Assembly (NCBI GenBank): GCA_963771275.1
Contig: CAVYSW010000009.1
Coordinates: forward strand, 192,001 to 256,000
DNA: 64,000 nt
Origin: an uncultured Gemmatimonadales bacterium
GTDB taxonomy: Bacteria; Gemmatimonadota; Gemmatimonadetes; Gemmatimonadales; GWC2-71-9
Direction: 5' to 3'
Part shown: piece by piece, positions 1 to 64,000 of the stretch
How positions within the stretch are numbered: position 1 is the stretch's first letter
Layout of the letters: each line of letters starts with the position of its first letter
The notes under the pieces: generated by a model
Database searches by the model: none
Told to the model about the DNA's origin: nothing
What the model saw: the letters and a program-made list of their open reading frames with translations, nothing else
Program-made: the position numbers and the translations under genes

Positions 1-2
1 TC

Positions 3-905
3 GGCCCGTACTACCCCGCCGAGCAGGCGCTCATCGCGGAGCAATCGGGCGACGCCGCCCGGACGACCGTGTTCGCCGGGCTCTCGCTCGTCGGGGTCGT
101 GGCCGCCGCCATTGGTTCGGCGCTCGCCGCCCTGCCCCGGCTGCTCACGGCGACCGGGCTCGGCACCCGAATGGACGGCTACCACGCGATCTTCTGGCTC
201 ACCGCCGTCCTCGGGCTCGCCATGGCCGTCGTCGTCCTCCCGATTCGCGAGCGCCGGCCAGCCGGCCGGCCCGAGGCCCCGCGCAAGGCGGCGCCGCTCT
301 CGCCGGAGACCCGGCGTCTGCTCGCCCGATTCGCCGTCACCAACGCCGTCAACGGACTCGCCGTCGGGTTTCTGGGCCCCATTCTGTCCCTCTGGTTTCA
401 CCTTCGTTACGGCGTGGGCACCGCCGAGATCGGCGCGCTCTACTTCGCGGTCAACCTCGCGGCGATCGTCCCGTATCTCGGCGTCCCGTGGGCCACGCGA
501 CGGATGGGTGGGGCCGTGCGGACCGTCGTGGCGGCGCGGCTCGTCTCGGGGAGCCTGCTCGCGCTCATCCCCCTCATGCCCACGTTCGTCCTGGCGGGAA
601 CCGTCTACCTGGTCCGGATGGTGGTCAACGCCGTCTCCGTGCCGGTTCGCCAGTCGTACGTCATGGGCATCGTCCAGGCATCCGAGCGCGCGCGCATGGC
701 GGCGCTGTCCAACCTCCCCGCCCGCGCCTTCGCGATGCTCGGCCCGTTGGCCGCCGGCGTCATGCTGCGGACCATGTGGCTCGGCGTGCCACTGGAGCTG
801 TCGTCGGCCCTGCAGCTCGGGTACTCATGGCTGTACTGGCGCCTCTTCCGGAACGTCCGGCCCCCCGAGGAAGCCCGGGCCCCCGACGCGTACGACAGCG
901 GGTAG
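3..905 (+). CDS. MFS transporter (5'-truncated by window edge)
   Basis: Open frame from the window start with multiple hydrophobic helices and MFS-like motifs (PAEQALIAE, RQSYVMGIV..ERAR). Confidence 0.85.
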   Translation, partial: GPYYPAEQALIAEQSGDAARTTVFAGLSLVGVVAAAIGSALAALPRLLTATGLGTRMDGYHAIFWLTAVLGLAMAVVVLPIRERRPAGRPEAPRKAAPLSPETRRLLARFAVTNAVNGLAVGFLGPILSLWFHLRYGVGTAEIGALYFAVNLAAIVPYLGVPWATRRMGGAVRTVVAARLVSGSLLALIPLMPTFVLAGTVYLVRMVVNAVSVPVRQSYVMGIVQASERARMAALSNLPARAFAMLGPLAAGVMLRTMWLGVPLELSSALQLGYSWLYWRLFRNVRPPEEARAPDAYDSG

Positions 906-997
906 CGGCGGGGCCAACGACGCACGCGGCGGAGCCCGACCGGCGCGAGCCAGGGCTCGTCCCGTCGGGCTCCCCAAGCGACACGTGGTGGACTGTG

Positions 998-1393
998 CTA
1001 CTTCGTGCTCGCCGTGCTCGCCGCGGCCGCCGCGGCCTCCTTGCGCAGCAACACCATCAGGGTATCGCTGATCTGCCCCGTCACGGGCAGGTTGTGGGCC
1101 CGCTCGAACTTCCGCAGCGCCTCGTGCGTGTCCGGGCTCATCAGGCCCGTCTTGAACCCATCGTACAATTTGAGCTGCGTGAGCCAGAACTGGACTTCTC
1201 TGATGTCGGCCCGTGAACGCCGCGTCGGTGAAGGCACCCACGTGGTGTCGACGGCGCTGGGGGCGTTGCCGACCGGCGTGGACAGGAGCATCGGCGTGGC
1301 AGCGGGGTGCCGTGGGGTCGTCACATGCGCGAGCGCGGGTGTCGAGACGGCGACCAGCAACCCCAAGGCAAGCAGGCTGGTTGTGCGGGTCAT
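998..1393 (-). CDS. Secreted peptidoglycan-binding domain protein
   Basis: Signal peptide, then PG_binding_1-like 'IREVQFWLTQLKLYDGFKTGLMSPDTHEALRKFERAHNLPVTG'; GGAGG RBS. Confidence 0.8.
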   Translation of the reverse strand: MTRTTSLLALGLLVAVSTPALAHVTTPRHPAATPMLLSTPVGNAPSAVDTTWVPSPTRRSRADIREVQFWLTQLKLYDGFKTGLMSPDTHEALRKFERAHNLPVTGQISDTLMVLLRKEAAAAAASTASTK

Positions 1394-1458
1394 GGTCGGT
1401 TCCTCCGAGTAAGCGGTTCAGAGCGGTGATGCGGTGCGCCGCTCTGCCCCGTGGGAAG

Positions 1459-1473
1459 GCAACCGTCGTGCCG
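1459..1473 (-). promoter_or_regulatory. Putative sigma54 (-24/-12) promoter for the PG-binding gene
   Basis: Minus strand reads CGGCACGACGGTTGC (GG-N10-GC, close to TGGCAC-N5-TTGC). Confidence 0.5.
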
Positions 1474-1601
1474 TTTGTCGCCGGTTCCGCAAGTCTTTGT
1501 TGGGAACACGGTTCCGACCCGAGCGCGCGATCGTCCCCTGGCAAGGAAGCCGGGATTGCACAGACAGGGTGTCCCTGCCGGTCAATCTGTCCCGGGACCC
1601 C

Positions 1602-2420
1602 TCACCCTTCCCCCTCCCCGAGGGCCCGCCACATCGCCTCGGCAGACGCCCACCGCTCCCCGGGCAGCTTGCGGAGCGCACGCATGATACCGGCCGCGAT
1701 CGGCGCGGGCGCGTCCGGACGATAGTCCCGCACGTCCCGTGGCTGCTCGCTCTGCTGGAGCCGGAGCACCATCTCCTCGCGGGGATGCACGAACGGCGGC
1801 CGGCCGGCGAGGCACTCGAACAGAACGCACCCGGTCGAGTAGATGTCGCTGCGATGGTCGATCGTCTCCGCGCCGGACACCTGCTCCGGACTCATGTAGG
1901 TGGACGTGCCCACGGTGAAGCCCGAGCGCGTGAGCCGCACCATGTCGGCCGCGGCGACGATGGCTTTGGCGATCCCGAAGTCGAGCAGCACCACGCCGTC
2001 CGGGCTCAGCACGACGTTGTCCGGCTTCACGTCCCGGTGCACGATGCCGTGCCCGTGCGCGTACGCCAATGCGCTGAGCAGGTCGCGCGCGATGCGTCGG
2101 GTATCGCTGAGGGACGCCCGCCGGACGCGATCGAGGTGCTGCCGCAGGGTCGGGCCTTCAACCCAGTTCATCACGTAGTAGAGGAAGTAGTGCGCCTCGC
2201 CCGAGTCGACCACCCGCGCGATGCTGGGGTGCTCGAGCTGCCGCAGGAAGGCGACCTCCCGGAGAAAGCGATCGGCCGTGACCGTCACCGCCAGCTCGGG
2301 GTGCAGGATCTTGATCGCGACCGCCCGGCCATCCGGCGCCTGCCCCGAGAACACCCGCGCGGCGCCACCCCGCGCGATCTCCCGCTCGACCGCGTAGCGC
2401 CCGTGCAGGGCCTCACGCAC
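1602..2420 (-). CDS. Ser/Thr protein kinase (Hanks type, kinase domain only); true start may be ATG 2472 via a 1-nt frameshift
   Basis: EIARGG, VAIK, HRDVKPDN, DFG, GTSTYMSPEQ, SDIYS motifs. Confidence 0.92.
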   Translation of the reverse strand: MREALHGRYAVEREIARGGAARVFSGQAPDGRAVAIKILHPELAVTVTADRFLREVAFLRQLEHPSIARVVDSGEAHYFLYYVMNWVEGPTLRQHLDRVRRASLSDTRRIARDLLSALAYAHGHGIVHRDVKPDNVVLSPDGVVLLDFGIAKAIVAAADMVRLTRSGFTVGTSTYMSPEQVSGAETIDHRSDIYSTGCVLFECLAGRPPFVHPREEMVLRLQQSEQPRDVRDYRPDAPAPIAAGIMRALRKLPGERWASAEAMWRALGEGEG

Positions 2421-2474
2421 CAGGGGGAACAGCTCGCGCGACGTGATCGGCTCCGAGGAAATCGGGTTCCATTA

Positions 2475-2571
2475 AATGTTCAATGTTCAATGTTCAATGT
2501 TCAATGTCCAATGTCCAAGGAGTCGAGCAGGCGGTCCATCACTGCCCGACAGCCTTGGTCATGGGACATTC
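2475..2571. repeat. Heptamer-arm palindrome, CAATGTY family, copy 1
   Basis: aatgtt (caatgtt)3 (caatgtc)2 caag, a 34-nt hairpin insert, then cttg gtcatgg gacattc. Confidence 0.85.
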
Positions 2572-2593
2572 ATCCCCGGAGACTGGACCTGGA

Positions 2594-3496
2594 TCAGTCG
2601 TGCTTCACCGCCGCTCCCCTGGTTCCCAGATAGATCGCTCCCAGCGCGAGCAGCGCCCCCGCCAGATCGCTCGCACGGGTCGGCCGGTGAAACAGCAGCA
2701 CATCCCACACGAACGCGAGCGATGGCTGCAGCAGCAGCACGAGACCCGCCCGGCCGGCCTCGACGTGCGGCAGGCCGTGGGAGATCAGCAGCCACGCCAC
2801 CACCTGCGCGGTCACCCCGTAGCCCAGGAGCAGCGCGCCGGTGCGTGCGTCGGGGATCGCGAAGGTCGCCCCTTCCAACCCCACGCTCGCGGCGAGCAGC
2901 GCCGTCGTGACGAAGCAGATCGTCATGAGGTTGGGAATCGGCTCGAGCCGGCCCGCGCGCGCCTGGCTGGCGCGGAGCGCCAGGAGGTACGACCCGTACG
3001 ACACCGCGGTGAGCAGCCCCAGCACCACACCCCACCGATAGCCCGCCGGCAGCGCCCTCCAGTCCACGCCCACCAGCAGAAACAGCCCCACCAACGCGAG
3101 CGGGATCCCGACCACGAGCCGCCAACTCGGGCGCTCCTTGAGAATCAGGATGCCGAAGGCCGCCAGCATGAACACCTGGAAGTTGGCGAGGATCGTGGCG
3201 AGCCCCGGACCGACGAGGTGGATGCTGCGGTGCCAGAAGATGAGATCGAACGTGAAGGCCAGTCCCGCCGCCGCCGCGAACCCGAACGCCCGGCCCCCGA
3301 CCCAGAGGCGCTCGCGCCGCGCCGTGGCCAGCGCGAGCAGCACGATCCCGCCCACCAGCATGCGGTAGAACCCCGCCGCCGTGGGCCCGATGGTGGCCAG
3401 CTTCACGAACACGGGCGCGACGCTCAGGAGCACCGCACCCGCCGCGACCTGCCACAGGGCCAAAGTCGGGCGGCGCCGGTCGGGGGATGCAATCAC
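2594..3496 (-). CDS. DMT/EamA family transporter
   Basis: About 10 TM helices in two EamA-like halves (GLATILANFQ, LLLQP); GTG start inferred. Confidence 0.88.
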   Translation of the reverse strand: MIASPDRRRPTLALWQVAAGAVLLSVAPVFVKLATIGPTAAGFYRMLVGGIVLLALATARRERLWVGGRAFGFAAAAGLAFTFDLIFWHRSIHLVGPGLATILANFQVFMLAAFGILILKERPSWRLVVGIPLALVGLFLLVGVDWRALPAGYRWGVVLGLLTAVSYGSYLLALRASQARAGRLEPIPNLMTICFVTTALLAASVGLEGATFAIPDARTGALLLGYGVTAQVVAWLLISHGLPHVEAGRAGLVLLLQPSLAFVWDVLLFHRPTRASDLAGALLALGAIYLGTRGAAVKHD

Positions 3497-3553
3497 GGGC
3501 GGTGAGACCTCGCACCAGGACGGAGGGTATTGTACACGGGAGGTGCTTCCGCG

Positions 3554-4024
3554 ATGAAATCCGGGTGGCTCGTCGTTCCCCTCATGATGGCTGCGGGTGC
3601 GGCGTGCAGCGAGCCGCCGGCCGGTCCCGAGACACCGGCGTGCCTGCCGGGCGTGTTCCCACCGGCGGCGATCGCCGGCACGCTGGATTACGTGGCCTGG
3701 GCGGACAGCGGCACGCAGCTGCTCGAGGGGGTGCTGGCCATCGCGGCGCAGTCCAACCAGCACATCGCCGGCACGTGGACCATTCACTGGGCGGCCGGCG
3801 CGGACACCGCCAACGCCAACGACATCGGCCCGCAGCTCGGGACCGGCGACCTGATCGGCGTGGTGCAGGATACCACCGTGCTCGTCAACCTCACTCCCGA
3901 CTTCGCCGACAACAACGTCGGGCTGCTGGGCTGCGTCACGGCCGCGGGTTTTGCCGGCACGTGGAGCCACGTGGGGATCGCCGGTGAGATCGCCCACGGG
4001 CCGTTCACCGCCACCAGGCGGTAG
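3554..4024 (+). CDS. Hypothetical lipoprotein
   Basis: Signal peptide ending in lipobox-like AGAAC; codon usage typical of the genome. Confidence 0.7.
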   Translation: MKSGWLVVPLMMAAGAACSEPPAGPETPACLPGVFPPAAIAGTLDYVAWADSGTQLLEGVLAIAAQSNQHIAGTWTIHWAAGADTANANDIGPQLGTGDLIGVVQDTTVLVNLTPDFADNNVGLLGCVTAAGFAGTWSHVGIAGEIAHGPFTATRR

Positions 4025-4119
4025 ACCAGCTCGGCACCACCGCGCGACACGGCGCCCCAAGTCGGTGGCGCCCCCTCCCGTCGTTTCATAGATTTCGCCG
4101 GCATTCTCCCCATGCTCTC

Positions 4120-7350
<3,231 letters not shown>

Positions 7351-7427
7351 CGCGCCGGGGTCCCACCGCAACATCTTTCCCGGCCCGCGCGTAGCGTGGC
7401 TGACGCCTTTTTCCCTCGGAGCTCCTC

Positions 7428-9965
7428 ATGCGACGTATCAATCGTCTGCTCGCGCTGCTCGCGGCCGGCTTGGTTGCCGGCGCCTGCGCGACGGCCCACA
7501 CCCAGGCCCCGTCCCCGACGCCGCAGCGGGCCCCGACCCCCACGCCACAGCAGGGGCAGGCCGGTCCGCAGGGCGGTCCGGCCAACGGCCGCGCGGCGCC
7601 CCAGCGCCCGCAGGACCGGAAGCCCAAGCCCTACAAGGAAGTGATCACCGCGGAGGCCAAGACCGACTCCGGACTGTTCATCGTCCATCGGGTGGCCGAG
7701 AAGCTCTACTACGAGATCCCGACGGCGGAGCTCGGCAAGGAGATGCTGCTGGTCACGCGGGTCGCCAAGACGCTCACGGGCATCGGCTACGGTGGCGAGG
7801 AGGCCAACGAAGCCGTGCTGCGGTGGCAGCGGCAGGATCAGAAGATCCTGCTGCGCGTCGCGTCCTATGTGAACGTGGCCAGCGACTCGCTGCCGATCGC
7901 GACGGCCGTCCGCACGTCGAATTTCGAGCCGATCCTCCAGGCGTTCGACATCGAGGCGTTCAACGCCGACAGCTCGGCGGTCGTGATCGAGGTGACGCCG
8001 CTGTTCAGCAAGGACGTGCCCATGCTCGGGCTCCAGTCGTCGCGCCGCGAGCAATACAAGGTGCGCCGGCTCGACGAGAGCCGCAGCTATCTCGTGTCGG
8101 CCCACAGCTACCCTCGGAACATCGAGGTGCGGCACGTCCTCACGTACGACGCGAGCGCGGCACCCTCCGACCCGTCGACCGGCGCGATCTCGCTGGAGAT
8201 GAACCAGTCGATGATCCTGCTGCCCGAGCGGCCGCTCCGCCCGCGGCTGTACGACGAGCGCGTGGGGTACTTCGGGATCCGGCAGACCGACTACGGGCTC
8301 GACGTGCAGCGCGCCGAGCAGCGGCGCTACATCGCCCGCTGGCGGCTCGAGCCCACGGATACCGCCGCGTTCCGGCGGGGCGAGCTGGTCGAGCCGGTGA
8401 AGCCGATCGTCTACTACATCGATCCGGCGACCCCCGTCAAGTGGCGGCCGTACCTCAAGCAGGGCATCGAGGACTGGAACGTCGCCTTCGAGGCGGCGGG
8501 CTTCAAGCACGCAATCCGCGCGATGGATCCGCCGACGCCCGAGCAGGACCCAGAGTTCAGCCTCGAGGACGTGCGCTACTCGTCGATCCGCTACTTCGCG
8601 TCCGACATCCAGAACGCCTACGGGCCGCATGTGTCGGATCCGCGGACCGGCGAGATCCTCGAGAGCGACATCGGCTGGTATCACAACGTGATGAACCTCG
8701 TGCGGGACTGGTTCCTGATCCAGACCGCGGCGGCCAACCCGGCGGCGCGGCATATCAGCTTCGATGACAAGCTCATGGGCGAGCTGATTCGCTTCGTGTC
8801 CTCGCACGAGGTGGGCCACACGCTCGGCCTGCCGCACAACATGAAGGCGAGCGCCGCCTATCCGGTGGACTCGCTGCGGTCGGCGGCCTTCACGTGCAAG
8901 ATGAACACCGCGGCGAGCATCATGGACTATGCGCGGTTCAACTACGTCGCGCAGCCCGACGACAAGGGCGTCTGCTTCATGCCCGGGATCGGCGTCTACG
9001 ATCTCTATTCGATCCGGTGGGGCTACCGGCCGATTCTCGACGCCGACTCACCCGACGCCGAGCGGCCGACGCTCGATCGCTGGATCCGCGAGCACGAGGG
9101 CGACCCGATGTACATGTTCGGCGATGCCACCGGCATGGACCCGGCGTCGCAGACCGAGGCGCTCGGTGACGACGGCGTGAAGGCGAGCGAGTACGGCATC
9201 GCCAATCTCAAGCGGATCGTGCCCAACCTGATCGCATGGACCCACGAGCCGCTGACGGACTACAGCCAGCTCGAGGAGCTCTACGGCCAGGCGGTCGGCC
9301 AGTGGGCCCGCTACATGGGCCACGTGACGACCATCGTTGGCGGCATCAACGAGACCCGGAAGAGCGCCGACCAGGCGGGTCCGGTGTACCTGCCGGTGCC
9401 CGAGGCGCAGCAGCGGGCCGCCATGCGGTTCCTCCGCGCCCAGGCGTTCGCGACGCCTACGTGGATGCTGGACCGTGACATCCTCGATCGGATCGAGAAT
9501 CCGGCGGCCGTCGAGCGCATCCGGACGCGGCAGGTGAGCGTCCTGAACGGTCTGCTGTCGTTCGACCGGTTGCAGCGCTTGATCGAGTCCGAGGCGGCAA
9601 TCGGCGGCCGGGCGTACTCGCTGGGCGAGTTCATGGGGGATCTCCACGGAGCCATCTGGAGCGAGCTCACCGCCGGGAGCCCGATCGATGTCTTCCGGCG
9701 TAACCTCCAACGCGGTTACATCGACCGGATGCAGTACCTCATGACGCAGGAGCCACCGCCCATCCCGGCCCAGTTCCGGCAGTTCGTGCGGCGCACGGAG
9801 GTCAACGTCGCGCAGAGCGACATCCGGCCGTTCGCGCGCGGCGAGCTCGAGGGACTGAAGCGCGAGATCAGCGCGGCGCTGCCCAAGGTGTCGGACCGGG
9901 CGACGCAGCTGCACCTGCGCGACGCGCTGGTGCGGATTCAGGACATTCTCGAGCCCAAGAAGTAG
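7428..9965 (+). CDS. Zinc-dependent metalloprotease lipoprotein (EcxA/DUF4953-5117-5118 type)
   Basis: Lipobox AGAC; HEVGHTLGLPH zinc motif; SIMDY Met-turn; DPRTGEILE. Confidence 0.9.
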   Translation: MRRINRLLALLAAGLVAGACATAHTQAPSPTPQRAPTPTPQQGQAGPQGGPANGRAAPQRPQDRKPKPYKEVITAEAKTDSGLFIVHRVAEKLYYEIPTAELGKEMLLVTRVAKTLTGIGYGGEEANEAVLRWQRQDQKILLRVASYVNVASDSLPIATAVRTSNFEPILQAFDIEAFNADSSAVVIEVTPLFSKDVPMLGLQSSRREQYKVRRLDESRSYLVSAHSYPRNIEVRHVLTYDASAAPSDPSTGAISLEMNQSMILLPERPLRPRLYDERVGYFGIRQTDYGLDVQRAEQRRYIARWRLEPTDTAAFRRGELVEPVKPIVYYIDPATPVKWRPYLKQGIEDWNVAFEAAGFKHAIRAMDPPTPEQDPEFSLEDVRYSSIRYFASDIQNAYGPHVSDPRTGEILESDIGWYHNVMNLVRDWFLIQTAAANPAARHISFDDKLMGELIRFVSSHEVGHTLGLPHNMKASAAYPVDSLRSAAFTCKMNTAASIMDYARFNYVAQPDDKGVCFMPGIGVYDLYSIRWGYRPILDADSPDAERPTLDRWIREHEGDPMYMFGDATGMDPASQTEALGDDGVKASEYGIANLKRIVPNLIAWTHEPLTDYSQLEELYGQAVGQWARYMGHVTTIVGGINETRKSADQAGPVYLPVPEAQQRAAMRFLRAQAFATPTWMLDRDILDRIENPAAVERIRTRQVSVLNGLLSFDRLQRLIESEAAIGGRAYSLGEFMGDLHGAIWSELTAGSPIDVFRRNLQRGYIDRMQYLMTQEPPPIPAQFRQFVRRTEVNVAQSDIRPFARGELEGLKREISAALPKVSDRATQLHLRDALVRIQDILEPKK

Positions 9966-10005
9966 GCCGACGCGCGCGCCGGCGCGCGGGTGAACGGACG
10001 GAGGG

Positions 10006-12393
10006 TCAGCGCGTGCCCTCCGTCCGTTCGCCGTTCACGCGCCCGGCCGATGCCAGCATGATCCCGCCCGCCACGCCGTAGGCTGCCGCGGCGCCGGCGA
10101 ACAGCGCCCCCGAGCCGACCTCGAGTCCCACGATCGCGGCCAGCGGGGCCGCCACCACCGACGCGAAGCCGTTCACCGCCCAGGCCCACGCGGTCCGTCC
10201 CCCATCGGGGCCGACAAGCGCGCGAAGACCGAGGGGAAACGGCGTCCCCATCAGCACACCGAGTGGCGCGAGGACCAGCGCCGCGGCGAGCGCGCGCGCC
10301 GGGAGCGGCCAGGGTTCCGCGAGATGCACCACCGCGAGCAGGAACACGGCGCAGGCCGTGAGCAGGAGGGCGAGCCCGCCGAGCGCGCCGATCGCGCGGA
10401 CCGGCCGCCAGCGATCCGACCACCAGCTGCCGATCCCCGAGCACACCAGCAGGACGGCCAGCACCGACGCCACTGCGTACACCGGGTGGCCGAGGAGGAG
10501 GGTCAGCTGCTGGATCGCCGCCAGCTCCGCCGCGAGATAGGCGAGTCCGATCGCCCCGAAGTACCCGAGCACGGGTGGCAGCGCCACGCCGACTGCGCGA
10601 TGCGCACCGACCAGGACGGGCACCAGCAGCAGCAGCGCAGCCAGGACGAGACTCTGCGCCAGGGTCGCGACCAGGGCCAGGTACCCCAGCTCGGCGAACG
10701 GCAGCCACTCGCCGGCCCCGTGGGTGGCGAACGCGCGCAGCGCCCCGAGCTGCAGGAAGTGATGGGGATACGGGCGCGCGTCGGTCGCCGGCGCCACGCG
10801 GAGTGGATAGGCCTCGGCGAACCGGCGGGCGCCGTCCGCCGACGCCGTGGCCGCGCGTGCCGCCTCGAACAGGACGGGGAACTCGAGGAAGTTGAACCGG
10901 CTTTCGGGCGTCTCGAGCCCGGGCCGCCAGTCGACATCGAACCAACGCGCATCGGCCCAGCGCGTGAGCGCAGCGATCGCGGCGTCGGTGAACCCCGACG
11001 GCCGCACCAGCGTCGTCACCGTCCCCCAGCTCCGCACCACCATGAGTCCGCGCGCGAGCGCCGCCGGATCGCGTCGGCGCAGCGCCTCCGCGGCCGTGAG
11101 GATCACGCGGACCTCCCCCCGGGGCGGCAGGGCGAGCCAGCTCGTGATGGCGAGCACGCCGCCGGGTGCAAGCCGGTCGAGCAGACGCTCGTAGGCCTCG
11201 ACCGTGTGCAGGAAATCCTCGTTGAGCGAATGGACGCCGGCGGCAACCCCGCCGATGCCTCCCGTAGGCCCGAGCGTGATGAGATCGTACCGTTCGCGCG
11301 TCTGCGCGGTGAACGCGCGCGCGCCACCGATCACCCATCGGACGCCCCGTCCGTCGCGGGGACCCGGGAGCCGGGCACGCACCAGGCGTGCGAGCCCGGG
11401 GTTGAGCTCGACGACGGTCACCTCCGCCCCATGATCCAGCGCGGCGGGGACATCCACGCCGGCCGCGCCGCTCAGCGCGAGCACGCGTTCCCGACCCCCG
11501 AGCGCATACGGCAGGCCCGCCGGCAGCCAATCGAGCAGCGGCGTCGTGGCGGGGTCCCAATCCGTCACCGCACCCACCAGCTCGGCATCGAGGAAGATCC
11601 CGGTTTGCGCCGGGAACGCATCCCCGTACGCCAGCGACAGCCCGGGCGCGAAGCGCAGGGCCGGCGCGCGGACACCCACCACCCAGCCGAGCGGGCTGGT
11701 CATCTCGACCGTGCGCTCGGCGCCGGGGTACGCCACCGCCTGCGCAAGCGCCTTGTACGGCAGGACATGAAGCCGCCACGGCGGGTGAGCCCACGCGAGC
11801 GCGCCCAGCAGCACGGCGAGCATGGCGGCGCTCAGGCGCGGGCGCGAACGGACCGCCGCACTCGCCAACACGGCGCCGGCGCCCGCGACCACGGCCGGCA
11901 TGGCGAGCGCCCGGACCGGCGTCATGATCGCCAGCGCGCCGACCGCCGCCACGGCACCCGCCCCGGCCCCGAGGAAGCTCGCGCCGTACAGCGCGCCCGC
12001 GCGCGCCGGTGCCGCTGTGAGCGCCAGCAGCACCGTGAGGGCCCCCAGACCGAAGGGCAGCCCGAGCAGCAGGTACTCGAGCGCCAGCCTCGGCCACTGT
12101 CCGAGCTGCCAGGCCAGTTGGGTCGGATCCACCGGCACGAGACCCACCAGCGCCGGCACGGCCACGAGCGCGAGCGCCGCGAGGATGGCCGACCATGAGA
12201 GCCAGCGCCGCGCTGCGTCTCGCCCGGGTCGGGCCAGGGCCACGATCGTCCCGCTCGCGCCCCCACCCAGCATTGCCACGCCGATCGCCATCGACGCGAA
12301 ATGGTGGAACTGCTCGATGGCGAACACCCGGACGAGGAGGATCTGGTACGCCAGGGTGGCCGCGGCGACGCAGCCCACCGCCAGCGCCGTCAC
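10006..12393 (-). CDS. Membrane protein with spermidine-synthase-like SAM-binding domain
   Basis: TM blocks flank a soluble domain with VTVVELNP and ERYDLI; LGHP motif and WAWAVNGFASV C-terminus; GTG overlaps the pcm stop. Confidence 0.8.
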   Translation of the reverse strand: MTALAVGCVAAATLAYQILLVRVFAIEQFHHFASMAIGVAMLGGGASGTIVALARPGRDAARRWLSWSAILAALALVAVPALVGLVPVDPTQLAWQLGQWPRLALEYLLLGLPFGLGALTVLLALTAAPARAGALYGASFLGAGAGAVAAVGALAIMTPVRALAMPAVVAGAGAVLASAAVRSRPRLSAAMLAVLLGALAWAHPPWRLHVLPYKALAQAVAYPGAERTVEMTSPLGWVVGVRAPALRFAPGLSLAYGDAFPAQTGIFLDAELVGAVTDWDPATTPLLDWLPAGLPYALGGRERVLALSGAAGVDVPAALDHGAEVTVVELNPGLARLVRARLPGPRDGRGVRWVIGGARAFTAQTRERYDLITLGPTGGIGGVAAGVHSLNEDFLHTVEAYERLLDRLAPGGVLAITSWLALPPRGEVRVILTAAEALRRRDPAALARGLMVVRSWGTVTTLVRPSGFTDAAIAALTRWADARWFDVDWRPGLETPESRFNFLEFPVLFEAARAATASADGARRFAEAYPLRVAPATDARPYPHHFLQLGALRAFATHGAGEWLPFAELGYLALVATLAQSLVLAALLLLVPVLVGAHRAVGVALPPVLGYFGAIGLAYLAAELAAIQQLTLLLGHPVYAVASVLAVLLVCSGIGSWWSDRWRPVRAIGALGGLALLLTACAVFLLAVVHLAEPWPLPARALAAALVLAPLGVLMGTPFPLGLRALVGPDGGRTAWAWAVNGFASVVAAPLAAIVGLEVGSGALFAGAAAAYGVAGGIMLASAGRVNGERTEGTR

Positions 12394-13094
12394 CGCAGTC
12401 CTTCGAGCATCGGGACGAAGCGGACCGGAAGCAGCGCCCGCGTCGTCACCCGGCCCCGCTGGTCCTTCTCCACGAGAATCAGGTTCTGCACGCCGTACGC
12501 GCTCCCCACGGGAATCACCAAGCGACCGCCGGTCTTGAGCTGCGTCACGAGAGCCGGCGGGATGTAGCCCGCGGCGGCCGTCACGATCACGGCGTCGAAC
12601 GGCGCCGCCTCCGCCCATCCGAAGTGCCCGTCCCCGTGACGTACGGTCACGCGCCGGTACCCCAGTCGCCGCAGGCGCTCGGCCGCGCTGCCGGCAAGTG
12701 CCTCGAAGATCTCGATGGTGTACACCTCGCATCCGGTCGCCGCGAGCACCGCGGCCTGGTACCCGGAGCCGGTGCCGACCTCGAGCACCTTCATCCCAGG
12801 TACCGGTCGCAGCACCTCGGTCATGTAGGCCACGATGTACGGCTGGGAGATCGTCTGCCCGAGACCGATCGGCAGCGGGTGATCGCCGTAGGCCATGTCA
12901 CGCGCGTCGGCGGGGACGAACTCGTGACGCGGGACCGCGCGCAGGGCGGCGAGCGTCGCGGAGTCGCGCACACCCTCGCGGGCGATGAGGTCCACCATGG
13001 CCTGGCGGCGGGCGCGTTGGGTGGCCTGATCCTGCCCCGGGAGACGGGACGTGACCGCGACGACCTCAAGCAGCGCCAGTAATGCGAGACGCAT
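12390..13094 (-). CDS. pcm: Protein-L-isoaspartate O-methyltransferase
   Basis: VPRHEFVP, GQTISQPYIVA, VLEVGTGSGYQAA, APFDAVIVTAA, VRFVPM. Confidence 0.95.
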   Translation of the reverse strand: MRLALLALLEVVAVTSRLPGQDQATQRARRQAMVDLIAREGVRDSATLAALRAVPRHEFVPADARDMAYGDHPLPIGLGQTISQPYIVAYMTEVLRPVPGMKVLEVGTGSGYQAAVLAATGCEVYTIEIFEALAGSAAERLRRLGYRRVTVRHGDGHFGWAEAAPFDAVIVTAAAGYIPPALVTQLKTGGRLVIPVGSAYGVQNLILVEKDQRGRVTTRALLPVRFVPMLEGLR

Positions 13095-13250
13095 CCTCGC
13101 TCCGGAAGCATTGTCACGTAACGATAGGCGCCCGCCGGTTGGGCGGTAATAGGAGGCCGCTCAAGCGGCTACTCGGCGCCATCTGTCGCGCGAGGGCGAC
13201 GCAGAACGCCGCCCGTCTCAGCGGGCAGCGCGCGGCCACCGCGCCAGTCA

Positions 13251-15122
13251 TCACAGCGAGCCCTCCAATGCCGCGTTCACCATCGCCGCTCTCGATCCGT
13301 AGCGCGCCAGCAGCTCAGCCGCCACGCCGTGGGGGACGTTGGTGAGCGCGTAGAGCAGATGGACCCCTTGCACCGCCTCCCGCCGCCGCTCGATAGCGAT
13401 CGCGGTCGCCGACTCGATCGCCGCGGCGGCCTCGGGATGGAGGGGTAGCCGCGGCCGGTCGACGTGCTCCCCGATGGAACGCACCCGGTCCATGACGTCG
13501 GCGCGGAACCGGTCGAGGTCCATCCTGCTCACCCTGGTGAAGAACGTGAGCGGCGACCCGCCAGCTGCCAAGAGACCGAAGAGCAGATTCTCGGGCCGAA
13601 CATCGGCTTGCCCGAGGCGAGCCGCGTCGTCGAGCGCCCGCTCCAGGGCTTCCTGGAGCTTCGGGTCGGGCCGGGGCGGATCCGGCGGGCGCGCGTCGCG
13701 CTCGGCGAGGATTGCGTCGGGGTCCATGCCGCACAGCTCCACGATACGCCGGCGTCCGGGATGGTCCGGCGCGCTCTCGAACAGCTCGCGGGCGATCTCA
13801 CGCGCGGACGATCGGGGGTGCCACCCCCGCAGGTCGAGATCGGCGCCGCAGCGTACCAGGCACTCGACCACCGGCGCCCAGGCGTTCCCGACCGCCACCT
13901 GGATCACCGGATTGCCATACACCAGGCTGTCCAGCGGGAAGCCGCGCGACGCCATGTACTCGAGCACGGCCGTGCGGCCGTTGACCATGGCGATGACGAA
14001 GGCCTCCATGAGGACCTCTTCGTCGTCGGCATCCCCATGCTGCGGCCCGAAGCCCGGCGGCCCAACGGCGTCGAAGTCCGGACGGAGCCGGCACGCCACG
14101 GGCTTGGGCTTGCCCTTGGCATCGAGTGAGCGGCGCACCCCCTCGACGTCGCCGAGCCCGGCGGAGATCCACAACGCCCCGCGCGGCGTGGCGCGCGCGG
14201 CCACGAGGTCCACCGCCTCGCCGTTCCAGTACAAGATCAGTGCATGCTCCAGGACTGGAATGCCGTTGGGCGCCACCCAGTTGGGATCCGCGCCGCGGTC
14301 GAGCAGCCAGCGTACCTTCTCGGCTTTCATGTGGATGCGACCGCAGAGTTGCCGGTTGAGCTCGAGATGGAGATCGAGTCCCTGCGCGGCGAGCCAATCC
14401 ATGATCGGACGCGTCGCCGCCCGGCCGAGGATCCGCTCGTGATGGATGGCGGTTCTGAGCAGGCTGCCCCCTTTGGCAACCTCATAGTCCGTTGGGTGCA
14501 GCAGCTCGGGATGCGCCTGGACCACGCGCTCGAGCGCCTCCAGGTCGCCCGCTTCCATGGCCTGGCTGGCGAGTGCGAGGGGATGCACCTCCCAATCGTC
14601 CACCTGCCTGGGACCTTCCGCCTCACAGCGCTCGAGCAGCACCTCCCAGCTGGGATAGCCGTAGCCTCGCGCCACCGCGAGACGCGCGTCGTCCTCGGTG
14701 ACCACGGACACGAACACGTCGTCCAGGCGCATCCCATAGAACTGCGGCACGTACGCGGCGAGCTGGCGCGCCGCGACGATCCGCCAGTTGCGATGCCGGG
14801 CCAGCAGTCCGCGGACGCTCTCGTCGAGAAAGTCACGGGGGAGATACTGGACCGATCCGTGGTTCAAGCGCTGGCGATGGACGTCGCCGAAGTAACGGAC
14901 CAGCCTGGGCCAGCTCGTGAATCCATACTCGCGCGCGATGACGAGCTGCGCGTCGGCGAGGCGGATCCGCGCCGGCGCGGACGCGTCGATCGCCGGATGT
15001 CGCGCGCGGGCGCGGGCGCGCGCCTCGGAGTCGCCGGCACGCAGTCGGCGGAGCAGCGCCTTGGCCTCTTTCTTCTCGAACTCGAGGTTGGGCTGGGGCG
15101 GGAGCGGGCGCAATGCGGACAT
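13251..15122 (-). CDS. Ankyrin-like protein with LPxxPNLE N-terminus and C-terminal Clp N-terminal (Clp_N) repeats
   Basis: LPPQPNLEFEKKEAK; AQLVIAREYGFTSW and a second similar unit; LLDRGADPN; ALERALDDAARLG...ENLLFGLL and HLLYAL. Confidence 0.75.
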   Translation of the reverse strand: MSALRPLPPQPNLEFEKKEAKALLRRLRAGDSEARARARARHPAIDASAPARIRLADAQLVIAREYGFTSWPRLVRYFGDVHRQRLNHGSVQYLPRDFLDESVRGLLARHRNWRIVAARQLAAYVPQFYGMRLDDVFVSVVTEDDARLAVARGYGYPSWEVLLERCEAEGPRQVDDWEVHPLALASQAMEAGDLEALERVVQAHPELLHPTDYEVAKGGSLLRTAIHHERILGRAATRPIMDWLAAQGLDLHLELNRQLCGRIHMKAEKVRWLLDRGADPNWVAPNGIPVLEHALILYWNGEAVDLVAARATPRGALWISAGLGDVEGVRRSLDAKGKPKPVACRLRPDFDAVGPPGFGPQHGDADDEEVLMEAFVIAMVNGRTAVLEYMASRGFPLDSLVYGNPVIQVAVGNAWAPVVECLVRCGADLDLRGWHPRSSAREIARELFESAPDHPGRRRIVELCGMDPDAILAERDARPPDPPRPDPKLQEALERALDDAARLGQADVRPENLLFGLLAAGGSPLTFFTRVSRMDLDRFRADVMDRVRSIGEHVDRPRLPLHPEAAAAIESATAIAIERRREAVQGVHLLYALTNVPHGVAAELLARYGSRAAMVNAALEGSL

Positions 15123-15290
15123 GAGACCCCTTTCGCAGCGGCCCGTGTCCGCCTGGTGGGCCCGAAAAGAGGGTGACGCGATCGAGCAGGTGGAGCGACG
15201 ACGTCGGATGGGACCATCCCTTTCCGCGGACCGGTAGCGCTCCGACGGCGCTTCCCCAAGACTCGCGGGCGCCGGGGATGCCGTCAAGTG
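15123..15290 (-). promoter_or_regulatory. Structured 5' leader with an SD-sequestering hairpin
   Basis: Stem 15126-15135/15163-15174 covers the AAAGGGG SD; inner GGCCC/GGGCC stem; TTGACG at 15282-15287. Confidence 0.45.
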
Positions 15291-15393
15291 GGCACCCAGT
15301 GGCACGGCGCTTCGTGAGAGCGCCTTTCGCTTCACCGGCGGCTCTTCCCGCGCGCGGCTAGCTCGGGGCCCCTCCCTCTTTGTACCTTGCGCC

Positions 15394-16149
15394 ATGCGCG
15401 CGTTTCCCCCGGCCGTCCTCGGCCTCGCACTCACCGTCCCCTCCGTCGTCCTCGCCCAGGGCAGTCCGCGCGACATCGTGGACCAAGTGGACCGCCTGAT
15501 GCGCGGCCATTCGAGCCGCGCGACGGTCACGATGGAGATCGTCACCGCGCACTGGCAGCGCACCATGGAGCTCCGCGTCTGGTCGCTCGGCACCCGCTAC
15601 GCGCTGATCCGCATCCTGTCCCCCGCCAAGGACGCGGGGACCGCCACCCTCAAGGCCGGCAACGAGATCTGGAACTACCTGCCGCGCGTCGATCGGACGA
15701 TCAAGGTGCCGTCCTCGCTCATGGGCGCGGCGTGGATGGGCTCCCACTTCACCAACGACGACCTCGTGAAGGAGAGCCGCATCATCGACGACTACGATAT
15801 CGCGATCGGCTACGAGGGACCGCGTGACGGCGTGAATGTGTGGGAGTTCGTGCTCACCCCCAAGCCCGACGCGGCGGTGGTGTGGGGCCGGATCGAGGAG
15901 CAGGTGCGGCAGGCGGACCTCATGCCCACCTGGGCCAAGTACTATGACGAGCGCGGCCGGCTGGCCCGCTCGATCACGTTCGGCGCCTACCGGCGGATGG
16001 GTGGCCGCCTGGTACCGGCGGTGATGACCGTGGTGCCGACCGACAAACCGGAAGAGCGCACCGTGCTGCGCTACACCGATCTGGCCTTCGACGTGGGCCT
16101 CGATCCGGCCTTCTTCTCGCTCCGGCAGCTGCGGAGCGACGGGCGCTGA
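15394..16149 (+). CDS. Outer membrane lipoprotein-sorting (LolA-like) protein
   Basis: Signal peptide; IWNYLPRVDRTIK, WMGSHFTNDDL. Confidence 0.88.
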   Translation: MRAFPPAVLGLALTVPSVVLAQGSPRDIVDQVDRLMRGHSSRATVTMEIVTAHWQRTMELRVWSLGTRYALIRILSPAKDAGTATLKAGNEIWNYLPRVDRTIKVPSSLMGAAWMGSHFTNDDLVKESRIIDDYDIAIGYEGPRDGVNVWEFVLTPKPDAAVVWGRIEEQVRQADLMPTWAKYYDERGRLARSITFGAYRRMGGRLVPAVMTVVPTDKPEERTVLRYTDLAFDVGLDPAFFSLRQLRSDGR

Positions 16150-16154
16150 CGCCG

Positions 16155-17417
16155 ATGGCCACCCGTCCCTGGTGGCGCATCGGCTGGCGCAACCTCGGCC
16201 GCAACCGCCGCCGCACCGTGCTCACCGCCGTCGGGCTGGCGGTGGGCTACACGTCGGTCGTGGTCATTGCGGGCCTGACGGACGGCCTCACCAACGAGAT
16301 GGTGGATACGGCGACGGGGATCATCACCGGCCAGGTGCAGATCCACACCCCCGCGTACCTGCCGGATCGCAGCGTGTACGAGACGATCGGCGGCGACGCC
16401 GGGACCGACGTCGGGGCCCTGCTCGGCGCGGCCAGTGCAGACCCGGCGGTGACCGGCGCCGCGCCGCGCGTCTATGCCGGCGGACTGATCAGCTCCGGCG
16501 CCGCGACGGTCGGGGCCATGCTGGTCGGCGTGGATCCGGCCCGCGAGCCCACCGTCACCCGGCTCCCGGCCGCCGTGCGCGCGGGCGGCTTCCCGACAGC
16601 CGGGAAAAAGGAGCTGCTCATCGGCCGGGGCATGGCGACCCAGCTGGGCGTGGCGCCGGGCGCACAGCTCGTGCTGGTGGCCCCGGCCGCGGACGGCTCG
16701 CTCGGCAACGACCTGTTCACCGTGAGCGGGGTGTTCGAGAGCGGCATGCAGGATCTCGATCAGGGCTACGCGCTCCTCCCGCTCGACGTGCTGCAGGAGC
16801 TGCTGGCCCTGGCGCCCGGCCGCATCCACGAAGTCGCCCTCCGGGTGGAGGACCCCTGGCAGGCACCTGCCGTCGCCGAGCGGGTCGGCGCGCGCCTGCG
16901 GGACCTCGCCGCCACGCCGCTGCTGGTCCAGCCATGGACCGTGCTCCGCCCCGAGCTGGTGGACTACGCCCGGCTCGCCAGGGCATCGCTTTGGATCGTG
17001 CTGGTCGTGATCTTCGCCATGGCGATCTTCGGCGTCGCCAACACGCTGCTGATGGCGACGTTCGAACGACGCTACGAGTTCGCGCTGTTGCTCGCGCTCG
17101 GCGCCGCGCCGCGCGGCATCGTCCGCGCCATCCTGATCGAGGGGATGGCGCTGGGCGTCGTCAGCATCGCTCTCGGCGCGCTCACCAGCGTCCCGCTCAT
17201 TCTCTGGCTCCATCATGCGCCGCTCGACCTGAGCCGCTTCGTCGGCGGATTCACCATGGCCGGCGCCCTGGTGCGGCCGCTGCTCCGTGCCGACTACCCG
17301 ACGGCGATGTTCTTCGCCGCCGGGGCGACGCTGCTCATCACCACGCTGCTGGCCTCGCTCTACCCGGCGTTCCGCGCGACCCGCATTCCGCCGGCCGACA
17401 CGCTGCAGGGACGCTGA
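16155..17417 (+). CDS. ABC transporter permease (LolE/FtsX/MacB family)
   Basis: WRNLGRNRRRT start, periplasmic domain, FERRYEFALLLALG, LYPA.RA. Confidence 0.9.
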   Translation: MATRPWWRIGWRNLGRNRRRTVLTAVGLAVGYTSVVVIAGLTDGLTNEMVDTATGIITGQVQIHTPAYLPDRSVYETIGGDAGTDVGALLGAASADPAVTGAAPRVYAGGLISSGAATVGAMLVGVDPAREPTVTRLPAAVRAGGFPTAGKKELLIGRGMATQLGVAPGAQLVLVAPAADGSLGNDLFTVSGVFESGMQDLDQGYALLPLDVLQELLALAPGRIHEVALRVEDPWQAPAVAERVGARLRDLAATPLLVQPWTVLRPELVDYARLARASLWIVLVVIFAMAIFGVANTLLMATFERRYEFALLLALGAAPRGIVRAILIEGMALGVVSIALGALTSVPLILWLHHAPLDLSRFVGGFTMAGALVRPLLRADYPTAMFFAAGATLLITTLLASLYPAFRATRIPPADTLQGR

Positions 17418-17418
17418 G

Positions 17419-18687
17419 ATGCAGCGCGCCCGGCTGCTCGTGCGTCTCGCGCTCCGCAACCTGCGACGCCAGGTCCGCCGCAGCTTCCTCACCGCCTCGG
17501 CCATGGTGGTGAGCCTCATCCTGCTGGTGTTCTCGCGCTCGATCGCCGACGGCGGCCACGACAAGTGGATCGACGGCGGCGTCCGGCTCGGCTCGGGCCA
17601 CCTCGCGTTTCAGGCACCGGCCTACGCCGCACGCCACGCGATCGAGAACAGCCTGCGCGCGTCCGACGTGGCGGCGATCGACCAGGCGCTCGACGCGCCC
17701 GGGATCCGCGGGCACGTCGCGGCCGTCGCGCACCGAGTCGAAGTGGCGGGGCTCGCCGCCTCCGCCGCCGCCGCCGTGCCGGTCGCCGTCCAGGGCGTGA
17801 ACCCGGACGAGGAACCGGCCTTCTCCGAGATGGACCGCCGGCTGGTGGACGGCCGGTACCTCCAGGCGGACGACCGGCTGGCCGGCTACGTCGGCGAAGG
17901 GCTCGCGCGCCGGCTCCGCCTGCGGCTGGGCGACCGCCTCGTCCTCACCGCCCAGGCCCTCGACAGCTCCATCACGGAGCAGCTGGTCCGGGTCGTCGGG
18001 ACGTTCCGCACCGGCATCCCCGAGGTGGATCAGGGACTCCTCCAGATTCCGCTGCCCACGGCGCAGAACTGGCTCGGCCTGGACCACGCAGTCACGACGG
18101 TCGGCGTGCTGCTGGACGACAGCTGGGTCACGGACCGGCTCGTGGGCCGGGCCCGGACCCTGCTGGCCACGCAGGCGGACCGGATCGCCGTGCTCTCGTG
18201 GCGTCGCGCCATGCCGGAGCTCGACGCCGCCGTCCGCGTCGACGACGCCGGCGACTACATCTTCCACGCCGTGCTGTTCCTCATCGTGGCGCTCGCCATC
18301 GTGAACACAGTCCTCATGTCGGTGCTGCAGCGCACGCGCGAGTTCGGCGTGATCAGAGCCCTGGGCCTTCGCCGGCGCGACTCGGCAACCCTGGTGACGC
18401 TCGAGACCATGCTGCTGGCGCTGCTGAGCGGCGTCGTGGGCATTGCCCTCGGCCTCGCGCTCACGTGGGGGCTGTTCCGGCACGGCATCGACTTGACGCG
18501 CTTCATGGGCGACCAGTTCACGGCGGCGGGCACCGTCATCGACCCGGTGTTCGTGCCGCAGTTCCGCCTTACCCAGCTCGTCCAGAGTCTCGTGTTCACC
18601 GTCGTGATCGGGCTGCTGGCCTCGCTGTATCCGGCCTGGCGCGCGACCCGGATCGACATCACCGAGGCCATGAAATTCGAAGGATGA
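17419..18687 (+). CDS. ABC transporter permease (LolE/FtsX/MacB family), second subunit
   Basis: ALRNLRRQ, MSVLQRTREFGVIRALG, LYPAWRA. Confidence 0.9.
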   Translation: MQRARLLVRLALRNLRRQVRRSFLTASAMVVSLILLVFSRSIADGGHDKWIDGGVRLGSGHLAFQAPAYAARHAIENSLRASDVAAIDQALDAPGIRGHVAAVAHRVEVAGLAASAAAAVPVAVQGVNPDEEPAFSEMDRRLVDGRYLQADDRLAGYVGEGLARRLRLRLGDRLVLTAQALDSSITEQLVRVVGTFRTGIPEVDQGLLQIPLPTAQNWLGLDHAVTTVGVLLDDSWVTDRLVGRARTLLATQADRIAVLSWRRAMPELDAAVRVDDAGDYIFHAVLFLIVALAIVNTVLMSVLQRTREFGVIRALGLRRRDSATLVTLETMLLALLSGVVGIALGLALTWGLFRHGIDLTRFMGDQFTAAGTVIDPVFVPQFRLTQLVQSLVFTVVIGLLASLYPAWRATRIDITEAMKFEG

Positions 18688-19382
18688 CTCCCGATCGCCG
18701 ACCCGCCGTCCGCACCGACGCGGTGTGGAAGATCTACGAGCACGACGGCATCGCCGTCGAGGCCGTGCGCGCCGTCACCTTGCGGATCGAGCCGGGTGAG
18801 TTCGTCGTGCTCGCCGGGCCGTCCGGCTCGGGCAAGACCACCCTGCTCAACCTGCTCGGCGGCCTCACGCGCCCGAGCCGCGGGCGGGTGTGGATCGACG
18901 AGCGCGACATCACCGACATGACCGAGCCCCAGCTCGCCCAGCTCCGCCTCGAGCGGCTCGGCTTCGTGTTTCAGGCCTACAACCTGCTCCCCGTGCTCAC
19001 CGCCCTGGAGAACGCCGAGTTCACCCTGCTGCTCCGCGGTCGCCCGGAGGGCGAGCGCCACCGGCAGGTCCGCGCGCTGTTCGAGAAGATCGGCATCGGC
19101 GGGCTCGAGGATCGCCGCCCGGGGAAGCTGTCCGGCGGCCAGCAACAGCGGGTGGCCGTGGCACGCGCGGTGGTCGGCGAGCCCGCCCTGGTGCTGGCTG
19201 ACGAGCCGACCGCCAATCTCGACCGTGCCGCGAGCAACGCGCTGCTGGACGTGATGACCACGCTCAACCAGGAGCTGGGCACCACCTTCGTCTTCGCCAC
19301 GCACGATACCGACCTCATGGCGCGCGCCCGGCGGCTGATCCGGCTCGTCGACGGTGCGATCACGTCCGACGTCCGCCCGTAG
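18684..19382 (+). CDS. ABC transporter ATP-binding protein (LolD-like)
   Basis: GPSGSGKTT, LSGGQQQRVA, LADEPTANLD, THD; ATGA overlap. Confidence 0.93.
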   Translation: MTPDRRPAVRTDAVWKIYEHDGIAVEAVRAVTLRIEPGEFVVLAGPSGSGKTTLLNLLGGLTRPSRGRVWIDERDITDMTEPQLAQLRLERLGFVFQAYNLLPVLTALENAEFTLLLRGRPEGERHRQVRALFEKIGIGGLEDRRPGKLSGGQQQRVAVARAVVGEPALVLADEPTANLDRAASNALLDVMTTLNQELGTTFVFATHDTDLMARARRLIRLVDGAITSDVRP

Positions 19383-20562
19383 GCGCTCGGCGGCGCGCGC
19401 GATCGCGCCCTTCCTGCTGGCGCTCGGCGGCGCGGCGCCGCTCACCGCCCAACAGGGGGTCGGTGGCTACGCGCTCAACGTGTTCCTCGGTGCCGGCGAC
19501 GGCCCGTTCAGTGCGGCCGGCGTGCAGGATTTCCAGCGGCTGCGCCTGATGCTCAAGCCGGCGCGCGGCGCCGTATCGCTCGATCTCGCCTACGAACAGC
19601 TCCTCACCGTCGCCACGACGACCGGCCTGCGGGCGTTCGCCACGTCGCTCGGCCAACCCGCCGGCAGCGGCGACTGGCTGCCGCTCCAAGGAACGATCGC
19701 CGCGGGGGCGCATGCGACGTGGCGCCACCGCGTGGACCGGCTCGCCGTCACCGTCGCGCGACCGCTCGGCGAACTGGCCCTCGGGCGGCAACCCATGTCC
19801 TGGGCCACGACCCTGTTCCTCACCCCCGCCGATCCGTTCGCGCCGTTCGACCCGGCCGACCCGTTCCGCGAGTACCGCGCCGGCGTCGACGCGGCGCGCG
19901 TGCGCGTGTTCCCCAGTGCCATGAGCGAGCTGGAAGCGGTCGTCCGGCCGGCCACGTTCGACTCGGTCACCACGGTAACCGCCCTGGCGCGCGGCAAGAT
20001 CGCCGTGGGCCGGATCGAGCTGGCCGGATGGGGCGGCGTGCTGCACGACCGGGCCGCGGGCGCGCTGGGCGTCACGATCAGGGTGGCGGGGGCGGTGCTC
20101 CGCTCCGAAGCCGCCCTGCGCCGTGCGGGTGATACGACGGTGGTCCGGCTGGCCGTCGGCGCCGATCGGACGTTCGAGATCGCGGGCCGCACGCTGTACG
20201 TGCTGGCCGAATACCAGCGGGACGGCTTCGGCGCGGCCGGCGCCGGTGGGCTCCCAACGGTGCTCGGCTCGGCGCCCTACCGGCGCGGCGAGCTGCAGGT
20301 ACTGGGCCGCCACGAAATCATGGCGCAGGCGACCTATCAACTGCATCCGCTCGTCCGCCTCGAGACGCTGAGCGTGTGGAACGCGGGGGACGGCAGCGCG
20401 CTGCTGGCGCCGGCCGTCGGGTATGACGCCCTGGCGAATCTCGGGTTCCGCCTGGGGGCCTTCGTGGGGATCGGCGCCCGACGGACGGCGGCCGGGTTCC
20501 CGGGCTCGGAGTACGGGGCGGTGCCGGTCGCGGGGTACCTCTCGGGGAGCTTCTTCTTCTAG
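19354..20562 (+). CDS. Hypothetical exported/outer-membrane beta-barrel protein
   Basis: Signal peptide, GRQPMSW motif, C-terminal FF; last gene of the ABC operon. Confidence 0.7.
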   Translation: MRSRPTSARRRSAARAIAPFLLALGGAAPLTAQQGVGGYALNVFLGAGDGPFSAAGVQDFQRLRLMLKPARGAVSLDLAYEQLLTVATTTGLRAFATSLGQPAGSGDWLPLQGTIAAGAHATWRHRVDRLAVTVARPLGELALGRQPMSWATTLFLTPADPFAPFDPADPFREYRAGVDAARVRVFPSAMSELEAVVRPATFDSVTTVTALARGKIAVGRIELAGWGGVLHDRAAGALGVTIRVAGAVLRSEAALRRAGDTTVVRLAVGADRTFEIAGRTLYVLAEYQRDGFGAAGAGGLPTVLGSAPYRRGELQVLGRHEIMAQATYQLHPLVRLETLSVWNAGDGSALLAPAVGYDALANLGFRLGAFVGIGARRTAAGFPGSEYGAVPVAGYLSGSFFF

Positions 20563-20654
20563 AATGTCCGACAGAATGTCCAATGTCCAATGTCCAATAT
20601 CCAATGCTCAAGTCCTTGGACATTGGATATTGAGCATTGGACATCGGACATTCT
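20561..20654. repeat. Heptamer-arm palindrome, CAATGTY family, copy 2
   Basis: agaatgtccga...caatgtc caatgtc caatatc caatgct CAAG-tc-CTTG gacattg gatattg agcattg gacatcg gacattct; fills the gap between convergent stops. Confidence 0.92.
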
Positions 20655-22114
20655 CACAGGTAGGGTGAGGCGAGCCGGGCGATCCCGTTCCGGAGACGCC
20701 GCGGCAGCGACATGCCGTCCAGCTCCGCCGCCGTGACGAGGCGACCGCTCGCGCGCTTCTCGTCCATGAAGTGCCCCAGCTGCTCGCCCAGCGCCGGGTC
20801 GTAGCACTCCACGTTGAACTCGAAGTTGAGCCGCAGGCTGCGCGGGTCCCAGTTGGCGGACCCGATCAGGATCCACGCGCCGTCCACGAGCATCAGCTTG
20901 GTGTGGTCGAACGGCGGAGGCGTGTAGTACACGGTGCAGGCGTTCTTCACGAACTGCCAGAGCAGCGCCTGCGACGCCCAGTCGGCGAGCGGGTGGTTGT
21001 TCTGCGCGGGCAGCAGGATCTCGACCCGCACGCCGCGGAGCGCCGCGACGTTGAGCATGGCGGTGAGGGTCGCGTCCGGCAGGAAGTAGGGGGTCATGAT
21101 GCGGATCGACTCCGCCGCCACGCCGAGCGCGCCCTGGATCACCCAGCGCAGCTTCTCGAAGTCCTCGTCGGGACCGTCGGCGATGCCGCGCGCGGCGACC
21201 GTTCCCGCCCGGGCCGGCTCGGGCAACCAGTCAGGGCCGGCGAGCAGTTCCCCCGTGGTGAATACCCAGTCCTCGGCAAACGCCTCCATCAGGTGCTGCA
21301 CGACCGGGCCATCCACCTGAAAGTGGAGATCCTGCACGGGGTGCCTGGCGTGCGCTGTCACGAGATGATCCTGCCGCAGGTTCATGCCGCCCGTGAACCC
21401 CACCGCCCCGTCGACGACCAGGAGCTTGCGGTGATTGCGCAGGTTCCAGAACGGCGCGCGCCACGGCGCGATCGTCGGCATGAAGCGCGCGACCCGGATG
21501 CCGCGTTGCTGGAGCAGGGGCACGACGGGGGGCCATGAGAAGCGGGAACCCAGGCCGTCGATCAGCACGCGGGTCTGCACGCCGCGGCGCGTTGCCCGCT
21601 CCAGCGCGTCCACGAACGCCCTGCCCGCGGGATCATTGTCGAAGATGAAGGTCGAGAGCGCGATCGAGCGCCGCGCATCGTCGATGGCGGCGATCATGGC
21701 CGGGTAGGCGGCATCGCCGTTCACCAGCGGGGTCACCGCGTTGCCCGCCGTGAGCGGCCGGCGACACACGCGATCCACCAGGCGGGCAAGCGTGCCCAGG
21801 TGCCGGTGCTCGTCACCGAGCACGTCCCCGAGGGCCGCGGCAGCGCCACCGAGCGCGGCGTAGGCGCCCGACAGCCGCCGGGTCTCGCCCCGCAGCATCG
21901 CCGCCCGCCGCCGTATTCGATTCACGCCGAGCAGCGCGTACAGCACCGCGCCAACGACCGGGACGAGCCAGATGAGCCCGACCCACGAGACCGCGGCTCG
22001 AGTGTCCCGCTTGTAGAGAATCGCGTGCCCCGACGCGACGATCGCGAGGAGCAGGGTGAGGGCGGCGGCGACCCAGTAGCCCAGCTCGGAGAGGAATGCG
22101 ACGAGCCGATCCAT
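20654..22114 (-). CDS. cls: Cardiolipin synthase
   Basis: N-terminal PLDc_N TM pair; two HKD motifs (NHRKLLVVDG, HTKLMLVDG), GSANWD. Confidence 0.93.
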   Translation of the reverse strand: MDRLVAFLSELGYWVAAALTLLLAIVASGHAILYKRDTRAAVSWVGLIWLVPVVGAVLYALLGVNRIRRRAAMLRGETRRLSGAYAALGGAAAALGDVLGDEHRHLGTLARLVDRVCRRPLTAGNAVTPLVNGDAAYPAMIAAIDDARRSIALSTFIFDNDPAGRAFVDALERATRRGVQTRVLIDGLGSRFSWPPVVPLLQQRGIRVARFMPTIAPWRAPFWNLRNHRKLLVVDGAVGFTGGMNLRQDHLVTAHARHPVQDLHFQVDGPVVQHLMEAFAEDWVFTTGELLAGPDWLPEPARAGTVAARGIADGPDEDFEKLRWVIQGALGVAAESIRIMTPYFLPDATLTAMLNVAALRGVRVEILLPAQNNHPLADWASQALLWQFVKNACTVYYTPPPFDHTKLMLVDGAWILIGSANWDPRSLRLNFEFNVECYDPALGEQLGHFMDEKRASGRLVTAAELDGMSLPRRLRNGIARLASPYL

Positions 22115-22338
22115 GCTCACGAAACTACCTGCCGCCCGCCTATTGACAAATCCCGGACCGACTTACACGTTAGCCCCGCATCTTCGCAGTCGGACGCAGG
22201 ACGCACGTCTTGTCGCTCTTCCTGGACCGGATACGCACCGCCGCGGACCACCCGCGGGCGGTGCGTTTGTGTTTGATGCCGACCAGGGTGGCCGGCGCGT
22301 AACGGGCGGAAGCCCACAGTCGCAGGAGCGGAACGCGT

Positions 22339-22545
22339 ATGGCGCAGGGAACGGTGAAGTGGTTCAACGACGCGAAGGGGTTTGGGTTCGTGCAGCAGGA
22401 CAACGGCCCGGACGTCTTCGTCCACCACACGGCAATCACCATGGACGGCTTCCGCTCGCTGCAGGAGGGCGACCGCGTGGAGTTCGAGATCAAGGAGGGG
22501 CCCAAGGGGCTCCAGGCGGCAAACGTGCGCAAGGTCCAGAAGTGA
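22339..22545 (+). CDS. Cold-shock protein
   Basis: [37 protein letters not shown]; long 5' UTR after TTGACA at 22143-22148. Confidence 0.97.
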
Positions 22546-22581
22546 GGGCGCGGGAGCGCCCCACCAGGTCGTAACCACGCC

Positions 22582-22614
22582 GGCGCCGGGCCGCGGGGCG
22601 GCCCGGCGTCTTTG
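22582..22614 (+). terminator. Probable intrinsic terminator after the csp gene
   Basis: ggcgccgggccgc-ggg-gcggcccggcgtc stem followed by TTT. Confidence 0.55.
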
Positions 22615-22632
22615 CGTCTCGTTCCCGATTCG

Positions 22633-23175
22633 CTATCTGCCCTGCCCCACGGGGTGCACGTTCTCGCTCCACCCCGCCACCGGCTCCACCGTATAGATCG
22701 CCTCCGGGTCCGCGGCGCGCGCGGCCGCCACCACCAGCGGGACGCGCCGTCCAATCGCCGAAACGAAAACCAGGGTCGCCGGCCCCGCGGGCGTCGAGCC
22801 GCGGAACGTGGCAAGCACCCGGCCGTCCGGCGCGATCGCCCGTGCAATCTCGTTCGCCCTGCCGCGCGAGATGATGCGCACCAGGTAGCGCCCGAGCGAT
22901 ACCCGCCGCTCGACAATCATCCCCACGCCCGTCCCCGCCGAGAACCCCGCCGCGTAGAACACCGCGAGCCAGAACGAGTGCTGGATGCGGATGACGACCT
23001 GGGAGATGGCCGTCACCCAGACGAGCACCTCGAAGAACGCGAGCGTCACGGCGAGCCGGGCGCGGCCCTGGATCATCGAGATGGTCCGCACCGTGCTGAT
23101 CGGGACGTCGATGATCCGGAGACAGAAGATGCCGAGGCCGAGGAGCCAGATCGGAAGCGAGTCGAGAGTAGACAT
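22633..23175 (-). CDS. DUF2179/DUF5698-like membrane protein
   Basis: IFCLRIIDV..STVRTI, LAFFEVLVW, YAAGFSAGT. Confidence 0.8.
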   Translation of the reverse strand: MSTLDSLPIWLLGLGIFCLRIIDVPISTVRTISMIQGRARLAVTLAFFEVLVWVTAISQVVIRIQHSFWLAVFYAAGFSAGTGVGMIVERRVSLGRYLVRIISRGRANEIARAIAPDGRVLATFRGSTPAGPATLVFVSAIGRRVPLVVAAARAADPEAIYTVEPVAGWSENVHPVGQGR

Positions 23176-23257
23176 GGACTGAAGTCTAGACGCCTGGACG
23201 GCATGCCGCCCGACCGCCTAAACTGTCTCCGTCTCCAACCCCCGGCCCCGGCCGCCC

Positions 23258-24937
23258 ATGCCCGGACCCCAGTACGTCTTCACCATGTACAACCTCCGGA
23301 AGGTCGTCCCGCCCCAGCGGGAGGTCCTGAAGGGGATCAATCTCGCGTTCTTTCCGGGGGCCAAGATCGGGGTGATCGGCGCGAACGGCGCCGGCAAGAG
23401 CTCGCTGCTCCGCATCATGGCGGGCGTGGATCACGACTTTCAGGGCGAGGCGCGTCCCGCCAACGGGTTGCGCATCGGCTACCTGGCGCAGGAGCCGACG
23501 CTCAACCCCTCCAAAGACGTGCGTGGCAACGTCGAGGAAGCCGTGGCGCCGATCCGGGCGCTCGTCGCCGAGTTCGAGCAGGTGAGCGCGCGGTTCGCCG
23601 AGCCGATGACCGACGACGCGATGACCACCCTGCTGGAGCGCCAGGGCGACCTGCAGAACCGGATCGAGGCGCTCGGCGCCTGGGAGCTGGACCGCCGGCT
23701 GGACGTCGCGATGGACGCGCTGCGCTGCCCACCGGGCGACCAGGACGTGGCGACGCTCTCGGGCGGCGAGAAACGCCGCGTGGCGCTCTGCCGCCTGTTG
23801 CTCGAGCAGCCCGACATGCTGCTGCTGGACGAGCCGACCAACCACCTCGACGCCGAGTCGGTGGCGTGGCTCGAGCACTACCTGGCCGAGTTTCCCGGCA
23901 CGGTCGTCGCGGTGACGCACGACCGCTACTTCCTCGACAACGTGGCGCAGTGGATCCTCGAGCTCGAGCGGGGCGAGGGCATTCCGTGGAAGGGGAACTA
24001 CTCCTCCTGGCTCGACCAGAAGCGCCAGCGCCTCACCGTAGAAGAGAAGCAGGCCTCCGCGCGGCGGCGCACGCTCGAGCGCGAGCTCGAGTGGATCCGC
24101 ATGAGCCCGCGCGCGCGGCACGCCAAGTCGAAGGCGCGCATCTCGGCGTTCGAGGACCTCGCCGCCCAGAAGGGACCGGACCGTGATGCCGGGGCCGAGA
24201 TCCTGATCCCGCGGCCGCCGCGACTGGGCGACGACGTGGTCATTGCGGAGGGCGTGGCCAAGGGGTTCGGCGACCGGCTGCTGTTCGAGAACCTGAGCTT
24301 CCGGCTGCCGCGCGGCGGCATCGTCGGCGTGATCGGCCCGAACGGGGCCGGCAAGACGACGCTGTTCCGGATGATCGTGGGCCAGGACCAGCCAACGGCG
24401 GGCGCGCTGCGCGTCGGACCGACCGTCGTCACGCGCTACGTGGACCAGACGCGCGAGGCGCTGGATCCGGCGAAGACGGTGTTTCAGGAAATCACGGGGG
24501 GCGCGGACCAGCTCGATTTCGGCGACCGTGAGGTGAATGCCCGCGCCTACTGCGCGAGCTTCGGGTTCCGCGGCGCCGACCAGCAGAAGAAGGTAGCGGG
24601 CCTGTCGGGCGGCGAGCGCAACCGGCTCCACCTCGCCAAGCTGCTCAAGGGCGGGGGCAACCTGCTGCTGCTGGACGAGCCGTCGAACGATCTCGACGTG
24701 GACACGCTGCGCGCGCTCGAGGACGCGGTGCTCGCCTTCCCGGGCTGCGTCGTCGTCGTGAGCCACGACCGCTGGTTCCTCGACCGGATCGCGACGCACA
24801 TTCTGGCGTTCGAGGGCGACAGCCAGGTGTTCTGGTACGAGGGCAACTACCAGGAGTACGCGGCGGACTACCGGAGGCGGAAGGGCGCCGAGGCGGACCG
24901 CCCGCACCGGATCAAGTACCGGCGGCTGCACGGGTAG
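23258..24937 (+). CDS. ettA: Energy-dependent translational throttle ABC-F ATPase EttA
   Basis: FFPGAKIGVIGANGAGKS, two ABC domains, ELEWIR, C-terminal PHRIKYRRL. Confidence 0.96.
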   Translation: MPGPQYVFTMYNLRKVVPPQREVLKGINLAFFPGAKIGVIGANGAGKSSLLRIMAGVDHDFQGEARPANGLRIGYLAQEPTLNPSKDVRGNVEEAVAPIRALVAEFEQVSARFAEPMTDDAMTTLLERQGDLQNRIEALGAWELDRRLDVAMDALRCPPGDQDVATLSGGEKRRVALCRLLLEQPDMLLLDEPTNHLDAESVAWLEHYLAEFPGTVVAVTHDRYFLDNVAQWILELERGEGIPWKGNYSSWLDQKRQRLTVEEKQASARRRTLERELEWIRMSPRARHAKSKARISAFEDLAAQKGPDRDAGAEILIPRPPRLGDDVVIAEGVAKGFGDRLLFENLSFRLPRGGIVGVIGPNGAGKTTLFRMIVGQDQPTAGALRVGPTVVTRYVDQTREALDPAKTVFQEITGGADQLDFGDREVNARAYCASFGFRGADQQKKVAGLSGGERNRLHLAKLLKGGGNLLLLDEPSNDLDVDTLRALEDAVLAFPGCVVVVSHDRWFLDRIATHILAFEGDSQVFWYEGNYQEYAADYRRRKGAEADRPHRIKYRRLHG

Positions 24938-24959
24938 ACCGACGGGACCGACGCACCCG

Positions 24960-26108
24960 TCAGAGCCACCCCCACATCACCTGCTTCTCGAAGACGACCT
25001 TCCCCAGGTGCCACAGCGGGCTGGGGCGCCGCATGCGCACCGCCGGCCGCGGCTCGGCGTAGAAGTTCCCGCTGCCGAATCCGGCGCCGCCGGCGCCGGT
25101 CTCGATGAAACACGCACCGTACCCGTCGAACCGCGCCGTCGTCTCCCGGCCGGCGATGGTTGCGGCGATGTTGTGCGCCACCGCCTTGGCCTGCGCGTGC
25201 GCGAACACGCCCGCCCGCGGCAGCGGCCTGCCCATGGCGAGCGGAATGAGCGTCACGTCCCCCACGGCGTACACGTTGGGGAAGCTGGTTTCCATGGTGT
25301 GCCGATCCACCCGTACCCAGCCGCTCTCGTCCACCAGGCCGGAGCCGCGCAGGGCCTCGGGCGGTGCGATGGGCGGGACGTACACGAGGAGGTCATAGCC
25401 CACCGAGGCGCCGTCGGTGAACGCCACGCGCCCCTGCTCGGCGCGGGCGATCTGGTGTTCCGGGTGATAGGCGATTCCCTTGGCCGCGAGCATGCCCCGC
25501 ACCGCGGCGGACGCATCCGGCCCCGCGACGCCCATGGGCGCGGGCTCGGCCGAGTGGACCTCGATCGTAGAGCCATCGCGCTCGCCCCGTTTCCGCAGCA
25601 GGGCGTCAATCAGCATGGCCGCCTCGTACGGCGCGGCCGGGCACTTGTAGGCCGGCGCCGCCGTGAGCACCACGACGCGTCCCCCCTGGAACCGCGCGAG
25701 CGTGTCGCGCAGGGCGACCGCGCCGTCGAGCGTGCAGAACGTATGACCCCACTCCACCAGACCCGGGACGGCTTCCGGCGCGAACTGCGCGCCGAGCGCC
25801 ACCACCACGTGATCGGCTTCGAGGAGTCGGCCGGCGACGACGGCCCGCTGCTCCGCCGGCTCGATGCGCTCGACCTCGCCATGGACTACCGCGATGCCTT
25901 TCCGGGCGAGGCGGGCCAGCGGGCGCGTGATCTGCGCGGGCCGGCGATCTCCCGTCATGACCCAGAGGAACGACGCGGCCAGCGCGAAGTTGGGCTCCCG
26001 GTCCACCACCACGACCCGGTGGCGTCGGGGCAGCCGCCGCCGCAGCGCGTTGGCGGCGACCACCCCGCCGACGCCGCCGCCGAGCATGAGAATCGTCTGT
26101 TCACGCAT
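24960..26108 (-). CDS. Sulfide:quinone oxidoreductase-like FAD oxidoreductase
   Basis: GGGVGG, YKCPAAPYE, VYAVGD, GACFIETG. Confidence 0.85.
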   Translation of the reverse strand: MREQTILMLGGGVGGVVAANALRRRLPRRHRVVVVDREPNFALAASFLWVMTGDRRPAQITRPLARLARKGIAVVHGEVERIEPAEQRAVVAGRLLEADHVVVALGAQFAPEAVPGLVEWGHTFCTLDGAVALRDTLARFQGGRVVVLTAAPAYKCPAAPYEAAMLIDALLRKRGERDGSTIEVHSAEPAPMGVAGPDASAAVRGMLAAKGIAYHPEHQIARAEQGRVAFTDGASVGYDLLVYVPPIAPPEALRGSGLVDESGWVRVDRHTMETSFPNVYAVGDVTLIPLAMGRPLPRAGVFAHAQAKAVAHNIAATIAGRETTARFDGYGACFIETGAGGAGFGSGNFYAEPRPAVRMRRPSPLWHLGKVVFEKQVMWGWL

Positions 26109-26452
26109 CAGAACACCAGGACTTTCTCGGCCGTGGCCGTGAGCTGCGTCAGCTCGTCCAGCGTGCTGCGCCGGCTGCCCGCGACGATGTCCTCACTGCG
26201 CAGTCCGCGTGCGTCCATGCAGCTGCCGCACAGGAGCACGTCTCCCCCGCGCGACACGATGCCCTTCAGCATGCGCTCGAGGTTGTAGTAGCCGTTCGGC
26301 GTCTGCTGCCCCGTCCGGGCGGCCGCCGCCGCGTCGCCCATGAGGAACACCGTGACCTTCGCCGCCTCGCGCTTCTGCAGCAGGTTGTGCGCGAGTCGCA
26401 GTCCGTTGTATGTGCGCTCGGTGCCGTAGGGCGGATCGTTCAGGATCAGCAA
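26108..26452 (-). CDS. DsrE/YchN family sulfur-relay protein
   Basis: LNDPPYGTERTYNGLRLA, CGSCMDARG; TTG start uncertain. Confidence 0.88.
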   Translation of the reverse strand: MLILNDPPYGTERTYNGLRLAHNLLQKREAAKVTVFLMGDAAAAARTGQQTPNGYYNLERMLKGIVSRGGDVLLCGSCMDARGLRSEDIVAGSRRSTLDELTQLTATAEKVLVF

Positions 26453-26464
26453 GGTGTGCCTTGG

Positions 26465-27157
26465 CTACCGTGGGTTCGCGCGACGGCCGGGTTCGGGACC
26501 GGTGCCGACGGGGAGCCCGGCGTCGCGCCACTCGGGGTACCCGTCCTTGAGGCGCACCGCCGAGCGCCCGTGCCGGCGGATCGCCCGCACCGCCTCGGCC
26601 GCGAGCACGCAGTGGGGCCCCCGGCAGTACGCCACGACGCCCTTCCCCCGCGGCAGCGCGCGGAGACGCCGCTCCAACTCCGCCAGGGGGACCGACAACG
26701 CGCCCGCGATGTGTCCGGCGGTGTACTCCTCAGGGGGCCGCACGTCGATCACCACCACGTCCCGGCTCCGCACCCGGCGCAGCAGTTCGGCCGACTCCAC
26801 CGGCTCCAGTCCATCCGTGCTCGAGAAGAAGTCATCCACCAGGTGCCCGACCTCGGCGAGCCGAGCCTGAGCGAGGCCCCGCAGGGAGCGGTACCCCTCG
26901 AGCACCAGCGGGTGCGCCAGCCGATAGAACACCTGCAGTCCCTGCTTCCGCGCAACGACGAGCTGCGCGGCTTTGAGGATCTGGAGGTGGCGGGACGTGT
27001 TCGCGACGCTGAGCCCGGACTCCCGCGCCAGCGCCTCGACGTGGCGCTCGCCCTGCGCCAGGAGATCAATGATCTCGATGCGCTTGGGGCTGCCGAACGC
27101 CGCACCAATCCGGGCGAACTCGGCGAACAGGGCGTCCTTGAAGTCGCGGCCGCGCAT
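26465..27157 (-). CDS. ArsR/SmtB regulator fused to a rhodanese domain
   Basis: ArsR HTH (ANTSRHLQIL) followed by rhodanese IDVRP..EY..GHI.GA and AYCRGPHC. Confidence 0.92.
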   Translation of the reverse strand: MRGRDFKDALFAEFARIGAAFGSPKRIEIIDLLAQGERHVEALARESGLSVANTSRHLQILKAAQLVVARKQGLQVFYRLAHPLVLEGYRSLRGLAQARLAEVGHLVDDFFSSTDGLEPVESAELLRRVRSRDVVVIDVRPPEEYTAGHIAGALSVPLAELERRLRALPRGKGVVAYCRGPHCVLAAEAVRAIRRHGRSAVRLKDGYPEWRDAGLPVGTGPEPGRRANPR

Positions 27158-27171
27158 CGGGTAGCCTCGCA

Positions 27172-27213
27172 GTAGTCAATTAATTGATAGAACAATTGAG
27201 TATTGGCGTCAAG
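27172..27213. promoter_or_regulatory. AT-rich divergent promoter/operator region, likely ArsR operator
   Basis: Palindrome TCAATTAATTGA (27176-27187), CAATTG, and minus-strand TTGACG in a GC-rich background between divergent genes. Confidence 0.55.
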
Positions 27214-27254
27214 CCGGTGACAGTTCATATCCTCCTCCACCCCGGAGAGTCGCC

Positions 27255-27695
27255 ATGACCCTACGCTCGCTCGTCCAGTCCCGTGCTCCTGCCGCCACCG
27301 TGCTGGTCCGGCTCATCGTGGGCGCGGTCTTCCTGTCCGAGGGCATCCAGAAGTTCCTCTTCCCGGACGCCCTGGGCGTCGGCCGCTTCACGCAGATCGG
27401 CATCCCGGCGCCGGAAGTGATGGCGCCGTTCGTCGGCACGGTGGAGACCGTGTGCGGCGCGCTGCTGCTCCTGGGCCTCGCTACGCGTCTCGCCGCCATC
27501 CCGCTGGTGATCGACATGCTGGTGGCGATCGGCTCGACCAAGGTCCCGATCCTGCTGTCCAAAGGCGTCTGGGCCATGGCGCACGAGGCGCGCGTGGACT
27601 GGTCGATGCTGCTGGGCGCGCTGTTTCTGCTCGTCGTCGGCGCCGGCCCGTGGTCGCTCGACGCATACCTCACGAGCCGTCACCCCAAGCCCTGA
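27255..27695 (+). CDS. DoxX family membrane protein
   Basis: RLIVGAVFLSEGIQKF, GLATRLAA, GAGPWSLD. Confidence 0.9.
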   Translation: MTLRSLVQSRAPAATVLVRLIVGAVFLSEGIQKFLFPDALGVGRFTQIGIPAPEVMAPFVGTVETVCGALLLLGLATRLAAIPLVIDMLVAIGSTKVPILLSKGVWAMAHEARVDWSMLLGALFLLVVGAGPWSLDAYLTSRHPKP

Positions 27696-27739
27696 CGAGG
27701 CCCGGTTCCATAGCCAACCACGATGAGGAGGCCTCTCCC

Positions 27740-28231
27740 ATGCAACCCCTCAGACCGAGCCGCGCCACCACCGCGGTGATGGTCGCCCTTGGAGCCGCGG
27801 CCGCCGCGTGCGACCGCGCGCCGTCGCCCCCACCGGATGCCGGCTACACGCCGCAGACCCGCGACGTCACCATCACGACGGTGCCGCTGCTCGTGAAGGA
27901 GGCGAGGTCGCTGTACCCCTTCCTCGACGAGGATTTCGCTCCCGGCGGCGTCCTCGAAGGAAAGGAGGTCTATGCCTTCTCGCCCAGCACGATCACAGTC
28001 GTGGAAGGTGACACCATCCACTTCACGTTCGTGAACCCCGAGGACGACGAGCACTCGTTCGTGCTTCCCGACCTCGCGGTCTCGCTCCCCGGCCAACAGA
28101 TGATGCACGCGACGTACGTCGCACGGCGGGCCGGCATCTATCCCTTCCTGTGCGCCATCCCGTCGCACTTGCCGATGATGGCGGGACAGCTCGTGGTTCT
28201 GTCTCCCGCAGCCGTCGCTGGCGGGAAATAG
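27740..28231 (+). CDS. Cupredoxin-domain lipoprotein
   Basis: Lipobox AAAC; FSPSTITV..GD; H...C-x4-H-x3-M type-1 copper ligands (EHSF, CAIPSHLPMM). Confidence 0.8.
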   Translation: MQPLRPSRATTAVMVALGAAAAACDRAPSPPPDAGYTPQTRDVTITTVPLLVKEARSLYPFLDEDFAPGGVLEGKEVYAFSPSTITVVEGDTIHFTFVNPEDDEHSFVLPDLAVSLPGQQMMHATYVARRAGIYPFLCAIPSHLPMMAGQLVVLSPAAVAGGK

Positions 28232-28242
28232 GACGCAGGACC

Positions 28243-29469
28243 ATGCCGGACACCGGGCCCGGGCCGGCCCCGGGGCGAACCTCGCTCGCCGAGCTCGCGA
28301 AGCTGTTCCTCAAGCTCGGGACGATCAGCTTCGGCGGGCCCGCGGCGCACAACGCCCTCATGGAGGACGAGGTGGTGCGGCGCCGGCGCTGGCTCACGCG
28401 CGAGCAGTTCCTCGACTACCTCGGCGCCACCAACCTCATCCCGGGCCCCAACTCCACGGAGCTGGCGATCCACATCGGCCACGCCCGCGCCGGCTGGCCG
28501 GGGTTCTTCGTCGCGGGTGCCTGCTTCATCTTGCCGGCCACGCTGCTCGTCGCGGCCATCGCGTGGGCGTACGTGCGGTTCGGCAGCCTTCCCGCCGCGA
28601 CCGGACTGCTGTACGGCGTCAAGCCGGTGGTGATCGCCGTGGTGCTCCAGGCCCTGTGGAGGCTCGGCCGTACCGCGCTCAAGACGCGAGGGCTTGTGGT
28701 CCTCGCTCTCGCGGCCGTCGCCGCGGCGGCCTTGAGCGTTCACGAGCTCCTCGTCCTCGCCGTCGCCGGCCTGCTCGCGGCCCTCGGCCGAGCGCTCTCG
28801 CGGGCGCGCCCCGCCCATCCGGGCCCGCCGGGCGACGCTTCCCTTGGGTGCCTGCTCCCCACGCCCGCCGCACCCCTTGTGTTACAGGCGAAAAGCGGGC
28901 TCGCGGTCGCGACCGCCACGACGGCCGCCGCGGCGTCGTTCGGGCTGTGGCCGCTGTTCGCCGTCTTCGTCAAGATCGGTGCGGTGCTGTTCGGGAGCGG
29001 CTACGTGCTGCTCGCCTTCCTGCGCGCCGACCTGGTCGAGCGCCTCGGCTGGATCACGGAGCGCCAGCTCCTCGACGCCGTGGCGGTCGGTCAGATGACG
29101 CCGGGTCCGCTGTTCACGAGCGCTACGTTTCTGGGTTACGTGCTGGGCGGTGGCGCCGGCGCCGTCGTCGCGACGGTCGGCATCTTCCTCCCCGCGTTCG
29201 TCTTCGTCGCGCTCAGCGGCCCGATCATCCCGCGACTCCGGCGATCGCCCGTCGCGGGCGCGGTGCTGGACGGCGTCAACGTCGCGTCGCTTGCGCTCAT
29301 GGCGGTGGTCACCTGGCAACTGGGCCGCGCCGCGCTGATCGATCCTCTCACGCTCGGCCTGGCCGGCGTCAGCGCGGTGCTGCTGCTTCGGTTCCGCGTG
29401 AACTCCGCGTGGCTCGTGTTGGGCGGGGCGGTGATCGGCTCGGCCGCCCTGTGGCTGCGGGCTGGCTGA
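28243..29469 (+). CDS. chrA: Chromate efflux transporter (CHR family)
   Basis: FLKLGTISFGGPAAH, PGPNSTE, FGSGY, QMTPGP. Confidence 0.93.
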   Translation: MPDTGPGPAPGRTSLAELAKLFLKLGTISFGGPAAHNALMEDEVVRRRRWLTREQFLDYLGATNLIPGPNSTELAIHIGHARAGWPGFFVAGACFILPATLLVAAIAWAYVRFGSLPAATGLLYGVKPVVIAVVLQALWRLGRTALKTRGLVVLALAAVAAAALSVHELLVLAVAGLLAALGRALSRARPAHPGPPGDASLGCLLPTPAAPLVLQAKSGLAVATATTAAAASFGLWPLFAVFVKIGAVLFGSGYVLLAFLRADLVERLGWITERQLLDAVAVGQMTPGPLFTSATFLGYVLGGGAGAVVATVGIFLPAFVFVALSGPIIPRLRRSPVAGAVLDGVNVASLALMAVVTWQLGRAALIDPLTLGLAGVSAVLLLRFRVNSAWLVLGGAVIGSAALWLRAG

Positions 29470-29532
29470 TCCGCGGCGAGTTCCGGGCTCGCGTCGACTG
29501 CAGCCGCCGGCCGTCACAGACCCCGGATCCGG

Positions 29533-30954
29533 TCACGGCCGTGCCGCCTGGAGGATGACCGACGCCAGGCGCGCATAGTCCCCACCGAAGTGGTGCCCGC
29601 CGGGGAGCTTCACCACCTTGAAGGCCCTGGGATCGAGCGACGGACAGATCGTGTCCGTCTCATCGGCGCCGTAGAGACACAGGACTTTCCTTCCGACGAG
29701 CTTCCGCACTTCCGGCAGCACCGCGTACGGTGCGTTGCGCGTGCCGCCCGGGAGCCACTCCGTCACGCGGAACTCGAAGTCGGTGCTATGTCCCGGCCCG
29801 AGGAGCACGATCGCGACCGTTCGCGCCGTGAGCGCGGGCGGGAGACGGCTGGCGAGAAACGGCAGCACGTCGGCGCCGAGCGAGTAGCCGATCAGCAGCA
29901 CGCGTTGCTTCTGCCACGCGGTCCGATAGTGCTCCACGATGCGCGCCAGGTCGCGCGCGGCGCCGTCCGGCGTGCGCCGCGTCCAGAAGTACCGCAGCGC
30001 GTCGAGCCCGACCACGGGGACGCCGCGTGGCGCCAGGGCCTCGGCGAGGGAGCGGTCGATGCCCGCCCAGCCACCGTCTCCCGAGATGATCACCGCGAAC
30101 GTCTCGCCCGCGCCCGCCGCCGGCACCTCGACGAGCGGGAGGTCCGCCACGTCTCCCACGACGGGCGGCGTGGGGGGCACGGCTTTCGCGAGGCGCGCGA
30201 ACGCGGCCTGGAGCTGCGGCATCCAGTTGCGCACCACCCCGAAACCGTGCCCCACGTGCGGCAGGCGGACCAGCTCCGCGTCGCCCGTTTGCGCGACGAA
30301 CCGGAGGACCGTGTCGGGGCTGCACACCTGGTCGATATCGCCGTGCAGCACGATCCACGGCGCAGCGAGCGCGGCGGCCGGTCCGAGCAGGTAGCCGGCG
30401 CCCTCGGCGCCGACGGCCGGCTGCGGCGTGCTCTCCAGGCCGCGACCGCGGCACAGCGGCTTGCGGATCACGAGATCGGGACAGAACCCCAGGGACAGGG
30501 CGCCGCGGAACGTGTTCGCCGGAGCCTGCGCGAGCGCGGCGTACACCAGCGTCGCGCCGGAGGAGTACCCCACCAGAACGGGGGCCTGGTACCTGGCGAA
30601 CCCGTAGCGTTGCTCCATGTAGTGGCTCAGCACCTCGAGGTCGCCGGCCGGATAGGCGCACCGCTCGGGGTCGGCGTCGAGCGATCTGAGGTAGGTGGTG
30701 ATGTCGATGCCCGTGACGAGCGCGCCCCACCCGGCGAGGGTGCGGGCCATCCCGACCACACCCAGGTTCCAGCCGCCGTCGCCCGAGACGAACAGCACGG
30801 CCTGCGCGGGTGGGTCCGCGGGGTGGTACACGTGGACCAGCCCGAACCGGCCGACGCGGACCGTGTCTTCGTGGACGTTCGCCGTCTGGGCACTCGCCGG
30901 GGTCGCCTGGGCGAGCAGCAGCGTCACGAGCAGCGAGGCGCGGAGCAACGTCAT
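29533..30954 (-). CDS. AcvB/VirJ family hydrolase
   Basis: Signal peptide; two SGDGGW motifs, GYSSG/GYSLG nucleophile motifs, LPGGHHFGGDY. Confidence 0.9.
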   Translation of the reverse strand: MTLLRASLLVTLLLAQATPASAQTANVHEDTVRVGRFGLVHVYHPADPPAQAVLFVSGDGGWNLGVVGMARTLAGWGALVTGIDITTYLRSLDADPERCAYPAGDLEVLSHYMEQRYGFARYQAPVLVGYSSGATLVYAALAQAPANTFRGALSLGFCPDLVIRKPLCRGRGLESTPQPAVGAEGAGYLLGPAAALAAPWIVLHGDIDQVCSPDTVLRFVAQTGDAELVRLPHVGHGFGVVRNWMPQLQAAFARLAKAVPPTPPVVGDVADLPLVEVPAAGAGETFAVIISGDGGWAGIDRSLAEALAPRGVPVVGLDALRYFWTRRTPDGAARDLARIVEHYRTAWQKQRVLLIGYSLGADVLPFLASRLPPALTARTVAIVLLGPGHSTDFEFRVTEWLPGGTRNAPYAVLPEVRKLVGRKVLCLYGADETDTICPSLDPRAFKVVKLPGGHHFGGDYARLASVILQAARP

Positions 30955-31080
30955 CGCGGACAAACCTCTGTTCGACAAGTGGAGGCCGCCCGTAATTGGA
31001 CGCGCCCGGGGAACGCAGGTCAAGGACCGCGTTCGCATCACGCTTGCGCGGGTATGCGACTCCGACTATTTACCTAGGGT

Positions 31081-31413
31081 ATGCGATCTCGCGCGCTGGG
31101 TGCCGCCGTTCTTCTCGCGTTTGCGCTTGCGAACACCGGGAGCTCGCTCTGTGCCGCCGTGCATCACTCCGGTAGGGCGGATGCCCACGCGTCACATCAC
31201 GGCCAGCGAGGCGCCGTTCCGGCACTCGTCCTGACCGCGCCGGCGCACGGCTGCACCAGCCCGATGCACTGCGGCATCTCCGTGATCGCCGTGCGTGCGG
31301 ATGCCATGCGGCCTGCGGGCGTCGTCCCGGCAGGCTTCACGGCGACGCCGGCCCCGACGGCCTTCGTGCCCACGCCACCGTCGTCGCTCTCCACCCCGCC
31401 CCCCAGAGCCTGA
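31081..31413 (+). CDS. Small His/Cys-rich exported protein ending in PPRA (DUF2946-like)
   Basis: Signal peptide, HHS..HASHH, C..PMHC, C-terminal TPPPRA; directly upstream of the metal efflux operon. Confidence 0.6.
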   Translation: MRSRALGAAVLLAFALANTGSSLCAAVHHSGRADAHASHHGQRGAVPALVLTAPAHGCTSPMHCGISVIAVRADAMRPAGVVPAGFTATPAPTAFVPTPPSSLSTPPPRA

Positions 31414-31501
31414 CCCCTTTCCAGGTGTAGTGTGCCCACCGCCTCGATTCCCGAGGCGGCGCGCAGTGCTCGCAGCTTCTGGCAAGGAAGGTCGGAGGAT
31501 C

Positions 31502-32767
31502 ATGTGGCAACCACTCTGGTGCGCGCTCGCGGCCGGTGCCGTGACGCTCACGCCGGTTCGCGCACTCGTCGCGCAGGCCGATGACACGCTGCGCGTGGCG
31601 ACCGCCGTGGCGCTGGCTCGCGAGGGGAACCCGGCCCTGGCCGCCGCGCGGCTCCGCGCCGACGCGGCCGCCGATCGCGTCCCCCCGGCGGGCGCGTGGC
31701 CGGACCCGCAGCTGGCCCTCGGGCTGATGAACCGGCCGCTGTGGGGCTTCGGCACCGCCGAGCCGATGACGATGAACACGGTTCAGGTGACGCAGACCCT
31801 GCCATGGCCGGGCAAGCTGGGCTTCGGCAAGGCGCGCTCGCGCTCGCTCGCGTCGGCCGAGCGGCTCGACGCCGACGAGGCCGAATGGCAGGTCGTCGGC
31901 GAGACGCGGGCGGCGTACGCCGAGCTGGCGGCGATGGACCGCGCGCTCGCGATCATGCGGCGCACCCGGGACCTGCTGCGCGGTTTCCTGCGCGTGTCGC
32001 AGACCCGGTACGCGGTGGGTGACGCCCCGCAGCAAGACGTGCTGCAGGCGCAGGTGGCCGTCGCCCGGATGACCGAGGACATCACGGTCCTGGAGCAGCG
32101 TCGCATCGCGGGGGGTGCCCGGCTCAACACGCTGATGGGACGGGACGCGACCAGCCCGATCGGCGGGCTCGAGCTTCCCGCGCCCGGCACCTCGCTGCCG
32201 CCCGCGGATTCACTGATGCGCCTCGCCGCGACGCACCGGCCCGCGCTGCTCGCCGCGCAGCAGCGGGTGACGGCCGCGCAGGACGGCTACCGCGCTGCCC
32301 GCCGCGAGCTGTACCCCGACCTCATGATCTCGGCGGCCTACGGCCAGCGCCCCCAGTACGGTGACATGGGGTCGCTGATGCTCGGGGTGAGCATCCCGCT
32401 GTGGGCGGGGAGCCGGCAGCTGCCGCTGCGCCGCGAGATGGCGGCGCTGCGCACCGCGGAAGACGCGGCGGCCCGCGACCGCTACAACGAGACGTTCGCC
32501 CAGCTCACCGAGCAACGCGCCGAGGCGGAGCGCGCACGCAGTCTCGCCGCGCTGTACACCACCGCCGTTCTGCCCCAGGCCCGGGCCGCGGTGGACGCGG
32601 CGCTATCGGCGTACCGGGTGGGACAGGTGGAGTTCACGACGCTAATTGAGAGCGAGATGACGGTGAACAACTACGAAACCGAGCTGGTGCGACTCGCCGC
32701 CCAGTATCACGCCGCCGTGGCGCGGGTGGTCGCGCTGATCGGCCTGGATCTTGGAGGCACCCCATGA
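31502..32767 (+). CDS. TolC/CusC-family outer membrane efflux protein
   Basis: NPALAAA, WPDPQL, QTLPWPGKL, YPDL, SIPLW. Confidence 0.9.
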   Translation: MWQPLWCALAAGAVTLTPVRALVAQADDTLRVATAVALAREGNPALAAARLRADAAADRVPPAGAWPDPQLALGLMNRPLWGFGTAEPMTMNTVQVTQTLPWPGKLGFGKARSRSLASAERLDADEAEWQVVGETRAAYAELAAMDRALAIMRRTRDLLRGFLRVSQTRYAVGDAPQQDVLQAQVAVARMTEDITVLEQRRIAGGARLNTLMGRDATSPIGGLELPAPGTSLPPADSLMRLAATHRPALLAAQQRVTAAQDGYRAARRELYPDLMISAAYGQRPQYGDMGSLMLGVSIPLWAGSRQLPLRREMAALRTAEDAAARDRYNETFAQLTEQRAEAERARSLAALYTTAVLPQARAAVDAALSAYRVGQVEFTTLIESEMTVNNYETELVRLAAQYHAAVARVVALIGLDLGGTP

Positions 32768-33996
32768 ACGCCCGCATGGTCGTCCCCGCCCTGCTCGTGC
32801 TCGCCGCCGCCTGCGGGCGTCGCCCCGAAGAGCAGTCCCCGATGGCCGGCATGACCGCCGAGGAGCACGCGCGCATGCAGGCGGGCGGCGCGACCATGCC
32901 CGACACCGGCGGGGCGCCCGCCCGCCAGGCGGTCCATCTCACGCCCGAGCAGGAGCGCGCGCTCGGCGTCACCTACCTCACCGTGCGACGGCAGCCGCTC
33001 AGGCGCACGGTGCGGACCGTGGGCGAGATCATGGCCGCCGAGCCCCGGATCGCGGACGTCACGCTGAAGATCGACGGGTTCGTCGAGACGCTGCGCGTGA
33101 GCACCACGGGCGCGGAGGTGCGGCGCGGCGAGGCGCTGCTCGCCCTCTACAGTCCCGCGCTGGTCGCGGCGCAGGAGGACCTGCTGACCGCCCGCCGTCT
33201 GGTCGCGGAGGTCGCGTCGGCGGGCGGCGAGCCCGCGCGCGACGCCGACGCCACGCTCGCGGCGGCCCGCCGGCGGCTCGAGTTCTGGGACATCACGCCC
33301 GCGGAAGTCGCGCGGCTCGAAGCGACGGGCGAGGTCCGCAAGACCCTCACCCTCGTGTCGCCGGTCACCGGCGTGGTGCTCGACAAGGACGTGCTGCAGG
33401 GCCAGCGGGTCATGCCGGGGATGCGGCTCTACCGCATCGCGGATCTCTCGGAGGTGTGGGTCGAGGGCGAGTTGTTCGAGCAGGACCTCAAGCTGATCCG
33501 GGCCGGCACGCAGGCGCACATCGAGGTGGCGGCCTACCCCGGACAGCATCTCATGGGCCGCGTGTCGTTCGTCTATCCCACCGTCGACACGGAGAGCCGC
33601 ACCAACCGGGTGCGCGTGACCGTGCCGAATCCAGATCGCCGGCTCAAGCCCGGCATGTTCGCCACGATGTACTTCGACGTCACCGTCGGCAGCGACCTCA
33701 TCGTGATCCCGATGGAAGCCATCGTGGTGACCGGCGAGCGCAACCTCGTGTTCGTGCGGGACAGCAGCGGCATGCTGAGCCCGCGCCAGATCGTGCTCGG
33801 CGCCAGGGCGGATCACGAGGCGCAAGTGCTCGCCGGCCTGCAGGAGGGCGAGCGCATCGTCGCGTCTGCCAACTTCCTGGTGGATGCCGAGTCCCGGCTC
33901 GCGAACACCGGCGGCGGCATGCCGGGCATGCAGCACGGGGCGATGGAGCCGCCCGCGCCAACGCCACCCGCGGCCACGGAGCACCGCCATGATTAG
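32764..33996 (+). CDS. cusB: CusB-like periplasmic adaptor (membrane fusion protein)
   Basis: Lipobox, Met/His-rich ends, YSPALVAAQED, IADLSEVWV, LKPGMFA, ANFLVDAES. Confidence 0.85.
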   Translation: MNARMVVPALLVLAAACGRRPEEQSPMAGMTAEEHARMQAGGATMPDTGGAPARQAVHLTPEQERALGVTYLTVRRQPLRRTVRTVGEIMAAEPRIADVTLKIDGFVETLRVSTTGAEVRRGEALLALYSPALVAAQEDLLTARRLVAEVASAGGEPARDADATLAAARRRLEFWDITPAEVARLEATGEVRKTLTLVSPVTGVVLDKDVLQGQRVMPGMRLYRIADLSEVWVEGELFEQDLKLIRAGTQAHIEVAAYPGQHLMGRVSFVYPTVDTESRTNRVRVTVPNPDRRLKPGMFATMYFDVTVGSDLIVIPMEAIVVTGERNLVFVRDSSGMLSPRQIVLGARADHEAQVLAGLQEGERIVASANFLVDAESRLANTGGGMPGMQHGAMEPPAPTPPAATEHRHD

Positions 33997-36900
33997 CGCG
34001 GTCATCGCCTGGTCGCTGCGCAACCGGTTCCTGGTGCTGCTGGGGACGCTGTTCCTCGCCGGCGCCGGGGTCTGGGCCATGCGCGCCACGCCCCTCGACG
34101 CGATCCCCGACCTGTCGGACGTGCAGGTGATCGTCCAGACCGACTTCGCCGAGCAGGCGCCGCAGATCGTCGAGGATCAGGTGACGTACCCGGTTGCGAC
34201 CGAGATGCTGAAGGTGCCGGGCGCCCGCGTGGTGCGCGGCTATTCGTTCTTCGGGCTGAGTCTCGTGTACGTGATCTTCGAGGACGGTACGGACCTCTAC
34301 TGGGCGCGCTCCCGCGTCCTCGAGTACTTGAACGGGATCCGCCGCCAGCTCCCGGCCGGCATCGAGCCCGCTCTCGGCCCGGACGCCACCGGCGTGGGCT
34401 GGGTGTTCGAGTACACGCTCGAATCGGACAGTCTCGACCTCGCGCAGCTGCGCAGCCTGCAGGACTGGAACATCCGCTACCAGCTGACCGCCGTGCCGGG
34501 CGTGTCCGAGGTGGCGAGCGTCGGCGGCTTCGTGAAGCAGTACCAGGTGGAGGTGGACCCCGAGCGGCTGCGCGCGTTCAACATCCCCGTCACCCGCGTG
34601 GCGGAGGCCATCGGCGCGCACAACGTCGACATCGGCGCCCGGGTGCTGGAAATGGGCGGGCGCGAGTACATGATCCGCGGGCTGGGCTACCTCCAGGGCA
34701 TCGACGATATCGCCGACGTCACGGTCGGCGCCACGCAGAACGGCACGCCGATCCGTGTCGCCGACGTGGCCACGGTCCAGACCGGACCGGCGCCCCGGCG
34801 CGGCGCCGCCGATCTCGACGGCCGCGGCGAGGTCGTGGCCGGAATCGTCGTGATGCGCTTCGGGTCGGATGCCCTGAAGACCATCGAGGCCGTGAAGGCG
34901 CGCCTCGAGACGGTCCGGGCGGGGCTGCCGCCGGGTGTGCGGCTCCGCACCGCCTACGACCGGAGCGACCTGATCCACCGCGCCATCGCGACGCTGCGCG
35001 GCAAGCTGCTCGAGGAGTCGCTGATCGTGGCGGCCGTCGCGCTGCTGTTCCTGCTGCATGCGCGCTCCGCGCTCGTCGCGATCGTCACGCTGCCCCTCGG
35101 CATCCTGTTCTCGTTCGTGATCATGCGGCTCATCGGGGTGAGCGCCAACATCATGAGCCTGGGCGGCATCGCGATCGCCATCGGCGCCATGGTGGACGCC
35201 GCCATCGTGATGATCGAGAACATGCACAAGCACCTCGAGCGCGCCGGCCCCGACGCCTCGCGCTGGGACATCGTGCTGGCGAGCGCGAAGCAGGTGGGGC
35301 CGCCGTTGTTCTTCTCGCTCCTCGTCATCACGTGCAGCTTCCTGCCGGTGTTCGCGCTCGAGCAGCAGGAGGGCCGCCTCTTCAAGCCGCTCGCCTACAC
35401 CAAGACGTTCGCCATGGCGGGTGCCGCCCTGCTCTCGATCACGCTGGTGCCGGTGCTGATGGGGTATCTCGTCCGGGGAAGGATCCGCGCCGAGCGCGCC
35501 AATCCCGTCAACCGGCTGCTCCAGGGGCTCTATGCCCCGGTCATCCGCTTCACCCTGCATCGGCCCTGGTGGATCATCGGCGGTGCCGTGGCGTTGGTCG
35601 GCGCGACCGCGGTTCCATGGACCCGGCTCGGCAGCGAATTCATGCCACCCCTGCACGAGGGCTCGATCCTGTTCATGCCCACCACCGTGCCCGGCGTGTC
35701 GATCGCGCAGGCGCGCGAGATCATGCGCTACCAGGACAGCGTGCTGGCCTCGTTCCCGGAGGTGGAGCGCGTGCTCGGGAAGGCCGGACGGGCGGAGACC
35801 GCGACCGACCCCGCCCCGCTCGACATGTTCGAGACGACCGTGACGCTCCGGCCGGAGCGGGACTGGCGACCCGGTATGACGTACGACCGGCTCGTGACCG
35901 AGATGGACCGCGCCGTGAAGCTCCCCGGCGTCACGAACGCGTGGACCATGCCGATCAAGGGGCGGATCGACATGCTCGCCACCGGCATCCGCACGCCGGT
36001 GGGGGTCAAGATCTTCGGCCCCAACCTCGACACGCTCCAGGCGCTCGGCGAGCGGGTCGAGCGCGTGCTGCAGCAGGTTCCCGGCACCCGGAGCGCCTTC
36101 GCCGAGCGCGGCGTCTCCGGCTACTACATCGACATCACCATCGATCGGGCGGAGGCCGCGCGCTACGGCTTGAACGCGGGCGACATCCACGCCGCGATCA
36201 TGGCCTCCGTGGGTGGGCTGGACGCCGCCATTACCGTGGAGGGCCGCGAGCGTTACGCCGTGAACGTGCGGTATCCCCGCGAGCTCCGGGACAACGTGCA
36301 GAAGCTGCGCGAGGTGCTTGTGCCCACGATGACCGGCACGCAAGTGCCGCTCGGCCAACTCGCGCGCGTGACCGTCCTCCAGGGGCCGATGGCCGTGAAG
36401 ACCGAGAACGCCTTCCCCGTCTCCACCGTGTTCGTGGACATCGGCCAGCGCGACGTCGGGCGCTACGTGCGCGACGCCCAGGCGGCCGTGGCGCGCACGG
36501 TCGTCCCGCCGACCGGCTATTCCATCGTGTGGAGCGGCCAGTACGAGTTCATGCAGCGGGTGAAGCAGAAGCTCCGACTGGTCGTGCCGGTGACGGTCGC
36601 CATCATCTTCCTGCTGCTGTACCTCAACTTTCGTGGGCTGACGGAATCGGCGATCGTCATGCTGTCGGTTCCGTTCGCGCTCGTGGGCGGGGTCTGGTAC
36701 CTCTGGCTCGCCGGCTACAACACCAGTGTCGCGGTTTGGGTCGGCTTCATCGCACTGGCGGGGGTCGCGGCAGAGACGGGTGTCGTGATGCTGATCTACC
36801 TCGACGAGGCATACCACCGCATGGCGCTCGCGGGAACCATCCACACCGCGGCCGACGTCGGGACGGCGGTGCGTGACGGTGCGGTGGAGCGCCTCCGGCC

Positions 36901-37132
36901 CAAGATCATGACCGTCACGGCCATCATCGCCGGCCTGGCCCCGATCCTCTGGAGCCACGGGACCGGCGCCGACGTGATGAAGCGAATCGCGGCGCCGATG
37001 GTGGGCGGCATGGTCACGTCGACCGTGCTGACGCTGGTCGTGATCCCGGCGATTTACCTGTTGTGGCGGCGGTGGGAGGTGGGGCGGGCGAGCCGCGCAG
37101 CGCCGGCCCCAGGGAGTGAACTGCGCTCTTGA
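33989..37132 (+). CDS. cusA: CusA/SilA heavy-metal (Cu/Ag) RND efflux permease
   Basis: [56 protein letters not shown]. Confidence 0.93.
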
Positions 37133-37218
37133 GCCCGATGATCGCCGCGGCGGCGATGAGCTTCAGCTCCGTGTCCGTGATCGGCAACGCGCTCCGGCTG
37201 CGACGGGCCCGGGTGTGA
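37126..37218 (+). pseudogene. C-terminal remnant of a Cu(+) P1B-type ATPase (copA fragment)
   Basis: Translates [30 protein letters not shown], the last TM helix of CopA-type ATPases; nothing upstream except the cusA end. Confidence 0.85.
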
Positions 37219-37291
37219 CCGCGTCGGCCCGCGGGGGCCACTGACGGTTCGTGTCGCGGCAGACCTCGCTCATCGCAGCCGCCGGCGTGCC

Positions 37292-37360
37292 CGAATGTCC
37301 GATGATCAATGCCCAATATCCAAGTACTTGGACATTGGCCATTGATCATTGGACCTTTCG
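37292..37360. repeat. Heptamer-arm palindrome, CAATGTY family, copy 3
   Basis: cgaatgtc cgatgat caatgcc caatatc CAAG-ta-CTTG gacattg gccattg atcattg gacctttcg. Confidence 0.9.
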
Positions 37361-38062
37361 TCACCGTCCCAACCCCACCGTCACGCCGAGATGGTAGAGG
37401 ATCAGGTTGGTCTGACTCTCGATCGGCGTGTACGTCACGGTGTTCCCCGTGATGGCGATGCTACCCTCGCGCAGGTACCGGGCGCGCCCGTTGTACAGGT
37501 AGCGGGCACCGAGGTCCAGCGACACCGGGAACCGCCCGTGCGAGACTCGGAACCGCACTCCGCCACCCGCCGAGGTCGCGAACGTGAAGTCGTCGAAATT
37601 GGTGGTGTTCGCGAACGGCGCGACGTTCCCGCTCCCCTCGACGGACGACGACGTGACGAAGTACGAGAAGCCCAGCTCACCGTATCCATACACCTGGGCG
37701 GCACCCGTGCCGAGCGTGACCTGGGGACCGAGCTGGAACCCCGCGATCTGATTGTTGGTGGTCACGTCCACGTCCACCAGCGGGACGAGCTGATACCGCC
37801 GCGTCTCGCTTCCATAGATCAGGTAGCTCGCGTCCGCGCGAAGGCCCAGAACGCCGCCCGGCGTCCAGACGGCGTACCCAGCCAGTCCGCCGCCGAGGCC
37901 GACGTAGTTGGCGAACTCGCCCGTGGGCTGTGCCAGCAGCACCGCGAGGCCGAGGTGCGTGTTCGTCGTTCGCACGGGCCTCAAACCCTGCGCCTGCGCC
38001 GCGCTCGCCGTCACGGCCAACACCAGCACCGTTCCCGCGATGACTTTCAGTCCGGTCCTCAT
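37361..38062 (-). CDS. Outer membrane beta-barrel protein (OmpA/Opacity-like)
   Basis: Signal peptide (AAQAQ), alternating aromatic strands, C-terminal YHLGVTVG; AGGAGG RBS. Confidence 0.75.
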   Translation of the reverse strand: MRTGLKVIAGTVLVLAVTASAAQAQGLRPVRTTNTHLGLAVLLAQPTGEFANYVGLGGGLAGYAVWTPGGVLGLRADASYLIYGSETRRYQLVPLVDVDVTTNNQIAGFQLGPQVTLGTGAAQVYGYGELGFSYFVTSSSVEGSGNVAPFANTTNFDDFTFATSAGGGVRFRVSHGRFPVSLDLGARYLYNGRARYLREGSIAITGNTVTYTPIESQTNLILYHLGVTVGLGR

Positions 38063-38094
38063 ACGGCCTCCTGACGTTCGCGAAGGACCATAAG

Positions 38095-38150
38095 GCAGGA
38101 GGTGTGCCAATGCACATCGCTCGCGCATGGCCTTGTGAATCAATCGGTTA
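38095..38150 (-). promoter_or_regulatory. Putative sigma54 promoter plus IHF site
   Basis: Minus-strand TTGGCACACCTCCTGC (38095-38110); AATCAATCGGTTA (38138-38150) matches the IHF consensus WATCAANNNNTTR. Confidence 0.6.
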
Positions 38151-38266
38151 CCCTGCTGGCCCCGGGTTGACCTCTGTCGTTCTGTCCTCGTTCGGGGACA
38201 GCGCGCCGACGCGAGAGGGTTCCGCGGTGGGCGCTCCTCCACGGACGGGTCGAAGCGCCGCCCGGT

Positions 38267-38932
38267 TCATGGCTTCTCCATCACGAACACGAAAAACGGC
38301 CAGAGCGGAATGCCGATGTACCTGGTGAACAGCGTGCGCGCGCCGGCGCGCTCGAGAGCGGGAAGCACCGAGACCGAACGGCAGCCAAGGGACAGCGTCG
38401 GGAACCGCCACACGACGTCCTCGACGACATTCGCGAGCCACCGCGTCAGGCGGCCCGGGGGCTCCGCCGAGTGCGCGATCCCGATGCGGCCACCGGGCTT
38501 GGCGACCCGCAGGAGCTCCAAGGCGCCGTCCGCCGGCCTGTACAATGGACACATGCTGTAGGTCGAGAGCACGACATCGAAGCTCCCGTCCGCGAACGGC
38601 AGGGCGAGGATATCGCCGGTGCGAAACTCGACGCGCGCGGAGAAACCCGCGGCCGCCACCCGACGTCGGGCCACGGCGAGCATGCCCTCGCTGGCGTCGA
38701 GCGCCGTGACGCTCCCCGATGGCCCGACCTGCGATGCCGCGAGCAGCGCGGTCGACCCCGTGCCCGCGCCGCAGTCCAGCACACGGTCGCCCGCCCGTAC
38801 GGCCTGCTCCACCAGCAGTCGGCGTCCTCGTTGATCCGAGCGGGCAGTCAGGACCCCGTGCTGAAGGTCGTAGCGCTGCGCCACGCGGTCGTACACCGTC
38901 TTCAGCGTCTGTGGATCGAGTCCCTCCCGCAT
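38267..38932 (-). CDS. Class I SAM-dependent methyltransferase (UbiE-like)
   Basis: VLDCGAGTG, LDASEGML, LPFADGSFD, RVAKPGG; GGAGGA RBS. Confidence 0.88.
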   Translation of the reverse strand: MREGLDPQTLKTVYDRVAQRYDLQHGVLTARSDQRGRRLLVEQAVRAGDRVLDCGAGTGSTALLAASQVGPSGSVTALDASEGMLAVARRRVAAAGFSARVEFRTGDILALPFADGSFDVVLSTYSMCPLYRPADGALELLRVAKPGGRIGIAHSAEPPGRLTRWLANVVEDVVWRFPTLSLGCRSVSVLPALERAGARTLFTRYIGIPLWPFFVFVMEKP

Positions 38933-38944
38933 GGGCTCCTCCGA

Positions 38945-39048
38945 GAATGCCCTAATGACTAATGTCCTGTGATCGGCGTCCAATGGGCAGGCCTGCGATC
39001 TCCTGCCCTTGCTAATTGGTAATTGGACATTGGGGATTGGACATTGGA
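38945..39048. repeat. Heptamer-arm palindrome, CAATGTY family, copy 4 (degenerate left arm)
   Basis: gaatgcc ctaatga ctaatgt...caat gggcagg-loop-cctgccc ttg ctaattg gtaattg gacattg gggattg gacattg. Confidence 0.8.
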
Positions 39049-39149
39049 TCCCCGCAACGCCAATCGCCCCAGCCACTTGCCGAAGCCGCGCCGAATTTCC
39101 GTTACCCACGTCACGGCGCCGCACCCCCCGCCGGTGACTTCGTGTACCC

Positions 39150-40172
39150 GTGCCGATGCCTCTACCCGCTCCGCCCGGACCGGCGCGACGACGTGCGCGG
39201 TCTCAGCGGTGCAGCCACTGGTGCGTCATCACGTGGCTGGTCGCGCTCCCGGCCTGCGCGCCGGCGGTTCCCACCGACCTCGTGTGGGTCGAGATCCCAG
39301 AGGGCGCGCCGGTCGAAGCCGTGGCGGAGTCGCTCGCCGTGCACGGCATCGTTCCCTCGGCTGAAGGGTTCGTGCGCCTCGCGCGATACGACGGCCAGTA
39401 CCGCGATATCAAGCCCGGGCTCTATCCCCTGCCGCCACGCATGGGCCGGTACAACGCGCTATCCACCCTGCTCAAGGGTGTCGGACGGGTGCGGGTCATC
39501 GAGGTGCGGGAGCGGATGACGCTGATCGAGCTGGCTGACGCGCTGGTACAAACCCTCGGGGTGGGGCGCGCAGAGGTGCTGGCGGCCGCGAGCGATTCCG
39601 CGCTCCGCGCCCAGGTGGGCGCGGCGGGCCCGACCATCGAGGGGTATCTGTTCCCCACGACCTACCATGTGCCCTTCGACGCGTCGGTGCCGGTAATCCT
39701 CGGCCAGATGGCGGACACCTTCGAGGCGCGCTGGCGGCCCGCCTGGAACGCGCGCCTCGACACGCTCGGGCTCTCGCGTGACCAGGTGGTGATCCTCGCC
39801 TCGATCATCGCGGGGGAGATGCCGCTCGGCGACGAGCGCTTCCAGGTGGCGTCGATGTACCACAACCGGCTCGCCCGCCGGATGCGGCTCCAGGCTGACC
39901 CCACGGTGGTCTACACGCTGGGCGAGCGTCGTCGCCTGACCTTTGCGGATTACCGCGTCGCGTCGGACTACAACACGTACACGATCAACGGCCTTCCGCC
40001 CGGCCCCATCGGGCAGCCGTCCACCGAGAGTCTCGAGGCCGCGCTCTACCCGGCGACGACCGATTTCCTGTACATGGTGGCCGGGCCCGACGGGTCCCAC
40101 GCGTTCTCGCGCACGTACGTTGAGCACCTGCGGACGATTCGGGAGATCCGGGGCGGGGGGAGAGGGCGGTGA
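39150..40172 (+). CDS. mltG: Endolytic transglycosylase MltG
   Basis: EGYLFPTTY, ILASII..E, NRL..MRLQADPTV, YNTY..GLPPGPI; start uncertain. Confidence 0.9.
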   Translation: MPMPLPAPPGPARRRARSQRCSHWCVITWLVALPACAPAVPTDLVWVEIPEGAPVEAVAESLAVHGIVPSAEGFVRLARYDGQYRDIKPGLYPLPPRMGRYNALSTLLKGVGRVRVIEVRERMTLIELADALVQTLGVGRAEVLAAASDSALRAQVGAAGPTIEGYLFPTTYHVPFDASVPVILGQMADTFEARWRPAWNARLDTLGLSRDQVVILASIIAGEMPLGDERFQVASMYHNRLARRMRLQADPTVVYTLGERRRLTFADYRVASDYNTYTINGLPPGPIGQPSTESLEAALYPATTDFLYMVAGPDGSHAFSRTYVEHLRTIREIRGGGRGR

Positions 40173-40173
40173 T

Positions 40174-40216
40174 CGAATGCTCAATGTTCAATGCTCAATG
40201 TTCAATGTTCAATACT
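40174..40216. repeat. Left heptamer arm of copy 5, upstream of the four-helix-bundle gene
   Basis: cgaatgct caatgtt caatgct caatgtt caatgtt caatact. Confidence 0.92.
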
Positions 40217-40327
40217 GGTTTCCAGGTATCCGGCATCGAGTCCCAGGATTGAGTCGTGGGATTCGAATTGCGCTGCCTCGCAGCACTTTGGTGATGCACG
40301 AGGGCACGGTCGCCCCAGAGTTGGGGC

Positions 40328-40699
40328 ATGGCTCCGCGTCGGTACGATCTGGAGGATCGCCTGCTCGCGTTTGCGATCTCCGCGTCTCGCCTCACGACTG
40401 CCTTTCCGCCCAGCATGGTGGGCCGGCACGCCGGGCTACAGCTGATTCGATCTGCGACATCTCCGGCCGCCAACTATGCGGAAGCCGTGGCGGCGGAGTC
40501 CCGCCGCGATTTCGTACACAAGCTCCGCATCTGTCTCAAGGAGCTGCGCGAGGTGCGCATCTGGCTCCGGTTCGTTGTGGGAGTCGAACTCGCTCCGAGC
40601 GCGGCTGTCGTGGGAGCGGGTCGCGAATGCGATGAGCTGATCGCGATCCTCGCCGCCTCCATCAGGACGGCGAAAGGCAGAGCGTCAAGCGATCAATGA
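40328..40699 (+). CDS. Four helix bundle protein (23S rRNA-IVP / Avd-like superfamily)
   Basis: DLEDRLLAF...QLIRSATSPAANYAEA..AESRRDFVHKLRICLKELRE..WL...ECDELIAIL..SIRTAK. Confidence 0.9.
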   Translation: MAPRRYDLEDRLLAFAISASRLTTAFPPSMVGRHAGLQLIRSATSPAANYAEAVAAESRRDFVHKLRICLKELREVRIWLRFVVGVELAPSAAVVGAGRECDELIAILAASIRTAKGRASSDQ

Positions 40700-40792
40700 T
40701 CAGTGTTCAAATGATCAGTGTTCAATAGATCAGTGTTCAAGTCCCCTCTAGACCTTGGATATTGGATATTGAACATTGATCATTGAACATTG
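40692..40792. repeat. Downstream part of copy 5: 15-nt tandem repeat, CAAG-12nt-CTTG centre, right heptamer arm
   Basis: (atgatcagtgttcaa)x2 tagatcagtgttcaa g tcccctctagac cttg gatattg gatattg aacattg atcattg aacattg. Confidence 0.92.
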
Positions 40793-40797
40793 CTCCC

Positions 40798-42012
40798 ATG
40801 ATCCCTATTCCTCCCCGCATCCTGCAGGTGGATGCCGACGCCTTTTACGTCCAGGTCGCCCGCCTGGCGGACCCGGAGGGCGCGGGGCGCGCCGACCTGC
40901 TGCTCGTGGGCGGCTCGCCCAAGGGCCGCGGGGTCGTTACCTCGGCGTCCTACGGCGCGCGCCGGTTCGGCGTGCGATCGGGCATGGCCATGGCACAGGC
41001 GGTGCGGCTCTGCCCCGATGCCCTGGTGGTCGGGGTGCCACGGCGCGCGACGTCGGAGCGCAGCCGGGCGATCGTCGCGGTGCTGGAGCGATTCACTCCC
41101 GTGGTGGAGCCCGCGTCGATCGACGAGATGTACCTCGACCTCTCCGGCACCGAGGGGCTCTATCGCCACGAGCCGCTCGAGGCGACGGCGCGCCGCATCC
41201 GGGAGGCCGTGCTCGCCGAGTCCGCGATCGCGGTCTCGATCGGCGGCGGCACCAATCGGCTCATCGCCAAGCTCGCGGCGGGACGTGCCAAGCCGCACCA
41301 CACGCCCGAGGCGGCGGGCGTGCTGATCGTTCCGCCGGGGGAGGAAGCGGCGTTCCTCCGGACTTTCGATCTGGCGGATATCCCGGGGGTCGGCCCCAGA
41401 TTCCAGGATCGGCTGCTCGCGCTGGGCCTCAAGACGATCCCCGACGCGCTGCGCCACGACCGCGCGGTGCTGCGCCGCTGGCTGAGCCCGCGCGCGGGCG
41501 ACTGGCTCTACGACCGGATCCGCGGGGTGGATGCCTCGACCGTCGAACGCCGCGCCGCCGCCCGGTCGATCAGCCGCGACGAGACCTTCGCGACCGACCT
41601 GGACGCGGACGAGGCGCTGCGGGCCGAGCTGCTCCATCTCGCGGATCGCGCCGCCGCCGATCTCCGCGGCGACGGCTATCGGGTGCGGACCGTGAGTGTC
41701 CGGATCCGGGATCGCGATTTCAAGGACCGGCGCGCAAGCCGGACCCTCGCCGTACCGGTGAGCAGCGATCACGCGATCGCGCAGGTGGCGCTCGAGCTGC
41801 TCGCCCGGCTGCGGCGCGCGCGCCACATTCCCGCCCGGCTGCTGAGCGTGGCGCTGACCCAGCTCTCCCGGGAGCCGTCGGCCGTGCAGGGTGGCTTGTT
41901 CCCGGAAGACGACCTCGCATCGTTGGAGACGGAGCGGGACCGGCGCCTGTCCCGCGCGCTCGACGAGCTGCGAGGCCGGTTCGGCCGGGACGCGGTGGAT
42001 CGGGGGCGGTAG
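40798..42012 (+). CDS. dinB: DNA polymerase IV (Y family)
   Basis: DADAFY, SASYGARRFGVRSGM, SIDEMYLD, AKLAA..KP, SISRDETF. Confidence 0.93.
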   Translation: MIPIPPRILQVDADAFYVQVARLADPEGAGRADLLLVGGSPKGRGVVTSASYGARRFGVRSGMAMAQAVRLCPDALVVGVPRRATSERSRAIVAVLERFTPVVEPASIDEMYLDLSGTEGLYRHEPLEATARRIREAVLAESAIAVSIGGGTNRLIAKLAAGRAKPHHTPEAAGVLIVPPGEEAAFLRTFDLADIPGVGPRFQDRLLALGLKTIPDALRHDRAVLRRWLSPRAGDWLYDRIRGVDASTVERRAAARSISRDETFATDLDADEALRAELLHLADRAAADLRGDGYRVRTVSVRIRDRDFKDRRASRTLAVPVSSDHAIAQVALELLARLRRARHIPARLLSVALTQLSREPSAVQGGLFPEDDLASLETERDRRLSRALDELRGRFGRDAVDRGR

Positions 42013-42181
42013 GACCGCGGGCCCGGTCACTTTCGGGTCTCGCGCGCCCCGCCGCCCGTCGCAACGCGCGGGCGTCTTCGAGCATCACATAGGAGATGAA
42101 CCCTGAATCTTCCGGTCCCCCACCCCGTACGGCATGTTTGGACCGCTGGTTAGCCACCCTGCCCCACACCGGAGTCGCGTC

Positions 42182-45100
42182 ATGAGCCGAAGCCGACTGT
42201 TCGCCCTCCCGTTCGTCCTCTGCCTCGTCGCCGGGCCGGCCGCCGCGCAGGTCGACGCCCGCATGTTCCGCTATCCCGACGTCTCGGCCACCCAGATCGC
42301 GTTCGTCTACGCCGGCGACATCTGGGTCGTCCCCAAGACCGGCGGTGTCGCAAACCGGCTGAGCTCCCCGCGCGGCGAGGAGATGTTCCCGCGCTTCTCA
42401 CCCGACGGGTCCAGGATCGCCTTCAGCGCCAACTACGACGGCAACCTCGACGTCTACGTCGTGCCCACGATGGGCGGCGAGCCCGCCCGGGTTACCTACC
42501 ACCCGATGGGCGACCGTCTGGTGGACTGGCATCCCGACGGCAAGCGCGTGCTGTTCGCGTCGGGCCGCGAGAGCGGCCGCCAGCGCTACAGCCAGTTCTA
42601 CCTCGCGAGCGCGGCGGGCGGGCTGCCCGAGAAGCTGCCGATCCCGTATGGCGAGTTCGGAGCGTTCTCCGACGATGGCCGCCTGTTCGCCTACATGCCC
42701 CTGTCGCAGGACTTCCGCACCTGGAAGCGCTACCGCGGCGGCTGGGCGGGCGACATCTGGCTGTTCGATCTGAAGGACTCGTCGGCGACCAACATCGCGC
42801 AGAACGACGCCGACGACGGCCAGCCGATGTGGCACGGGAACACGCTGTACTTCCTCTCCGACCGGGGCCCCAACCAGCGCCACAACATCTGGGCCTACGA
42901 CCGCACCACCAAGGCGGTGCGCCAGGTCACGCAGTTCAAGGACTTCGACGTCGCGTTCCCAGCCATCGGGCCCAACGACATCGTGTTCCAGGCGGGGAGC
43001 GGTCTGTACCTGCTCGACCTCGCCACGGAGAAGGTCGCGGAGGTCACCGTGCGGGTCGTGACCGACGAGATCACGCTCAAGCCGCGGAGCGAGCAGATCG
43101 GCCAGTTGATCCGCTGGGCGGACGTCTCGCCCACCGGGAAGCGGGCGGTGTTCAACGCGCGGAACGAGATCCTGACGGTCCCGGCCGAAAACGGGCCGAT
43201 CCTGAACCTCACCCGCACCGCCGGCACCGCCGAGCGGTACCCGGCCTGGTCGCCCGACGGCAAGACGGTGGCGTTCTGGAGCGATCGCTCCGGCGAGTAC
43301 GAGCTGTACGTGCGGCCCGCCGACGGATCGGGTGACGAGAAGAAGCTCACGTCGCTCGGGGCCGGGTACCGGTATCCGCCCTCGTGGTCCCCGGACGGCA
43401 AGAAGATCGCCTTCGCCGACCAGCTGGCGGTGTTCCGGATCTATGACCTCGACACGGACAAGGTGACCGAGATCGACCGCAGCAAGGTCTGGCTGTCCCA
43501 CGGCGGGCTCGAGAACCTGGGGTTCGACTGGTCGTCCGACAGTCGCTGGCTGACCTATGCCCGCCCCGACGAGAACCGCGGCGGCGCCGCGATCTTCCTG
43601 TACGACACGAAGGACGGCTCGCTGCATCAGGCGACCAGCGGGTACTTCACCGACATCCAGCCGGCGTTCGACCCCGACGGGAAGTACCTCTTCTACCTCT
43701 CGAACCGGAACTTCGAGCCGGTCTACGGCGACTTCGACAACAGCTGGACGTACCCCAACGCGACGATGATCGTCGCCGTCCCGCTCCGTGCCGACGTGCC
43801 GTCGCCGCTGGCGCCGAAGAACGACGTGGAGGCGGCGGCGGACTCGGCGAAGAAGCCGCCGGAGGGACCGAAGGGGCAGGCCAAGGCCGATTCCGCCAAG
43901 GCGGTGACGATCGACCTTGCCGGCTTCGAGGACCGGGCGGTGATTCTGCCCCCCAAGGGCGGCAACTACGCGAACCTGCGCGCCGTGCAGGGCAAGCTGC
44001 TCTACATCCGCGGCGCCCGCACCGGCTCGGGCGAGACCAAGAGCCCGCTGATGTACTTCGATCTCGCCGAGCGCGAGGAGAAGACGGTGCTGGACGACGC
44101 CGGCCGGTTCGTGGTGACCCACGACGGCAAGAAAGTGCTCGTCACGGCCACCCGTCGCTGGGCGATCGTGGAGGTGAAGCCGGCTCAGAAGTTCGACAAG
44201 CCGCTCCGCACCACCGAGATGGAGACGGTCGTCGACCCGCGGGCCGAGTGGCGCCAGATGTTCGCCGACGCCTATCGGTTCGAGCGCGATTTCTTCTACG
44301 ATCCGAACATGCACGGCGTGGACTGGACGGGACTGCGCGACCGCTACGCCAAGCTGATCGACGACGCGGTCACCCGCTGGGACGTCAACGCCGTGCTCGG
44401 CGACTTCATCGCCGAGCTCAACTCGTCGCACACGTACAACGGCGGCGGGGAGGTGGAGAGCGCGCCGCGCCGCGCGGTCGGCATGCTCGGCGTGGACTGG
44501 GCGCTCGAGAACGGCGCCTACCGCGTCAAGCACATCGCCGCCGGCGGGCCGTGGGACGCGGACGCCCGCTCGCCGCTCAGGGAGCCGGGGGTCGACGTCA
44601 AGGAAGGTGACTACGTCCTGGCCGTGAATGGCGTACCGCTCGACGTTGCGAAGGACCCGTGGGCCGCGTTCCAGGGTCTGGTCAACGCGCCGGTGATGCT
44701 CACTGTGAGCGGCACACCCAGCATGACGGGATCCCGACAGGTGCTGGTCAAGCCGCTCGCCGACGACACCGAGCTCAGGTTCCGCGAGTGGATCGAGGCG
44801 CGCCGCCAGCGCGTCGACCAGGCGACCGGCGGCAAGGTGGGCTACATCTACGTCCAGAGCACCGGCGTGGATGCCCAGAACGAGCTCGTCAAACAGTTCA
44901 TGGCCCAGTGGCGCAAGGACGGGCTGATCATCGACGAGCGGTGGAACAGCGGCGGCCAGATTCCCGACCGGTTCATCGAGCTGCTGAACCGCCCGATGCT
45001 GAGCTACTGGGCGGTGCGCAACGGCCAGGACTGGCAGTGGCCCCCGGTGGCCCATCGCGGTCCCAAGGTCATGCTGATCAACGGCTGGAGCGGATCCGGT

Positions 45101-45436
45101 GGTGACGCCTTCCCGTTCTACTTCCGCCAGGCGAAGGTCGGACCGCTCATCGGCATGCGTACGTGGGGCGGCCTGATCGGCATCAGCGGCGCGCCGGCTC
45201 TGGCGGACGGCGGGTCGATTACCGTGCCGACGTTCCGGATGTACGACGTCACGGGCAAGTGGTTCCCCGAGGGACACGGCGTCGAGCCGGACATCCCGGT
45301 CGTGGACGACCCGGCCCAGCTGGTGCGCGGGACGGATCCCCAGCTCGAGCGGGCAATCCAGGAGGTGCAGCGCCTGATCCGCGAGCACCCGCCGACGCCG
45401 CCCAAGCGACCGGCGTACGAGAAGCGGATACCATAA
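42182..45436 (+). CDS. Tricorn protease homolog (S41 family, PD40 repeats + PDZ)
   Basis: RYPDVS..IAFVYAGDIW, WKRYRGG, ELNSSH, DERWNSGG, SGSGGD, GMRTWGG, EGHGVEPD. Confidence 0.95.
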   Translation: MSRSRLFALPFVLCLVAGPAAAQVDARMFRYPDVSATQIAFVYAGDIWVVPKTGGVANRLSSPRGEEMFPRFSPDGSRIAFSANYDGNLDVYVVPTMGGEPARVTYHPMGDRLVDWHPDGKRVLFASGRESGRQRYSQFYLASAAGGLPEKLPIPYGEFGAFSDDGRLFAYMPLSQDFRTWKRYRGGWAGDIWLFDLKDSSATNIAQNDADDGQPMWHGNTLYFLSDRGPNQRHNIWAYDRTTKAVRQVTQFKDFDVAFPAIGPNDIVFQAGSGLYLLDLATEKVAEVTVRVVTDEITLKPRSEQIGQLIRWADVSPTGKRAVFNARNEILTVPAENGPILNLTRTAGTAERYPAWSPDGKTVAFWSDRSGEYELYVRPADGSGDEKKLTSLGAGYRYPPSWSPDGKKIAFADQLAVFRIYDLDTDKVTEIDRSKVWLSHGGLENLGFDWSSDSRWLTYARPDENRGGAAIFLYDTKDGSLHQATSGYFTDIQPAFDPDGKYLFYLSNRNFEPVYGDFDNSWTYPNATMIVAVPLRADVPSPLAPKNDVEAAADSAKKPPEGPKGQAKADSAKAVTIDLAGFEDRAVILPPKGGNYANLRAVQGKLLYIRGARTGSGETKSPLMYFDLAEREEKTVLDDAGRFVVTHDGKKVLVTATRRWAIVEVKPAQKFDKPLRTTEMETVVDPRAEWRQMFADAYRFERDFFYDPNMHGVDWTGLRDRYAKLIDDAVTRWDVNAVLGDFIAELNSSHTYNGGGEVESAPRRAVGMLGVDWALENGAYRVKHIAAGGPWDADARSPLREPGVDVKEGDYVLAVNGVPLDVAKDPWAAFQGLVNAPVMLTVSGTPSMTGSRQVLVKPLADDTELRFREWIEARRQRVDQATGGKVGYIYVQSTGVDAQNELVKQFMAQWRKDGLIIDERWNSGGQIPDRFIELLNRPMLSYWAVRNGQDWQWPPVAHRGPKVMLINGWSGSGGDAFPFYFRQAKVGPLIGMRTWGGLIGISGAPALADGGSITVPTFRMYDVTGKWFPEGHGVEPDIPVVDDPAQLVRGTDPQLERAIQEVQRLIREHPPTPPKRPAYEKRIP

Positions 45437-45440
45437 GAGA

Positions 45441-45504
45441 ACGTATGGCGTGCAGCGTGCAGCGTACGGCAGTTACGCTGCACGCTGCACGCGATACGCT
45501 GGAC
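45441..45504. repeat. Heptamer-arm palindrome, GCGTGCA family
   Basis: acgtatg gcgtgca gcgtgca gcgtacg gcagt tacgctg cacgctg cacgcga tacgctg; between convergent genes. Confidence 0.85.
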
Positions 45505-45515
45505 GACACCAGCTC

Positions 45516-46628
45516 CTAGGATCTTCCTGCCGGACTCCCCGTATGTCCCGCGACGCCGAACGGCAGCATGCGGAAGAACAGCGCAAACCGGAGTCCGTCC
45601 TCCGCGTTCCATTCCAGCGTGAACCCGGGCCGGAACGCGCGCGGGCCGAGGACGCCCGGGTACACGCTGAGGGTGGCGCGGTCGAGCTTGTCGGGCGTCA
45701 CGCTGAGCGAGGCGAGCAGCGAGTTGTTGCGGTCGAGGAAGATGGCGGCGGCCGGGCCCGTGGTCGCCGTGACCTGACGCGCCTGCGTGCTGTCCTGCGT
45801 TTCGAACAGCTCGGTCGCCGCGATGCCTCCGGCGAGGGTCAGGCGGTCGCGCCAGCTCAGCTTGTAGGACAACCCCACGAGCCCCTGCGTCCCGTACGTC
45901 GCGAAGATGCCGTAGCGCGACCGCCCGGGATGGATCCGGAACACCGTCCGGTATCCCGTGTTCTGCAGCGTGTGCGACACGGGGTCATAGGCGGGCTGGT
46001 TGGGCCAATACGCCAATCCGAGATGGCGGCCGAGAAACCGCGACGCCCGATCCGAGCTGAACAGCACGAGCGCGATCGGGTTGAAGACGTAGCAGTCGGC
46101 GATCGGATCCACGTTGGCGCCGCGGTAGTCGCCGTTCTCCACCGCCTCGTTGAGTATCGCACCCGCCCAGAAACTCAACAGGGCCATCACCTGCGGGTGC
46201 GGCACGCCATAGTAGCGGTACCACTCGAGGTCGTGACGGTACACCAGCCCCTCGCCAAACACGTGCCCGATGTAGTTGGGCACCCACTGCGCATTGTCCC
46301 GCTCGAAACTGGGGAGGACCTCCGACGTGAGGAACCGCCCCCAGCCGTAGTCACCGATCGCGCGGAACGGGTGTACCAGGTTGTCCAGCACGTTGTCGAA
46401 TCCGATGCCGTAGGCCACGGCGAAGGGATCGTCGCCCCGGTTGTCGATCTGAAACGTGTAGTAAGCGCTGTTGAGAAGCGCCGACAGCGGGTTCACCACG
46501 GACTGGGAACCGTAGGCCAGCCCGTAGTAGTAGTAGTTGGCGGGCTCCGTCTGGGCCCGAGCTGGCCCGGACGTCGCCAATGCCAGGATCGCGATTCGCA
46601 TCGCGCGCACCGCACGCCGTGATGACAT
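45516..46628 (-). CDS. Hypothetical exported/outer-membrane protein
   Basis: Signal-like N-terminus (alternative start 46601), WVPNYIGH, NEAVEN, DPIAD motifs; aromatic-rich. Confidence 0.7.
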   Translation of the reverse strand: MSSRRAVRAMRIAILALATSGPARAQTEPANYYYYGLAYGSQSVVNPLSALLNSAYYTFQIDNRGDDPFAVAYGIGFDNVLDNLVHPFRAIGDYGWGRFLTSEVLPSFERDNAQWVPNYIGHVFGEGLVYRHDLEWYRYYGVPHPQVMALLSFWAGAILNEAVENGDYRGANVDPIADCYVFNPIALVLFSSDRASRFLGRHLGLAYWPNQPAYDPVSHTLQNTGYRTVFRIHPGRSRYGIFATYGTQGLVGLSYKLSWRDRLTLAGGIAATELFETQDSTQARQVTATTGPAAAIFLDRNNSLLASLSVTPDKLDRATLSVYPGVLGPRAFRPGFTLEWNAEDGLRFALFFRMLPFGVAGHTGSPAGRS

Positions 46629-46647
46629 GACCCCTCAGTGAGGGGAG

Positions 46648-46743
46648 GAATGTATGCAATGTCCAATGCCCAAGGCGCAATGTCCAATGTCCTAGGCCCG
46701 TCACTTGGATATTGGACATTGGACGTTGAACATTGGACATTGA
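46648..46743. repeat. Heptamer-arm palindrome, CAATGTY family, copy 6
   Basis: caatgtc caatgcc caaggcg caatgtc caatgtc ctag-gcccgtca-cttg gatattg gacattg gacgttg aacattg gacattg. Confidence 0.92.
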
Positions 46744-46746
46744 ATC

Positions 46747-47631
46747 ATGCTCGCGCTCCCCACCCGCCCCCTCGGTCCCGACATCCCCGCCGTGAGCGGC
46801 ATTGGCCTCGGCGGCATGGCCCTGTCGCTTGCCGACCGGCCGCCGGCCTCCCAGGCGATCCGGGTGATCCACGCGGCCCTCGATGCCGGCGTGACCCTGA
46901 TCGATACCGCCGACGTGTACTGCCTCGACGACCGCGACCTGGGCCACAACGAGCGGCTCATCGCCCGGGCGCTCGGCACGTGGAGCGGCGCGCGCGATCG
47001 GGTAATGGTGGCCACCAAGGGCGGCCTCACCCGACCGGCCGGCCGCTGGGAGCCCAACGGACACCCCGACCACCTCAAGGGGGCGTGCGACCGCTCGCTC
47101 AAGTCCCTCGGCGTGGAGCGGATCGACCTGTACCAGCTGCACCGTCCCGATCCCGCCGTCCCGCTCGCGGACAGCGTCGGTGCGCTCGCGGCGCTGCGCG
47201 CGGAGGGCAAGATCCGCTGGATCGGTCTCTCCAACGCAAGCGTCGCGGAGATCGAGGAGGCGCGCCGGATCGCGCCGATCCAGAGCGTGCAGAACCGGCT
47301 GAATCCGTTCTTCCGCGAGGCGCTCGAGACCGGCGTGGTCGCCTACTGCGTCCGGCACGGGATCGGCTTCCTCGCCTACAGCCCGACGGGCGGCGGTCGG
47401 CTCAACAAGACGCTGCCGTTCCATGCCGTCGCCGCCGCCCTCGCCGAGCGCCACGGGGCGACGGCGCACGCCGTGGTGCTCGCCTGGGTGCTGGCGCAGG
47501 GATCGACGGTGATCCCCATCCCGAGCGCCCGCACCGTCGAGCACGCGGTCGACGCGATCCGGTCGCTGGCCCTGGCGCTCACCGATGAAGAGCTGGGGGC
47601 CATCGACCGGGCGGAGTTCTCGCGGGCCTAA
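46747..47631 (+). CDS. Aldo/keto reductase
   Basis: IGLGGM, IDTADVY, ATKGG, IDLYQLHRPD, GKIRWIGLSN. Confidence 0.93.
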   Translation: MLALPTRPLGPDIPAVSGIGLGGMALSLADRPPASQAIRVIHAALDAGVTLIDTADVYCLDDRDLGHNERLIARALGTWSGARDRVMVATKGGLTRPAGRWEPNGHPDHLKGACDRSLKSLGVERIDLYQLHRPDPAVPLADSVGALAALRAEGKIRWIGLSNASVAEIEEARRIAPIQSVQNRLNPFFREALETGVVAYCVRHGIGFLAYSPTGGGRLNKTLPFHAVAAALAERHGATAHAVVLAWVLAQGSTVIPIPSARTVEHAVDAIRSLALALTDEELGAIDRAEFSRA

Positions 47632-47633
47632 AG

Positions 47634-47724
47634 CGAATGTCCAATGTTCAATGTTCAATACCCAATGTCCAGGGACTTGGACATTGAGCATTGGACATTG
47701 AGCATTGGACATTGGATATTGGAC
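47634..47724. repeat. Heptamer-arm palindrome, CAATGTY family, copy 7
   Basis: cgaatgtc caatgtt caatgtt caatacc caatgtc cagg-ga-cttg gacattg agcattg gacattg agcattg gacattg gatattg. Confidence 0.93.
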
Positions 47725-47751
47725 CGTCCGCCGCTCTCAGGAGCCCACGCC

Positions 47752-48369
47752 ATGTCCATCCGCACCGCGCTCATCGTGGTCGACCTACAGCCGGATTTCA
47801 TGCCGGGGGGCGCGCTCCCGGTCGCGGAAGGCCACCGGGTGGTCGCACCGATCCGCGACCTCCTGCTGAGCGGCCGGTTCGACGTGGTCGTCGCCACGCA
47901 GGACTGGCACCCCCGGCACCATGCCTCATTCGCCAGCGCGCACGCCGGGAAGCGCCCGTTCGACGTCGTGACGCTGCACGATCACGAGCAGGTGCTCTGG
48001 CCGGACCACTGCATCCAGGGCACACCGGGCGCCGCGCTCCACGAAGGCATCGCGCTGGAATGGGTCGATGCCATCATCCGGAAGGGCTCCGACCCGACCG
48101 TCGATTCCTACAGCGGGTTCCGCAACAACTGGGACGCCTTGGGTGCGCGTCCCCCCACCGGGCTCGGCGGCTACCTCAAGGAGCGCGGCATCACGCACAT
48201 CCTGACGTGCGGGCTCGCGCGGGACTACTGCGTGAAGTGGACGGCCGAAGACGCCGCGGCGGCGGGATTCCGGACCCGGCTGCTGTGGGAGCTGACCCGC
48301 CCGGTGGACCCGGCATCCGACGGGCGCGTGCGGGAGGAGCTGGGAAGGGCGGGAGTCGAGATCGTGTAG
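47752..48369 (+). CDS. pncA: Nicotinamidase/pyrazinamidase
   Basis: VVDLQPDFMPGGAL, TQDWHP, WPDHC, RKG...DSYSGF, GLARDYCV. Confidence 0.94.
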   Translation: MSIRTALIVVDLQPDFMPGGALPVAEGHRVVAPIRDLLLSGRFDVVVATQDWHPRHHASFASAHAGKRPFDVVTLHDHEQVLWPDHCIQGTPGAALHEGIALEWVDAIIRKGSDPTVDSYSGFRNNWDALGARPPTGLGGYLKERGITHILTCGLARDYCVKWTAEDAAAAGFRTRLLWELTRPVDPASDGRVREELGRAGVEIV

Positions 48370-48442
48370 CGTGTCGCGTGTAGCGTATAGCGTGCCTACT
48401 GCCACCTCTCGCCGCCTTTGCCGCCCCTGCCGCTACTGCCGC
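48363..48442. repeat. Composite repeat: GCGTGYA 7-mer arm abutting a 9-mer (YCTGCCGC-type) arm
   Basis: cgtgta gcgtgtc gcgtgta gcgtata gcgtgcc, then tactgccac ctctcgccgc ctttgccgc ccctgccgc tactgccgc; between convergent stops. Confidence 0.7.
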
Positions 48443-50010
48443 TGCTCCCCATGCAGCAGCTGCCGCACTTCCTCCTGCGCCCCGACGGCCAGGTCGATCC
48501 GCTCGCCGATCTCCTTGGCCCGCGCGATGTGCTGGGTGATGTCGCCGACCGAGCCGACGCCTGCGTGCAGCCGCAACAACCCGACCCGGATGTTCTCCAG
48601 TGCGGCGACGGCCTCCGTGAGACGGGCGCCAGTATCGCCCCCGGCCCGCAGGACCTCGGCACGTTCCTCCAACAGCTGAATCACCCCCCGCACGCCGCGC
48701 AGCTGGGCGCGGGTCATGTCCGGCAGCGCGTCGAACGCTTCGGTGGCCGCACGGCCGAGCGCCAGCTCGGTCGCCTCGCGGCCCGGCAGCGCGGCCCGCT
48801 TCGGCCGCTTGATGCCGACGCCCGCCGCCTTGAAGAAGAGCCGCCCGAGCCGTCCCGCCCACAGCCGGTGCCACAGCCCGGTGACCCACCGCATGAGCCG
48901 ACGCTCGCCGATCGCCCCTGATTCCTCCTCCTGGAGCCGCGCCTCGGCGAGCAGCGCCGCGCGGATGTCGTCGAATACGTAGCCCTCGCGGAGCAGCCGC
49001 CGCGCGGCGCCGATCAACTGGACCACGATGGCGAGGAACACGATGTTCACCTCGCCACCTTGGGTTCCCATACGCACCACCGCGGTGCCGGCCAGAATCA
49101 CCGCCGTCGAGATCTCGGCATTGCGCATGAAACGGCGGAGCAGCGGCGGGGCGCGCAGCTCCTGCCCCCGCAGCTCACCCGCCAGGGTCGCCAGCTCGTC
49201 GCCCGACTGCACCCGACCGCGCGGCTCGCGCGCCAGGCACTTCTCGATCAGCTGACCCAGTTGCTTCGGCACTTCGGGCCGCAGGGAGCAGACCTCCGGC
49301 ACCGGGCGCGTCAGCTGCTCGTTGATGATCGCGGGGAGGGAACGGCCCTCGTACGGCGCGCGCCCGGTGAGCGCGAAGAACGCGGTCGCGCTCAGCGAGT
49401 AGAGGTCGCTCCGCCCGTCCACCGGCTCGCCGCAGGCCTGCTCGGGACTCATGTAGCGCGCGGTGCCGATGATCTCGCCCGACTGCGCCGCGGAGGGCCC
49501 GGTCGTGACCTGCGCGATTCCGAAATCCGTCACCAGCACGCGATCGGTGTCGCGCTCGATCATGATGTTGTCGGGCTTCACGTCGCGGTGGACGATGCCG
49601 CGCTGATGGGCGTAGGCGAGCGCCCACGCGGCTTCCTGCACGACCTTCGTCACGAACTTGGGCGACAGCGGCCCGAGCCGGTCCACGCGCTGGCGCAGCG
49701 TCTCGCCGTCCACATAGCCCATCACGAAGAACACCAGATCGCCGTGCGCCTCGACGAGGTGAATCGGAACGATATTGGGATGGGACAACCCCGCGGCGGT
49801 CCGCGCCTCGCGCAGAAACCGGTCCCGCACCCCGGCGTCCTGCGCCAGCTCGCGGGGCAGCAGCTTGATGGCAACCAGCCGATCCAGCGCCACGTCGTGC
49901 GCGAGCAGCACGATCCCCATGCCGCCACGTCCCAGCTCCCGCTCGATGGAGTAGCGACCGGCGAGGACTTCCTGGAGAGACAGGAACTCGGGGGAGATGG
50001 CGTCCGGCAT
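48433..50010 (-). CDS. Ser/Thr protein kinase with TM segment and helical C-terminus
   Basis: ELGRGGMG, VAIK, HRDVKPDN, DFG, GTARYMSPEQ. Confidence 0.93.
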   Translation of the reverse strand: MPDAISPEFLSLQEVLAGRYSIERELGRGGMGIVLLAHDVALDRLVAIKLLPRELAQDAGVRDRFLREARTAAGLSHPNIVPIHLVEAHGDLVFFVMGYVDGETLRQRVDRLGPLSPKFVTKVVQEAAWALAYAHQRGIVHRDVKPDNIMIERDTDRVLVTDFGIAQVTTGPSAAQSGEIIGTARYMSPEQACGEPVDGRSDLYSLSATAFFALTGRAPYEGRSLPAIINEQLTRPVPEVCSLRPEVPKQLGQLIEKCLAREPRGRVQSGDELATLAGELRGQELRAPPLLRRFMRNAEISTAVILAGTAVVRMGTQGGEVNIVFLAIVVQLIGAARRLLREGYVFDDIRAALLAEARLQEEESGAIGERRLMRWVTGLWHRLWAGRLGRLFFKAAGVGIKRPKRAALPGREATELALGRAATEAFDALPDMTRAQLRGVRGVIQLLEERAEVLRAGGDTGARLTEAVAALENIRVGLLRLHAGVGSVGDITQHIARAKEIGERIDLAVGAQEEVRQLLHGEQRQ

Positions 50011-50012
50011 GG

Positions 50013-50101
50013 TTCAATGTTCAATGTTCAATGTTCAATATCCAAGTGCTTGGACATTGAGCATTGAACATTGAGCATTGAACATTGAGCATTGAACATT
50101 C
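50013..50101. repeat. Heptamer-arm palindrome, CAATGTY family, copy 8
   Basis: (caatgtt)3 caatatc CAAG-tg-CTTG gacattg (agcattg aacattg)2 agcattg aacattc. Confidence 0.95.
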
Positions 50102-51130
50102 TGCTCCGCTACGCCGCACTCTCCATGCTCTCGCGCGGTACTTCCCGTACCGCGCGGCGCTGACGAGGCGGCCGCGACGCGCGAACGCCTCCTGCCCCTG
50201 CCCGACCTTGGCCGGGTCGCCGCCCCACGCCTTGAGGGCCTCGTCCTGGAGCGCGCGCCCATAGGAGTAGGACAGCTCCCAGGGGTGTTTGCCCATGGCG
50301 TTCATCGCGTTGAGGTTGGCGGTGGCCTCCTGCGGCGTCTGCCCACCCGACAGGAACACGATGCCGGGCACCGCCGCCGGCACGGTGCGCAGGAAGCAGC
50401 GCACGGTCGTCTCGGCGATCTGTCCGGGGGTCCACTTGCCGGGGCCCTTCTTGCCGGGGATCACCATGTTCGGCTTGAGCAGGATGCCCTCAAGCGCCAC
50501 ACGATGGGCGTGGAGGTGGAAGAACACGCTCTCGAGCGTGGTCGCCGTCACCTCCCCGCAGCGCTCGCCCGAGTGATCGCCGTCCATCAGCACCTCGGGC
50601 TCGACGATCGGGACGATGCCGACGTCCTGACACAGCGCGGCGTACCGCGCCAGCGCGTGGGCGTTCGCGTCGATGCAGAAGCGCGTCGGGATCCCGCTCC
50701 CGATCGTGATCACCGCCCGCCACTTCGCGAAGCGCGCGCCGAGCTTGCGGTACTCGACCAGCCGCTCGCGCAGCCCGTCCAGGCCCTCGGTGATCTTCTC
50801 GCCGGCGTACCCGGCGAGGTCCTTGGCGCCGGTGTCCACCTTGATCCCCGGCACGACGCCCGCCTTGGTCAGCAGATCGCAGAACCGGACCCCGGCCTGC
50901 GTCTTGTGGCGGATCGTCTCGTCGAACATGATCACGCCGCTGATGTAGTCGCCGACGCTCGCGGTCGTGAACAGCATTTCGCGATAGGCGCGCCGACGCT
51001 CTTCGCTCGACGCGACGTTGATGCTCTTGAAGCGCTTCTCGATCGTCCCGAAGCTCTCGTCCGCGGCGAGGATCCCCTTCCCCTTCGCAACGAGCGCTTC
51101 GGCCACCGCATTGAGCTCCTGCAGATTCAT
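50021..51130 (-). CDS. Fructose-bisphosphate aldolase class I; natural end probably 50109, with an apparent frameshift near 50135
   Basis: GKGILAADES, GIKVD, FAKWRAV, PIVEPEV, LLKPNMV, FLSGGQ, SYGRALQ. Confidence 0.95.
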   Translation of the reverse strand: MNLQELNAVAEALVAKGKGILAADESFGTIEKRFKSINVASSEERRRAYREMLFTTASVGDYISGVIMFDETIRHKTQAGVRFCDLLTKAGVVPGIKVDTGAKDLAGYAGEKITEGLDGLRERLVEYRKLGARFAKWRAVITIGSGIPTRFCIDANAHALARYAALCQDVGIVPIVEPEVLMDGDHSGERCGEVTATTLESVFFHLHAHRVALEGILLKPNMVIPGKKGPGKWTPGQIAETTVRCFLRTVPAAVPGIVFLSGGQTPQEATANLNAMNAMGKHPWELSYSYGRALQDEALKAWGGDPAKVGQGQEAFARRGRLVSAARYGKYRARAWRVRRSGAECSMLNVQCSMFNAQCPSTWILNIEH

Positions 51131-51191
51131 GAGCGTGTACCTCTCAAGAGATCGACCTGAAGACGACCCGATTCCCAATTATGTCGCCGTG

Positions 51192-51206
51192 GCAGCAAGC
51201 GTGCCA
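51192..51206 (-). promoter_or_regulatory. Possible sigma54 promoter upstream of the aldolase gene
   Basis: Minus-strand TGGCACGCTTGCTGC (GG-N10-GC). Confidence 0.4.
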
Positions 51207-51256
51207 CCCCGACCGGCGAGCCGCCGCACGGCTGCGCGCGCTGGTGGGGCACTCCT

Positions 51257-51781
51257 TTAGTGGCGTTCACCGGACTCGTCGTCACCGCGCCCCGCGGCGG
51301 GCGGCGCTTGCTTCCCGACCCCGTCCGGTGTCGGCTGCACGTAGGCGTTGGCGGCGCCGTGCTTGTACACGAGATCGCCACCGAGCTTGCCGGCCCGCAC
51401 GCCGAGGCCGGCCACGACCACCGCGCCGGCGACCGTGAGCAGCCGCGCGCTCTTCCCGACCATTCCCGGCACCAGGCCCAGCAGGGTCAGCCCGAGCACG
51501 ACCGTCGAGGCGATGGCGAACAGGTGGCCCGCGTCCTCGTGCTGCTCGACCAGGCGCTCGGCCACGACCTTCTCCACCTTCTCCGCCTGATCGTCGCCGG
51601 CCTCGTGAGCCACCCACGCGGAGCCCGTGAGAGCGGCGGCGGTCAGGACCGCCCACCCCCAGGTCCTCAGCCGGCCCCCGTCGTGGATCACCCACCAGGC
51701 GCCGAACGCCACGAGCGGCAGGATGAACATCAGGACAAGCGGGAAATGCACCACGGCCGGGTGCAGCGGATCGGGTAGCAT
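51257..51781 (-). CDS. DUF2231-like membrane protein
   Basis: LHPAVVHFP, EQHE, GKLGGDLVYKHG; GGAGG RBS. Confidence 0.8.
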   Translation of the reverse strand: MLPDPLHPAVVHFPLVLMFILPLVAFGAWWVIHDGGRLRTWGWAVLTAAALTGSAWVAHEAGDDQAEKVEKVVAERLVEQHEDAGHLFAIASTVVLGLTLLGLVPGMVGKSARLLTVAGAVVVAGLGVRAGKLGGDLVYKHGAANAYVQPTPDGVGKQAPPAAGRGDDESGERH

Positions 51782-51895
51782 GGCGGTCATCCTCCGGTGG
51801 CGTTTGGGCAGCCGGAAACCTACCCAGCCGGCCCCCACCGCGGGCAGATGGGATCCCGCATTGAACGGCGCCGTACTCGGGTGAAGATTTCGTCC

Positions 51896-53416
51896 ATGCT
51901 GCGCCGCCTCACGATCGTTGGTCTCGTTGCGCTCACCCCGGCCGGTGTGGCGGCCCAGGGCGACGGCGTGGCGGCCGCCCGCGCCTGGCGCCAGGCGCAC
52001 GGCGCCGACGTGCTGCGCAGCTTCGCGGACCTGCTGGCCATGCCCAACGTGGCCAGCGACGCGGTGGGGATCCGGCGCAACGCCACCGCCCTGCGCGAGG
52101 CCTTGACGCGGCGCGGCGTGCGGGCCGAGCTGCTCACCGTGCCCGGGGCTCCGCCCATCGTGTACGGCCGGGTCACCGTCGCCGGCGCGCGGCGCACCAT
52201 CGCGCTCTACGCCCACTACGACGGCCAGCCGGCCGACTCGACACGGTGGCGCGAGAATCCCTGGACCCCCACCCTGTACACCCGCGCCGTCGAAGCGGGC
52301 GGCACCCCCCGGCCGTTTCCCGGCCCCGGTGAGGAGATCGATCCGGAGTGGCGCCTGTATGCCCGGTCGGCGGGCGACGACAAGGCGCCGATTGGGGCGG
52401 TGCTCGCGGTGCTCGACGCGTTCCGCGCCGGGAACGTCACCCCGACCTCGAATCTCGTGTTCTTCTTCGAGGGCGAAGAGGAGGCAGGCTCCCCACACCT
52501 GGGCGAGTACCTGCGCACTTACCGCGACCGGATTGCGGACGTCGGCATCTGGCTGTTCCTCGACGGGCCGGTGCACCAGAGCGGTCGCCCGCTGATCGCG
52601 TTCGGCGCGCGCGGCGTCGCGACGCTCGAGATCACGCTGTACGGCGCCAACCGGTCGCTCCACAGCGGGCACTACGGCAACTGGGCCCCGGACCCCGGCG
52701 GGATGCTCGCCCGGCTGCTCGCCGCGATGAAGAACGACAGCGGTCGGGTGCTGATTCCCGGGTTCTACGAGACGACGGAACCGATCAGCGAGGCGGAGCG
52801 CGACGCGCTCCGCCGCCTGCCGGACTACGACGCCGCGCTCAAGCGCGAGCTGGGCCTGGCGCGCACCGAGGGCGAGCCGGCGTCCCTGGCCGAGCGCCTG
52901 CTGCTGCCGTCGCTCACGGTCCAGGGGCTGCGCAGCGCCGACGTAGGGCGGCTGGCGGCCAACGTCATCCCGGCGACCGCGACGGCGAGCCTGGGCATCC
53001 GCCTGGTCAGGGGGAATGACCCGGCGCACATGCTCGATCTCGTCGAGACGTACGTCCGGAGCCAGGGCTACCACATCGTGCGGGACGACCCCGACCAGGC
53101 CACGCGGCTGCGCTATCCCCGCATCGCCAGGGTCGTGCGCGAGCAGGGCTACCCCGCGGCGCGCGCTCCGATGGACGCGCCGGCCGTGCGGGACGTGGTG
53201 GCCGCCGCGCGCCGCGTCGCGGGCGAGGATCTCGTGCTGCTGCCCACGATGGGCGGCTCGCTCCCGCTCTACCTGTTTACCGGTGGCGGGGCCCAGGTGC
53301 TGGTCGTCCCGGTCGCCAACTACGACGACAACCAGCACGCCGCCGACGAGAACCTGCGGATCGGGAACCTGTGGTACGCGATCGACGTGTTCGGCGCGCT
53401 CCTCACGATGCCCTGA
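51896..53416 (+). CDS. M20/M25/M40 family metallopeptidase, exported
   Basis: YAHYDGQP, ARSAGDDK, EGEEEAGS, LHSGHYGN, QHAADEN. Confidence 0.92.
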   Translation: MLRRLTIVGLVALTPAGVAAQGDGVAAARAWRQAHGADVLRSFADLLAMPNVASDAVGIRRNATALREALTRRGVRAELLTVPGAPPIVYGRVTVAGARRTIALYAHYDGQPADSTRWRENPWTPTLYTRAVEAGGTPRPFPGPGEEIDPEWRLYARSAGDDKAPIGAVLAVLDAFRAGNVTPTSNLVFFFEGEEEAGSPHLGEYLRTYRDRIADVGIWLFLDGPVHQSGRPLIAFGARGVATLEITLYGANRSLHSGHYGNWAPDPGGMLARLLAAMKNDSGRVLIPGFYETTEPISEAERDALRRLPDYDAALKRELGLARTEGEPASLAERLLLPSLTVQGLRSADVGRLAANVIPATATASLGIRLVRGNDPAHMLDLVETYVRSQGYHIVRDDPDQATRLRYPRIARVVREQGYPAARAPMDAPAVRDVVAAARRVAGEDLVLLPTMGGSLPLYLFTGGGAQVLVVPVANYDDNQHAADENLRIGNLWYAIDVFGALLTMP

Positions 53417-53423
53417 GCGCCGC

Positions 53424-54161
53424 GTGGACCCGACCCTCGTCGTCCTGCTGTACTCGTCGCTGTCGGCCGGCACCGCCGTGCTGGGCGGCGGGCCGTTTCT
53501 GTTCGGCAGGCGTCTTCCCATCGAGCGGATCGGATGGGCTAACGCCCTCGCCGCGGGCATGATGCTGGGGGCGGCCTACGTGCTCCTCGTCGCGGGCCTG
53601 TCGCCCGCCCGCAGCGTCGTGCCGATCGCGGCGGGGACGATCCTCGGCATCGGGTTCGTGTGGTGGACGCACGCCGCCGCCGGCACCGAGGAGATGAGCC
53701 TCAATCGCCTCGACGATCCGGGCCCCACGTACGGCTACCAGGTCCTGCTCGCCAACTCGCTGCACTCGGCGTCGGAGGGGGTCGCGATCGGGACCGCGAT
53801 GGCCCTGAGCCTGCCGTTCGGGATCTTCGTGGCGCTGGCGATCGCCGCGCACAACATCCCCGAGGCCACCGTGCTGTGCGCGATTCTCACGGGGCGCCGC
53901 GTGTCCGTGGCGAACGCCGCCGGGCTCGCGGTGGCGGCCAACGTCGGTCAGATCCTGCTGGCGATCGTCACGTTCGCCATCGTGGACGCGGCACCCGCCG
54001 TGCTGCCCTGGGCGCTGGGGTTCGCCGTGGGTGCGCTGATCCAGCTCGTGATGGTGGAGCTGCTGCCGGAGTCCTACCGGCAGGCCGGACACCGGACCAT
54101 CGCCCTCGTCGCGATCGTGGCGATGGGGTTCGTCGTGCTCCTCAGCACGTTCGCGCCGTGA
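53424..54161 (+). CDS. ZIP family metal transporter
   Basis: ALAAGMML, HSASEG, HNIPEA, GFAVGA, ELLPES. Confidence 0.85.
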   Translation: MDPTLVVLLYSSLSAGTAVLGGGPFLFGRRLPIERIGWANALAAGMMLGAAYVLLVAGLSPARSVVPIAAGTILGIGFVWWTHAAAGTEEMSLNRLDDPGPTYGYQVLLANSLHSASEGVAIGTAMALSLPFGIFVALAIAAHNIPEATVLCAILTGRRVSVANAAGLAVAANVGQILLAIVTFAIVDAAPAVLPWALGFAVGALIQLVMVELLPESYRQAGHRTIALVAIVAMGFVVLLSTFAP

Positions 54162-54889
54162 CCGCCACTCCCACCACCGTCTTTCTCGCCGCCCTCGCGA
54201 CGGCCCTGGCCACGGGGCTGGGGGCGGTGCCGTTCATCTTCCTCCGCCGGATCTCGCCGGTGGTGGTCGCGTCCGCCAACGCGATCGCCGGGGGCCTGAT
54301 GCTGGGGGCGAGCTTCGGCATCGTGGCCGAGAGCTCGCAGTTCGGGGCGTGGCAGACCCTGGGGGGGGCGCTGCTGGGCGTGCTGTTCATCGTCGGCACA
54401 CAGCGGCTGATCGGCGACCGTGAGGTCTCGTTCGGCGCGGTCCGTGGCGCCGACGCCCGCCAGATGGTGCTGATCGTCCTGGTGATGACGATTCACTCGT
54501 TCGCCGAAGGCGTGGCGGTCGGCGTGTCGTTCGGGGGCGGGGCGACACTGGCCCTGATGATCACGCTCGCCATCGCGATCCACAACATCCCCGAGGGCCT
54601 TGCCATCAGCGCCGTGCTGCGGCCGCGCGGCGTTGGCGTCCTGGCGTGCGTCGGCTGGAGCATCGTCTCGTCCCTGCCGCAGCCGCTCATGGCGGTGCCC
54701 GCGTTCCTGTTCGTCGAGACGTTCCGCAAGGCCCTGCCGTACGGACTCGGCTTCGCGGCGGGCGCCATGGTCTTCATGGTGCTCGAAGAGCTGCTTCCTG
54801 AGGCGTATGACCGCGCGCCGCGGCCACTCGTGGCCCTCCAGGTGAGCCTCACGCTGGTGGGGATGGTGCTGTTCCAGCAGTTCTTGTGA
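54158..54889 (+). CDS. ZIP family metal transporter (GufA-like)
   Basis: TGLGAVP, HSFAEG, HNIPEGLA, GFAAGAM, ELLPEA; GTGA overlap. Confidence 0.9.
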   Translation: MTATPTTVFLAALATALATGLGAVPFIFLRRISPVVVASANAIAGGLMLGASFGIVAESSQFGAWQTLGGALLGVLFIVGTQRLIGDREVSFGAVRGADARQMVLIVLVMTIHSFAEGVAVGVSFGGGATLALMITLAIAIHNIPEGLAISAVLRPRGVGVLACVGWSIVSSLPQPLMAVPAFLFVETFRKALPYGLGFAAGAMVFMVLEELLPEAYDRAPRPLVALQVSLTLVGMVLFQQFL

Positions 54890-54897
54890 CCACTGCA

Positions 54898-55016
54898 GCG
54901 GCAGAAGAGGCGGAGGCGGCAGGGGATTGAACGGCCCCGGGACGACTCGGCTGCCGCATGTGCTGCGTCTGCCACATCCGCCGCCCCTGCCGCATCTGCC
55001 GTCCTCTACCGTATCT
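54898..55016. repeat. Nonamer-arm palindrome (CTGCCGCAT family)
   Basis: gcggcagaa gaggcggag gcggcaggg ... ctgccgcat gtgctgcgt ctgccacat ccgccgccc ctgccgcat ctgccgtcct ctaccgtat. Confidence 0.75.
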
Positions 55017-55055
55017 GAGTAGATTGCCGACCCACACGGGAGGACGAAGTACGAG

Positions 55056-55619
55056 ATGTCGATTACCGCCACCAACATCCGCCGCGGCATGGCCATCATG
55101 TTCGAGGGCGAGCCGTGCCGCGTCATCGAGTTCCATCACCACACGCCCGGGAATCTGCGGGCGATGGTGCACGCCAAGCTGCGCAAGCTCAAGTCCAACG
55201 CCACCATCGAGCACCGGTTCCGGGCGGTGGACCAGGTCCAGGAGGCGAGCCTCGAGACCCACGAGCTGGAGTTCCTGTACCGGGCAGGCGACAGTTACCA
55301 TTTTATGAACATCGAGAATTACGACCAGGTCGAGATGGACGCCGAGGCCCTGGGCGACGCCGCCCCCTGGGTCACGGAAGGCATGAAGATCATCGCCGAG
55401 TTCTTCGAGGGCCGGCCGGTCGCGATCGACCTCCCGTCGTCGCTGGTTTACGAGATCGTGGAAACGGCCCCCGTCATGCGGGGCGCCACGAAGACGGCGT
55501 CCACCAAGCCGGCGAAGCTGGCGAACGGCGCGACGGTCAACATCCCCGAGTTCATCGGCACGGGCGAGAAGATCCGCGTGAACCCCAACACCGGCGAGTA
55601 CCTGGATCGCGCGAAGTAG
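55056..55619 (+). CDS. efp: Elongation factor P
   Basis: IRRGMAI, FLYR.GD.YHFM..ENYDQ, KPAKLANG, PEFI..GEKIRVN, GEYLDRA; GGAGG RBS. Confidence 0.95.
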   Translation: MSITATNIRRGMAIMFEGEPCRVIEFHHHTPGNLRAMVHAKLRKLKSNATIEHRFRAVDQVQEASLETHELEFLYRAGDSYHFMNIENYDQVEMDAEALGDAAPWVTEGMKIIAEFFEGRPVAIDLPSSLVYEIVETAPVMRGATKTASTKPAKLANGATVNIPEFIGTGEKIRVNPNTGEYLDRAK

Positions 55620-55637
55620 CGGAGCGGCGCGCCGAGC

Positions 55638-56522
55638 TCAGCGGGCGACCGGCAGCTCCGCGTGGCGGCTCCACTGCTGGAACGACCCGTCGTACAGCCG
55701 CACGTCGTACCCCAGTCGTCGGGCGGTGAAGTACACCACCGTGGCCTGCTGGCCGGCGTGACAGTACGGCACGACGCGCTTTCCGGGCCCGGCGCCGGCA
55801 TCACGCAGCAACTGCTCCGCGGCCGGGAGAGCGAGCAGCCGGCCGTCACGGATCAGGCGCGAGAAGGGCACGTTCTTCGCCCCGGGGATGCGGCCGGCGC
55901 GCGGCTGCGATCCCGCATCGCTGCCGTCCCAGAAGCGCGGCTCCCGGGTGTCCACCACCACGACCTGCCGGTCCTCGAGGTGCCGGGCGAGCCACGCCAG
56001 CTCGACCGTCACGGCGCGCGGGCGCGCGGTGAGCCGCCCCGGCGCCGCGGGCGCCGGGACCACGGCGGTCACCGCACCTCCGGCCGCCTGCCACGCCGCC
56101 AGGCCCCCGTCGAGAATCGACGCCCGCTCGGCGAGTCCCAGTCGGTCGAGCGTGAACCACACGCGCGTGGTCGGCGGCAGCCAATCGGCGTCCCAGTACA
56201 GCACGATCCGGGAGCCGTCGGTCACGCCGAGCGCCTGGAATGCGCGCACCAGATCCTCCACCGGCGGCAGCTCGAGGGCGAGCGTGTCCGTGCGCGTCGT
56301 GATCGCGCTGACCTGTACCAGACGGGCGCCCGGGATGTGGGCGCGCGCGTAGCCGTCCGGCGGGCCCACGTGCAGCAGCACGAGCCCGGCATCGTGGAGA
56401 TGCGCCTGGAGCCACGCGGCGTCCACGATCGCGTCGGGAAGCGCCGGTGCGGGGCGAGCAGCCGGGGGCCGGAGGGGTGGGGCCGCAACACTGAGCATCA
56501 GGGTCAGGGCGAGAGTGACCAT
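55638..56522 (-). CDS. Exported two-domain sulfurtransferase (rhodanese/SseA-like)
   Basis: Signal peptide; HIPGA, LDGGLAAW, GRIPGA, active-site YCHAGQQA, YDGSFQQW. Confidence 0.9.
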   Translation of the reverse strand: MVTLALTLMLSVAAPPLRPPAARPAPALPDAIVDAAWLQAHLHDAGLVLLHVGPPDGYARAHIPGARLVQVSAITTRTDTLALELPPVEDLVRAFQALGVTDGSRIVLYWDADWLPPTTRVWFTLDRLGLAERASILDGGLAAWQAAGGAVTAVVPAPAAPGRLTARPRAVTVELAWLARHLEDRQVVVVDTREPRFWDGSDAGSQPRAGRIPGAKNVPFSRLIRDGRLLALPAAEQLLRDAGAGPGKRVVPYCHAGQQATVVYFTARRLGYDVRLYDGSFQQWSRHAELPVAR

Positions 56523-56624
56523 GGGTTCTCCAATCAACACAGGCCGTGACGGTGCCGGGGCGTTCCGCTGGACGGTAACCGTCCGGCTGCCCGCCACGCC
56601 AGGGCTCCCCGGGGCATGAAGCAC

Positions 56625-56653
56625 CGTGGCCGCCCTCATCGGGGGCGGCCACG
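56625..56653. other. Strong 11-bp hairpin (possible terminator or processing stem)
   Basis: cgtggccgccc-tcatcgg-gggcggccacg. Confidence 0.5.
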
Positions 56654-56679
56654 CGCTTGTGGGGGAACAGGAGGCCGGC

Positions 56680-57129
56680 TTACGGCGTGATCGTCGGGCC
56701 CTTGATCGTGTACAGCTGATAGTTCTTGAAGTTGCCCTTCTGATCGGGCCACTCCGTGTTGCCCTTCGAGCCACTGCCCAGGGTCACGGCCAGGTAGAAT
56801 CCCACCTGATCGCCGAACCCCCGCTGGAAGTCGCGCGCCGCGTCGCCGCTCTTGAGCGGGTGCTTGATCTCGTAGACGAACTTCCCGGTCGCGGCGTTGT
56901 ACGCCGCGGCACCCACGCCGTCCTTCATGCCGCCCGCCGAGGTATCGTCCGGGCCGCAGTCCGACTGCTTGCTGCCGACGCACGCCTGGCTCAGGAACCG
57001 ATCGCGGAACAGCCAGGTGCCGGTGGAGATCTTGGCGAGGCTGAGGATGTCGTCGTCCGCGGACTCGCCTCCAGGCGGCGTGTTGTCGAACTCGGGTGGC
57101 GTCGCACCGGCGCCACCCGCGAAAGGCAC
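56680..57129 (-). CDS. Hypothetical protein, probably an N-terminally truncated extracellular beta-sandwich domain
   Basis: Good codon bias; YEIKHPL.SGD and a Cys pair; no signal peptide or clear RBS. Confidence 0.5.
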   Translation of the reverse strand: MPFAGGAGATPPEFDNTPPGGESADDDILSLAKISTGTWLFRDRFLSQACVGSKQSDCGPDDTSAGGMKDGVGAAAYNAATGKFVYEIKHPLKSGDAARDFQRGFGDQVGFYLAVTLGSGSKGNTEWPDQKGNFKNYQLYTIKGPTITP

Positions 57130-57156
57130 CTTGCTCCATGACCTGCCGTTCCCCGC

Positions 57157-59202
57157 TCAGTCGCCCACCGCCCACGCGCTGCGCACGTACGGCGCCTCGT
57201 GCACCGCCGCCGCCCGCCGCTTGGTGAAGACCGCGTGCCACTCGCGCGCCGCGGCGAGCAGCACGAGGATCACCACCGCCATGAATGCCAGGGCGAGCCC
57301 GGCGTCGACGTAATCGTTCACGATCAGCCGCGTCGCGTCGGCGTTGGCGCTTCCGGCCAGCGAGCGCGCGTGCGCGAGGAAGCCGAGCCGGGGGCTCGGC
57401 GCGAACACCTTGGCGATCCCCGCGGACATCGTGACGATGACCAGCCACACCAGCGGCAGGGCCGTGATCCAGACGTAGCGGGCCTTCCCCATCTTGATGA
57501 AGATCGTGGTCGCCACGGTGAGCGCGATCGCCGCGAGCAGCTGGTTCGAGATGCCGAACAGCGGCCACAGCGAGTTGATCCCGCCCAGCGGGTCGAGCAC
57601 CCCCTGGACGAGGAAGTACCCCCATGCGGCCGACACGACGGCGCTGGCGAAGATGTTGGCCGGGTACGACGACGTGACGCCGAGCTTCGGCACCAGCTGG
57701 CCGCCGAGCTCCTGGAGCATGAAGCGTCCCACCCGCGTCCCGGCGTCGATCGTGGTGAGGATGAACAGCGCCTCGAACATGATCGCGAAATGGTACCACA
57801 GCCCCATCAGGGCGCCCGCCCCCAAATGGCTCGTCAGGTTCGAGAAGATGTGCGCCATCCCCACGGCCAGCGAGGGTGCCCCGCCGGTGCGCGACAGCAG
57901 CGAGTGCTCGCCCACGGCCGCCGTGATGCGATGGAACTCGTCGGGTGACAGCGTGAATCCCCAGCTGCCGATCGTCTGGGCCGCCTGCTCCACCGTGCTG
58001 CCGATGATGCCGGCCGGCGAGTTGATCGCGAAGTAGACACCCGGGTCGAGCACCGCGGCGGCGCACATCGCCATCACGCCGACGAACGACTCGGTGAGCA
58101 TCCCGCCGTAGCCGATGAACGGCATGTCACCCTCCCGCCGGATCATCTTGGGCGTCGTGCCGGACGCCACGAGCGCGTGGAATCCGCTGATCGCCCCGCA
58201 GGCAATGGTGATGAACGCGAACGGGAACACTTTCCCCGCGAAGATCGGCCCCGTGCCGTCCACGAACTGCGTGACGGCCGGCAGCCGGAGCGGCGGCAGC
58301 ACGATCAGGATCGCGATGCCGAGCGCGCCGATCGTCCCGAGCTTCATGAACGTCGAGAGGTAGTCGCGCGGCGCCAGCAGCAGCCAGACCGGCAGCACCG
58401 ACGCGATGAAGCCGTAGCCGATGACGAGATAGGCGAGCGTCGTCGCCTTGAAGGTGAACAGGTTGGCGAGGACCGGATGCTCGGCCACCAGCTTGCCGCC
58501 GTACAGGGCGAGCAGCAGGAGCGCCACGCCGCCGATCGTCGCCTCGACCGTCTTGCCCTTCCGGAACACGTTCATCCACCAGCCCATGGCGATCGCGATC
58601 GGGATGGTGCAGGCGATGGTGAACGTGCCCCACGGGCTCTCGGCGAGCGCGCGGACCACCACGAGGGCGAGCACCGCCAGCAGGATCACCATGATGGCGA
58701 GAATCGCGATCATGGCCGCCGTGCCCGTCACGCGGTTCACTTCCTCCTTCGCCATCTGGCCCAGCGACTTGCCGTCCCGCCGCACCGAGGCGAACAGAAT
58801 CACGAAGTCCTGCACCGCGCCCGCGAGCACGACACCGATGATCAGCCAGAGGGTTCCCGGCAGATAGCCGAATTGCGCCGCGAGGACGGGCCCCACGAGC
58901 GGGCCCGCGCCCGCGATGGCGGCGAAGTGGTGCCCGTACAGGACCCACCGGTTGGTCGGCACGAAGTCGCGCCCGTTCTCGAGCCGCTCGGCGGGGGTGG
59001 CGCGCGTGTCGTCCAGCGCCATCACCTTGCGGGCGATGTACCGGGCGTAGAACCGGTAGGCGACGGCATACGTGCAGAGCGCCGCCACGACGAGCCACCC
59101 GGCGTTGATCGTCTCGCCGCGGTGCAGCGCGAGCACGCCGAGGGCGCCGGTCCCGGCCGCCGCGACGAGGCCCCATATTAGGACCTTCAAGGTGGTGCGC
59201 AT
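57157..59202 (-). CDS. cstA: Carbon starvation protein A (peptide/pyruvate transporter)
   Basis: GHHFAAIAGAGPLVGP, APRDYLS, ACGAISGFHA, SRTGGAP, WPLFGISNQLLA. Confidence 0.96.
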   Translation of the reverse strand: MRTTLKVLIWGLVAAAGTGALGVLALHRGETINAGWLVVAALCTYAVAYRFYARYIARKVMALDDTRATPAERLENGRDFVPTNRWVLYGHHFAAIAGAGPLVGPVLAAQFGYLPGTLWLIIGVVLAGAVQDFVILFASVRRDGKSLGQMAKEEVNRVTGTAAMIAILAIMVILLAVLALVVVRALAESPWGTFTIACTIPIAIAMGWWMNVFRKGKTVEATIGGVALLLLALYGGKLVAEHPVLANLFTFKATTLAYLVIGYGFIASVLPVWLLLAPRDYLSTFMKLGTIGALGIAILIVLPPLRLPAVTQFVDGTGPIFAGKVFPFAFITIACGAISGFHALVASGTTPKMIRREGDMPFIGYGGMLTESFVGVMAMCAAAVLDPGVYFAINSPAGIIGSTVEQAAQTIGSWGFTLSPDEFHRITAAVGEHSLLSRTGGAPSLAVGMAHIFSNLTSHLGAGALMGLWYHFAIMFEALFILTTIDAGTRVGRFMLQELGGQLVPKLGVTSSYPANIFASAVVSAAWGYFLVQGVLDPLGGINSLWPLFGISNQLLAAIALTVATTIFIKMGKARYVWITALPLVWLVIVTMSAGIAKVFAPSPRLGFLAHARSLAGSANADATRLIVNDYVDAGLALAFMAVVILVLLAAAREWHAVFTKRRAAAVHEAPYVRSAWAVGD

Positions 59203-59253
59203 GGGGGGCATATCTACCAACTCCCCCCGCAGACGCAAGGTTGGGGGGCCGGC

Positions 59254-60003
59254 ATGCGATTCATGAACAAGGTCGTGCTGATCACCGGCGGCACCCGGGG
59301 CGTCGGGCTGGCCACCGCCCGGGCATTCGCCCAGGAGGGTGCCAGCGTCGTGATCACGGGGCTCGACGCGGCACGCGGCCGCGAGGCGGCGGGCATGGTC
59401 CTCCGAGCCACGTTCATGGAGGGCGACGTCCGGGTCGCGGCCGACTGCGGCCGCGTGGTTGCAGACACCACGAAGCGACTCGGACGACTCGACGTGCTCG
59501 TCAACAACGCGGGCGTGATCTATCGCAACCGCACGGTCGAGCAGACGACCGACGACGAGTGGGACACGACGTTCGCGACCAACGTGAAGGGCGCGTTCTT
59601 CATGAGCCGGAGCGCCCTGCCCGCCCTGCGCGCGACCACGGGCAACATCGTGAGTGTCGCGTCATACGCCGGCCTTGTGGGATTCGCGGGGGCGGCGGCC
59701 TACGCGGCGTCCAAGGCCGCCCTGGTGAACCTCACGCGCACGATGGCGCTCGACCACGCGGGCGAGGGCATCCGCGTCAACTGCGTATGTCCGGGGAGCG
59801 TCGAGACCGACATGATCTACCAGGCCTGGCAGGCGTTTCCCGACCCGGAGGCGGCGCGGCACCGGTGGGAGGAGAAGCACCCGCTCGGCCGGATCGCCAC
59901 CCCCGACGAGGTCGCCAAGGGGATCCTGTTCCTCGCGTCGGACGACGCGGCGTTCATCACCGGCGTCGCCCTGCCGGTGGATGGAGGGATCACGGCGGCC
60001 TGA
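59254..60003 (+). CDS. SDR family oxidoreductase
   Basis: ITGGTRGVG, NNAG, YAASK, IRVNCVCPG, VDGG. Confidence 0.93.
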   Translation: MRFMNKVVLITGGTRGVGLATARAFAQEGASVVITGLDAARGREAAGMVLRATFMEGDVRVAADCGRVVADTTKRLGRLDVLVNNAGVIYRNRTVEQTTDDEWDTTFATNVKGAFFMSRSALPALRATTGNIVSVASYAGLVGFAGAAAYAASKAALVNLTRTMALDHAGEGIRVNCVCPGSVETDMIYQAWQAFPDPEAARHRWEEKHPLGRIATPDEVAKGILFLASDDAAFITGVALPVDGGITAA

Positions 60004-60068
60004 ACCGGCGCCGCGCGCGCCTTGACGCCGCGCGCGTCGGCGGCTTACCGTTCGCCAAGTCGCAGTCA

Positions 60069-60125
60069 GGCGATGGAGTTCGCCGTACAACCGCCGCCAT
60101 GCCGAAGGCGGCTGATGACTCCTGT
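60069..60125 (+). ncRNA. Fluoride riboswitch (crcB motif) upstream of the dynamin-like gene
   Basis: GGCGATGGAGTTCGCC-GTACAACC-GCCGCC...GGCGGC-TGATGACTCCT: P1, P2 and the GGAGT/ACTCC pseudoknot; anti-SD stem onto AGGAG; TTGACG-N18-TACCGT promoter at 60022-60051. Confidence 0.9.
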
Positions 60126-60153
60126 CACCCTTTGGGTCGGCAGGAGTTCTTGC

Positions 60154-61872
60154 ATGTCAGCAACCCTGACCGTCACCTGCGTGGTGCCCGACGCGCTGGA
60201 TCGCCTCCGCCACCTCGCCACGACCGCCGGTGCGCCCGACATCGCGGCCGAGGCGCGGGAGCTCGCCGAGCGCGCCGCCGCCGGCCGCTTCTACGTGGTC
60301 TGCATCGGGCAGTTCAAGCGCGGGAAATCCACCCTGATCAACACGCTGCTGGATGACGATCTGCTCCCGACCGGCGTGCCGCCGGTCACCTCGGTGCCGA
60401 CGATCGTGCGGGCCGGCGAGCGCAGCGCCCGCGTGCGGACCGCTGAGGGCTGGCAACCCGTCCCGATCGAGGAGCTGGGGCGCTACGTGTCGGAGGACGG
60501 CAACCCCGGCAATGTGCAGCGGGTGCTCGCCGTCGAGGTGTTCTCGTCGAGCCCCCTCCTCGCCGGCGGCCTGTGCCTGGTGGATACGCCCGGCCTGGGC
60601 TCGGTCATCGAAGCCAATTCGGCGGCGACCCGCGAGTTCCTCCCGCACGTGGACGCGGCCATCGCGGTGCTCGGCGTCGATCCGCCGGTCTCGGCGGAGG
60701 AGATGGCGTTCCTCGCGGAAACCGCCCGGCAGGCGGACACCATCGTGTTCGTGCTGAACAAGGCCGATCACCTGCCCCCCGGCGAGCGGGCGGCCGCCGT
60801 CGCGTTCACGGAGCGCGTGCTCACCGAGCGGCTCGGACGGCCCCCGGATCGGCTCTACCAGGTGAGCGCGCTTCCCAGCAAGCGGACACCGGAGAGCGAC
60901 GCCGAGTGGGCCGCGCTGGTGGAGCGGCTCCGTGGCCTGCCGGACGCGGCGGGCGATCGCCTGCTGGACGCCGCCGCGCGCCGCGGGGTAGCCCGCCTTG
61001 GCGGCCGCCTGCGCTGGGCACTCGACGAAGAGCGGCGGGCGCTGCTCGCGCCGGTCCAGGAGGCCGAGACCCGCGCCGCCACGTTGCGTGACCTCGCGGC
61101 CGACGCCGACCGCGCGCTCGGCGACCTCGGCCCGTTGCTCGCCGCGGAGCACCAGCGTCTGGGCCGCGCCTTCGTCACCGCCCGCGAGGACTTCCTTGCG
61201 CGGGCTCGTCCGGCCGCGCGCCAGGACCTGGATCGACGGCTCCCGGCGGCCGCCGATCGGAGGCCGCCAAGTCGCGCGGTCGCCCTGGACCTCGCATGTC
61301 AGACGGCCCGCGAGCACCTCGAACCCTGGCTCCGGGAGGCGGAACAGCAGGCGTTGCGCGCGTACGTCACGGCGACGGCCCGCTTCACGAGCATCGCGCA
61401 CGCGTTGCTCAAGCAGCTGACGGCGGCGGCCGGCGTCACGCCGGACGGCTGGAGTGCGGACGACCTCGTGCCCGCGGGCCTCTCCGCCCCGCCGCGGTTC
61501 TACTTCGCGGGGCGCATGGCCTACCACTACCCGAGCGCCCCATGGGCGGCGTGGCTCACCGACCGGCTCACGCCGCGGGGCCCGCGCGGGCGCCGGGTCC
61601 GCGCGGCCGCCGGGGCGTACCTCGAGGATCTGCTGAGCGTCAACGCGGAACGGGTCAAGAACGACCTGGATCAGCGCGTCCTGGAAAGCCGGCGGCAGTT
61701 CGAGTTCCGATTCCGCCGCGTGCTCGGCACGATCGTCCGTTTGGCGTCCGAGTCGCTCGAGCGTGCCCGGACGCATGGCGAAGGGCTCCCGCATGAACGT
61801 CCGCAGGAGCCATCAGCCGGCCCGGACGCCGGCGGTTTTCGGTGGGCCCCATCACCTTCGGCGGGATTCTAA
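60154..61872 (+). CDS. Dynamin family GTPase (bacterial dynamin-like protein)
   Basis: GQFKRGKST, LPTGVPPVT, DTPG, NKAD, helical stalk; ATG 60154 follows AGGAG. Confidence 0.9.
   Translation: MSATLTVTCVVPDALDRLRHLATTAGAPDIAAEARELAERAAAGRFYVVCIGQFKRGKSTLINTLLDDDLLPTGVPPVTSVPTIVRAGERSARVRTAEGWQPVPIEELGRYVSEDGNPGNVQRVLAVEVFSSSPLLAGGLCLVDTPGLGSVIEANSAATREFLPHVDAAIAVLGVDPPVSAEEMAFLAETARQADTIVFVLNKADHLPPGERAAAVAFTERVLTERLGRPPDRLYQVSALPSKRTPESDAEWAALVERLRGLPDAAGDRLLDAAARRGVARLGGRLRWALDEERRALLAPVQEAETRAATLRDLAADADRALGDLGPLLAAEHQRLGRAFVTAREDFLARARPAARQDLDRRLPAAADRRPPSRAVALDLACQTAREHLEPWLREAEQQALRAYVTATARFTSIAHALLKQLTAAAGVTPDGWSADDLVPAGLSAPPRFYFAGRMAYHYPSAPWAAWLTDRLTPRGPRGRRVRAAAGAYLEDLLSVNAERVKNDLDQRVLESRRQFEFRFRRVLGTIVRLASESLERARTHGEGLPHERPQEPSAGPDAGGFRWAPSPSAGF
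61803..61856 (-). ncRNA. Second fluoride riboswitch, antisense to the dynamin 3' end
   Basis: Minus strand GGTGATGGGGCCCACC-GAAAACC-GCCGGC...GCCGGC-TGATGGCTCCTGC, with compensatory changes in P1, P2 and the pseudoknot relative to copy 1. Confidence 0.85.
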
Positions 61873-61894
61873 GCCAGCCCGTTCGGGCGGTCAA
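61866..61894 (-). promoter_or_regulatory. sigma70-type promoter driving riboswitch 2
   Basis: TTGACC-N17-TAGAAT; -10 ends 9 nt before the aptamer. Confidence 0.8.
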
Positions 61895-61916
61895 TCGCCG
61901 GGCGATGGCGGGAGAT

Positions 61917-61941
61917 CGTGCAGCGTGCGGCGTGCAGCGTC
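61917..61941. repeat. Single arm of the GCGTGCA heptamer family
   Basis: cgtgca gcgtgcg gcgtgca gcgtc. Confidence 0.6.
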
Positions 61942-61947
61942 GGGGGC

Positions 61948-62454
61948 TCAGAGGCGCAGCATTGCCACCACGCCCAGCACGGCGATGACCAGGCCGAGGG
62001 CGACCTTCGCCGCCGCGCCGACCGCCCGCCCAAGCACGGCGCCCCATCCCGCGCTCACCGCCGCGCCGCCGGCCCGTGCAACCGTGTACTCGCCCAGCGT
62101 GGCACCGGCAAACGAGCCGGCGAACGCGCCGATCACGCTGCCGACGATCGGCACCGGCACGCCGACCACCGCACCGACGATCCCGCCCACCAGCGCGCCC
62201 CAGCCCGCGCGCCGCGATCCCCCGTAGCGCCGCGCGTACCGGAAGCCCGCCCACGCCTCGATGATCTCGCCGGCCATGGCCAGCCCGACGACGAGCGCGA
62301 TCGTGGCGATGCCCACCGACGCGAAGCCGGTGAGCCAGCCGAAGCCGATCACCCCCAGCACCATCAGCCACAGGCCCGGCAGGCCAAGCGGCACGAGGGC
62401 GAGGCCGACGGCGAGGACGGCGCCGAGCAGCAGCCCGGCAAGCAGCGCGGACAT
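61948..62454 (-). CDS. DUF456 family membrane protein
   Basis: LPGLWL, ARRYGGSRRAGWGALVGG, GSVIGAFAG. Confidence 0.88.
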   Translation of the reverse strand: MSALLAGLLLGAVLAVGLALVPLGLPGLWLMVLGVIGFGWLTGFASVGIATIALVVGLAMAGEIIEAWAGFRYARRYGGSRRAGWGALVGGIVGAVVGVPVPIVGSVIGAFAGSFAGATLGEYTVARAGGAAVSAGWGAVLGRAVGAAAKVALGLVIAVLGVVAMLRL

Positions 62455-62491
62455 GTGCGGCGATCAGCTCGTCAAGTGTACCTTCGGCGGG

Positions 62492-62520
62492 ATTCTATCG
62501 GCGCCCGCTCAGGTGGTCAA
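62492..62520 (-). promoter_or_regulatory. sigma70-type promoter for the DUF456 gene (duplicate of 61866-61894)
   Basis: TTGACC-N17-TAGAAT. Confidence 0.75.
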
Positions 62521-62632
62521 TCGCTGGCAGAGTCGGTGCCGGCGCGTAGCTTAGAGGTGTCCGCCACCCCCCGGCCGCGCTGCGGCGTCCTGGGGCGTAC
62601 GGATGGACCAGGCAACCGGGGGTAGCGCCACC

Positions 62633-64000
62633 ATGAGCGACGCCATCGAGCGCCTGAACACCGCCTGCGCCGGCCACTACCGGGTCGAGCGCGAGCTGGG
62701 CCGCGGCGGCATGGCCGCCGTCTATCTCGCCGAGGATCTCAAGCACCATCGTCACGTCGCCATCAAGGTCGTGAAGCCCGAGCTCGCGGCTGTGCTCGGG
62801 CCCGACCGGTTCCTGCGGGAGATCGAGATCTCGGCTCGGCTGGATCACCCGCACATCCTGCCGCTGTACGACTCGGGCGAGGCGAACGGGCTGCTCTACT
62901 ACGTGATGCCGTACGTGGAGGGCGAGTCGCTGCGTGACCGCCTCGCGCGCGAGAAGCAGCTCCCCGTCGATGACGCGCTCCAGATCGCCCGCGAAGTGGC
63001 GGACGCGCTGTCGTATGCGCACAGCCACGACGTCGTGCATCGCGACATCAAGCCCGAGAACATCCTGCTGGCCGGGGGGCACGCCCGGGTGGCGGACTTC
63101 GGTATCGCCCGCGCCATCACCGAGGCGGGGGGGCAGCGCCTCACGCAGACGGGTCTCGCGATCGGCACGCCGGCCTACATGAGCCCCGAGCAGGCCGCGG
63201 GGAGCCGGGACCTGGACGGCCGCAGCGATCTCTACAGCCTGGGGTGCGTGCTGTACGAGATGCTCGCCGGCGAGCCGCCGTTCACCGGCCCGGCGGACAC
63301 GCTGGTGCATCAGCATCTCACCGTGCAACCGACCCCGATCACGTCGCTCCGGCCGGCCGTGCCGCCGGCTGTCTGCGCGGCGCTGATGCGGGCGCTCGCC
63401 AAGACGCCAGCAGACCGGTTCAGCCCCGCAGCGCAGTTTGCGGAGGCGTTGCGCACGTCCGGGACGCCGGCTCCGCTGCCCAGTGTCGCGCAACCGTCCG
63501 AGACGCTGGGCGCCGACCCGCTGCGCGTGGCGGGCGTCGTTGCCGTCGCCGCCGTCGCGCTGCTCGCCGCGGCGTCGTTCCTCGTGAGCCGGCTCGGGCT
63601 GCCGCGCTGGGTGCTGATCGTAACGATCGTCATCGTCGCCGTGGCACTCCCCACCGGCGTGGTCACGAGCCTCGCAGAGCGATGGCGGGCGCGCGGGACG
63701 GCACCGCGGAGCGGGCTCGGCCTCTTCACCTGGCGGCGCACCGCGGTCGCTGGCGGCACCGCGCTCACCGTCCTCGCCCTCACCACGGCGGGGTACGTCG
63801 CGTCCCGCGCCCTCGGCATCGGTCCGGCGGCGACCCTCCTCAGCACCGGAGCGATCAGCGAGCGCGAGCCCCTCATCCTCGCCGACTTCGCGAACCGGAC
63901 CGCCGACTCGACGCACGGGGCCACAGCAACCGAGCTGATGCGGATCGGGCTCTCCCAGTCACCGACCGTCTCAATCCTCGACCCGGTTCAGGTGAGCCAG
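62633..64000 (+). CDS. Membrane Ser/Thr protein kinase (3'-truncated by window edge)
   Basis: ATG 62633; ELGRGGMA, VAIK, HRDIKPEN, DFG, GTPAYMSPEQ, then TM helices; not in the ORF track because no stop is reached. Confidence 0.93.
   Translation, partial: MSDAIERLNTACAGHYRVERELGRGGMAAVYLAEDLKHHRHVAIKVVKPELAAVLGPDRFLREIEISARLDHPHILPLYDSGEANGLLYYVMPYVEGESLRDRLAREKQLPVDDALQIAREVADALSYAHSHDVVHRDIKPENILLAGGHARVADFGIARAITEAGGQRLTQTGLAIGTPAYMSPEQAAGSRDLDGRSDLYSLGCVLYEMLAGEPPFTGPADTLVHQHLTVQPTPITSLRPAVPPAVCAALMRALAKTPADRFSPAAQFAEALRTSGTPAPLPSVAQPSETLGADPLRVAGVVAVAAVALLAAASFLVSRLGLPRWVLIVTIVIVAVALPTGVVTSLAERWRARGTAPRSGLGLFTWRRTAVAGGTALTVLALTTAGYVASRALGIGPAATLLSTGAISEREPLILADFANRTADSTHGATATELMRIGLSQSPTVSILDPVQVSQ

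Follow-up and report, generated by a model that had tools for sequence, protein, structure and literature searches.

Intergenic palindromes of a Gemmatimonadales bacterium are copies from one of five families of paired inverted heptamer arms, four of which frame a four-helix-bundle gene

The STRR sequences of cyanobacteria are short intergenic arrays of heptamers. The REP and BIME palindromes associated with RAYT (TnpA-REP) proteins lie beside stop codons and are enriched between convergent genes, each family flanking its cognate gene, and the REP itself is a single short hairpin with a conserved tetranucleotide end tag. The palindromic elements of Rickettsia occur in frame within proteins. 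In Coxiella and Leptospira, according to the available part of one account (PMC4990558), the 23S rRNA intervening sequences carry an S23p/PF05635 ORF in the loop of a terminal inverted repeat, and tandem heptamers, the number of which varies among strains, lie upstream of this ORF. Heptameric arrays are also described in the available parts of two further papers: those of Xanthomonas and Nostoc are short and intergenic, with 70-75 convergent inverted pairs per Xanthomonas genome (PMC4692102), and array length differs between relatives in Xanthomonas, Nostoc and Beggiatoaceae by a mechanism that these texts leave unexplained (PMC4692102, PMC4679880). Two xanthomonads share 83% of their sites, according to the same part of the former paper (PMC4692102). 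The terms for a framed protein that we searched for are absent from the main texts of both.

How does the present locus compare with these systems? The window, by which we mean the whole stretch of 64,000 nucleotides analysed here, contains eight palindromes (Table 1), and these all belong to a single family; the genome has five such families of inverted 7-mer arms that occur in pairs. The original prediction had described them as dispersed palindromes with a fixed CAAG-(N)-CTTG centre. Every copy was found where it had been placed, as an AT-rich island (GC 0.33-0.51 in a window of 0.706), and the 2-nt loops of four copies (20561, 37292, 47634 and 50013), the centres of 8 nt (46648), 12 nt (40692) and 34 nt (2475) and the hairpin centre (38945) were as described. 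The inner motif is not fixed, deviating at 38945, 46648 and 47634, and it belongs to one of the five families. The coordinates 40174/40692 were correct, but two arrays that frame a gene were found there rather than one palindromic copy. The framed four-helix-bundle gene, the four further families and the mixed-family pairs, here called hybrids, had been overlooked.

Table 1. Repeat arms, palindromes and the framed gene in the window
Feature	Coordinates	Strand	Description
Copy 1	2475..2574	.	long left arm, 34-nt centre, decayed right arm
Copy 2	20561..20653	.	complete palindrome, 2-nt loop
Copy 3	37293..37359	.	palindrome, 2-nt loop; abuts the stop of a minus-strand gene at 37361
Copy 4	38945..39048	.	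hairpin centre between degenerate arms
Copy 5, outer left arm	40175..40213	+	part of the cassette with the gene; mltG stop 2 nt before
Four-helix-bundle gene	40328..40699	+	TIGR02436, PF05635 23S_rRNA_IVP; 123 aa; S23/Avd-like fold
Copy 5b	40693..40792	.	inner left arm, 12-nt centre, right arm
Family D palindrome	45445..45502	.	convergent stops on either side
Copy 6	46648..46742	.	8-nt centre; aldo-keto reductase start 4 nt beyond the end
Copy 7	47635..47724	.	2-nt loop; aldo-keto reductase stop 3 nt before
Family D single left arm	48363..48394	+	overlaps the stop of an isochorismatase-family gene
Copy 8	50013..50101	.	2-nt loop; aldolase end on one side, kinase start on the other
Family D, further occurrence	61917-61940

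As predicted, the copies are generally intergenic, and some touch stop codons. Copy 1 lies between a kinase start (2420, minus strand) and an EamA stop (2594, minus strand), copy 2 occupies the whole gap between two convergent stops (20560-20562 and 20654-20656), and copy 4 is immediately upstream of a methyltransferase start (38932, minus strand). In copy 5b, the stop codon of the four-helix-bundle gene falls inside the inner left arm, and the right arm ends 5 nt before the dinB start. The exception is copy 8, which, in the present assembly, is contained in the fructose-bisphosphate aldolase ORF; the cause is two surplus bases in the tail of that gene, which are missing from run X2 (see below) and are probably assembly errors. 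Compared with doublet shuffles, the eight two-armed copies have folding z-scores of -3.1 to -10.1; the single arm at 40175 shows no such folding by itself (z +1.5), and it partners the right arm at 40755-40792 when the whole cassette is folded. Nothing in the window matched rRNA, and two fluoride riboswitches were the sole Rfam matches.

Contigs of about 99% identity from two runs belonging to two studies (X1 and X2) span copies 3, 4, 5b, 6, 7 and 8. These conspecific contigs retain the copies, with differences in unit number and length: one base is added at the centre of copy 3 (X2) and four bases in the centre of copy 5b (X1), copy 7 has one additional unit (X1), and copy 8 has gained 7 bases in X1 and lost 14 bases in X2. 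Single-base differences at 50127 and 50130 were counted as probable assembly errors and not as variation of the element, and the same may hold for 37325 and 37356. Arm length changes, as had been anticipated, by the gain and loss of whole units between strains. Although present in these other runs, the copies are not conserved at the orthologous sites of congeners, where the copy 6 site has other repeat types or nothing, the copy 7 site has other repeat types, and the copy 8 site has, in five congeners, either a REP-like hairpin or palindromes of other types. The idea of a REP-like dispersed element holds to this extent, in that the element is lineage-specific and adjoins stop codons. In the congener G004, which has 71% amino-acid identity to the source genome (G000), an array is present at 9 of the 16 junctions occupied in the source genome, compared with 7 of 126 unoccupied ones (p 2e-6), and six of these nine arrays, as judged by eye, are of a different family.

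Throughout the source genome, the five families comprise 279 arms, only 18 of which are within called genes, and the window family has 32 sites, eight of them in the window. Arrays of period 7 number 180, whereas those of periods 5, 6, 8, 9, 10 and 11 number 10, 46, 25, 97, 4 and 3, respectively; on contig C10, arm profiles trained on the source genome itself identified 53 arms, compared with 2 in a Markov-5 copy of the contig. The period-7 excess and the Markov-5 contrast exclude a chance origin. As dispersed tandem 7-mers that are mostly intergenic and variable in unit number, these sequences fall within the STRR or heptameric-array class. Among 107 close arm pairs, 89 have a left arm followed by a right arm (68 same-family and 21 mixed-family pairs); the others are seven left-left pairs, ten right-right pairs and a lone right-left pair, which is an overlap artefact. 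Neighbouring sites are of like family in 51 of 102 cases, compared with 32 expected. Partner arms are not exact mirrors, and their unit numbers are equal in only 17 of the 68 same-family pairs and are uncorrelated.

The framed gene provides a second feature of interest. Its cassette sits between mltG and dinB, not in a 23S rRNA gene, and the predicted fold of its product matches 2RLD, 2GSC and Avd (4DWL), with TM scores of 0.74-0.82 by query. The structures 2RLD and 2GSC have five chains each, and the Avd pentamer binds an RNA stem-loop, according to the available part of its description (10.1101/2023.10.23.563531). By analogy with these three proteins, we infer that the TIGR02436 protein may be a nucleic-acid-binding homopentamer. 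Four TIGR02436 genes exceed the cut-off in the source genome, which is 96.7% complete, and each lies between arms of a different family; family E frames no gene there. Within 30 kb of the cognate gene, 6 of 9 sites belong to the window family, compared with 25 of 147 elsewhere (p 0.002), and 5 of 6 to family C, compared with 33 of 150 elsewhere (p 0.003); in the other two of the four families (2/3 and 1/2) the clustering is not significant. Across many phyla, 90 of 105 homologous loci are array-flanked, compared with 53 of 983 control windows, the loci including kin and so not being independent, and inverted arms lie across the gene at 88 of 111 loci. All seven proteins in the clade of the window protein have its arm type, at different loci (SH-aLRT 87), in a quick tree in which many forks are open and kin are included; alignment A2 omits nine of its homologues (six of 80 rows with stops and three more). 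Similar proteins of G000, G016, G090 and G121 are accompanied by different unit types, and the unit is therefore not dictated by the protein sequence. In five genomes with window-type palindromes and no close homologue (G082, G090, G309, G157 and G121), 34 family matches occur, and window-type arms were seen at none of the 22 whose flanks were examined. A TIGR02436 gene was not found in G010, G011, G012, G014 or G028. Arms were likewise not seen beside the split match to the GxxExxY partner.

Arms also surround host coding DNA. In rarA and ksgA, in-frame arms lie on either side of conserved host coding sequence, and in-frame palindromes occupy variable protein loops of alaS-, ftsK- and pdxA-like genes. 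Reverse-complementary arms are present in both rarA loops flanking the GDARR helix in 7 of 20 parsed genomes; the five of 25 loci skipped by the parser have, on inspection, ancestral loops. Each rarA arm matches its own partner best (permutation p 5e-5, with kin among the rows), and both arms are of one type in each genome, the type switching jointly between genomes. Because all seven armed genes fall within one clade of eight, they represent one acquisition and not seven, and part of the pattern could stem from the gradual divergence of related units. The rarA arms of G000 and of G016 match those of the adjacent four-helix-bundle gene, and the units differ between the two genomes; rarA as assembled in the source genome has probable single-base errors. 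Since arms can flank host coding DNA, the centre appears to be passive and not a fixed cleavage point, and since they do so in frame around conserved sequence, the insertion of a finished element cannot be the whole story. We found no account in the literature searched of family turnover or of arms around host coding DNA.

How might such pairs have arisen? We see an even chance that the cassette is the source from which arms spread locally, and that pairs of arms are rewritten together, probably with the help of the protein. Arms would be copied out of the cassette that holds the gene at 40328-40699, to gene junctions in the vicinity and to sites that already have arms, and rewritten in pairs around a centre that would be passive DNA, and the protein would putatively promote this step by binding arm RNA or single-stranded DNA. 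A new unit type would be copied into one arm from the cassette or from a neighbour, and such one-arm entry would account for the hybrids; hairpin template switching would then convert the partner arm, and slippage would alter the unit number. Host repair enzymes might, at a guess, make the strand break and copy the arm. Template switching makes the arms of inverted repeats homogeneous, as reported in the available part of one study (PMC5941160). Given the inexact mirrors and uncorrelated unit numbers, any pairwise correction must be slow or partial. Points against this reading are that no catalytic role is known for the protein, that family E frames no gene in the source genome, that window-type palindromes occur in genomes lacking a close homologue, and that clustering is not significant in two of the four families.

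Alternatively, the gene-less copies could be MITE- or REP-like elements, derived from the cassette and non-autonomous, each inserting as a whole and often landing in a copy already present, the hybrids being nested insertions trimmed by deletion. We consider this unlikely, even though it would explain why cassettes most often have the layout left-gene-right (63 of 111 loci), why the outermost unit differs from the inner ones (23/46 compared with 5/187) and why nested left-left-right and left-right-right arrangements are present. Some distant copies share centres (85% over 53 nt), one hybrid centre equals a cassette end at 13 of 13 positions, and a 60-bp element at C6:115754 faces an empty orthologous site; the shared distant centres and the empty site fit whole-element insertion and weigh against our preferred reading. 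The REP/MITE-like label originally proposed stands as regards terminal inverted repeats, as in MITEs, and gene-end palindromes, but not as regards target duplication or a cognate transposase. The mean shared flank of the 68 same-family elements is 3.46, compared with 3.41 in shuffled pairs, although a duplication of 2-3 bp could be missed because the element ends are fuzzy. None of the three Y1_Tnp-like ORFs, which were the candidates for a cognate HUH transposase, has these arms, no transposase gene does, and no RVT_1 (PF00078) match was found in the source genome. Arms of tandem units with no REP-type tetranucleotide end tag likewise depart from REPs. The predicted insertion or cleavage point at the centre finds no support, since conserved host coding sequence can itself form the centre, and an interior derived from an autonomous transposon was not seen. 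As a general rule, centres are not remnants of resident cassettes (z>3 in 1 of 40 cognate comparisons and 1 of 108 others), and a single insertion cannot leave host coding DNA with an arm on either side.

A protein-independent origin is also doubtful. Slippage, template switching and gene conversion could make and homogenise the arms, which would be retained as RNA hairpins for RNase III processing or 3' protection, with the gene a passenger in the loop, as in rRNA intervening sequences. A stop codon is no more than 12 bp from the element end in 74 of 109 cases, and elements are in excess at convergent junctions (28/89 compared with 187/1529) and in deficit at divergent ones (8/89 compared with 375/1529). 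RNase III cuts the Coxiella intervening sequence at the heptamer stem, according to the available part of that account (PMC4990558), and arrays occur in genomes without a close homologue. However, stability shows no bias towards the sense strand (21/40), the 21 hybrids fold worse (median -0.37 compared with -0.54 kcal/mol per base), and in-frame coding copies are hard to read as terminators. The framing of the gene at 90 of 105 loci and the clustering of families near it would also be left unexplained.

Considerably less probable is a recombination site at which pairs are cut and rejoined at the centre, as in attC, so that hybrids mark inversions, deletions and cassette exchanges. This is the reading nearest to the original prediction. 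All 21 hybrids keep the correct polarity, synteny is broken at 6 of 8 hybrid junctions, and in G001 a 5.5-kb block separates the cassette from dinB. Yet the broken fraction does not clearly exceed that at same-family junctions (12/24, p 0.41) or element-free ones (261/404), in a count against G004 that covers 1.63 of about 3.4 Mb and scores a missing orthologue as a break. Two hybrids are at syntenic junctions, no common centre sequence was found across pairs, and centres can be essential coding DNA. The idea that twin hybrids are inversion scars finds no support in the cases examined, which flank tandem paralogues or a conserved junction. An assembly artefact, suggested by the aldolase tail and rarA, where single bases are probably wrong in the assembly, has virtually no probability, being refuted for copies 3 to 8 by the contigs of runs X1 and X2 and countered by the recurrence of the palindrome type in 14 of 300 other genomes.

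More tentatively, and with well under an even chance, local spread and pairwise rewriting of arms may extend beyond this lineage, in that TIGR02436 proteins might drive a widespread, mostly cis-acting installer and overwriter of arm pairs that uses neither transposase nor reverse transcriptase. Such an installer would bracket 60-110 bases of a host gene in some cases, and its own gene, a terminator or no sequence at all in others; if it exists, rRNA intervening sequences, STRR-type arrays and in-frame low-complexity loops would share one mechanism. Why heptamers are in excess in bacteria and what the "23S rRNA intervening-sequence protein" does have been separate questions, and they are joined in this genome. 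Judging from the in-frame arms, protein loops of housekeeping genes would be rewritten by the process. The four paralogues with their cognate families, the hybrids and the swapped orthologous sites could serve as substrates and as controls in assays of binding and conversion. The literature within our scope, which excluded supplements and most subscription journals, does not link TIGR02436/PF05635 to dispersed heptamer palindromes; the Xanthomonas supplementary gene lists could hold such a link unnoticed.

Among known systems, REP/RAYT shares with the present one the gene-end palindromes, the convergent enrichment and the tie between families and a framed gene, but here the arms are tandem 7-mers lacking an end tag, and a four-helix bundle takes the place of the HUH transposase. 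The Avd protein of diversity-generating retroelements (4DWL) has a common fold with ours (TM 0.74), whereas no reverse transcriptase or template/variable repeat pair was found here. The Xanthomonas, Nostoc and Beggiatoaceae arrays, in the available parts of their descriptions, are likewise intergenic 7-mers of variable length; in contrast to the xanthomonads, which keep 83% of sites, a congener at 71% amino-acid identity has mostly other families here, and, compared with the Xanthomonas and Beggiatoaceae arrays as described in those parts, hybrids and coding centres are found here only. As in Rickettsia palindromic elements, in-frame palindromes occupy variable protein loops, but the present arms can occupy two loops with conserved host sequence between them. 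Finally, the PF05635 ORF within a terminal inverted repeat is also the arrangement of the 23S rRNA intervening sequence; unlike that sequence, the cassette here is situated between protein genes, copies without the gene are scattered over the whole genome, and five families coexist, with arms that also frame host coding DNA.

The original prediction described eight AT-rich palindromes with heptamer arms, closed by short loops or carrying unique inserts. Every copy, loop and insert was found where it had been placed, the AT-richness is borne out, and folding of the two-armed copies is much stronger than that of shuffled sequences. In the genome under study (G000; 3.86 Mb, 11 contigs, 96.7% complete), period 7 leads the tandem arrays (180, versus at most 97 for any other period), and clustering of these arrays yielded profiles of five arm families, A to E, A being that of the eight copies. 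A profile scan called 279 arms (A 48, B 79, C 63, D 63, E 26); on contig C10 it called 53 in the real sequence versus 2 in a Markov copy. The window, positions 192001-256000 of contig C9, holds 8 of the genome's 32 family A sites; of the 13 A-A pairs called, 5 lie there. The sites are clustered locally, same-family neighbours being more frequent than expected by chance in G000.

The arms have a consistent polarity. Among 107 arm pairs no more than 120 bp apart, 68 were left-right pairs of one family and 21 left-right pairs of two families (hybrids); the remainder were 7 left-left, 10 right-right and 1 right-left, the last an overlap artefact. Because "left" was defined from same-family pairs, the mixed pairs (21 versus 1) constitute an independent test of polarity. 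In family A, the outermost unit starts with G in 23 of 46 arms, versus 5 of 187 inner units. The unit number of one arm is uncorrelated with that of its partner. By our own gene calls (3254 genes in G000), 18 of the 279 arms lie inside genes; in 74 of 109 cases an element end and a stop are no more than 12 bp apart, and for starts the figure is 13 of 69. Convergent junctions are enriched and divergent ones depleted. Insertion tolerance alone could explain part of this pattern.

Between mltG and dinB, the window contains a four-helix-bundle gene with its own arms, in the order left arm, gene, left arm, right arm; the outer arms of this cassette pair in the predicted fold. The protein model (pLDDT 92.9) matches structures 2RLD, 2GSC and Avd (4DWL). 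Genes of this kind are paired with arm families: G000 has four TIGR02436-type genes over the cut-off, framed by A, B, C and D, respectively, and one weak match without arms. For family E, no framed gene was found in this 96.7% complete genome. Enrichment within 30 kb of the cognate gene was observed for families A and C, and was not significant for B and D.

Features of the window and of the rest of G000
Feature	Location	Remarks
Four-helix-bundle ORF	window 40328-40699	TIGR02436 (E 1e-20), PF05635
Divergent four-helix-bundle gene	G000:C7:9293-9562	below cut-off, without arms
ksgA	C10:798129-798972	in-frame arms of family E, in the two loops that enclose the conserved DALK segment
rarA	C4:6451-7819	family C arms either side of GDARR helix
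Lone family D arm	window 61917-61940	at gene end
GC-rich 9-mer tandem	window 48396-48442	low-complexity tail of Ser/Thr kinase; congeners without this tandem
Two fluoride riboswitches (RF01734)	window 60060-60131 (+), 61797-61865 (-)	face each other across one gene
Y1_Tnp-like gene	G000:C7:18267-18551	own direct REP-like flanking repeats, unrelated to heptamers
GxxExxY gene	G000:C9:285384-285666	match split in two pieces, different frames

A 7- or 8-mer array lies no more than about 270 bp away in 90 of 105 homologue loci with full flanks from many phyla (three duplicated pairs and the window's own locus among them), versus 53 of 983 control windows; 57 of the loci have arrays on both sides of the gene. 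The layouts of 111 distinct loci include 63 left-gene-right, 7 window-like and 10 without an array. All seven proteins grouping with the window protein have A-type arms, at differing loci. Three window-type cassettes (L107, L109 and L121, in genomes G270, G191 and G215) end directly beside what we take to be 5S rRNA; those at L110 and L111 adjoin tRNA-like genes, and at L108 (G207:C78) the palindrome downstream of the gene is a tandem triplicate. Copy 8, the last in the window, has matches in 14 of 300 further genomes from the order. In six of these a close homologue carries A-type arms, and in five of the six, copies also occur elsewhere than at the gene. Another five have no close homologue; of their 34 family matches, the 22 examined all had arms other than A-type, or none.

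Unit number changes between strains. Contigs from two sequencing runs, X1 and X2, one of which is possibly the assembly's own source sample, cover copies 3 to 8 with roughly 99% identity, with indels including +7 (47710), -14 (50054), +7 (50042) and +4 within a centre (40748). At 50109-50135 the aldolase tail is two bases longer than in X2 and the ORF continues through copy 8; the extra bases are probably assembly errors. Between species, sites are re-used with a change of family. At the window's junctions, congeners G001-G006 have no family A arrays; what they have there is 8-mer palindromes of other kinds, single arms, a REP-like hairpin or nothing, and several units match, by eye, the arms of the congeners' own four-helix-bundle genes. 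In G001 the cassette, its arms related, still follows mltG, and between it and dinB lies a 5.5-kb block that includes an RND transporter (L086, G001:C98:1972-7529). At the kinase/aldolase junction of G004 (L090, G004:C123), a classical REP-like hairpin lies at copy 8's site. Across 1.63 Mb of G004 (768 orthologues with G000, median 71% identity), a family-blind detector was applied to conserved junctions. Where both gaps were at least 40 bp, it found arrays at 9 of the 16 that are occupied in G000 versus 7 of 126 unoccupied ones; without the gap filter the counts were 9 of 18 versus 15 of 426. By eye, the nine shared junctions comprised six with another family, two with the same and one with a related 9-mer; one junction was empty in G004, and another had different arms with a similar central hairpin. 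Units in G004 have 7, 8, 9 or 10 bases.

The centre between paired arms is passive DNA. Most centres are unique and a few are common to distant copies. No derivation of centres from resident cassettes was found, and host DNA itself serves as the centre in ksgA and rarA. Directly after its first arm, G000 rarA has a one-base frameshift, probably an assembly error. Of 25 rarA loci surveyed, 20 were parsed, and the 5 skipped ones, on inspection, keep ancestral loops. In seven of the 20, the two loops hold arms that are reverse complements of each other, and each arm fits its partner more closely than it fits the arms of any other genome; one locus has a single arm. All seven two-armed genes fall within one clade of eight, and therefore the arms were acquired once and then changed in a coordinated way. 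The four-helix-bundle cassette next to rarA in G000, and likewise in G016, has arms matching those of rarA, and the units differ between the two genomes. Entire in-frame palindromes occur as well in alaS-, ftsK- and pdxA-like genes (names assigned by reading sequences).

How might these arms have arisen? The best explanation, to which we give an even chance, is that they are copied from the cassette or from neighbouring arms and rewritten pairwise, the protein likely promoting this. Nearby junctions and older arms would receive copies of these, hybrids would be intermediates of the rewriting, and the partner arm may be converted by template switching (compare PMC5941160). The near-constant framing, the local clustering and the likeness to Avd, a protein that as a pentamer binds an RNA stem-loop (10.1101/2023.10.23.563531), suggest a putative role for the protein. 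That a new mechanism is at work is a tentative and rather doubtful proposition. Insertion of whole, MITE-like elements is unlikely: no target duplication was seen in the flanks of same-family elements in G000, and neither a transposase gene with these arms nor a reverse transcriptase was found in that genome. Protein-independent hairpins are equally improbable; folding on the sense strand gave no advantage (more stable in 21 of 40). Recombination at the centre, which the hybrids might suggest, is very improbable, and G000-G004 synteny did not show hybrids to be rearrangement breakpoints.

Earlier papers describe the heptamers of the Coxiella rRNA intervening sequence and its cleavage by RNase III (PMC4990558), convergent heptamer pairs in Xanthomonas (PMC4692102), heptamer arrays in Beggiatoaceae (PMC4679880) and the four-helix-bundle gene in cas loci (PMC3936711). 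Our search of openly available main texts found no paper joining the TIGR02436 family to dispersed palindromes. The window elements miss defining features of REP/RAYT, MITE, IVS and DGR systems alike, and they fit the descriptive class of heptamer arrays.

Follow-up and report, generated by a model that had tools for sequence, protein, structure and literature searches.

The window, a stretch of 64,000 nucleotides, carries between mltG and dinB a short gene enclosed by inverted tandem arrays, all on the + strand. The upstream neighbour, mltG (YceG family; 39150..40172; PF02618 E 1.4e-71; coordinates from the ORF list), has its stop 3 nt before the 5' arm (40176..40213), an array of 5.4 copies of CAATGYT, the first unit of which reads GAATGCT. 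Arrays were called with Tandem Repeats Finder (TRF), which gives this one a period of 7 with 90% matches (AATGTTC/AATGCTC), and it is also recovered by pattern matching. A leader of 114 nt (40214..40327) separates the arm from the four-helix-bundle gene (40328..40699), which encodes 123 aa and which profile scores and predicted structure place in the 'A' subfamily of PF05635/TIGR02436. The stop codon is overlapped by an internal forward-type arm of 3.1 copies of a 15-mer (AATGATCAGTGTTCA; 40695..40740; TRF) that was overlooked in the first reading of this DNA. It is followed by the loop of a local hairpin (40741..40754; the strain variant of run X1 has a TAAA insertion behind 40748) and by the 3' arm (40755..40792; TRF), in which 2.4 copies of TTGGATA (40755-40771) run into 3.6 copies of ATTGAAC (40768-40792), complementary to the 5' arm. 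The gene for the DinB-type polymerase (40798..42012) has its likely start at ATG 40798, 5 nt past the 3' arm, and relatives start with MP..RILQ. The gene and the flanking arrays are thus as described in the original prediction.

The unit is strongly over-represented in the window, where CAATGYTCAATGYT with at most 2 mismatches has 39 matches against 0.19 expected (at most 2 in 100 shuffles). Computed folding pairs the outer arms over about 38 nt (-45.7 kcal/mol as RNA, -28.8 as DNA), so the predicted ability of the arms to close around the gene is borne out; the 3' arm can also form a local hairpin with the internal arm (-50.1 as RNA, with G.U pairs, and -23.1 as DNA), and as RNA it favours this arm over the upstream 5' arm. 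The inverted-repeat score around the gene is 51; among 400 random placements in the same genome the highest score was 38 and the 99th percentile 30. The leader contains a putative site, a motif close to GTGCRnTGnAnnTGGTWAC that 31 of 49 cassettes have at -56..-60 relative to the ATG, with its match here at 40272-40295 and TGGT at -39; a sigma-54-type reading of the motif was discarded, its spacing being wrong as judged by eye. The locus at 40328-40699 lies in the mltG-dinB gap and not in helix 25/45 of a 23S rRNA gene: a search for rRNA in 39000-51000 gave no match, and an Rfam search of the region returned just miRNA-precursor hairpin models, all under their gathering scores. In metagenome DNA, one X2 contig of 1,656 nt covers the whole cassette (39485-41140) with 18 differences, and the X1 contigs break within the 5' arm. 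We rejected the contig joints ('skip 548/556') as an empty site and read them as other hairpin loci, because their shorter side has just 30-31 nt.

The protein scores 48.4 bits against PF05635 (cut-off 33.8) and 74 bits against TIGR02436 (cut-off 24). Its AF2 model has four helices (pLDDT 93.9), and Foldseek matches the predicted fold to the up-down four-helix bundles 2gsc/2rld (Xcc0516, BT_0352-like; TM 0.76-0.84), in agreement with the profile search of the PDB (2gsc, E 7.4e-38). The suggested likeness to Avd also held up in structure (TMq 0.76, probability 1.0), and the profile search of the PDB found no sequence similarity to Avd at E 0.01. The family motif has been given as GxxRxxxSxxxNxxE (PMC3936711); the RxxxSxxxNxxE part is present (R41, S45, N49, E52) and the leading G is absent. 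Across an alignment of 17 sequences Q38, R41, E52 and E75 are invariant and N49 is conserved in at least 90%. The protein is basic (pI 9.9, net charge +5), in line with medians of 9.8 and +6 for 47 family members. Its PDB relatives by sequence, 2GSC and 2RLD, have five chains each, and an excerpt of PMC4990558 on Lin et al. 2006 points the same way. By homology, the 123-aa protein is probably a homopentameric barrel like Xcc0516, BT_0352 and Avd, the last of which holds an RNA stem-loop in DGR particles, according to part of bioRxiv 10.1101/2023.10.23.563531. No nuclease, transposase or other catalytic domain is recognisable in it. We know of no PF05635/TIGR02436 member that binds, cleaves or transposes nucleic acid.

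Gene-less hairpins and paralogues in the genome

Seven gene-less copies of the palindrome had been predicted elsewhere in the window. TRF finds seven sites of the same unit class (class A), of which five are full hairpins (20565..20660, between convergent genes; 37293..37357; 46656..46745, whose end is 3 nt short of the start codon, an ATG, of an aldo/keto-reductase-like gene; 47633..47727, directly past that gene; and 50008..50103); the element at 2475..2575 has a 5' arm of 6.3 copies and a decayed 3' arm, and the site at 39015..39050, upstream of mltG, is a solo 3'-type arm. A further gene-less hairpin found by TRF (45446..45498) belongs to class C (CGTGYAG), the unit class of a paralogue at G000:C3:141972-142286. 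The hairpins are dense at 45-50 kb, where five consecutive gaps are occupied.

The genome under study (G000, a Gemmatimonadales MAG, 96.7% complete) encodes four paralogues above the TIGR02436 cut-off, and all four lie between inverted tandem-heptamer arms, as was anticipated for paralogues of the gene. Each has its own unit: CAATGYT (class A), GTGAAAA, CGTGTAG and TAGCCGA. Of the genome's 363 period-7 arrays, 201 consist of one of these four units with at most 1 mismatch; the remaining 162 are mostly G+C-only low complexity, together with 15 arrays of AAACGGG, a variant present in the B-type cassette of a congener. For the GTGAAAA and TAGCCGA patterns the built-in reversed control is invalid, since reversing either of them only rotates the repeat. 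Most of the 201 arrays form gene-less hairpins between genes, and their polarity is fixed: the seed unit is in the 5' arm for 54 of 60 adjacent inverted pairs, the other 6 being neighbouring hairpins around ordinary genes, which show the reverse order (3'-type arm, gene, 5'-type arm). Where an inverted pair of the right polarity has its arms more than 120 nt apart, the gene inside is always a TIGR02436 gene. An arm has close to 5 units, with a median of 4.4 copies in the genome and 5.4 units across phyla. Two of the four cassettes have an extra internal arm, and the GTGAAAA cassette adjoins a divergent gene. Mismatches in the arms show no wobble excess and no strand bias (wobble-type 56 and 60 versus 112 others), so selection at the RNA level is not visible.

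We rejected two candidate origins or mobilisers of the repeats. A DGR-like, RT-dependent origin was discarded on the absence of any PF00078 (RT) match in this genome, which agrees with the expectation that the system lacks an RT. The parallel expectation that it lacks a transposase holds near the arrays and fails for the genome as a whole, where three genes match PF01797 (Y1_Tnp). Each of these either lies 22 kb or more away from the nearest array of the four classes or is on a contig that has no such array, and one is accompanied by different palindromes of its own; with no Y1_Tnp gene near the arrays, a RAYT was rejected as the mobiliser of the hairpins.

Repeat units, protein clades and gain or loss among relatives

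Enclosure of the gene recurs among relatives. Of 48 loci in the order that could be tested, 43 have an inverted-repeat score above 30 across the gene; this score is also exceeded at 63 of 76 loci of the A subfamily (from Gemmatimonadota, Chloroflexota, Acidobacteriota, Planctomycetota, Verrucomicrobiota, Bacteroidota, Desulfobacterota and others), and at none of 132 displaced controls in the same loci (maximum 27). Order-set loci without arms are L013 and L033, both at contig ends, L019 and L034. Among 27 plasmid matches to a family member 24 are cyanobacterial, with tandem heptamers beside the gene in 5 of 6 inspected.

The unit core and the period track the protein clade across phyla, as was foreseen for the unit sequence. 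Relatives of the A subfamily and of a second subfamily (members at least 60% identical to L031) were retrieved with single proteins as queries. In the A subfamily the period is 7 and the 5' arm has a core, nnS-A-W-Y-K, common to 35 distinct units, with an information content of 5.05 bits; 60 permutations gave 3.64 +/- 0.16 (maximum 4.02). This core was derived from the tested data, for which leave-one-out is the sole correction: it gives a median of 4.78 bits for the A subfamily, whereas that of 18 units from other subfamilies is 0.0 (Mann-Whitney p 2e-5). Base composition differs between these two sets. In the second subfamily the period is 8 in 21 of 23 cases and never 7 (Fisher p 1.6e-14 for the difference in period, 7 or 8, from the A subfamily), and AGACG occurs at least twice in 17 of 23 arms, but in none of 63 A-subfamily arms and none of 25 arms of more distant relatives. 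Both p-values are overstated because kin are not independent, and common descent could be part of the reason why unit and clade agree, since gene and arms are inherited together. The other positions of the unit turn over within the genus.

Hairpin classes are gained and lost jointly with cassettes within the genus, with exceptions in incomplete assemblies. Every cassette class found there has at least 22 pattern matches in its own genome, and classes with 0-4 matches are never paired with a cassette of the same class, except for L059 in G003, a B-variant cassette (units GTGAAAC/GGGAAAC) that the GTGAAAA pattern does not capture. An 8-mer class has 13-114 matches in six congeners versus 0 in G000, and CAATGTY has none in G003-G005; in G005 the A-subfamily gene adjoins (GAATGCA)n instead, a class with 75 matches in that genome. 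G028 is the only member of its own genus without a TIGR02436 match, and it has 2 matches of GGGTGTA (at one site) compared with 17, 30 and 62 in three congeners. More broadly, 326 kb from five genomes that lack the family contain 1 paired period-7/8 array, and 266 kb from five that have it contain 18. Paralogues do not ensure hairpins, since G016 (6 paralogues), G031 (8) and G024 (5) have 1, 0 and 0 paired arrays in the 62, 80 and 26 kb sampled. Conversely, several classes are abundant in incomplete congeners that have no cassette for them (class C in G003, G004 and G006, classes A and B in G002, class D in G005).

The cassettes look stably inherited at fixed sites, and not mobile. Within the genus these sites are after mltG, beside a DsbA-like gene and beside an oxidoreductase gene. 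G001 has the orthologous cassette, with its arms, after mltG; in G006 it directly follows the 23S and 5S rRNA genes; in other congeners dinB has different upstream neighbours and a hairpin of another class. An empty mltG-dinB site had been proposed as a point of comparison, and no clean one was found among the congeners compared. Several congeners likewise have a hairpin in the gap upstream of dinB and in those to either side of the reductase-like gene, with a unit class that differs.

Possible roles of the protein and of the hairpins

The explanation that we favour, and consider reasonably probable, is that the protein, which is basic, Avd-like and probably a pentamer, recognises the class of repeat that goes with it, as a RAYT does with its REPIN but without a transposase. 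The locus would be one of four cognate protein-repeat pairs in the genome, each protein reading units of its own class with roughly one protomer per unit. It would have two targets: its own arms, where it would control or protect the transcript or locus that encodes it, and the gene-less hairpins of its class elsewhere in the genome, which would be cargo-less copies of the cassette element and would persist solely in the presence of the cognate protein. That binding is sequence-specific, and that the hairpins depend on the cognate protein, is what we infer from these comparisons of genomes.

A different account, which we regard as unlikely, is that of an IVS-like selfish cassette acting only in cis. 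The arms would serve the cassette's own transcript, RNase III cutting the stem, freeing and stabilising the small mRNA and repairing the flanking transcripts; the protein would have a role unrelated to the repeats, and the gene-less hairpins would be cargo-less leftovers, kept and multiplied by host processes such as slippage and recombination. The layout matches that of ORF-bearing 23S rRNA IVS, as the original prediction had it, and the outer arms can pair as RNA; the Coxiella IVS, as described in the excerpt of PMC4990558, has a 28-bp stem and tandem heptamers before the ORF, with RNase III cutting at the first repeat. The position of the G006 cassette right after rRNA genes, the co-inheritance of gene and arms and the fixed sites are also what one would expect. 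However, this account leaves unexplained why core and period are specific to the clade across phyla while other positions turn over within the genus, and why hairpin classes are absent where the cognate gene is absent. The preference of the 3' arm, as RNA, for the internal arm argues against it as well, as does the GTGAAAA cassette, whose 5' arm gets no read-through transcript because the neighbouring gene is divergent.

It is improbable, in our view, that the hairpins are host punctuation, i.e., terminators, insulators or REP-like stabilisers of mRNA 3' ends, with the proteins as host regulators or chaperones of a regulon and no selfish system. All hairpins are intergenic, and for 20 of the 52 both neighbouring ORFs were called (ORF calls reaching 79% of the genome): the neighbours are convergent at 11 of these hairpins, in tandem at 8 and divergent at 1; the same gaps are filled in several congeners despite the change of class, as if position mattered. 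Yet none of the hairpins inspected is followed by a T-run, some adjoin start codons in addition to the one between divergent genes, and whole classes are missing in close relatives, in some without visible replacement. Mere coincidence, i.e., a short gene that just looks enclosed between two of many common intergenic tandem-repeat hairpins, could draw on the density of hairpins in parts of the genome and on the two cassettes of four whose extra internal arm allows a reading as a full hairpin with a solo arm beside it, but it is very improbable, being contradicted by scores that random or displaced controls never reach, by the enclosure of most family members in each of the three sets and by the opposite polarity around ordinary genes.

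Returning to recognition of each repeat class by its own protein, the pairing of every gene copy with one type of empty hairpin, dozens of each genome-wide, hints at these proteins as the factors that recognise and maintain the puzzling heptamer repeats found in bacterial genomes. More tentatively, and as a possibility that we hold with less confidence than the reading of this locus, PF05635/TIGR02436 proteins as a whole may be sequence-specific readers of tandem 7-9-nt repeats, a pentamer reading about five units with core and period set by the clade. With their hairpins they might form a widespread, transposase-free counterpart of REPIN-RAYT that unites 23S rRNA IVS, the bacterial excess of heptamers (including those of the cyanobacterial STRR type) and the origin of Avd, the proteins being needed for the persistence or multiplication of the hairpins. 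This would jointly explain the function of S23p, the 23S rRNA IVS protein, a puzzle although crystal structures date from 2006-2007, the over-representation of 7-nt tandem repeats between bacterial genes, and where the DGR accessory protein Avd comes from. The genome studied here is a clean test bed, with four paralogues, four repeat dialects and tens of gene-less copies of each, so that cognate and non-cognate binding can be compared directly, and its congeners have gained or lost single dialects. If one unit per protomer and a tunable period of 7 or 8 prove true, these proteins would be a new kind of programmable nucleic-acid binder.

Comparison with known systems

We found no published description of the cassette as a class in the literature, and its parts resemble several known systems. 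Intergenic tandem 7-mers are known as STRR in heterocystous cyanobacteria, TAACTGA in Beggiatoaceae, cyanobacteria and Bacteroidetes, and GGGAATC in Xanthomonas; they are often inverted pairs and lineage-specific (portions of PMC4679880 and PMC4692102). 'Four helix', '23S' and 'S23' have 0 occurrences in these two texts as available, and the protein family is absent from them. We set these repeats beside the cassette arms by repeat type.

The ORF-bearing 23S rRNA IVS (Coxiella burnetii, Leptospira, Xanthomonas; S23p ORF) has the same protein family (PF05635), with the gene in the loop of a stem that its terminal inverted repeats form; tandem heptamers are found in the arm beside the ORF and their copy number differs among strains (PMC4990558, in part). 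In contrast, the present cassette is between two protein genes and not in helix 25/45, the unit differs from paralogue to paralogue, and every one of these units recurs across the genome in hairpins that lack a gene. With Avd, which the sections seen of bioRxiv 10.1101/2023.10.23.563531 and PMC10053308 describe as a pentameric barrel holding an RNA stem-loop encoded beside its own gene, the protein shares a basic four-helix bundle; unlike DGR, the genome has no RT and the cassette no template or variable repeat.

The organisation is also reminiscent of REPIN/RAYT, for which we rely on portions of PMC3116915, PMC3337134, PMC5581495 and bioRxiv 10.1101/2021.07.10.451892. The flanked gene differs, being a 120-aa four-helix bundle (PF05635) and not a Y1 (HUH) tyrosine transposase, and the repeats are tandem 7-9-mers whereas a REPIN is a single palindrome of 20-40 nt with a GTAG tag. 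In both systems, a gene is flanked by inverted copies of a dispersed repeat, several such pairs occur per genome, each with its own class, inheritance is vertical at fixed sites, and the repeats are missing where the gene is missing.

The window cassette and its paralogues in the source genome

The enclosure of a four-helix-bundle gene by inverted heptamer arms between mltG and dinB, which the original prediction had described, was confirmed by the reading frame, its profile scores and the arrays around it. The stop codon of mltG (39150-40172; PF02618, E 1.4e-71) is followed after 3 nt by a 5' arm of 5.4 CAATGYT units (40176-40213). The ORF of 123 aa (40328-40699) scores 48.4 bits against PF05635 (curated cut-off 33.8) and 74 bits against TIGR02436 (cut-off 24); at its 3' side lie an internal forward-type array of 3.1 copies of a 15-mer (40695-40740), a 14-nt loop and a 3' arm (40755-40792), which is the reverse complement of the 5' arm and ends 5 nt ahead of the likely start of a dinB-type polymerase gene (40798). 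The repeat pattern of this unit (class A) matches the window 39 times, far above the chance expectation of 0.19. Upstream of the ORF (40272-40295), the leader has a motif of approximately GTGCRnTGnAnnTGGTWAC. Of 49 cassettes, 31 share this motif, with its first base 56-60 nt ahead of the start codon; it may act as a promoter or as a site in the RNA.

The enclosing stem is real but has a competitor, the internal arm, which had been overlooked. The upstream and 3' arms can pair over about 38 nt (-45.7 kcal/mol for RNA, -28.8 for DNA), whereas the internal and 3' arms reach -50.1 as RNA, with G.U pairs, and only -23.1 as DNA. When the 641-nt stretch is folded to minimum energy, the partner of the 3' arm is the internal arm in RNA (42 nt) and the upstream arm in DNA (32 nt). 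In a strain variant from a metagenome run (X1), TAAA is inserted at 40748, within the loop of the downstream hairpin; this run and several congeners have contigs that break off within repeat arms.

The window is C9:192001-256000 of the source genome (G000; 3.86 Mb, 70% G+C, 11 contigs, completeness 96.7%), whose closest named relatives are Gemmatimonadales MAGs. Of five TIGR02436 matches in this genome, four pass the cut-off. All four are flanked by inverted tandem-heptamer arms, as the proposed check anticipated, and the unit differs for each: GTGAAAA/TTTTCAC (class B) at C4:9214-9528, CAATGYT at the window copy, CGTGTAG-type units (class C), again with an internal forward arm, at C3:141972-142286, and TAGCCGA (class D) at C3:424155-424469, with eight units upstream and about 20 complementary ones downstream. 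The fifth ORF (C7:9293-9562) falls below the cut-off at 22.5 bits and has no repeat arms around it; the short ORF just past it presumably resembles a Phd/YefM-type antitoxin. Among tandem arrays of at least three copies in this genome, period 7 is the commonest (312), followed by periods 9 (207), 6 (171) and 8 (76). Counted without overlap, 201 of 363 period-7 arrays differ by at most one mismatch from a cassette unit (62, 54, 50 and 35 for the four units); the remaining 162 are chiefly G+C-only low complexity, together with 15 arrays of AAACGGG, a unit that also occurs in the B-type cassette of a congener.

Gene-less hairpins

The gene-less hairpins of the source genome are mostly built from the units of its cassettes. 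The seed unit stands in the 5' arm in 54 of the 60 adjacent inverted pairs of the source genome, and the other six are neighbouring hairpins on either side of ordinary genes. Since such a hairpin reads identically on both strands, the polarity is intrinsic to the element. Among correctly polarised pairs, the arms stand more than 120 nt apart only where they enclose TIGR02436 genes. All hairpins of this genome are intergenic, and the 20 of 52 with both flanking ORFs called comprise 11 convergent, 8 tandem and 1 divergent arrangements. Seven gene-less class-A copies had been predicted in the window: the seven sites exist, but only five are full palindromes. Class C has three sites in the window, which also holds 9-mer arrays at 48399-48442 and 54951-55017 (CTGCCGCCC x4.8; CTGCCGCAT x7.3), the first coming after a solo class-C arm.

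The outermost units of the hairpins deviate consistently from those further in: class-A hairpins tend to start with (C)GAATG and to end with CATTC, and 8-mer hairpins have AGGATAGACGG at the start and CCGTCTATCCT at the end. Moreover, one congener (G004) has a complex non-periodic arm common to a gene-less hairpin and its own cassette. The fixed deviant ends and this common arm point to whole-element copying, rather than independent slippage, as the probable origin of the hairpins. The slots themselves are conserved. The gaps upstream of dinB and on either side of a reductase-like gene (window 40755-40792, 46656-46745 and 47633-47727; orthologous gaps in loci L037-L041 and L074-L078) are occupied by hairpins in the source genome and in all congeners examined, but the unit class differs. 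In front of dinB and of the reductase-like gene, the 3' arm directly adjoins the start codon.

Repeat classes across genomes and protein clades

TIGR02436 matches are present in 36 of the 41 genomes of the order sample. We scored arms by the best local alignment between the 300 nt upstream of each gene and the reverse complement of the 300 nt downstream, with a threshold of 30, the 99th percentile of 400 random placements in the source genome (control maximum 38). The score exceeded 30 in 30 of 34 loci of the order and surpassed every control in 27. With 20 loci from six congeners added, 43 of 48 testable loci exceeded the threshold, with periods of 7 (24), 8 (14), 9 (4) and 4 (1); one locus (L032) is from an unpublished genome (G020), and dropping it makes no substantial change. 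Scanning named genomes with the window protein gave 80 loci from at least ten phyla; 63 of the 76 testable ones scored above 30 (period 7 in 55 of the 63), and 132 displaced placements in these loci all stayed below that (maximum 27). Six copies on cyanobacterial plasmids had tandem heptamers beside the gene in five cases and inverted arms in four (scores 55, 29, 28 and 28, only one above the threshold); two IS-adjacent copies have a downstream array only. Plasmid pANA02 of Anabaena sp. 90 carries a family gene between cas6 and cas4, flanked by long heptamer arms of (GGTGACA) type, in agreement with the reported occurrence of this family at cas loci (PMC3936711). In G006, the orthologous A-subfamily cassette (L073, G006:C194:192-1703) lies directly downstream of the 23S 3' end and a 5S rRNA gene (locus 1-344; Rfam, 101 bits each), and the A-subfamily gene of G005 adjoins a tRNA gene (L066, 1165-1238).

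Repeat classes are gained and lost together with their cassettes within the genus, with exceptions. Matches to 21-nt patterns, with up to two mismatches on both strands, numbered 91, 23, 23, 0, 0, 0 and 49 for CAATGTY in G000 and its congeners G001 to G006, respectively, 83, 13, 32, 4, 2, 3 and 3 for GTGAAAA, 114, 0, 1, 61, 52, 3 and 21 for CGTGYAG, 118, 0, 0, 80, 64, 30 and 2 for TAGCCGA, and 0, 13, 24, 85, 22, 114 and 53 for the 8-mer GACGGCNA; TGCAGAR, counted in G001 and G003 to G006, had 0, 23, 7, 75 and 31. Every cassette with a nameable arm class has at least 22 matches of that class in its own genome, and classes with 0-4 matches have no cassette in that genome, except for the B-variant cassette of G003, whose units (GTGAAAC/GGGAAAC) are missed by the GTGAAAA pattern. 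What counts against the pairing of protein and repeat are several abundant classes that lack a cassette in assemblies 71-89% complete: C in G003, G004 and G006, A and B in G002, and D in G005. The sole member of another genus without a TIGR02436 match (G028) has 2 GGGTGTA matches, at one site, and its three congeners have 17, 30 and 62. Samples of five genomes without the family (326 kb) held 7 period-7/8 arrays, 1 with an inverted partner; those of five genomes with it (266 kb) held 38, of which 18 were paired (14 in G021, 3 in G013 and 1 in G016), and there were no paired ones in the samples of G031 and G024, although both carry the family.

The unit tracks the protein clade, as had been proposed for checking. 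The window protein is a member of a divergent subfamily (A; SPAANYAEA...RRDFVHKLR), whose arm units are CAATGYT in G000, GAATGAC in G001 (likewise directly after mltG), CAATGAC in G006 and GAATGCA/GAGTGCA in G005. On the 5'-arm strand, 35 distinct subfamily-A units from many phyla align to nnS-A-W-Y-K, with A in 35/35 and an information content of 5.05 bits against 3.64 +/- 0.16 (maximum 4.02) in 60 letter-permuted sets; 18 units of other subfamilies in the order have no common motif beyond the null (4.70 vs 4.24 +/- 0.26). Under the subfamily-A model, units of other subfamilies score a median of 0.0 bits and left-out members 4.78 (p 2e-5, kinship ignored). Of 55 subfamily-A arms, 31 contain the strict pattern [CG]A[AT]T[GT], which is expected in 2-9% of random heptamers; for the Gemmatimonadota-labelled members of subfamily A the count is 6 of 11, vs 1 of 21 for other subfamilies (p 0.003, kinship ignored). 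As a replicate, a metagenome scan with a second subfamily (that of locus L031) gave 80 loci, of which 61 were used (58 testable) and 19 left out by eye because the matches or loci were incomplete. Relatives at least 60% identical have arms in 23 of 25 cases, with period 8 in 21, 9 in 2 and 7 in none, and two or more copies of AGACG in 17 of the 23; more distant relatives have arms in 25 of 33, with period 7 throughout and AGACG in 0/25. Periods 7 and 8 separate subfamily A from the L031 subfamily (Fisher p 1.6e-14, kinship ignored). These tests count related sequences, and their p-values are overstated; the direction of the result holds.

The protein and known systems

The AlphaFold model of the window protein has four helices (pLDDT 93.9). 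Its closest solved structures are BT_0352 (2rld) and Xcc0516 (2gsc), with TM 0.76-0.84, followed by Avd, the accessory protein of diversity-generating retroelements (DGRs), and the DGR ribonucleoprotein (TMq about 0.75, probability 1.0). Four residues (Q38, R41, E52 and E75) show no variation among 17 sequences, and family members are basic (median pI 9.8, net charge +6). The deposits of both sequence relatives, 2rld and 2gsc, have five chains, and Xcc0516 is described as a homopentamer in the accessible text of PMC4990558. Arms have about five units (median 4.4 copies in the source genome, 5.4 units across phyla), which fits one repeat unit per protomer as a numerical match only. The best-supported reading, and a somewhat probable one, is that the protein recognises the repeats specifically; it is drawn entirely from comparative evidence.

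The prediction that no reverse transcriptase would be involved agrees with the absence of such a gene from the source genome. That of no transposase stands in that none is tied to heptamer arrays, but the genome has three Y1 transposase genes elsewhere: a RAYT-like one at C7:18267-18551, with its own GTAG-type palindromes unrelated to the heptamer hairpins, and further matches at C3:659887-660228 and C6:89656-89898. As a whole, the original observation was upheld. Our literature search found no link between the PF05635/TIGR02436 family and tandem-repeat arms as a class, and the family goes unmentioned in the papers describing TAACTGA and GGGAATC heptamers. New here are the four-to-four match of paralogues with repeat classes in a genome that is almost complete, the counts of each class across the genomes of one genus, a natural case of loss, unit cores and periods conserved inside protein clades, and the replacement of repeat classes in conserved slots.

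For the single element of Coxiella, the available portion of PMC4990558 describes an intervening sequence with a stem, heptamers ahead of the ORF and RNase III cuts. The DGR particle, according to the accessible part of bioRxiv 10.1101/2023.10.23.563531, has an RNA stem-loop, encoded beside the avd gene, that is held by Avd. The window locus is a free-living relative of ORF-bearing rRNA intervening sequences. By analogy, it would also be one half of a protein-repeat partnership, like that of RAYTs (REP-associated tyrosine transposases) with their palindromes, the REPINs: the partnership is alike, but the protein is unrelated to RAYT.

Follow-up and report, generated by a model that had tools for sequence, protein, structure and literature searches.

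The second of two facing fluoride riboswitches (RS2 and RS1) points into a truncated gene for a dynamin-like GTPase, and on the best reading it does so by accident and not by design. With moderate confidence, we regard RS2 as the orphaned leader of a lost gene, left behind by a strain-private deletion at a structurally polymorphic locus. The locus lies in the window, by which we mean the whole stretch of 64,000 nt of an uncultured Gemmatimonadales bacterium that was analyzed. An earlier, sequence-only reading had proposed either that the gene controlled by RS2 was deleted and its leader fused to a shortened dynamin, that RS2 provides fluoride-tuned antisense control, or that it drives a real overlapping protein. 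The features that bear on these proposals, in window coordinates, are as follows.

60060..60131, plus strand: RS1, the fluoride riboswitch that leads the dynamin gene (RF01734, 51.1 bits), with an anti-Shine-Dalgarno (anti-SD) hairpin before the ATG at 60154.
60154-61872, plus strand: dynamin open reading frame (Pfam Dynamin_N).
60154..61773, plus strand: native residues 1-540 of the dynamin-like GTPase (98% identity to homologue P0002; GC3 of 0.907).
60157..61776, minus strand: mirror-frame ORF of 540 codons opened by the RS2 ATG, judged non-coding.
61773..61774, no strand: junction at which dynamin codon T540 meets the RS2 unit, placed by the end of homology and by the contig breaks of DNA runs X1, X2, and X5.
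61774..61776, minus strand: RS2 start codon, probably once that of the controlled gene; the final base of the RS2 unit adjoins the junction.
61774..61872, plus strand: non-native dynamin tail of 32 codons (residues 541-572) plus TAA, antisense to the RS2 leader and shared by no homologue.
61784..61811, minus strand: RS2 expression platform, a predicted anti-SD hairpin that hides the GGGAG SD (61790-61786) in the minimum-free-energy fold.
61797..61865, minus strand: RS2 aptamer (RF01734, full length, with a GGGGC/GCUCC pseudoknot variant).
61894-61889 (TTGACC) and 61871-61866 (TAGAAT), minus strand: promoter-like site P with a 17-nt spacer, matching 10 of 12 consensus positions in a promoter scan.
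61948..62454, minus strand: gene for a DUF456 membrane protein (PF04306, 1.6e-24), just upstream of P.
62480..62527, minus strand: P', a second copy of the promoter and of the initial 12 transcribed nt (CCCGCCGAAGGT), which now precedes the DUF456 gene (repeat D2, 48 nt, 81% identical).

RS2 is a genuine fluoride riboswitch with a complete leader, comprising promoter, aptamer, SD-sequestering hairpin, and start codon, and it is predicted to bind fluoride. The aptamer aligns to positions 1-64 of the 64 in the Rfam model at 49.0 bits (E value of 1.5e-10, against a gathering score of 34), and the conserved helices and the pseudoknot (GGxGx loop with a 3' xCUCC tail) are present in this alignment, the loop GGGGC pairing with the tail GCUCC through one G-U pair where RS1 has GGAGU/ACUCC. 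In the minimum-free-energy fold of the leader (-37.9 kcal/mol; z of -2.43, with 2 of 200 shuffles folding equally well; z of -4.17 for the RS1 leader), GGCUCCUGC (61811-61803) pairs with GCGGGAGCC (61792-61784), and the resulting helix of 9 to 10 bp links the aptamer tail with the SD, which stands 9 nt before the ATG; a second in-frame ATG (61794-61792) lies within the hairpin. Because no U-tract or terminator-like site was found behind the helix on the minus strand, the platform looks translational. Only two sites of the quality of P occur within 59900-62700, versus a mean of 0.0 in 50 shuffles of these 2.8 kb. All the minus-strand elements named by the sequence-only reading (TTGACC-N17-TAGAAT, aptamer, anti-SD stem, and ATG at 61776) are therefore present, as is the overlap that it saw between the dynamin TAA (61870-61872) and the -10 box of P. 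The intactness of the unit (49 bits, consensus-like promoter, SD, and ATG) suggests that the event was recent or that the unit is still used; a long-orphaned leader would not be expected to stay intact, as RS2 has. A single RNA run (X24) placed 0 reads on the stretch, which says nothing about expression either way.

The dynamin gene, whose Dynamin_N domain is recognized at residues 92-247 of a 616-aa frame (PF00350, 5.5e-23), ends abnormally. All seven of its closest homologues (P0002, 98% identical, from a Logan contig of 3569 nt in DNA run X1, and P0003 to P0008, 73 to 79%) keep a conserved C-terminus of 30 residues (...ERAR.ARAAG..AVAAEIRRIDAALDELSGLLGxA) that is missing from the window. 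Homology to these proteins stops after ...ERART, that is, at T540 (61771-61773) beside the RS2 ATG, and 32 unrelated residues replace the last 30, which leaves the protein without the C-terminal helix conserved in the family. The GC3 of this tail is 0.576, versus 0.907 for the body of the gene. The tail had been described as non-conserved and about 33 codons long; its non-conservation is borne out by the homologues, and its length is corrected to 32 codons. Locus L042, a 75% relative, shows the native dynamin end at the DNA level, with a convergent DUF190 gene 10 nt past the stop. The dynamin gene itself is patchily distributed, with 12 carriers among 401 genomes of the order and none among 6 of the same genus (71 to 89% complete), only one of which has even a sub-threshold fluoride riboswitch match; the same-genus genomes were consequently dropped from the comparison of synteny.

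What normally stands opposite the dynamin gene can be read from its relatives. A convergent fluoride riboswitch faces the gene in 3 of 11 related loci (L031, L032, and L036), and in each of these geneA-crcB-DUF190 or geneA-DUF190 lies between the opposite-strand riboswitch and the dynamin gene, so that the second riboswitch lies 0.9 to 1.3 kb from the dynamin stop, a distance taken up by cargo genes; overlap of a riboswitch with the dynamin ORF occurs in none of the 11. Facing pairs thus recur, and the earlier view that two facing fluoride riboswitches are unusual finds no support. The intact geneA-(crcB)-DUF190 genes that relatives keep in this interval speak against anything beyond a deletion scar in the window. 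With the C-termini of the homologues, they support in essence the proposal of a deleted target gene whose leader became joined to a shortened dynamin. The RS2 ATG is followed by no fluoride-regulon gene but by the dynamin mirror frame alone.

The lost cargo was most likely a gene of the geneA family, which in relatives heads geneA-(crcB)-DUF190 operons, judging by the riboswitch subtype: RS2 has the GGGGC/GCUCC variant and the platform of geneA-type leaders. The paired variant also occurs in L032 and L036, whose geneA-type riboswitches are preceded by TTGAC(C/G)-N17-TAG..T in the same layout as P. RS2 is 72 to 74% identical to the leaders of L032, L036, and L007 and 53 to 69% identical to the other ten compared, which include that of L031, a fourth geneA-type leader, at 53%. 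A profile search did not find geneA in this genome, although the same profile was positive in 5 of 5 control genomes. The modeled geneA protein (pLDDT of 87.3) is a helical bundle with no match in the PDB at an E value of 0.001 or below, the best being generic ferritin-like bundles at about 0.4.

Several other sources of cargo were considered and set aside. A search of protein collections with the geneA profile returned 73 proteins, none of which could be linked to a 2425-nt contig of X1. DUF456 was rejected as the original cargo, since a fluoride riboswitch was found at none of 17 related DUF456 loci and their gene order is not kept; nor do P and P' reflect a general promoter consensus, the motif occurring just twice in the 3.86-Mb genome. 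A third riboswitch (on contig C3) precedes an unknown protein of 136 aa and a zinc-ribbon/HEAT protein and was rejected as a displaced crcB leader. The sole crcB-DUF190 pair of the genome lies 4.6 kb from RS2, upstream of it on the same strand, without a riboswitch, and a search down to an E value of 1 found no degraded riboswitch before this crcB. Its DUF190 shares 88% identity with the DUF190 next to the dynamin gene of L042 but only 48 to 66% with the copies of the same genus. These identities and the riboswitch-less pair suggest that the history may be more complex than one deletion. A tandem duplication followed by a deletion would fit the gene order, but this is speculation, and no trace of dynamin sequence was found at the DUF190/MIP joint that it predicts.

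DNA runs from three studies (X1, X2, and X5) carry the flanks of the window at about 99% identity, and their contigs agree with it as far down as 61773, below which they diverge. In X1, the dynamin contig runs for 174 nt unlike the window beyond 61773, with 81 nt past its dynamin stop, the contig bearing RS2 and DUF456 has 301 nt before 61773 that do not match the window, and window sequence is left at 62476. In X2 and X5, 60011 is joined to 61773 by 129 other letters (in X2, on a contig of 2373 nt); RS2 is present, without RS1 or any dynamin gene. The locus is therefore structurally polymorphic among strains that are 98 to 99% identical. X5 contains, besides its dynamin-less contig, pieces of the dynamin gene that are identical to the window and that carry the window alleles, not those of X1, at 61650 and 61741.

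Such data raise the question of whether the junction could be an assembly mis-join of a dynamin-bearing haplotype (X1-like) with a dynamin-less one (X2-like), in which case the overlap would exist in no cell. We consider this unlikely, though to be taken seriously: no colinear bridge over 61773 occurs among the listed contig pieces of the three runs, the window resembles the X1 form to the left of the break and the X2/X5 form to the right (P' and a kinase), no contig but that of the window is known to encode the exact fused protein, and the coexistence in X5 of a dynamin-less contig with window-identical dynamin pieces indicates that mixed populations exist. Against this, the absence of a bridge among listed pieces is weak evidence, as Logan contigs drop rare variants; the contig has 460,881 nt and belongs to an 11-contig genome that is 96.7% complete; and the X5 alleles indicate that a window-like strain exists outside the assembly. 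The break, moreover, falls in the middle of the dynamin gene and at no branch point of the two other forms, which appear to share no sequence there that could mislead a graph assembler, and this would argue somewhat against a chimera of that type.

If the junction is real in the source strain, it might also have arisen by import, an X2/X5-type locus without dynamin (SDR gene end, 129 nt, and RS2) having gained an RS1-dynamin cassette from a related strain by recombination, with a homologous left join and an illegitimate right join at T540 beside the ATG. Compared with X2 and X5, the window simply carries 1761 nt (60012-61772) where they have 129 nt, and P' and the kinase are common to both forms. 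We nevertheless find import improbable: it needs an illegitimate join as precise as that required by a deletion, and it leaves RS2 without real cargo in the recipient (129 nt before the end of the SDR gene), so that the recipient form itself looks like a deletion product.

We therefore return to deletion as the preferred origin of the orphaned leader. RS2 would originally have served a gene or operon convergent on the dynamin gene, and a deletion or illegitimate recombination of roughly 0.45 to 1.5 kb would have removed all of this cargo but its start codon, as well as the final 30 codons of the dynamin gene. The dynamin frame would then continue through the antisense of RS2 until the TAA in the -10 box, and the RS2 ATG would open nothing but the dynamin mirror frame, which is naturally free of stops. 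The scar may be part of an ongoing loss of the patchily distributed, fluoride-responsive dynamin module. That a random deletion should end precisely at a start codon is a coincidence and counts against this origin, as do the intactness of RS2 and the absence of the junction from all listed contig pieces of X1, X2, and X5.

The sequence-only reading was correct that the RS2 ATG opens only the mirror frame, down to 60157. By its composition, this frame of 540 codons is a high-GC artefact. That it encodes a real fluoride-induced protein overlapping the dynamin gene is exceedingly improbable, even though it is long and a good SD and ATG stand before it behind a riboswitch: it matches no Pfam family, its GC1/2/3 (0.907/0.541/0.78) is the mirror image of that of dynamin (0.778/0.55/0.89), among 601 long GC3-rich frames of this genome 125 have a mirror frame that is open throughout, as has the dynamin gene of L042, where there is no riboswitch, and the ORF owes its existence to the junction alone. 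Composition and the commonness of open mirror frames thus contradict the earlier suggestion of an overlapping protein.

Fluoride-tuned antisense control finds no comparative support either, and we hold it to be very unlikely. Under such control, fluoride would free the SD, translation of the mirror ORF would shield the RS2 transcript from Rho, and antisense transcription would dampen or time the RS1-driven induction of dynamin. The promoter, aptamer, SD hairpin, and ATG of RS2 are all intact, convergent transcription units are physically present, and riboswitch-controlled antisense RNAs are said in reviews to exist in other bacteria. But the platform lacks a terminator, and transcription from P would therefore not itself be fluoride-dependent; both switches would come on together and oppose each other; the loss of a conserved dynamin C-terminus looks like damage, not design; X2 and X5 keep RS2 where there is no dynamin gene to control; and the overlap is absent both from the related loci and from the 98 to 99% identical strains of X1, X2, and X5. 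There is only a slight chance that, if the junction is real, the intact RS2 puts under the control of fluoride both the translation of the mirror ORF and, by way of shielding from Rho, antisense transcription through the dynamin gene. This, if true, would be a riboswitch-driven circuit of convergent transcription (excludon-like) at its accidental birth, in which a single ligand both activates a gene through its leader and interferes with it from the opposite end.

The arrangement should accordingly not be counted as a new regulatory design, and the value of the analysis is mainly corrective. Of modest interest is a natural example of how an intact riboswitch leader may be orphaned and come to drive antisense expression, and the same holds for a locus of the fluoride response whose structure varies between strains of about 99% identity. 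Both geneA and the dynamin-like GTPase are found behind fluoride riboswitches and represent uncharacterized parts of the fluoride response, and we found no paper that joins a fluoride riboswitch with dynamin.

Among known systems, RS2 resembles the translational fluoride riboswitches (crcB motif, RF01734) of export operons in its full aptamer, SD-sequestering platform, and own promoter, and in relatives its subtype heads geneA-crcB-DUF190 operons; unlike those leaders, its start codon is followed only by dynamin antisense, while the crcB-DUF190 pair of the genome has no riboswitch. The B12 riboswitch and AspocR of Listeria monocytogenes, reportedly a riboswitch-controlled antisense RNA in which transcript elongation is gated and which is conserved with its target, also place a riboswitch opposite a gene and pointing into it. 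RS2 differs in having no terminator to control elongation and in that none of the relatives and sister strains examined shows its overlap (0 of 11 loci; X1, X2, and X5). Another likeness is to the convergent pairs of L031, L032, and L036, where, as in the window, two fluoride riboswitches face each other with dynamin behind one of them, the window differing in having no cargo between the second riboswitch and the dynamin stop. What looked like a striking arrangement, a gene flanked by riboswitches that face each other and share a ligand, is thus the normal convergent layout of the clade with its middle removed.

The window, G000:C9:192001-256000, comes from an organism that protein names assign to the Gemmatimonadota. 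Within its 64 kb there are only two Rfam matches, RS1 and RS2, both of them fluoride riboswitches (RF01734; gathering score of 34), and the whole genome holds one further match, on contig C3. These riboswitches and the signals of RS2 are as follows.

60060-60131, plus strand: RS1, fluoride riboswitch (RF01734, 51.1 bits)
61894..61866, minus strand: P, promoter-like site of RS2, TTGACC-N17-TAGAAT (10/12 consensus positions)
61797-61865, minus strand: RS2, fluoride riboswitch (RF01734, 49.0 bits)
61776-61774, minus strand: start codon (ATG) of RS2
G000:C3:1449234-1449293 (L003 1501-1560), minus strand: third fluoride riboswitch (40.8 bits)

RS1 is followed by an anti-Shine-Dalgarno hairpin and then by the ATG (60154) of the dynamin gene, an ORF of 572 residues that encodes a Dynamin_N domain and whose TAA (61870-61872) sits within the -10 box of RS2. 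Site P is one of only two promoter-like sites detected in 2.8 kb (versus 0.0 in shuffles), and in the RS2 platform a helix of 9 to 10 bp pairs the aptamer's 3' tail with a GGGAG Shine-Dalgarno sequence; since no U-tract follows this helix, RS2 is read as a putative translational ON switch, like RS1. Rfam, the promoter scan and folding thus confirm every element that a sequence-only reading had described here: promoter, aptamer, anti-Shine-Dalgarno helix, ATG at 61776 and stop codon in the -10 box. Within the dynamin tail (61816-61833, plus strand), the second aptamer helix and the conserved AAAACC form a terminator-like hairpin with a T-run; one such site was observed versus 0.5 expected in shuffles, and it may be due to chance. 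The riboswitch on C3 does not lead an exporter: the first gene behind it encodes a 136-aa protein that matches no Pfam family, and the next one a zinc-ribbon/HEAT-repeat protein.

The same reading had held the dynamin tail to be nonconserved, which comparison with homologues bears out. One homologue (P0002, 566 aa, encoded on a 3569-nt Logan contig) is 98% identical to the window protein and six others (P0003-P0008) are 73 to 79% identical, and all seven share a conserved 30-residue end, ...ERAR.ARAAG..AVAAEIRRIDAALDELSGLLGxA. The window protein tracks them up to ...ERART (T540, codon 61771-61773); the 32 residues that follow are unrelated and represent nothing other than the RS2 leader read in antisense, with a GC3 of 0.576 in this tail versus 0.907 in the gene body. 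Alignments to 11 homologues from 400 other genomes of the order likewise reach query residue 539 to 547 at most. This end of homology places the junction between 61773 and 61774, directly adjoining the RS2 start codon, and by the same alignments the dynamin has lost its conserved C-terminal helix.

Among 11 related dynamin loci scanned with Rfam, six (L006, L007, L030, L031, L034 and L037) have a fluoride riboswitch 5' of the dynamin gene on its own strand, and three (L031, L032 and L036) have a second one on the opposite strand, facing the dynamin gene. In these three loci, the facing riboswitch heads an operon whose end is a few bases away from the dynamin stop codon, with the order geneA, CrcB, DUF190 in L031 and L036 and geneA, DUF190 in L032. 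The closest DNA relative (L042, a 2087-nt metagenome contig with 75% protein identity) has a native dynamin end and a convergent DUF190 gene 10 nt beyond it. Divergent, back-to-back riboswitch pairs occur in L037 (3076-3143, minus; 3235-3302, plus) and L053 (2379-2438, minus; 2500-2558, plus), one member heading a dynamin homologue in each and the other heading a membrane protein in L037.

The first gene of these convergent operons, geneA, encodes an uncharacterized protein of a family of about 150 aa (137 to 163 aa) that has no Pfam family and bears the conserved signatures QRRH and RGYG..(H/D)P..LDP. It stands first behind fluoride riboswitches, before crcB/DUF190, or adjoins dynamin genes, as in the following loci.

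L036, 125-577, plus strand: geneA
L032, 463-939, plus strand: geneA
L031, 168-581, plus strand: geneA
L007, 4002-4472, minus strand: geneA
L006, 970-1428, plus strand: geneA

A profile search recovered 73 geneA homologues, from Gemmatimonadota wherever the source names an organism; the structure model is a confident helical bundle (pLDDT of 87.3) with no PDB match at an E value of ≤0.001. RS2 carries the pseudoknot variant (GGGGC with GCUCC) and platform sequence common to geneA-type leaders, and its leader is 72 to 74% identical to those of L032, L036 and L007 versus 53 to 69% for ten other leaders compared, among them a fourth geneA-type leader, that of L031, at 53%. The L032 and L036 promoters also have the TTGAC-N17-TAG..T layout of RS2. 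The profile, positive in 5/5 control genomes, found no geneA in the window's genome. RS2, being of the geneA subtype in a genome in which the profile detects no geneA, thus has the appearance of a leader that has lost the body of its convergent, geneA-headed unit.

Near-identical strains differ at this locus, as shown by Logan contigs from three DNA runs, each of a different study (X1, X2 and X5; region at about 99% identity). The X1 contig that encodes P0002 covers 59900-61773 and continues with 174 nt unlike the window, long enough to hold the 30 native codons, a stop and a further 81 nt. A second X1 contig (2425 nt) matches the window over 61773-62476 (RS2, P and DUF456), with 301 nt of other sequence before this stretch and 1420 nt of other sequence after it; we infer the identity of the gene behind RS2 in X1. 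In X2 and X5, 129 other letters join 60011, 8 nt beyond the stop of an SDR gene, to 61773, such that these contigs keep RS2 without RS1 or the dynamin gene. From these differences, the locus has at least three structures between 59900 and 62700 (full dynamin plus other sequence, 129 letters replacing RS1 and dynamin, and the window's fusion), the window's being without an independent witness among the matches listed. Only one recorded contig, that of the window itself, encodes the exact window protein, unusual tail included.

A deletion private to this strain, which would have joined a truncated dynamin gene to the RS2 leader, is the somewhat probable origin of the window's arrangement. An assembly mis-join is rather unlikely, even though no piece among the matches listed from X1, X2 and X5 crosses 61773 colinearly with the window, the window resembles the left half of the X1 form plus the right half of the X2 form, and the break lies, by coincidence, exactly at the start codon's side. 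Against it, the break falls inside the dynamin gene, where the other two forms share no sequence that could lead an assembler astray; the contig has 460,881 nt and belongs to a genome of 11 contigs that is 96.7% complete; and X5 also holds short dynamin gene pieces identical to the window, carrying its alleles. Import of an RS1-dynamin cassette into an X2-like locus is improbable. All three origins, mis-join included, make RS2 an orphaned leader and the arrangement a scar. The earlier proposal of a deleted target gene whose leader was fused to a truncated dynamin is largely supported by the native C terminus and the convergent operons of relatives, the deletion itself being somewhat probable.

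Two other proposals, fluoride-tuned antisense control and a real overlapping protein, fare poorly. No riboswitch overlaps the dynamin ORF in any of the 11 related loci (Rfam scan) or in the sister-strain pieces listed, RS2 persists without dynamin, and the C-terminal helix is missing; moreover, the platform has no terminator, and transcription from P would therefore not depend on fluoride. The RS2 ATG opens a 540-codon ORF that mirrors the dynamin frame exactly: its GC1/2/3 values (0.907/0.541/0.78) are the reverse of dynamin's (0.778/0.55/0.89), its only stop (60157) is dynamin's second codon, TCA, and no Pfam family matches it. Of the long GC3-rich frames of the genome, 125/601 have a fully open mirror frame, and that of the L042 dynamin gene is open too, without a preceding riboswitch. 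Provided that the junction is real, a mirror frame translated in a fluoride-dependent manner could protect an antisense transcript from Rho and so let it extend across the dynamin gene, but an adaptive role of this kind is very improbable.

Two further features accompany the orphaned leader.

G000:C9:258448-259291 (= L041 5446-6291), minus strand: the genome's only crcB-DUF190 pair, just outside the window
61854-61901 and 62480-62527, minus strand: 48-nt direct repeat, P and P' (81% identical)

An MIP aquaporin gene follows the crcB-DUF190 pair, which shares the strand of RS2 and lies upstream of it, 4.6 kb to the right. The pair has its own TTGACC-N17-TATTCC site, with neither a fluoride riboswitch (down to an E value of 1) nor geneA there. 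The DUF190 of this pair shares 88% identity with the one beside the L042 dynamin gene and only 48 to 66% with same-genus copies; on this basis, RS1-dynamin, RS2 and crcB-DUF190 may once have formed a single fluoride island, later rearranged. Tandem duplication plus two deletions would give the observed gene order; a trace was looked for, and none was found. The repeat, which precedes RS2 (P) and DUF456 (P'), spans the promoter (-35 and -10) and the first 12 transcribed nucleotides, 3 of which belong to the first helix of the aptamer. In the aligned core, all 8 mismatches fall in the 17-nt spacer and none in the 28 other positions, and the genome has just these two copies of the motif. P', absent from the X1 contig that leaves the window sequence at 62476, may be a remnant of a further riboswitch leader.

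A fluoride riboswitch lies directly 5' of a dynamin-like GTPase in the window (60060-61872, plus strand), L006, L031, L034, L037, L048, L050-L053, L055, L058 and L059, including 8 of 18 additional homologue loci drawn from metagenomes and genomes, and this pairing recurs in Gemmatimonadota and Acidimicrobiia MAGs. A literature search returned no paper joining a fluoride riboswitch (or riboswitch and fluoride) with dynamin. Passages of a 2024 review (PMC11139923) give exporters, Na+/H+ antiporters, pyrophosphatase, haloacid dehalogenases, enolase and formate hydrogen lyase as common fluoride riboswitch cargo, and mention no GTPase.
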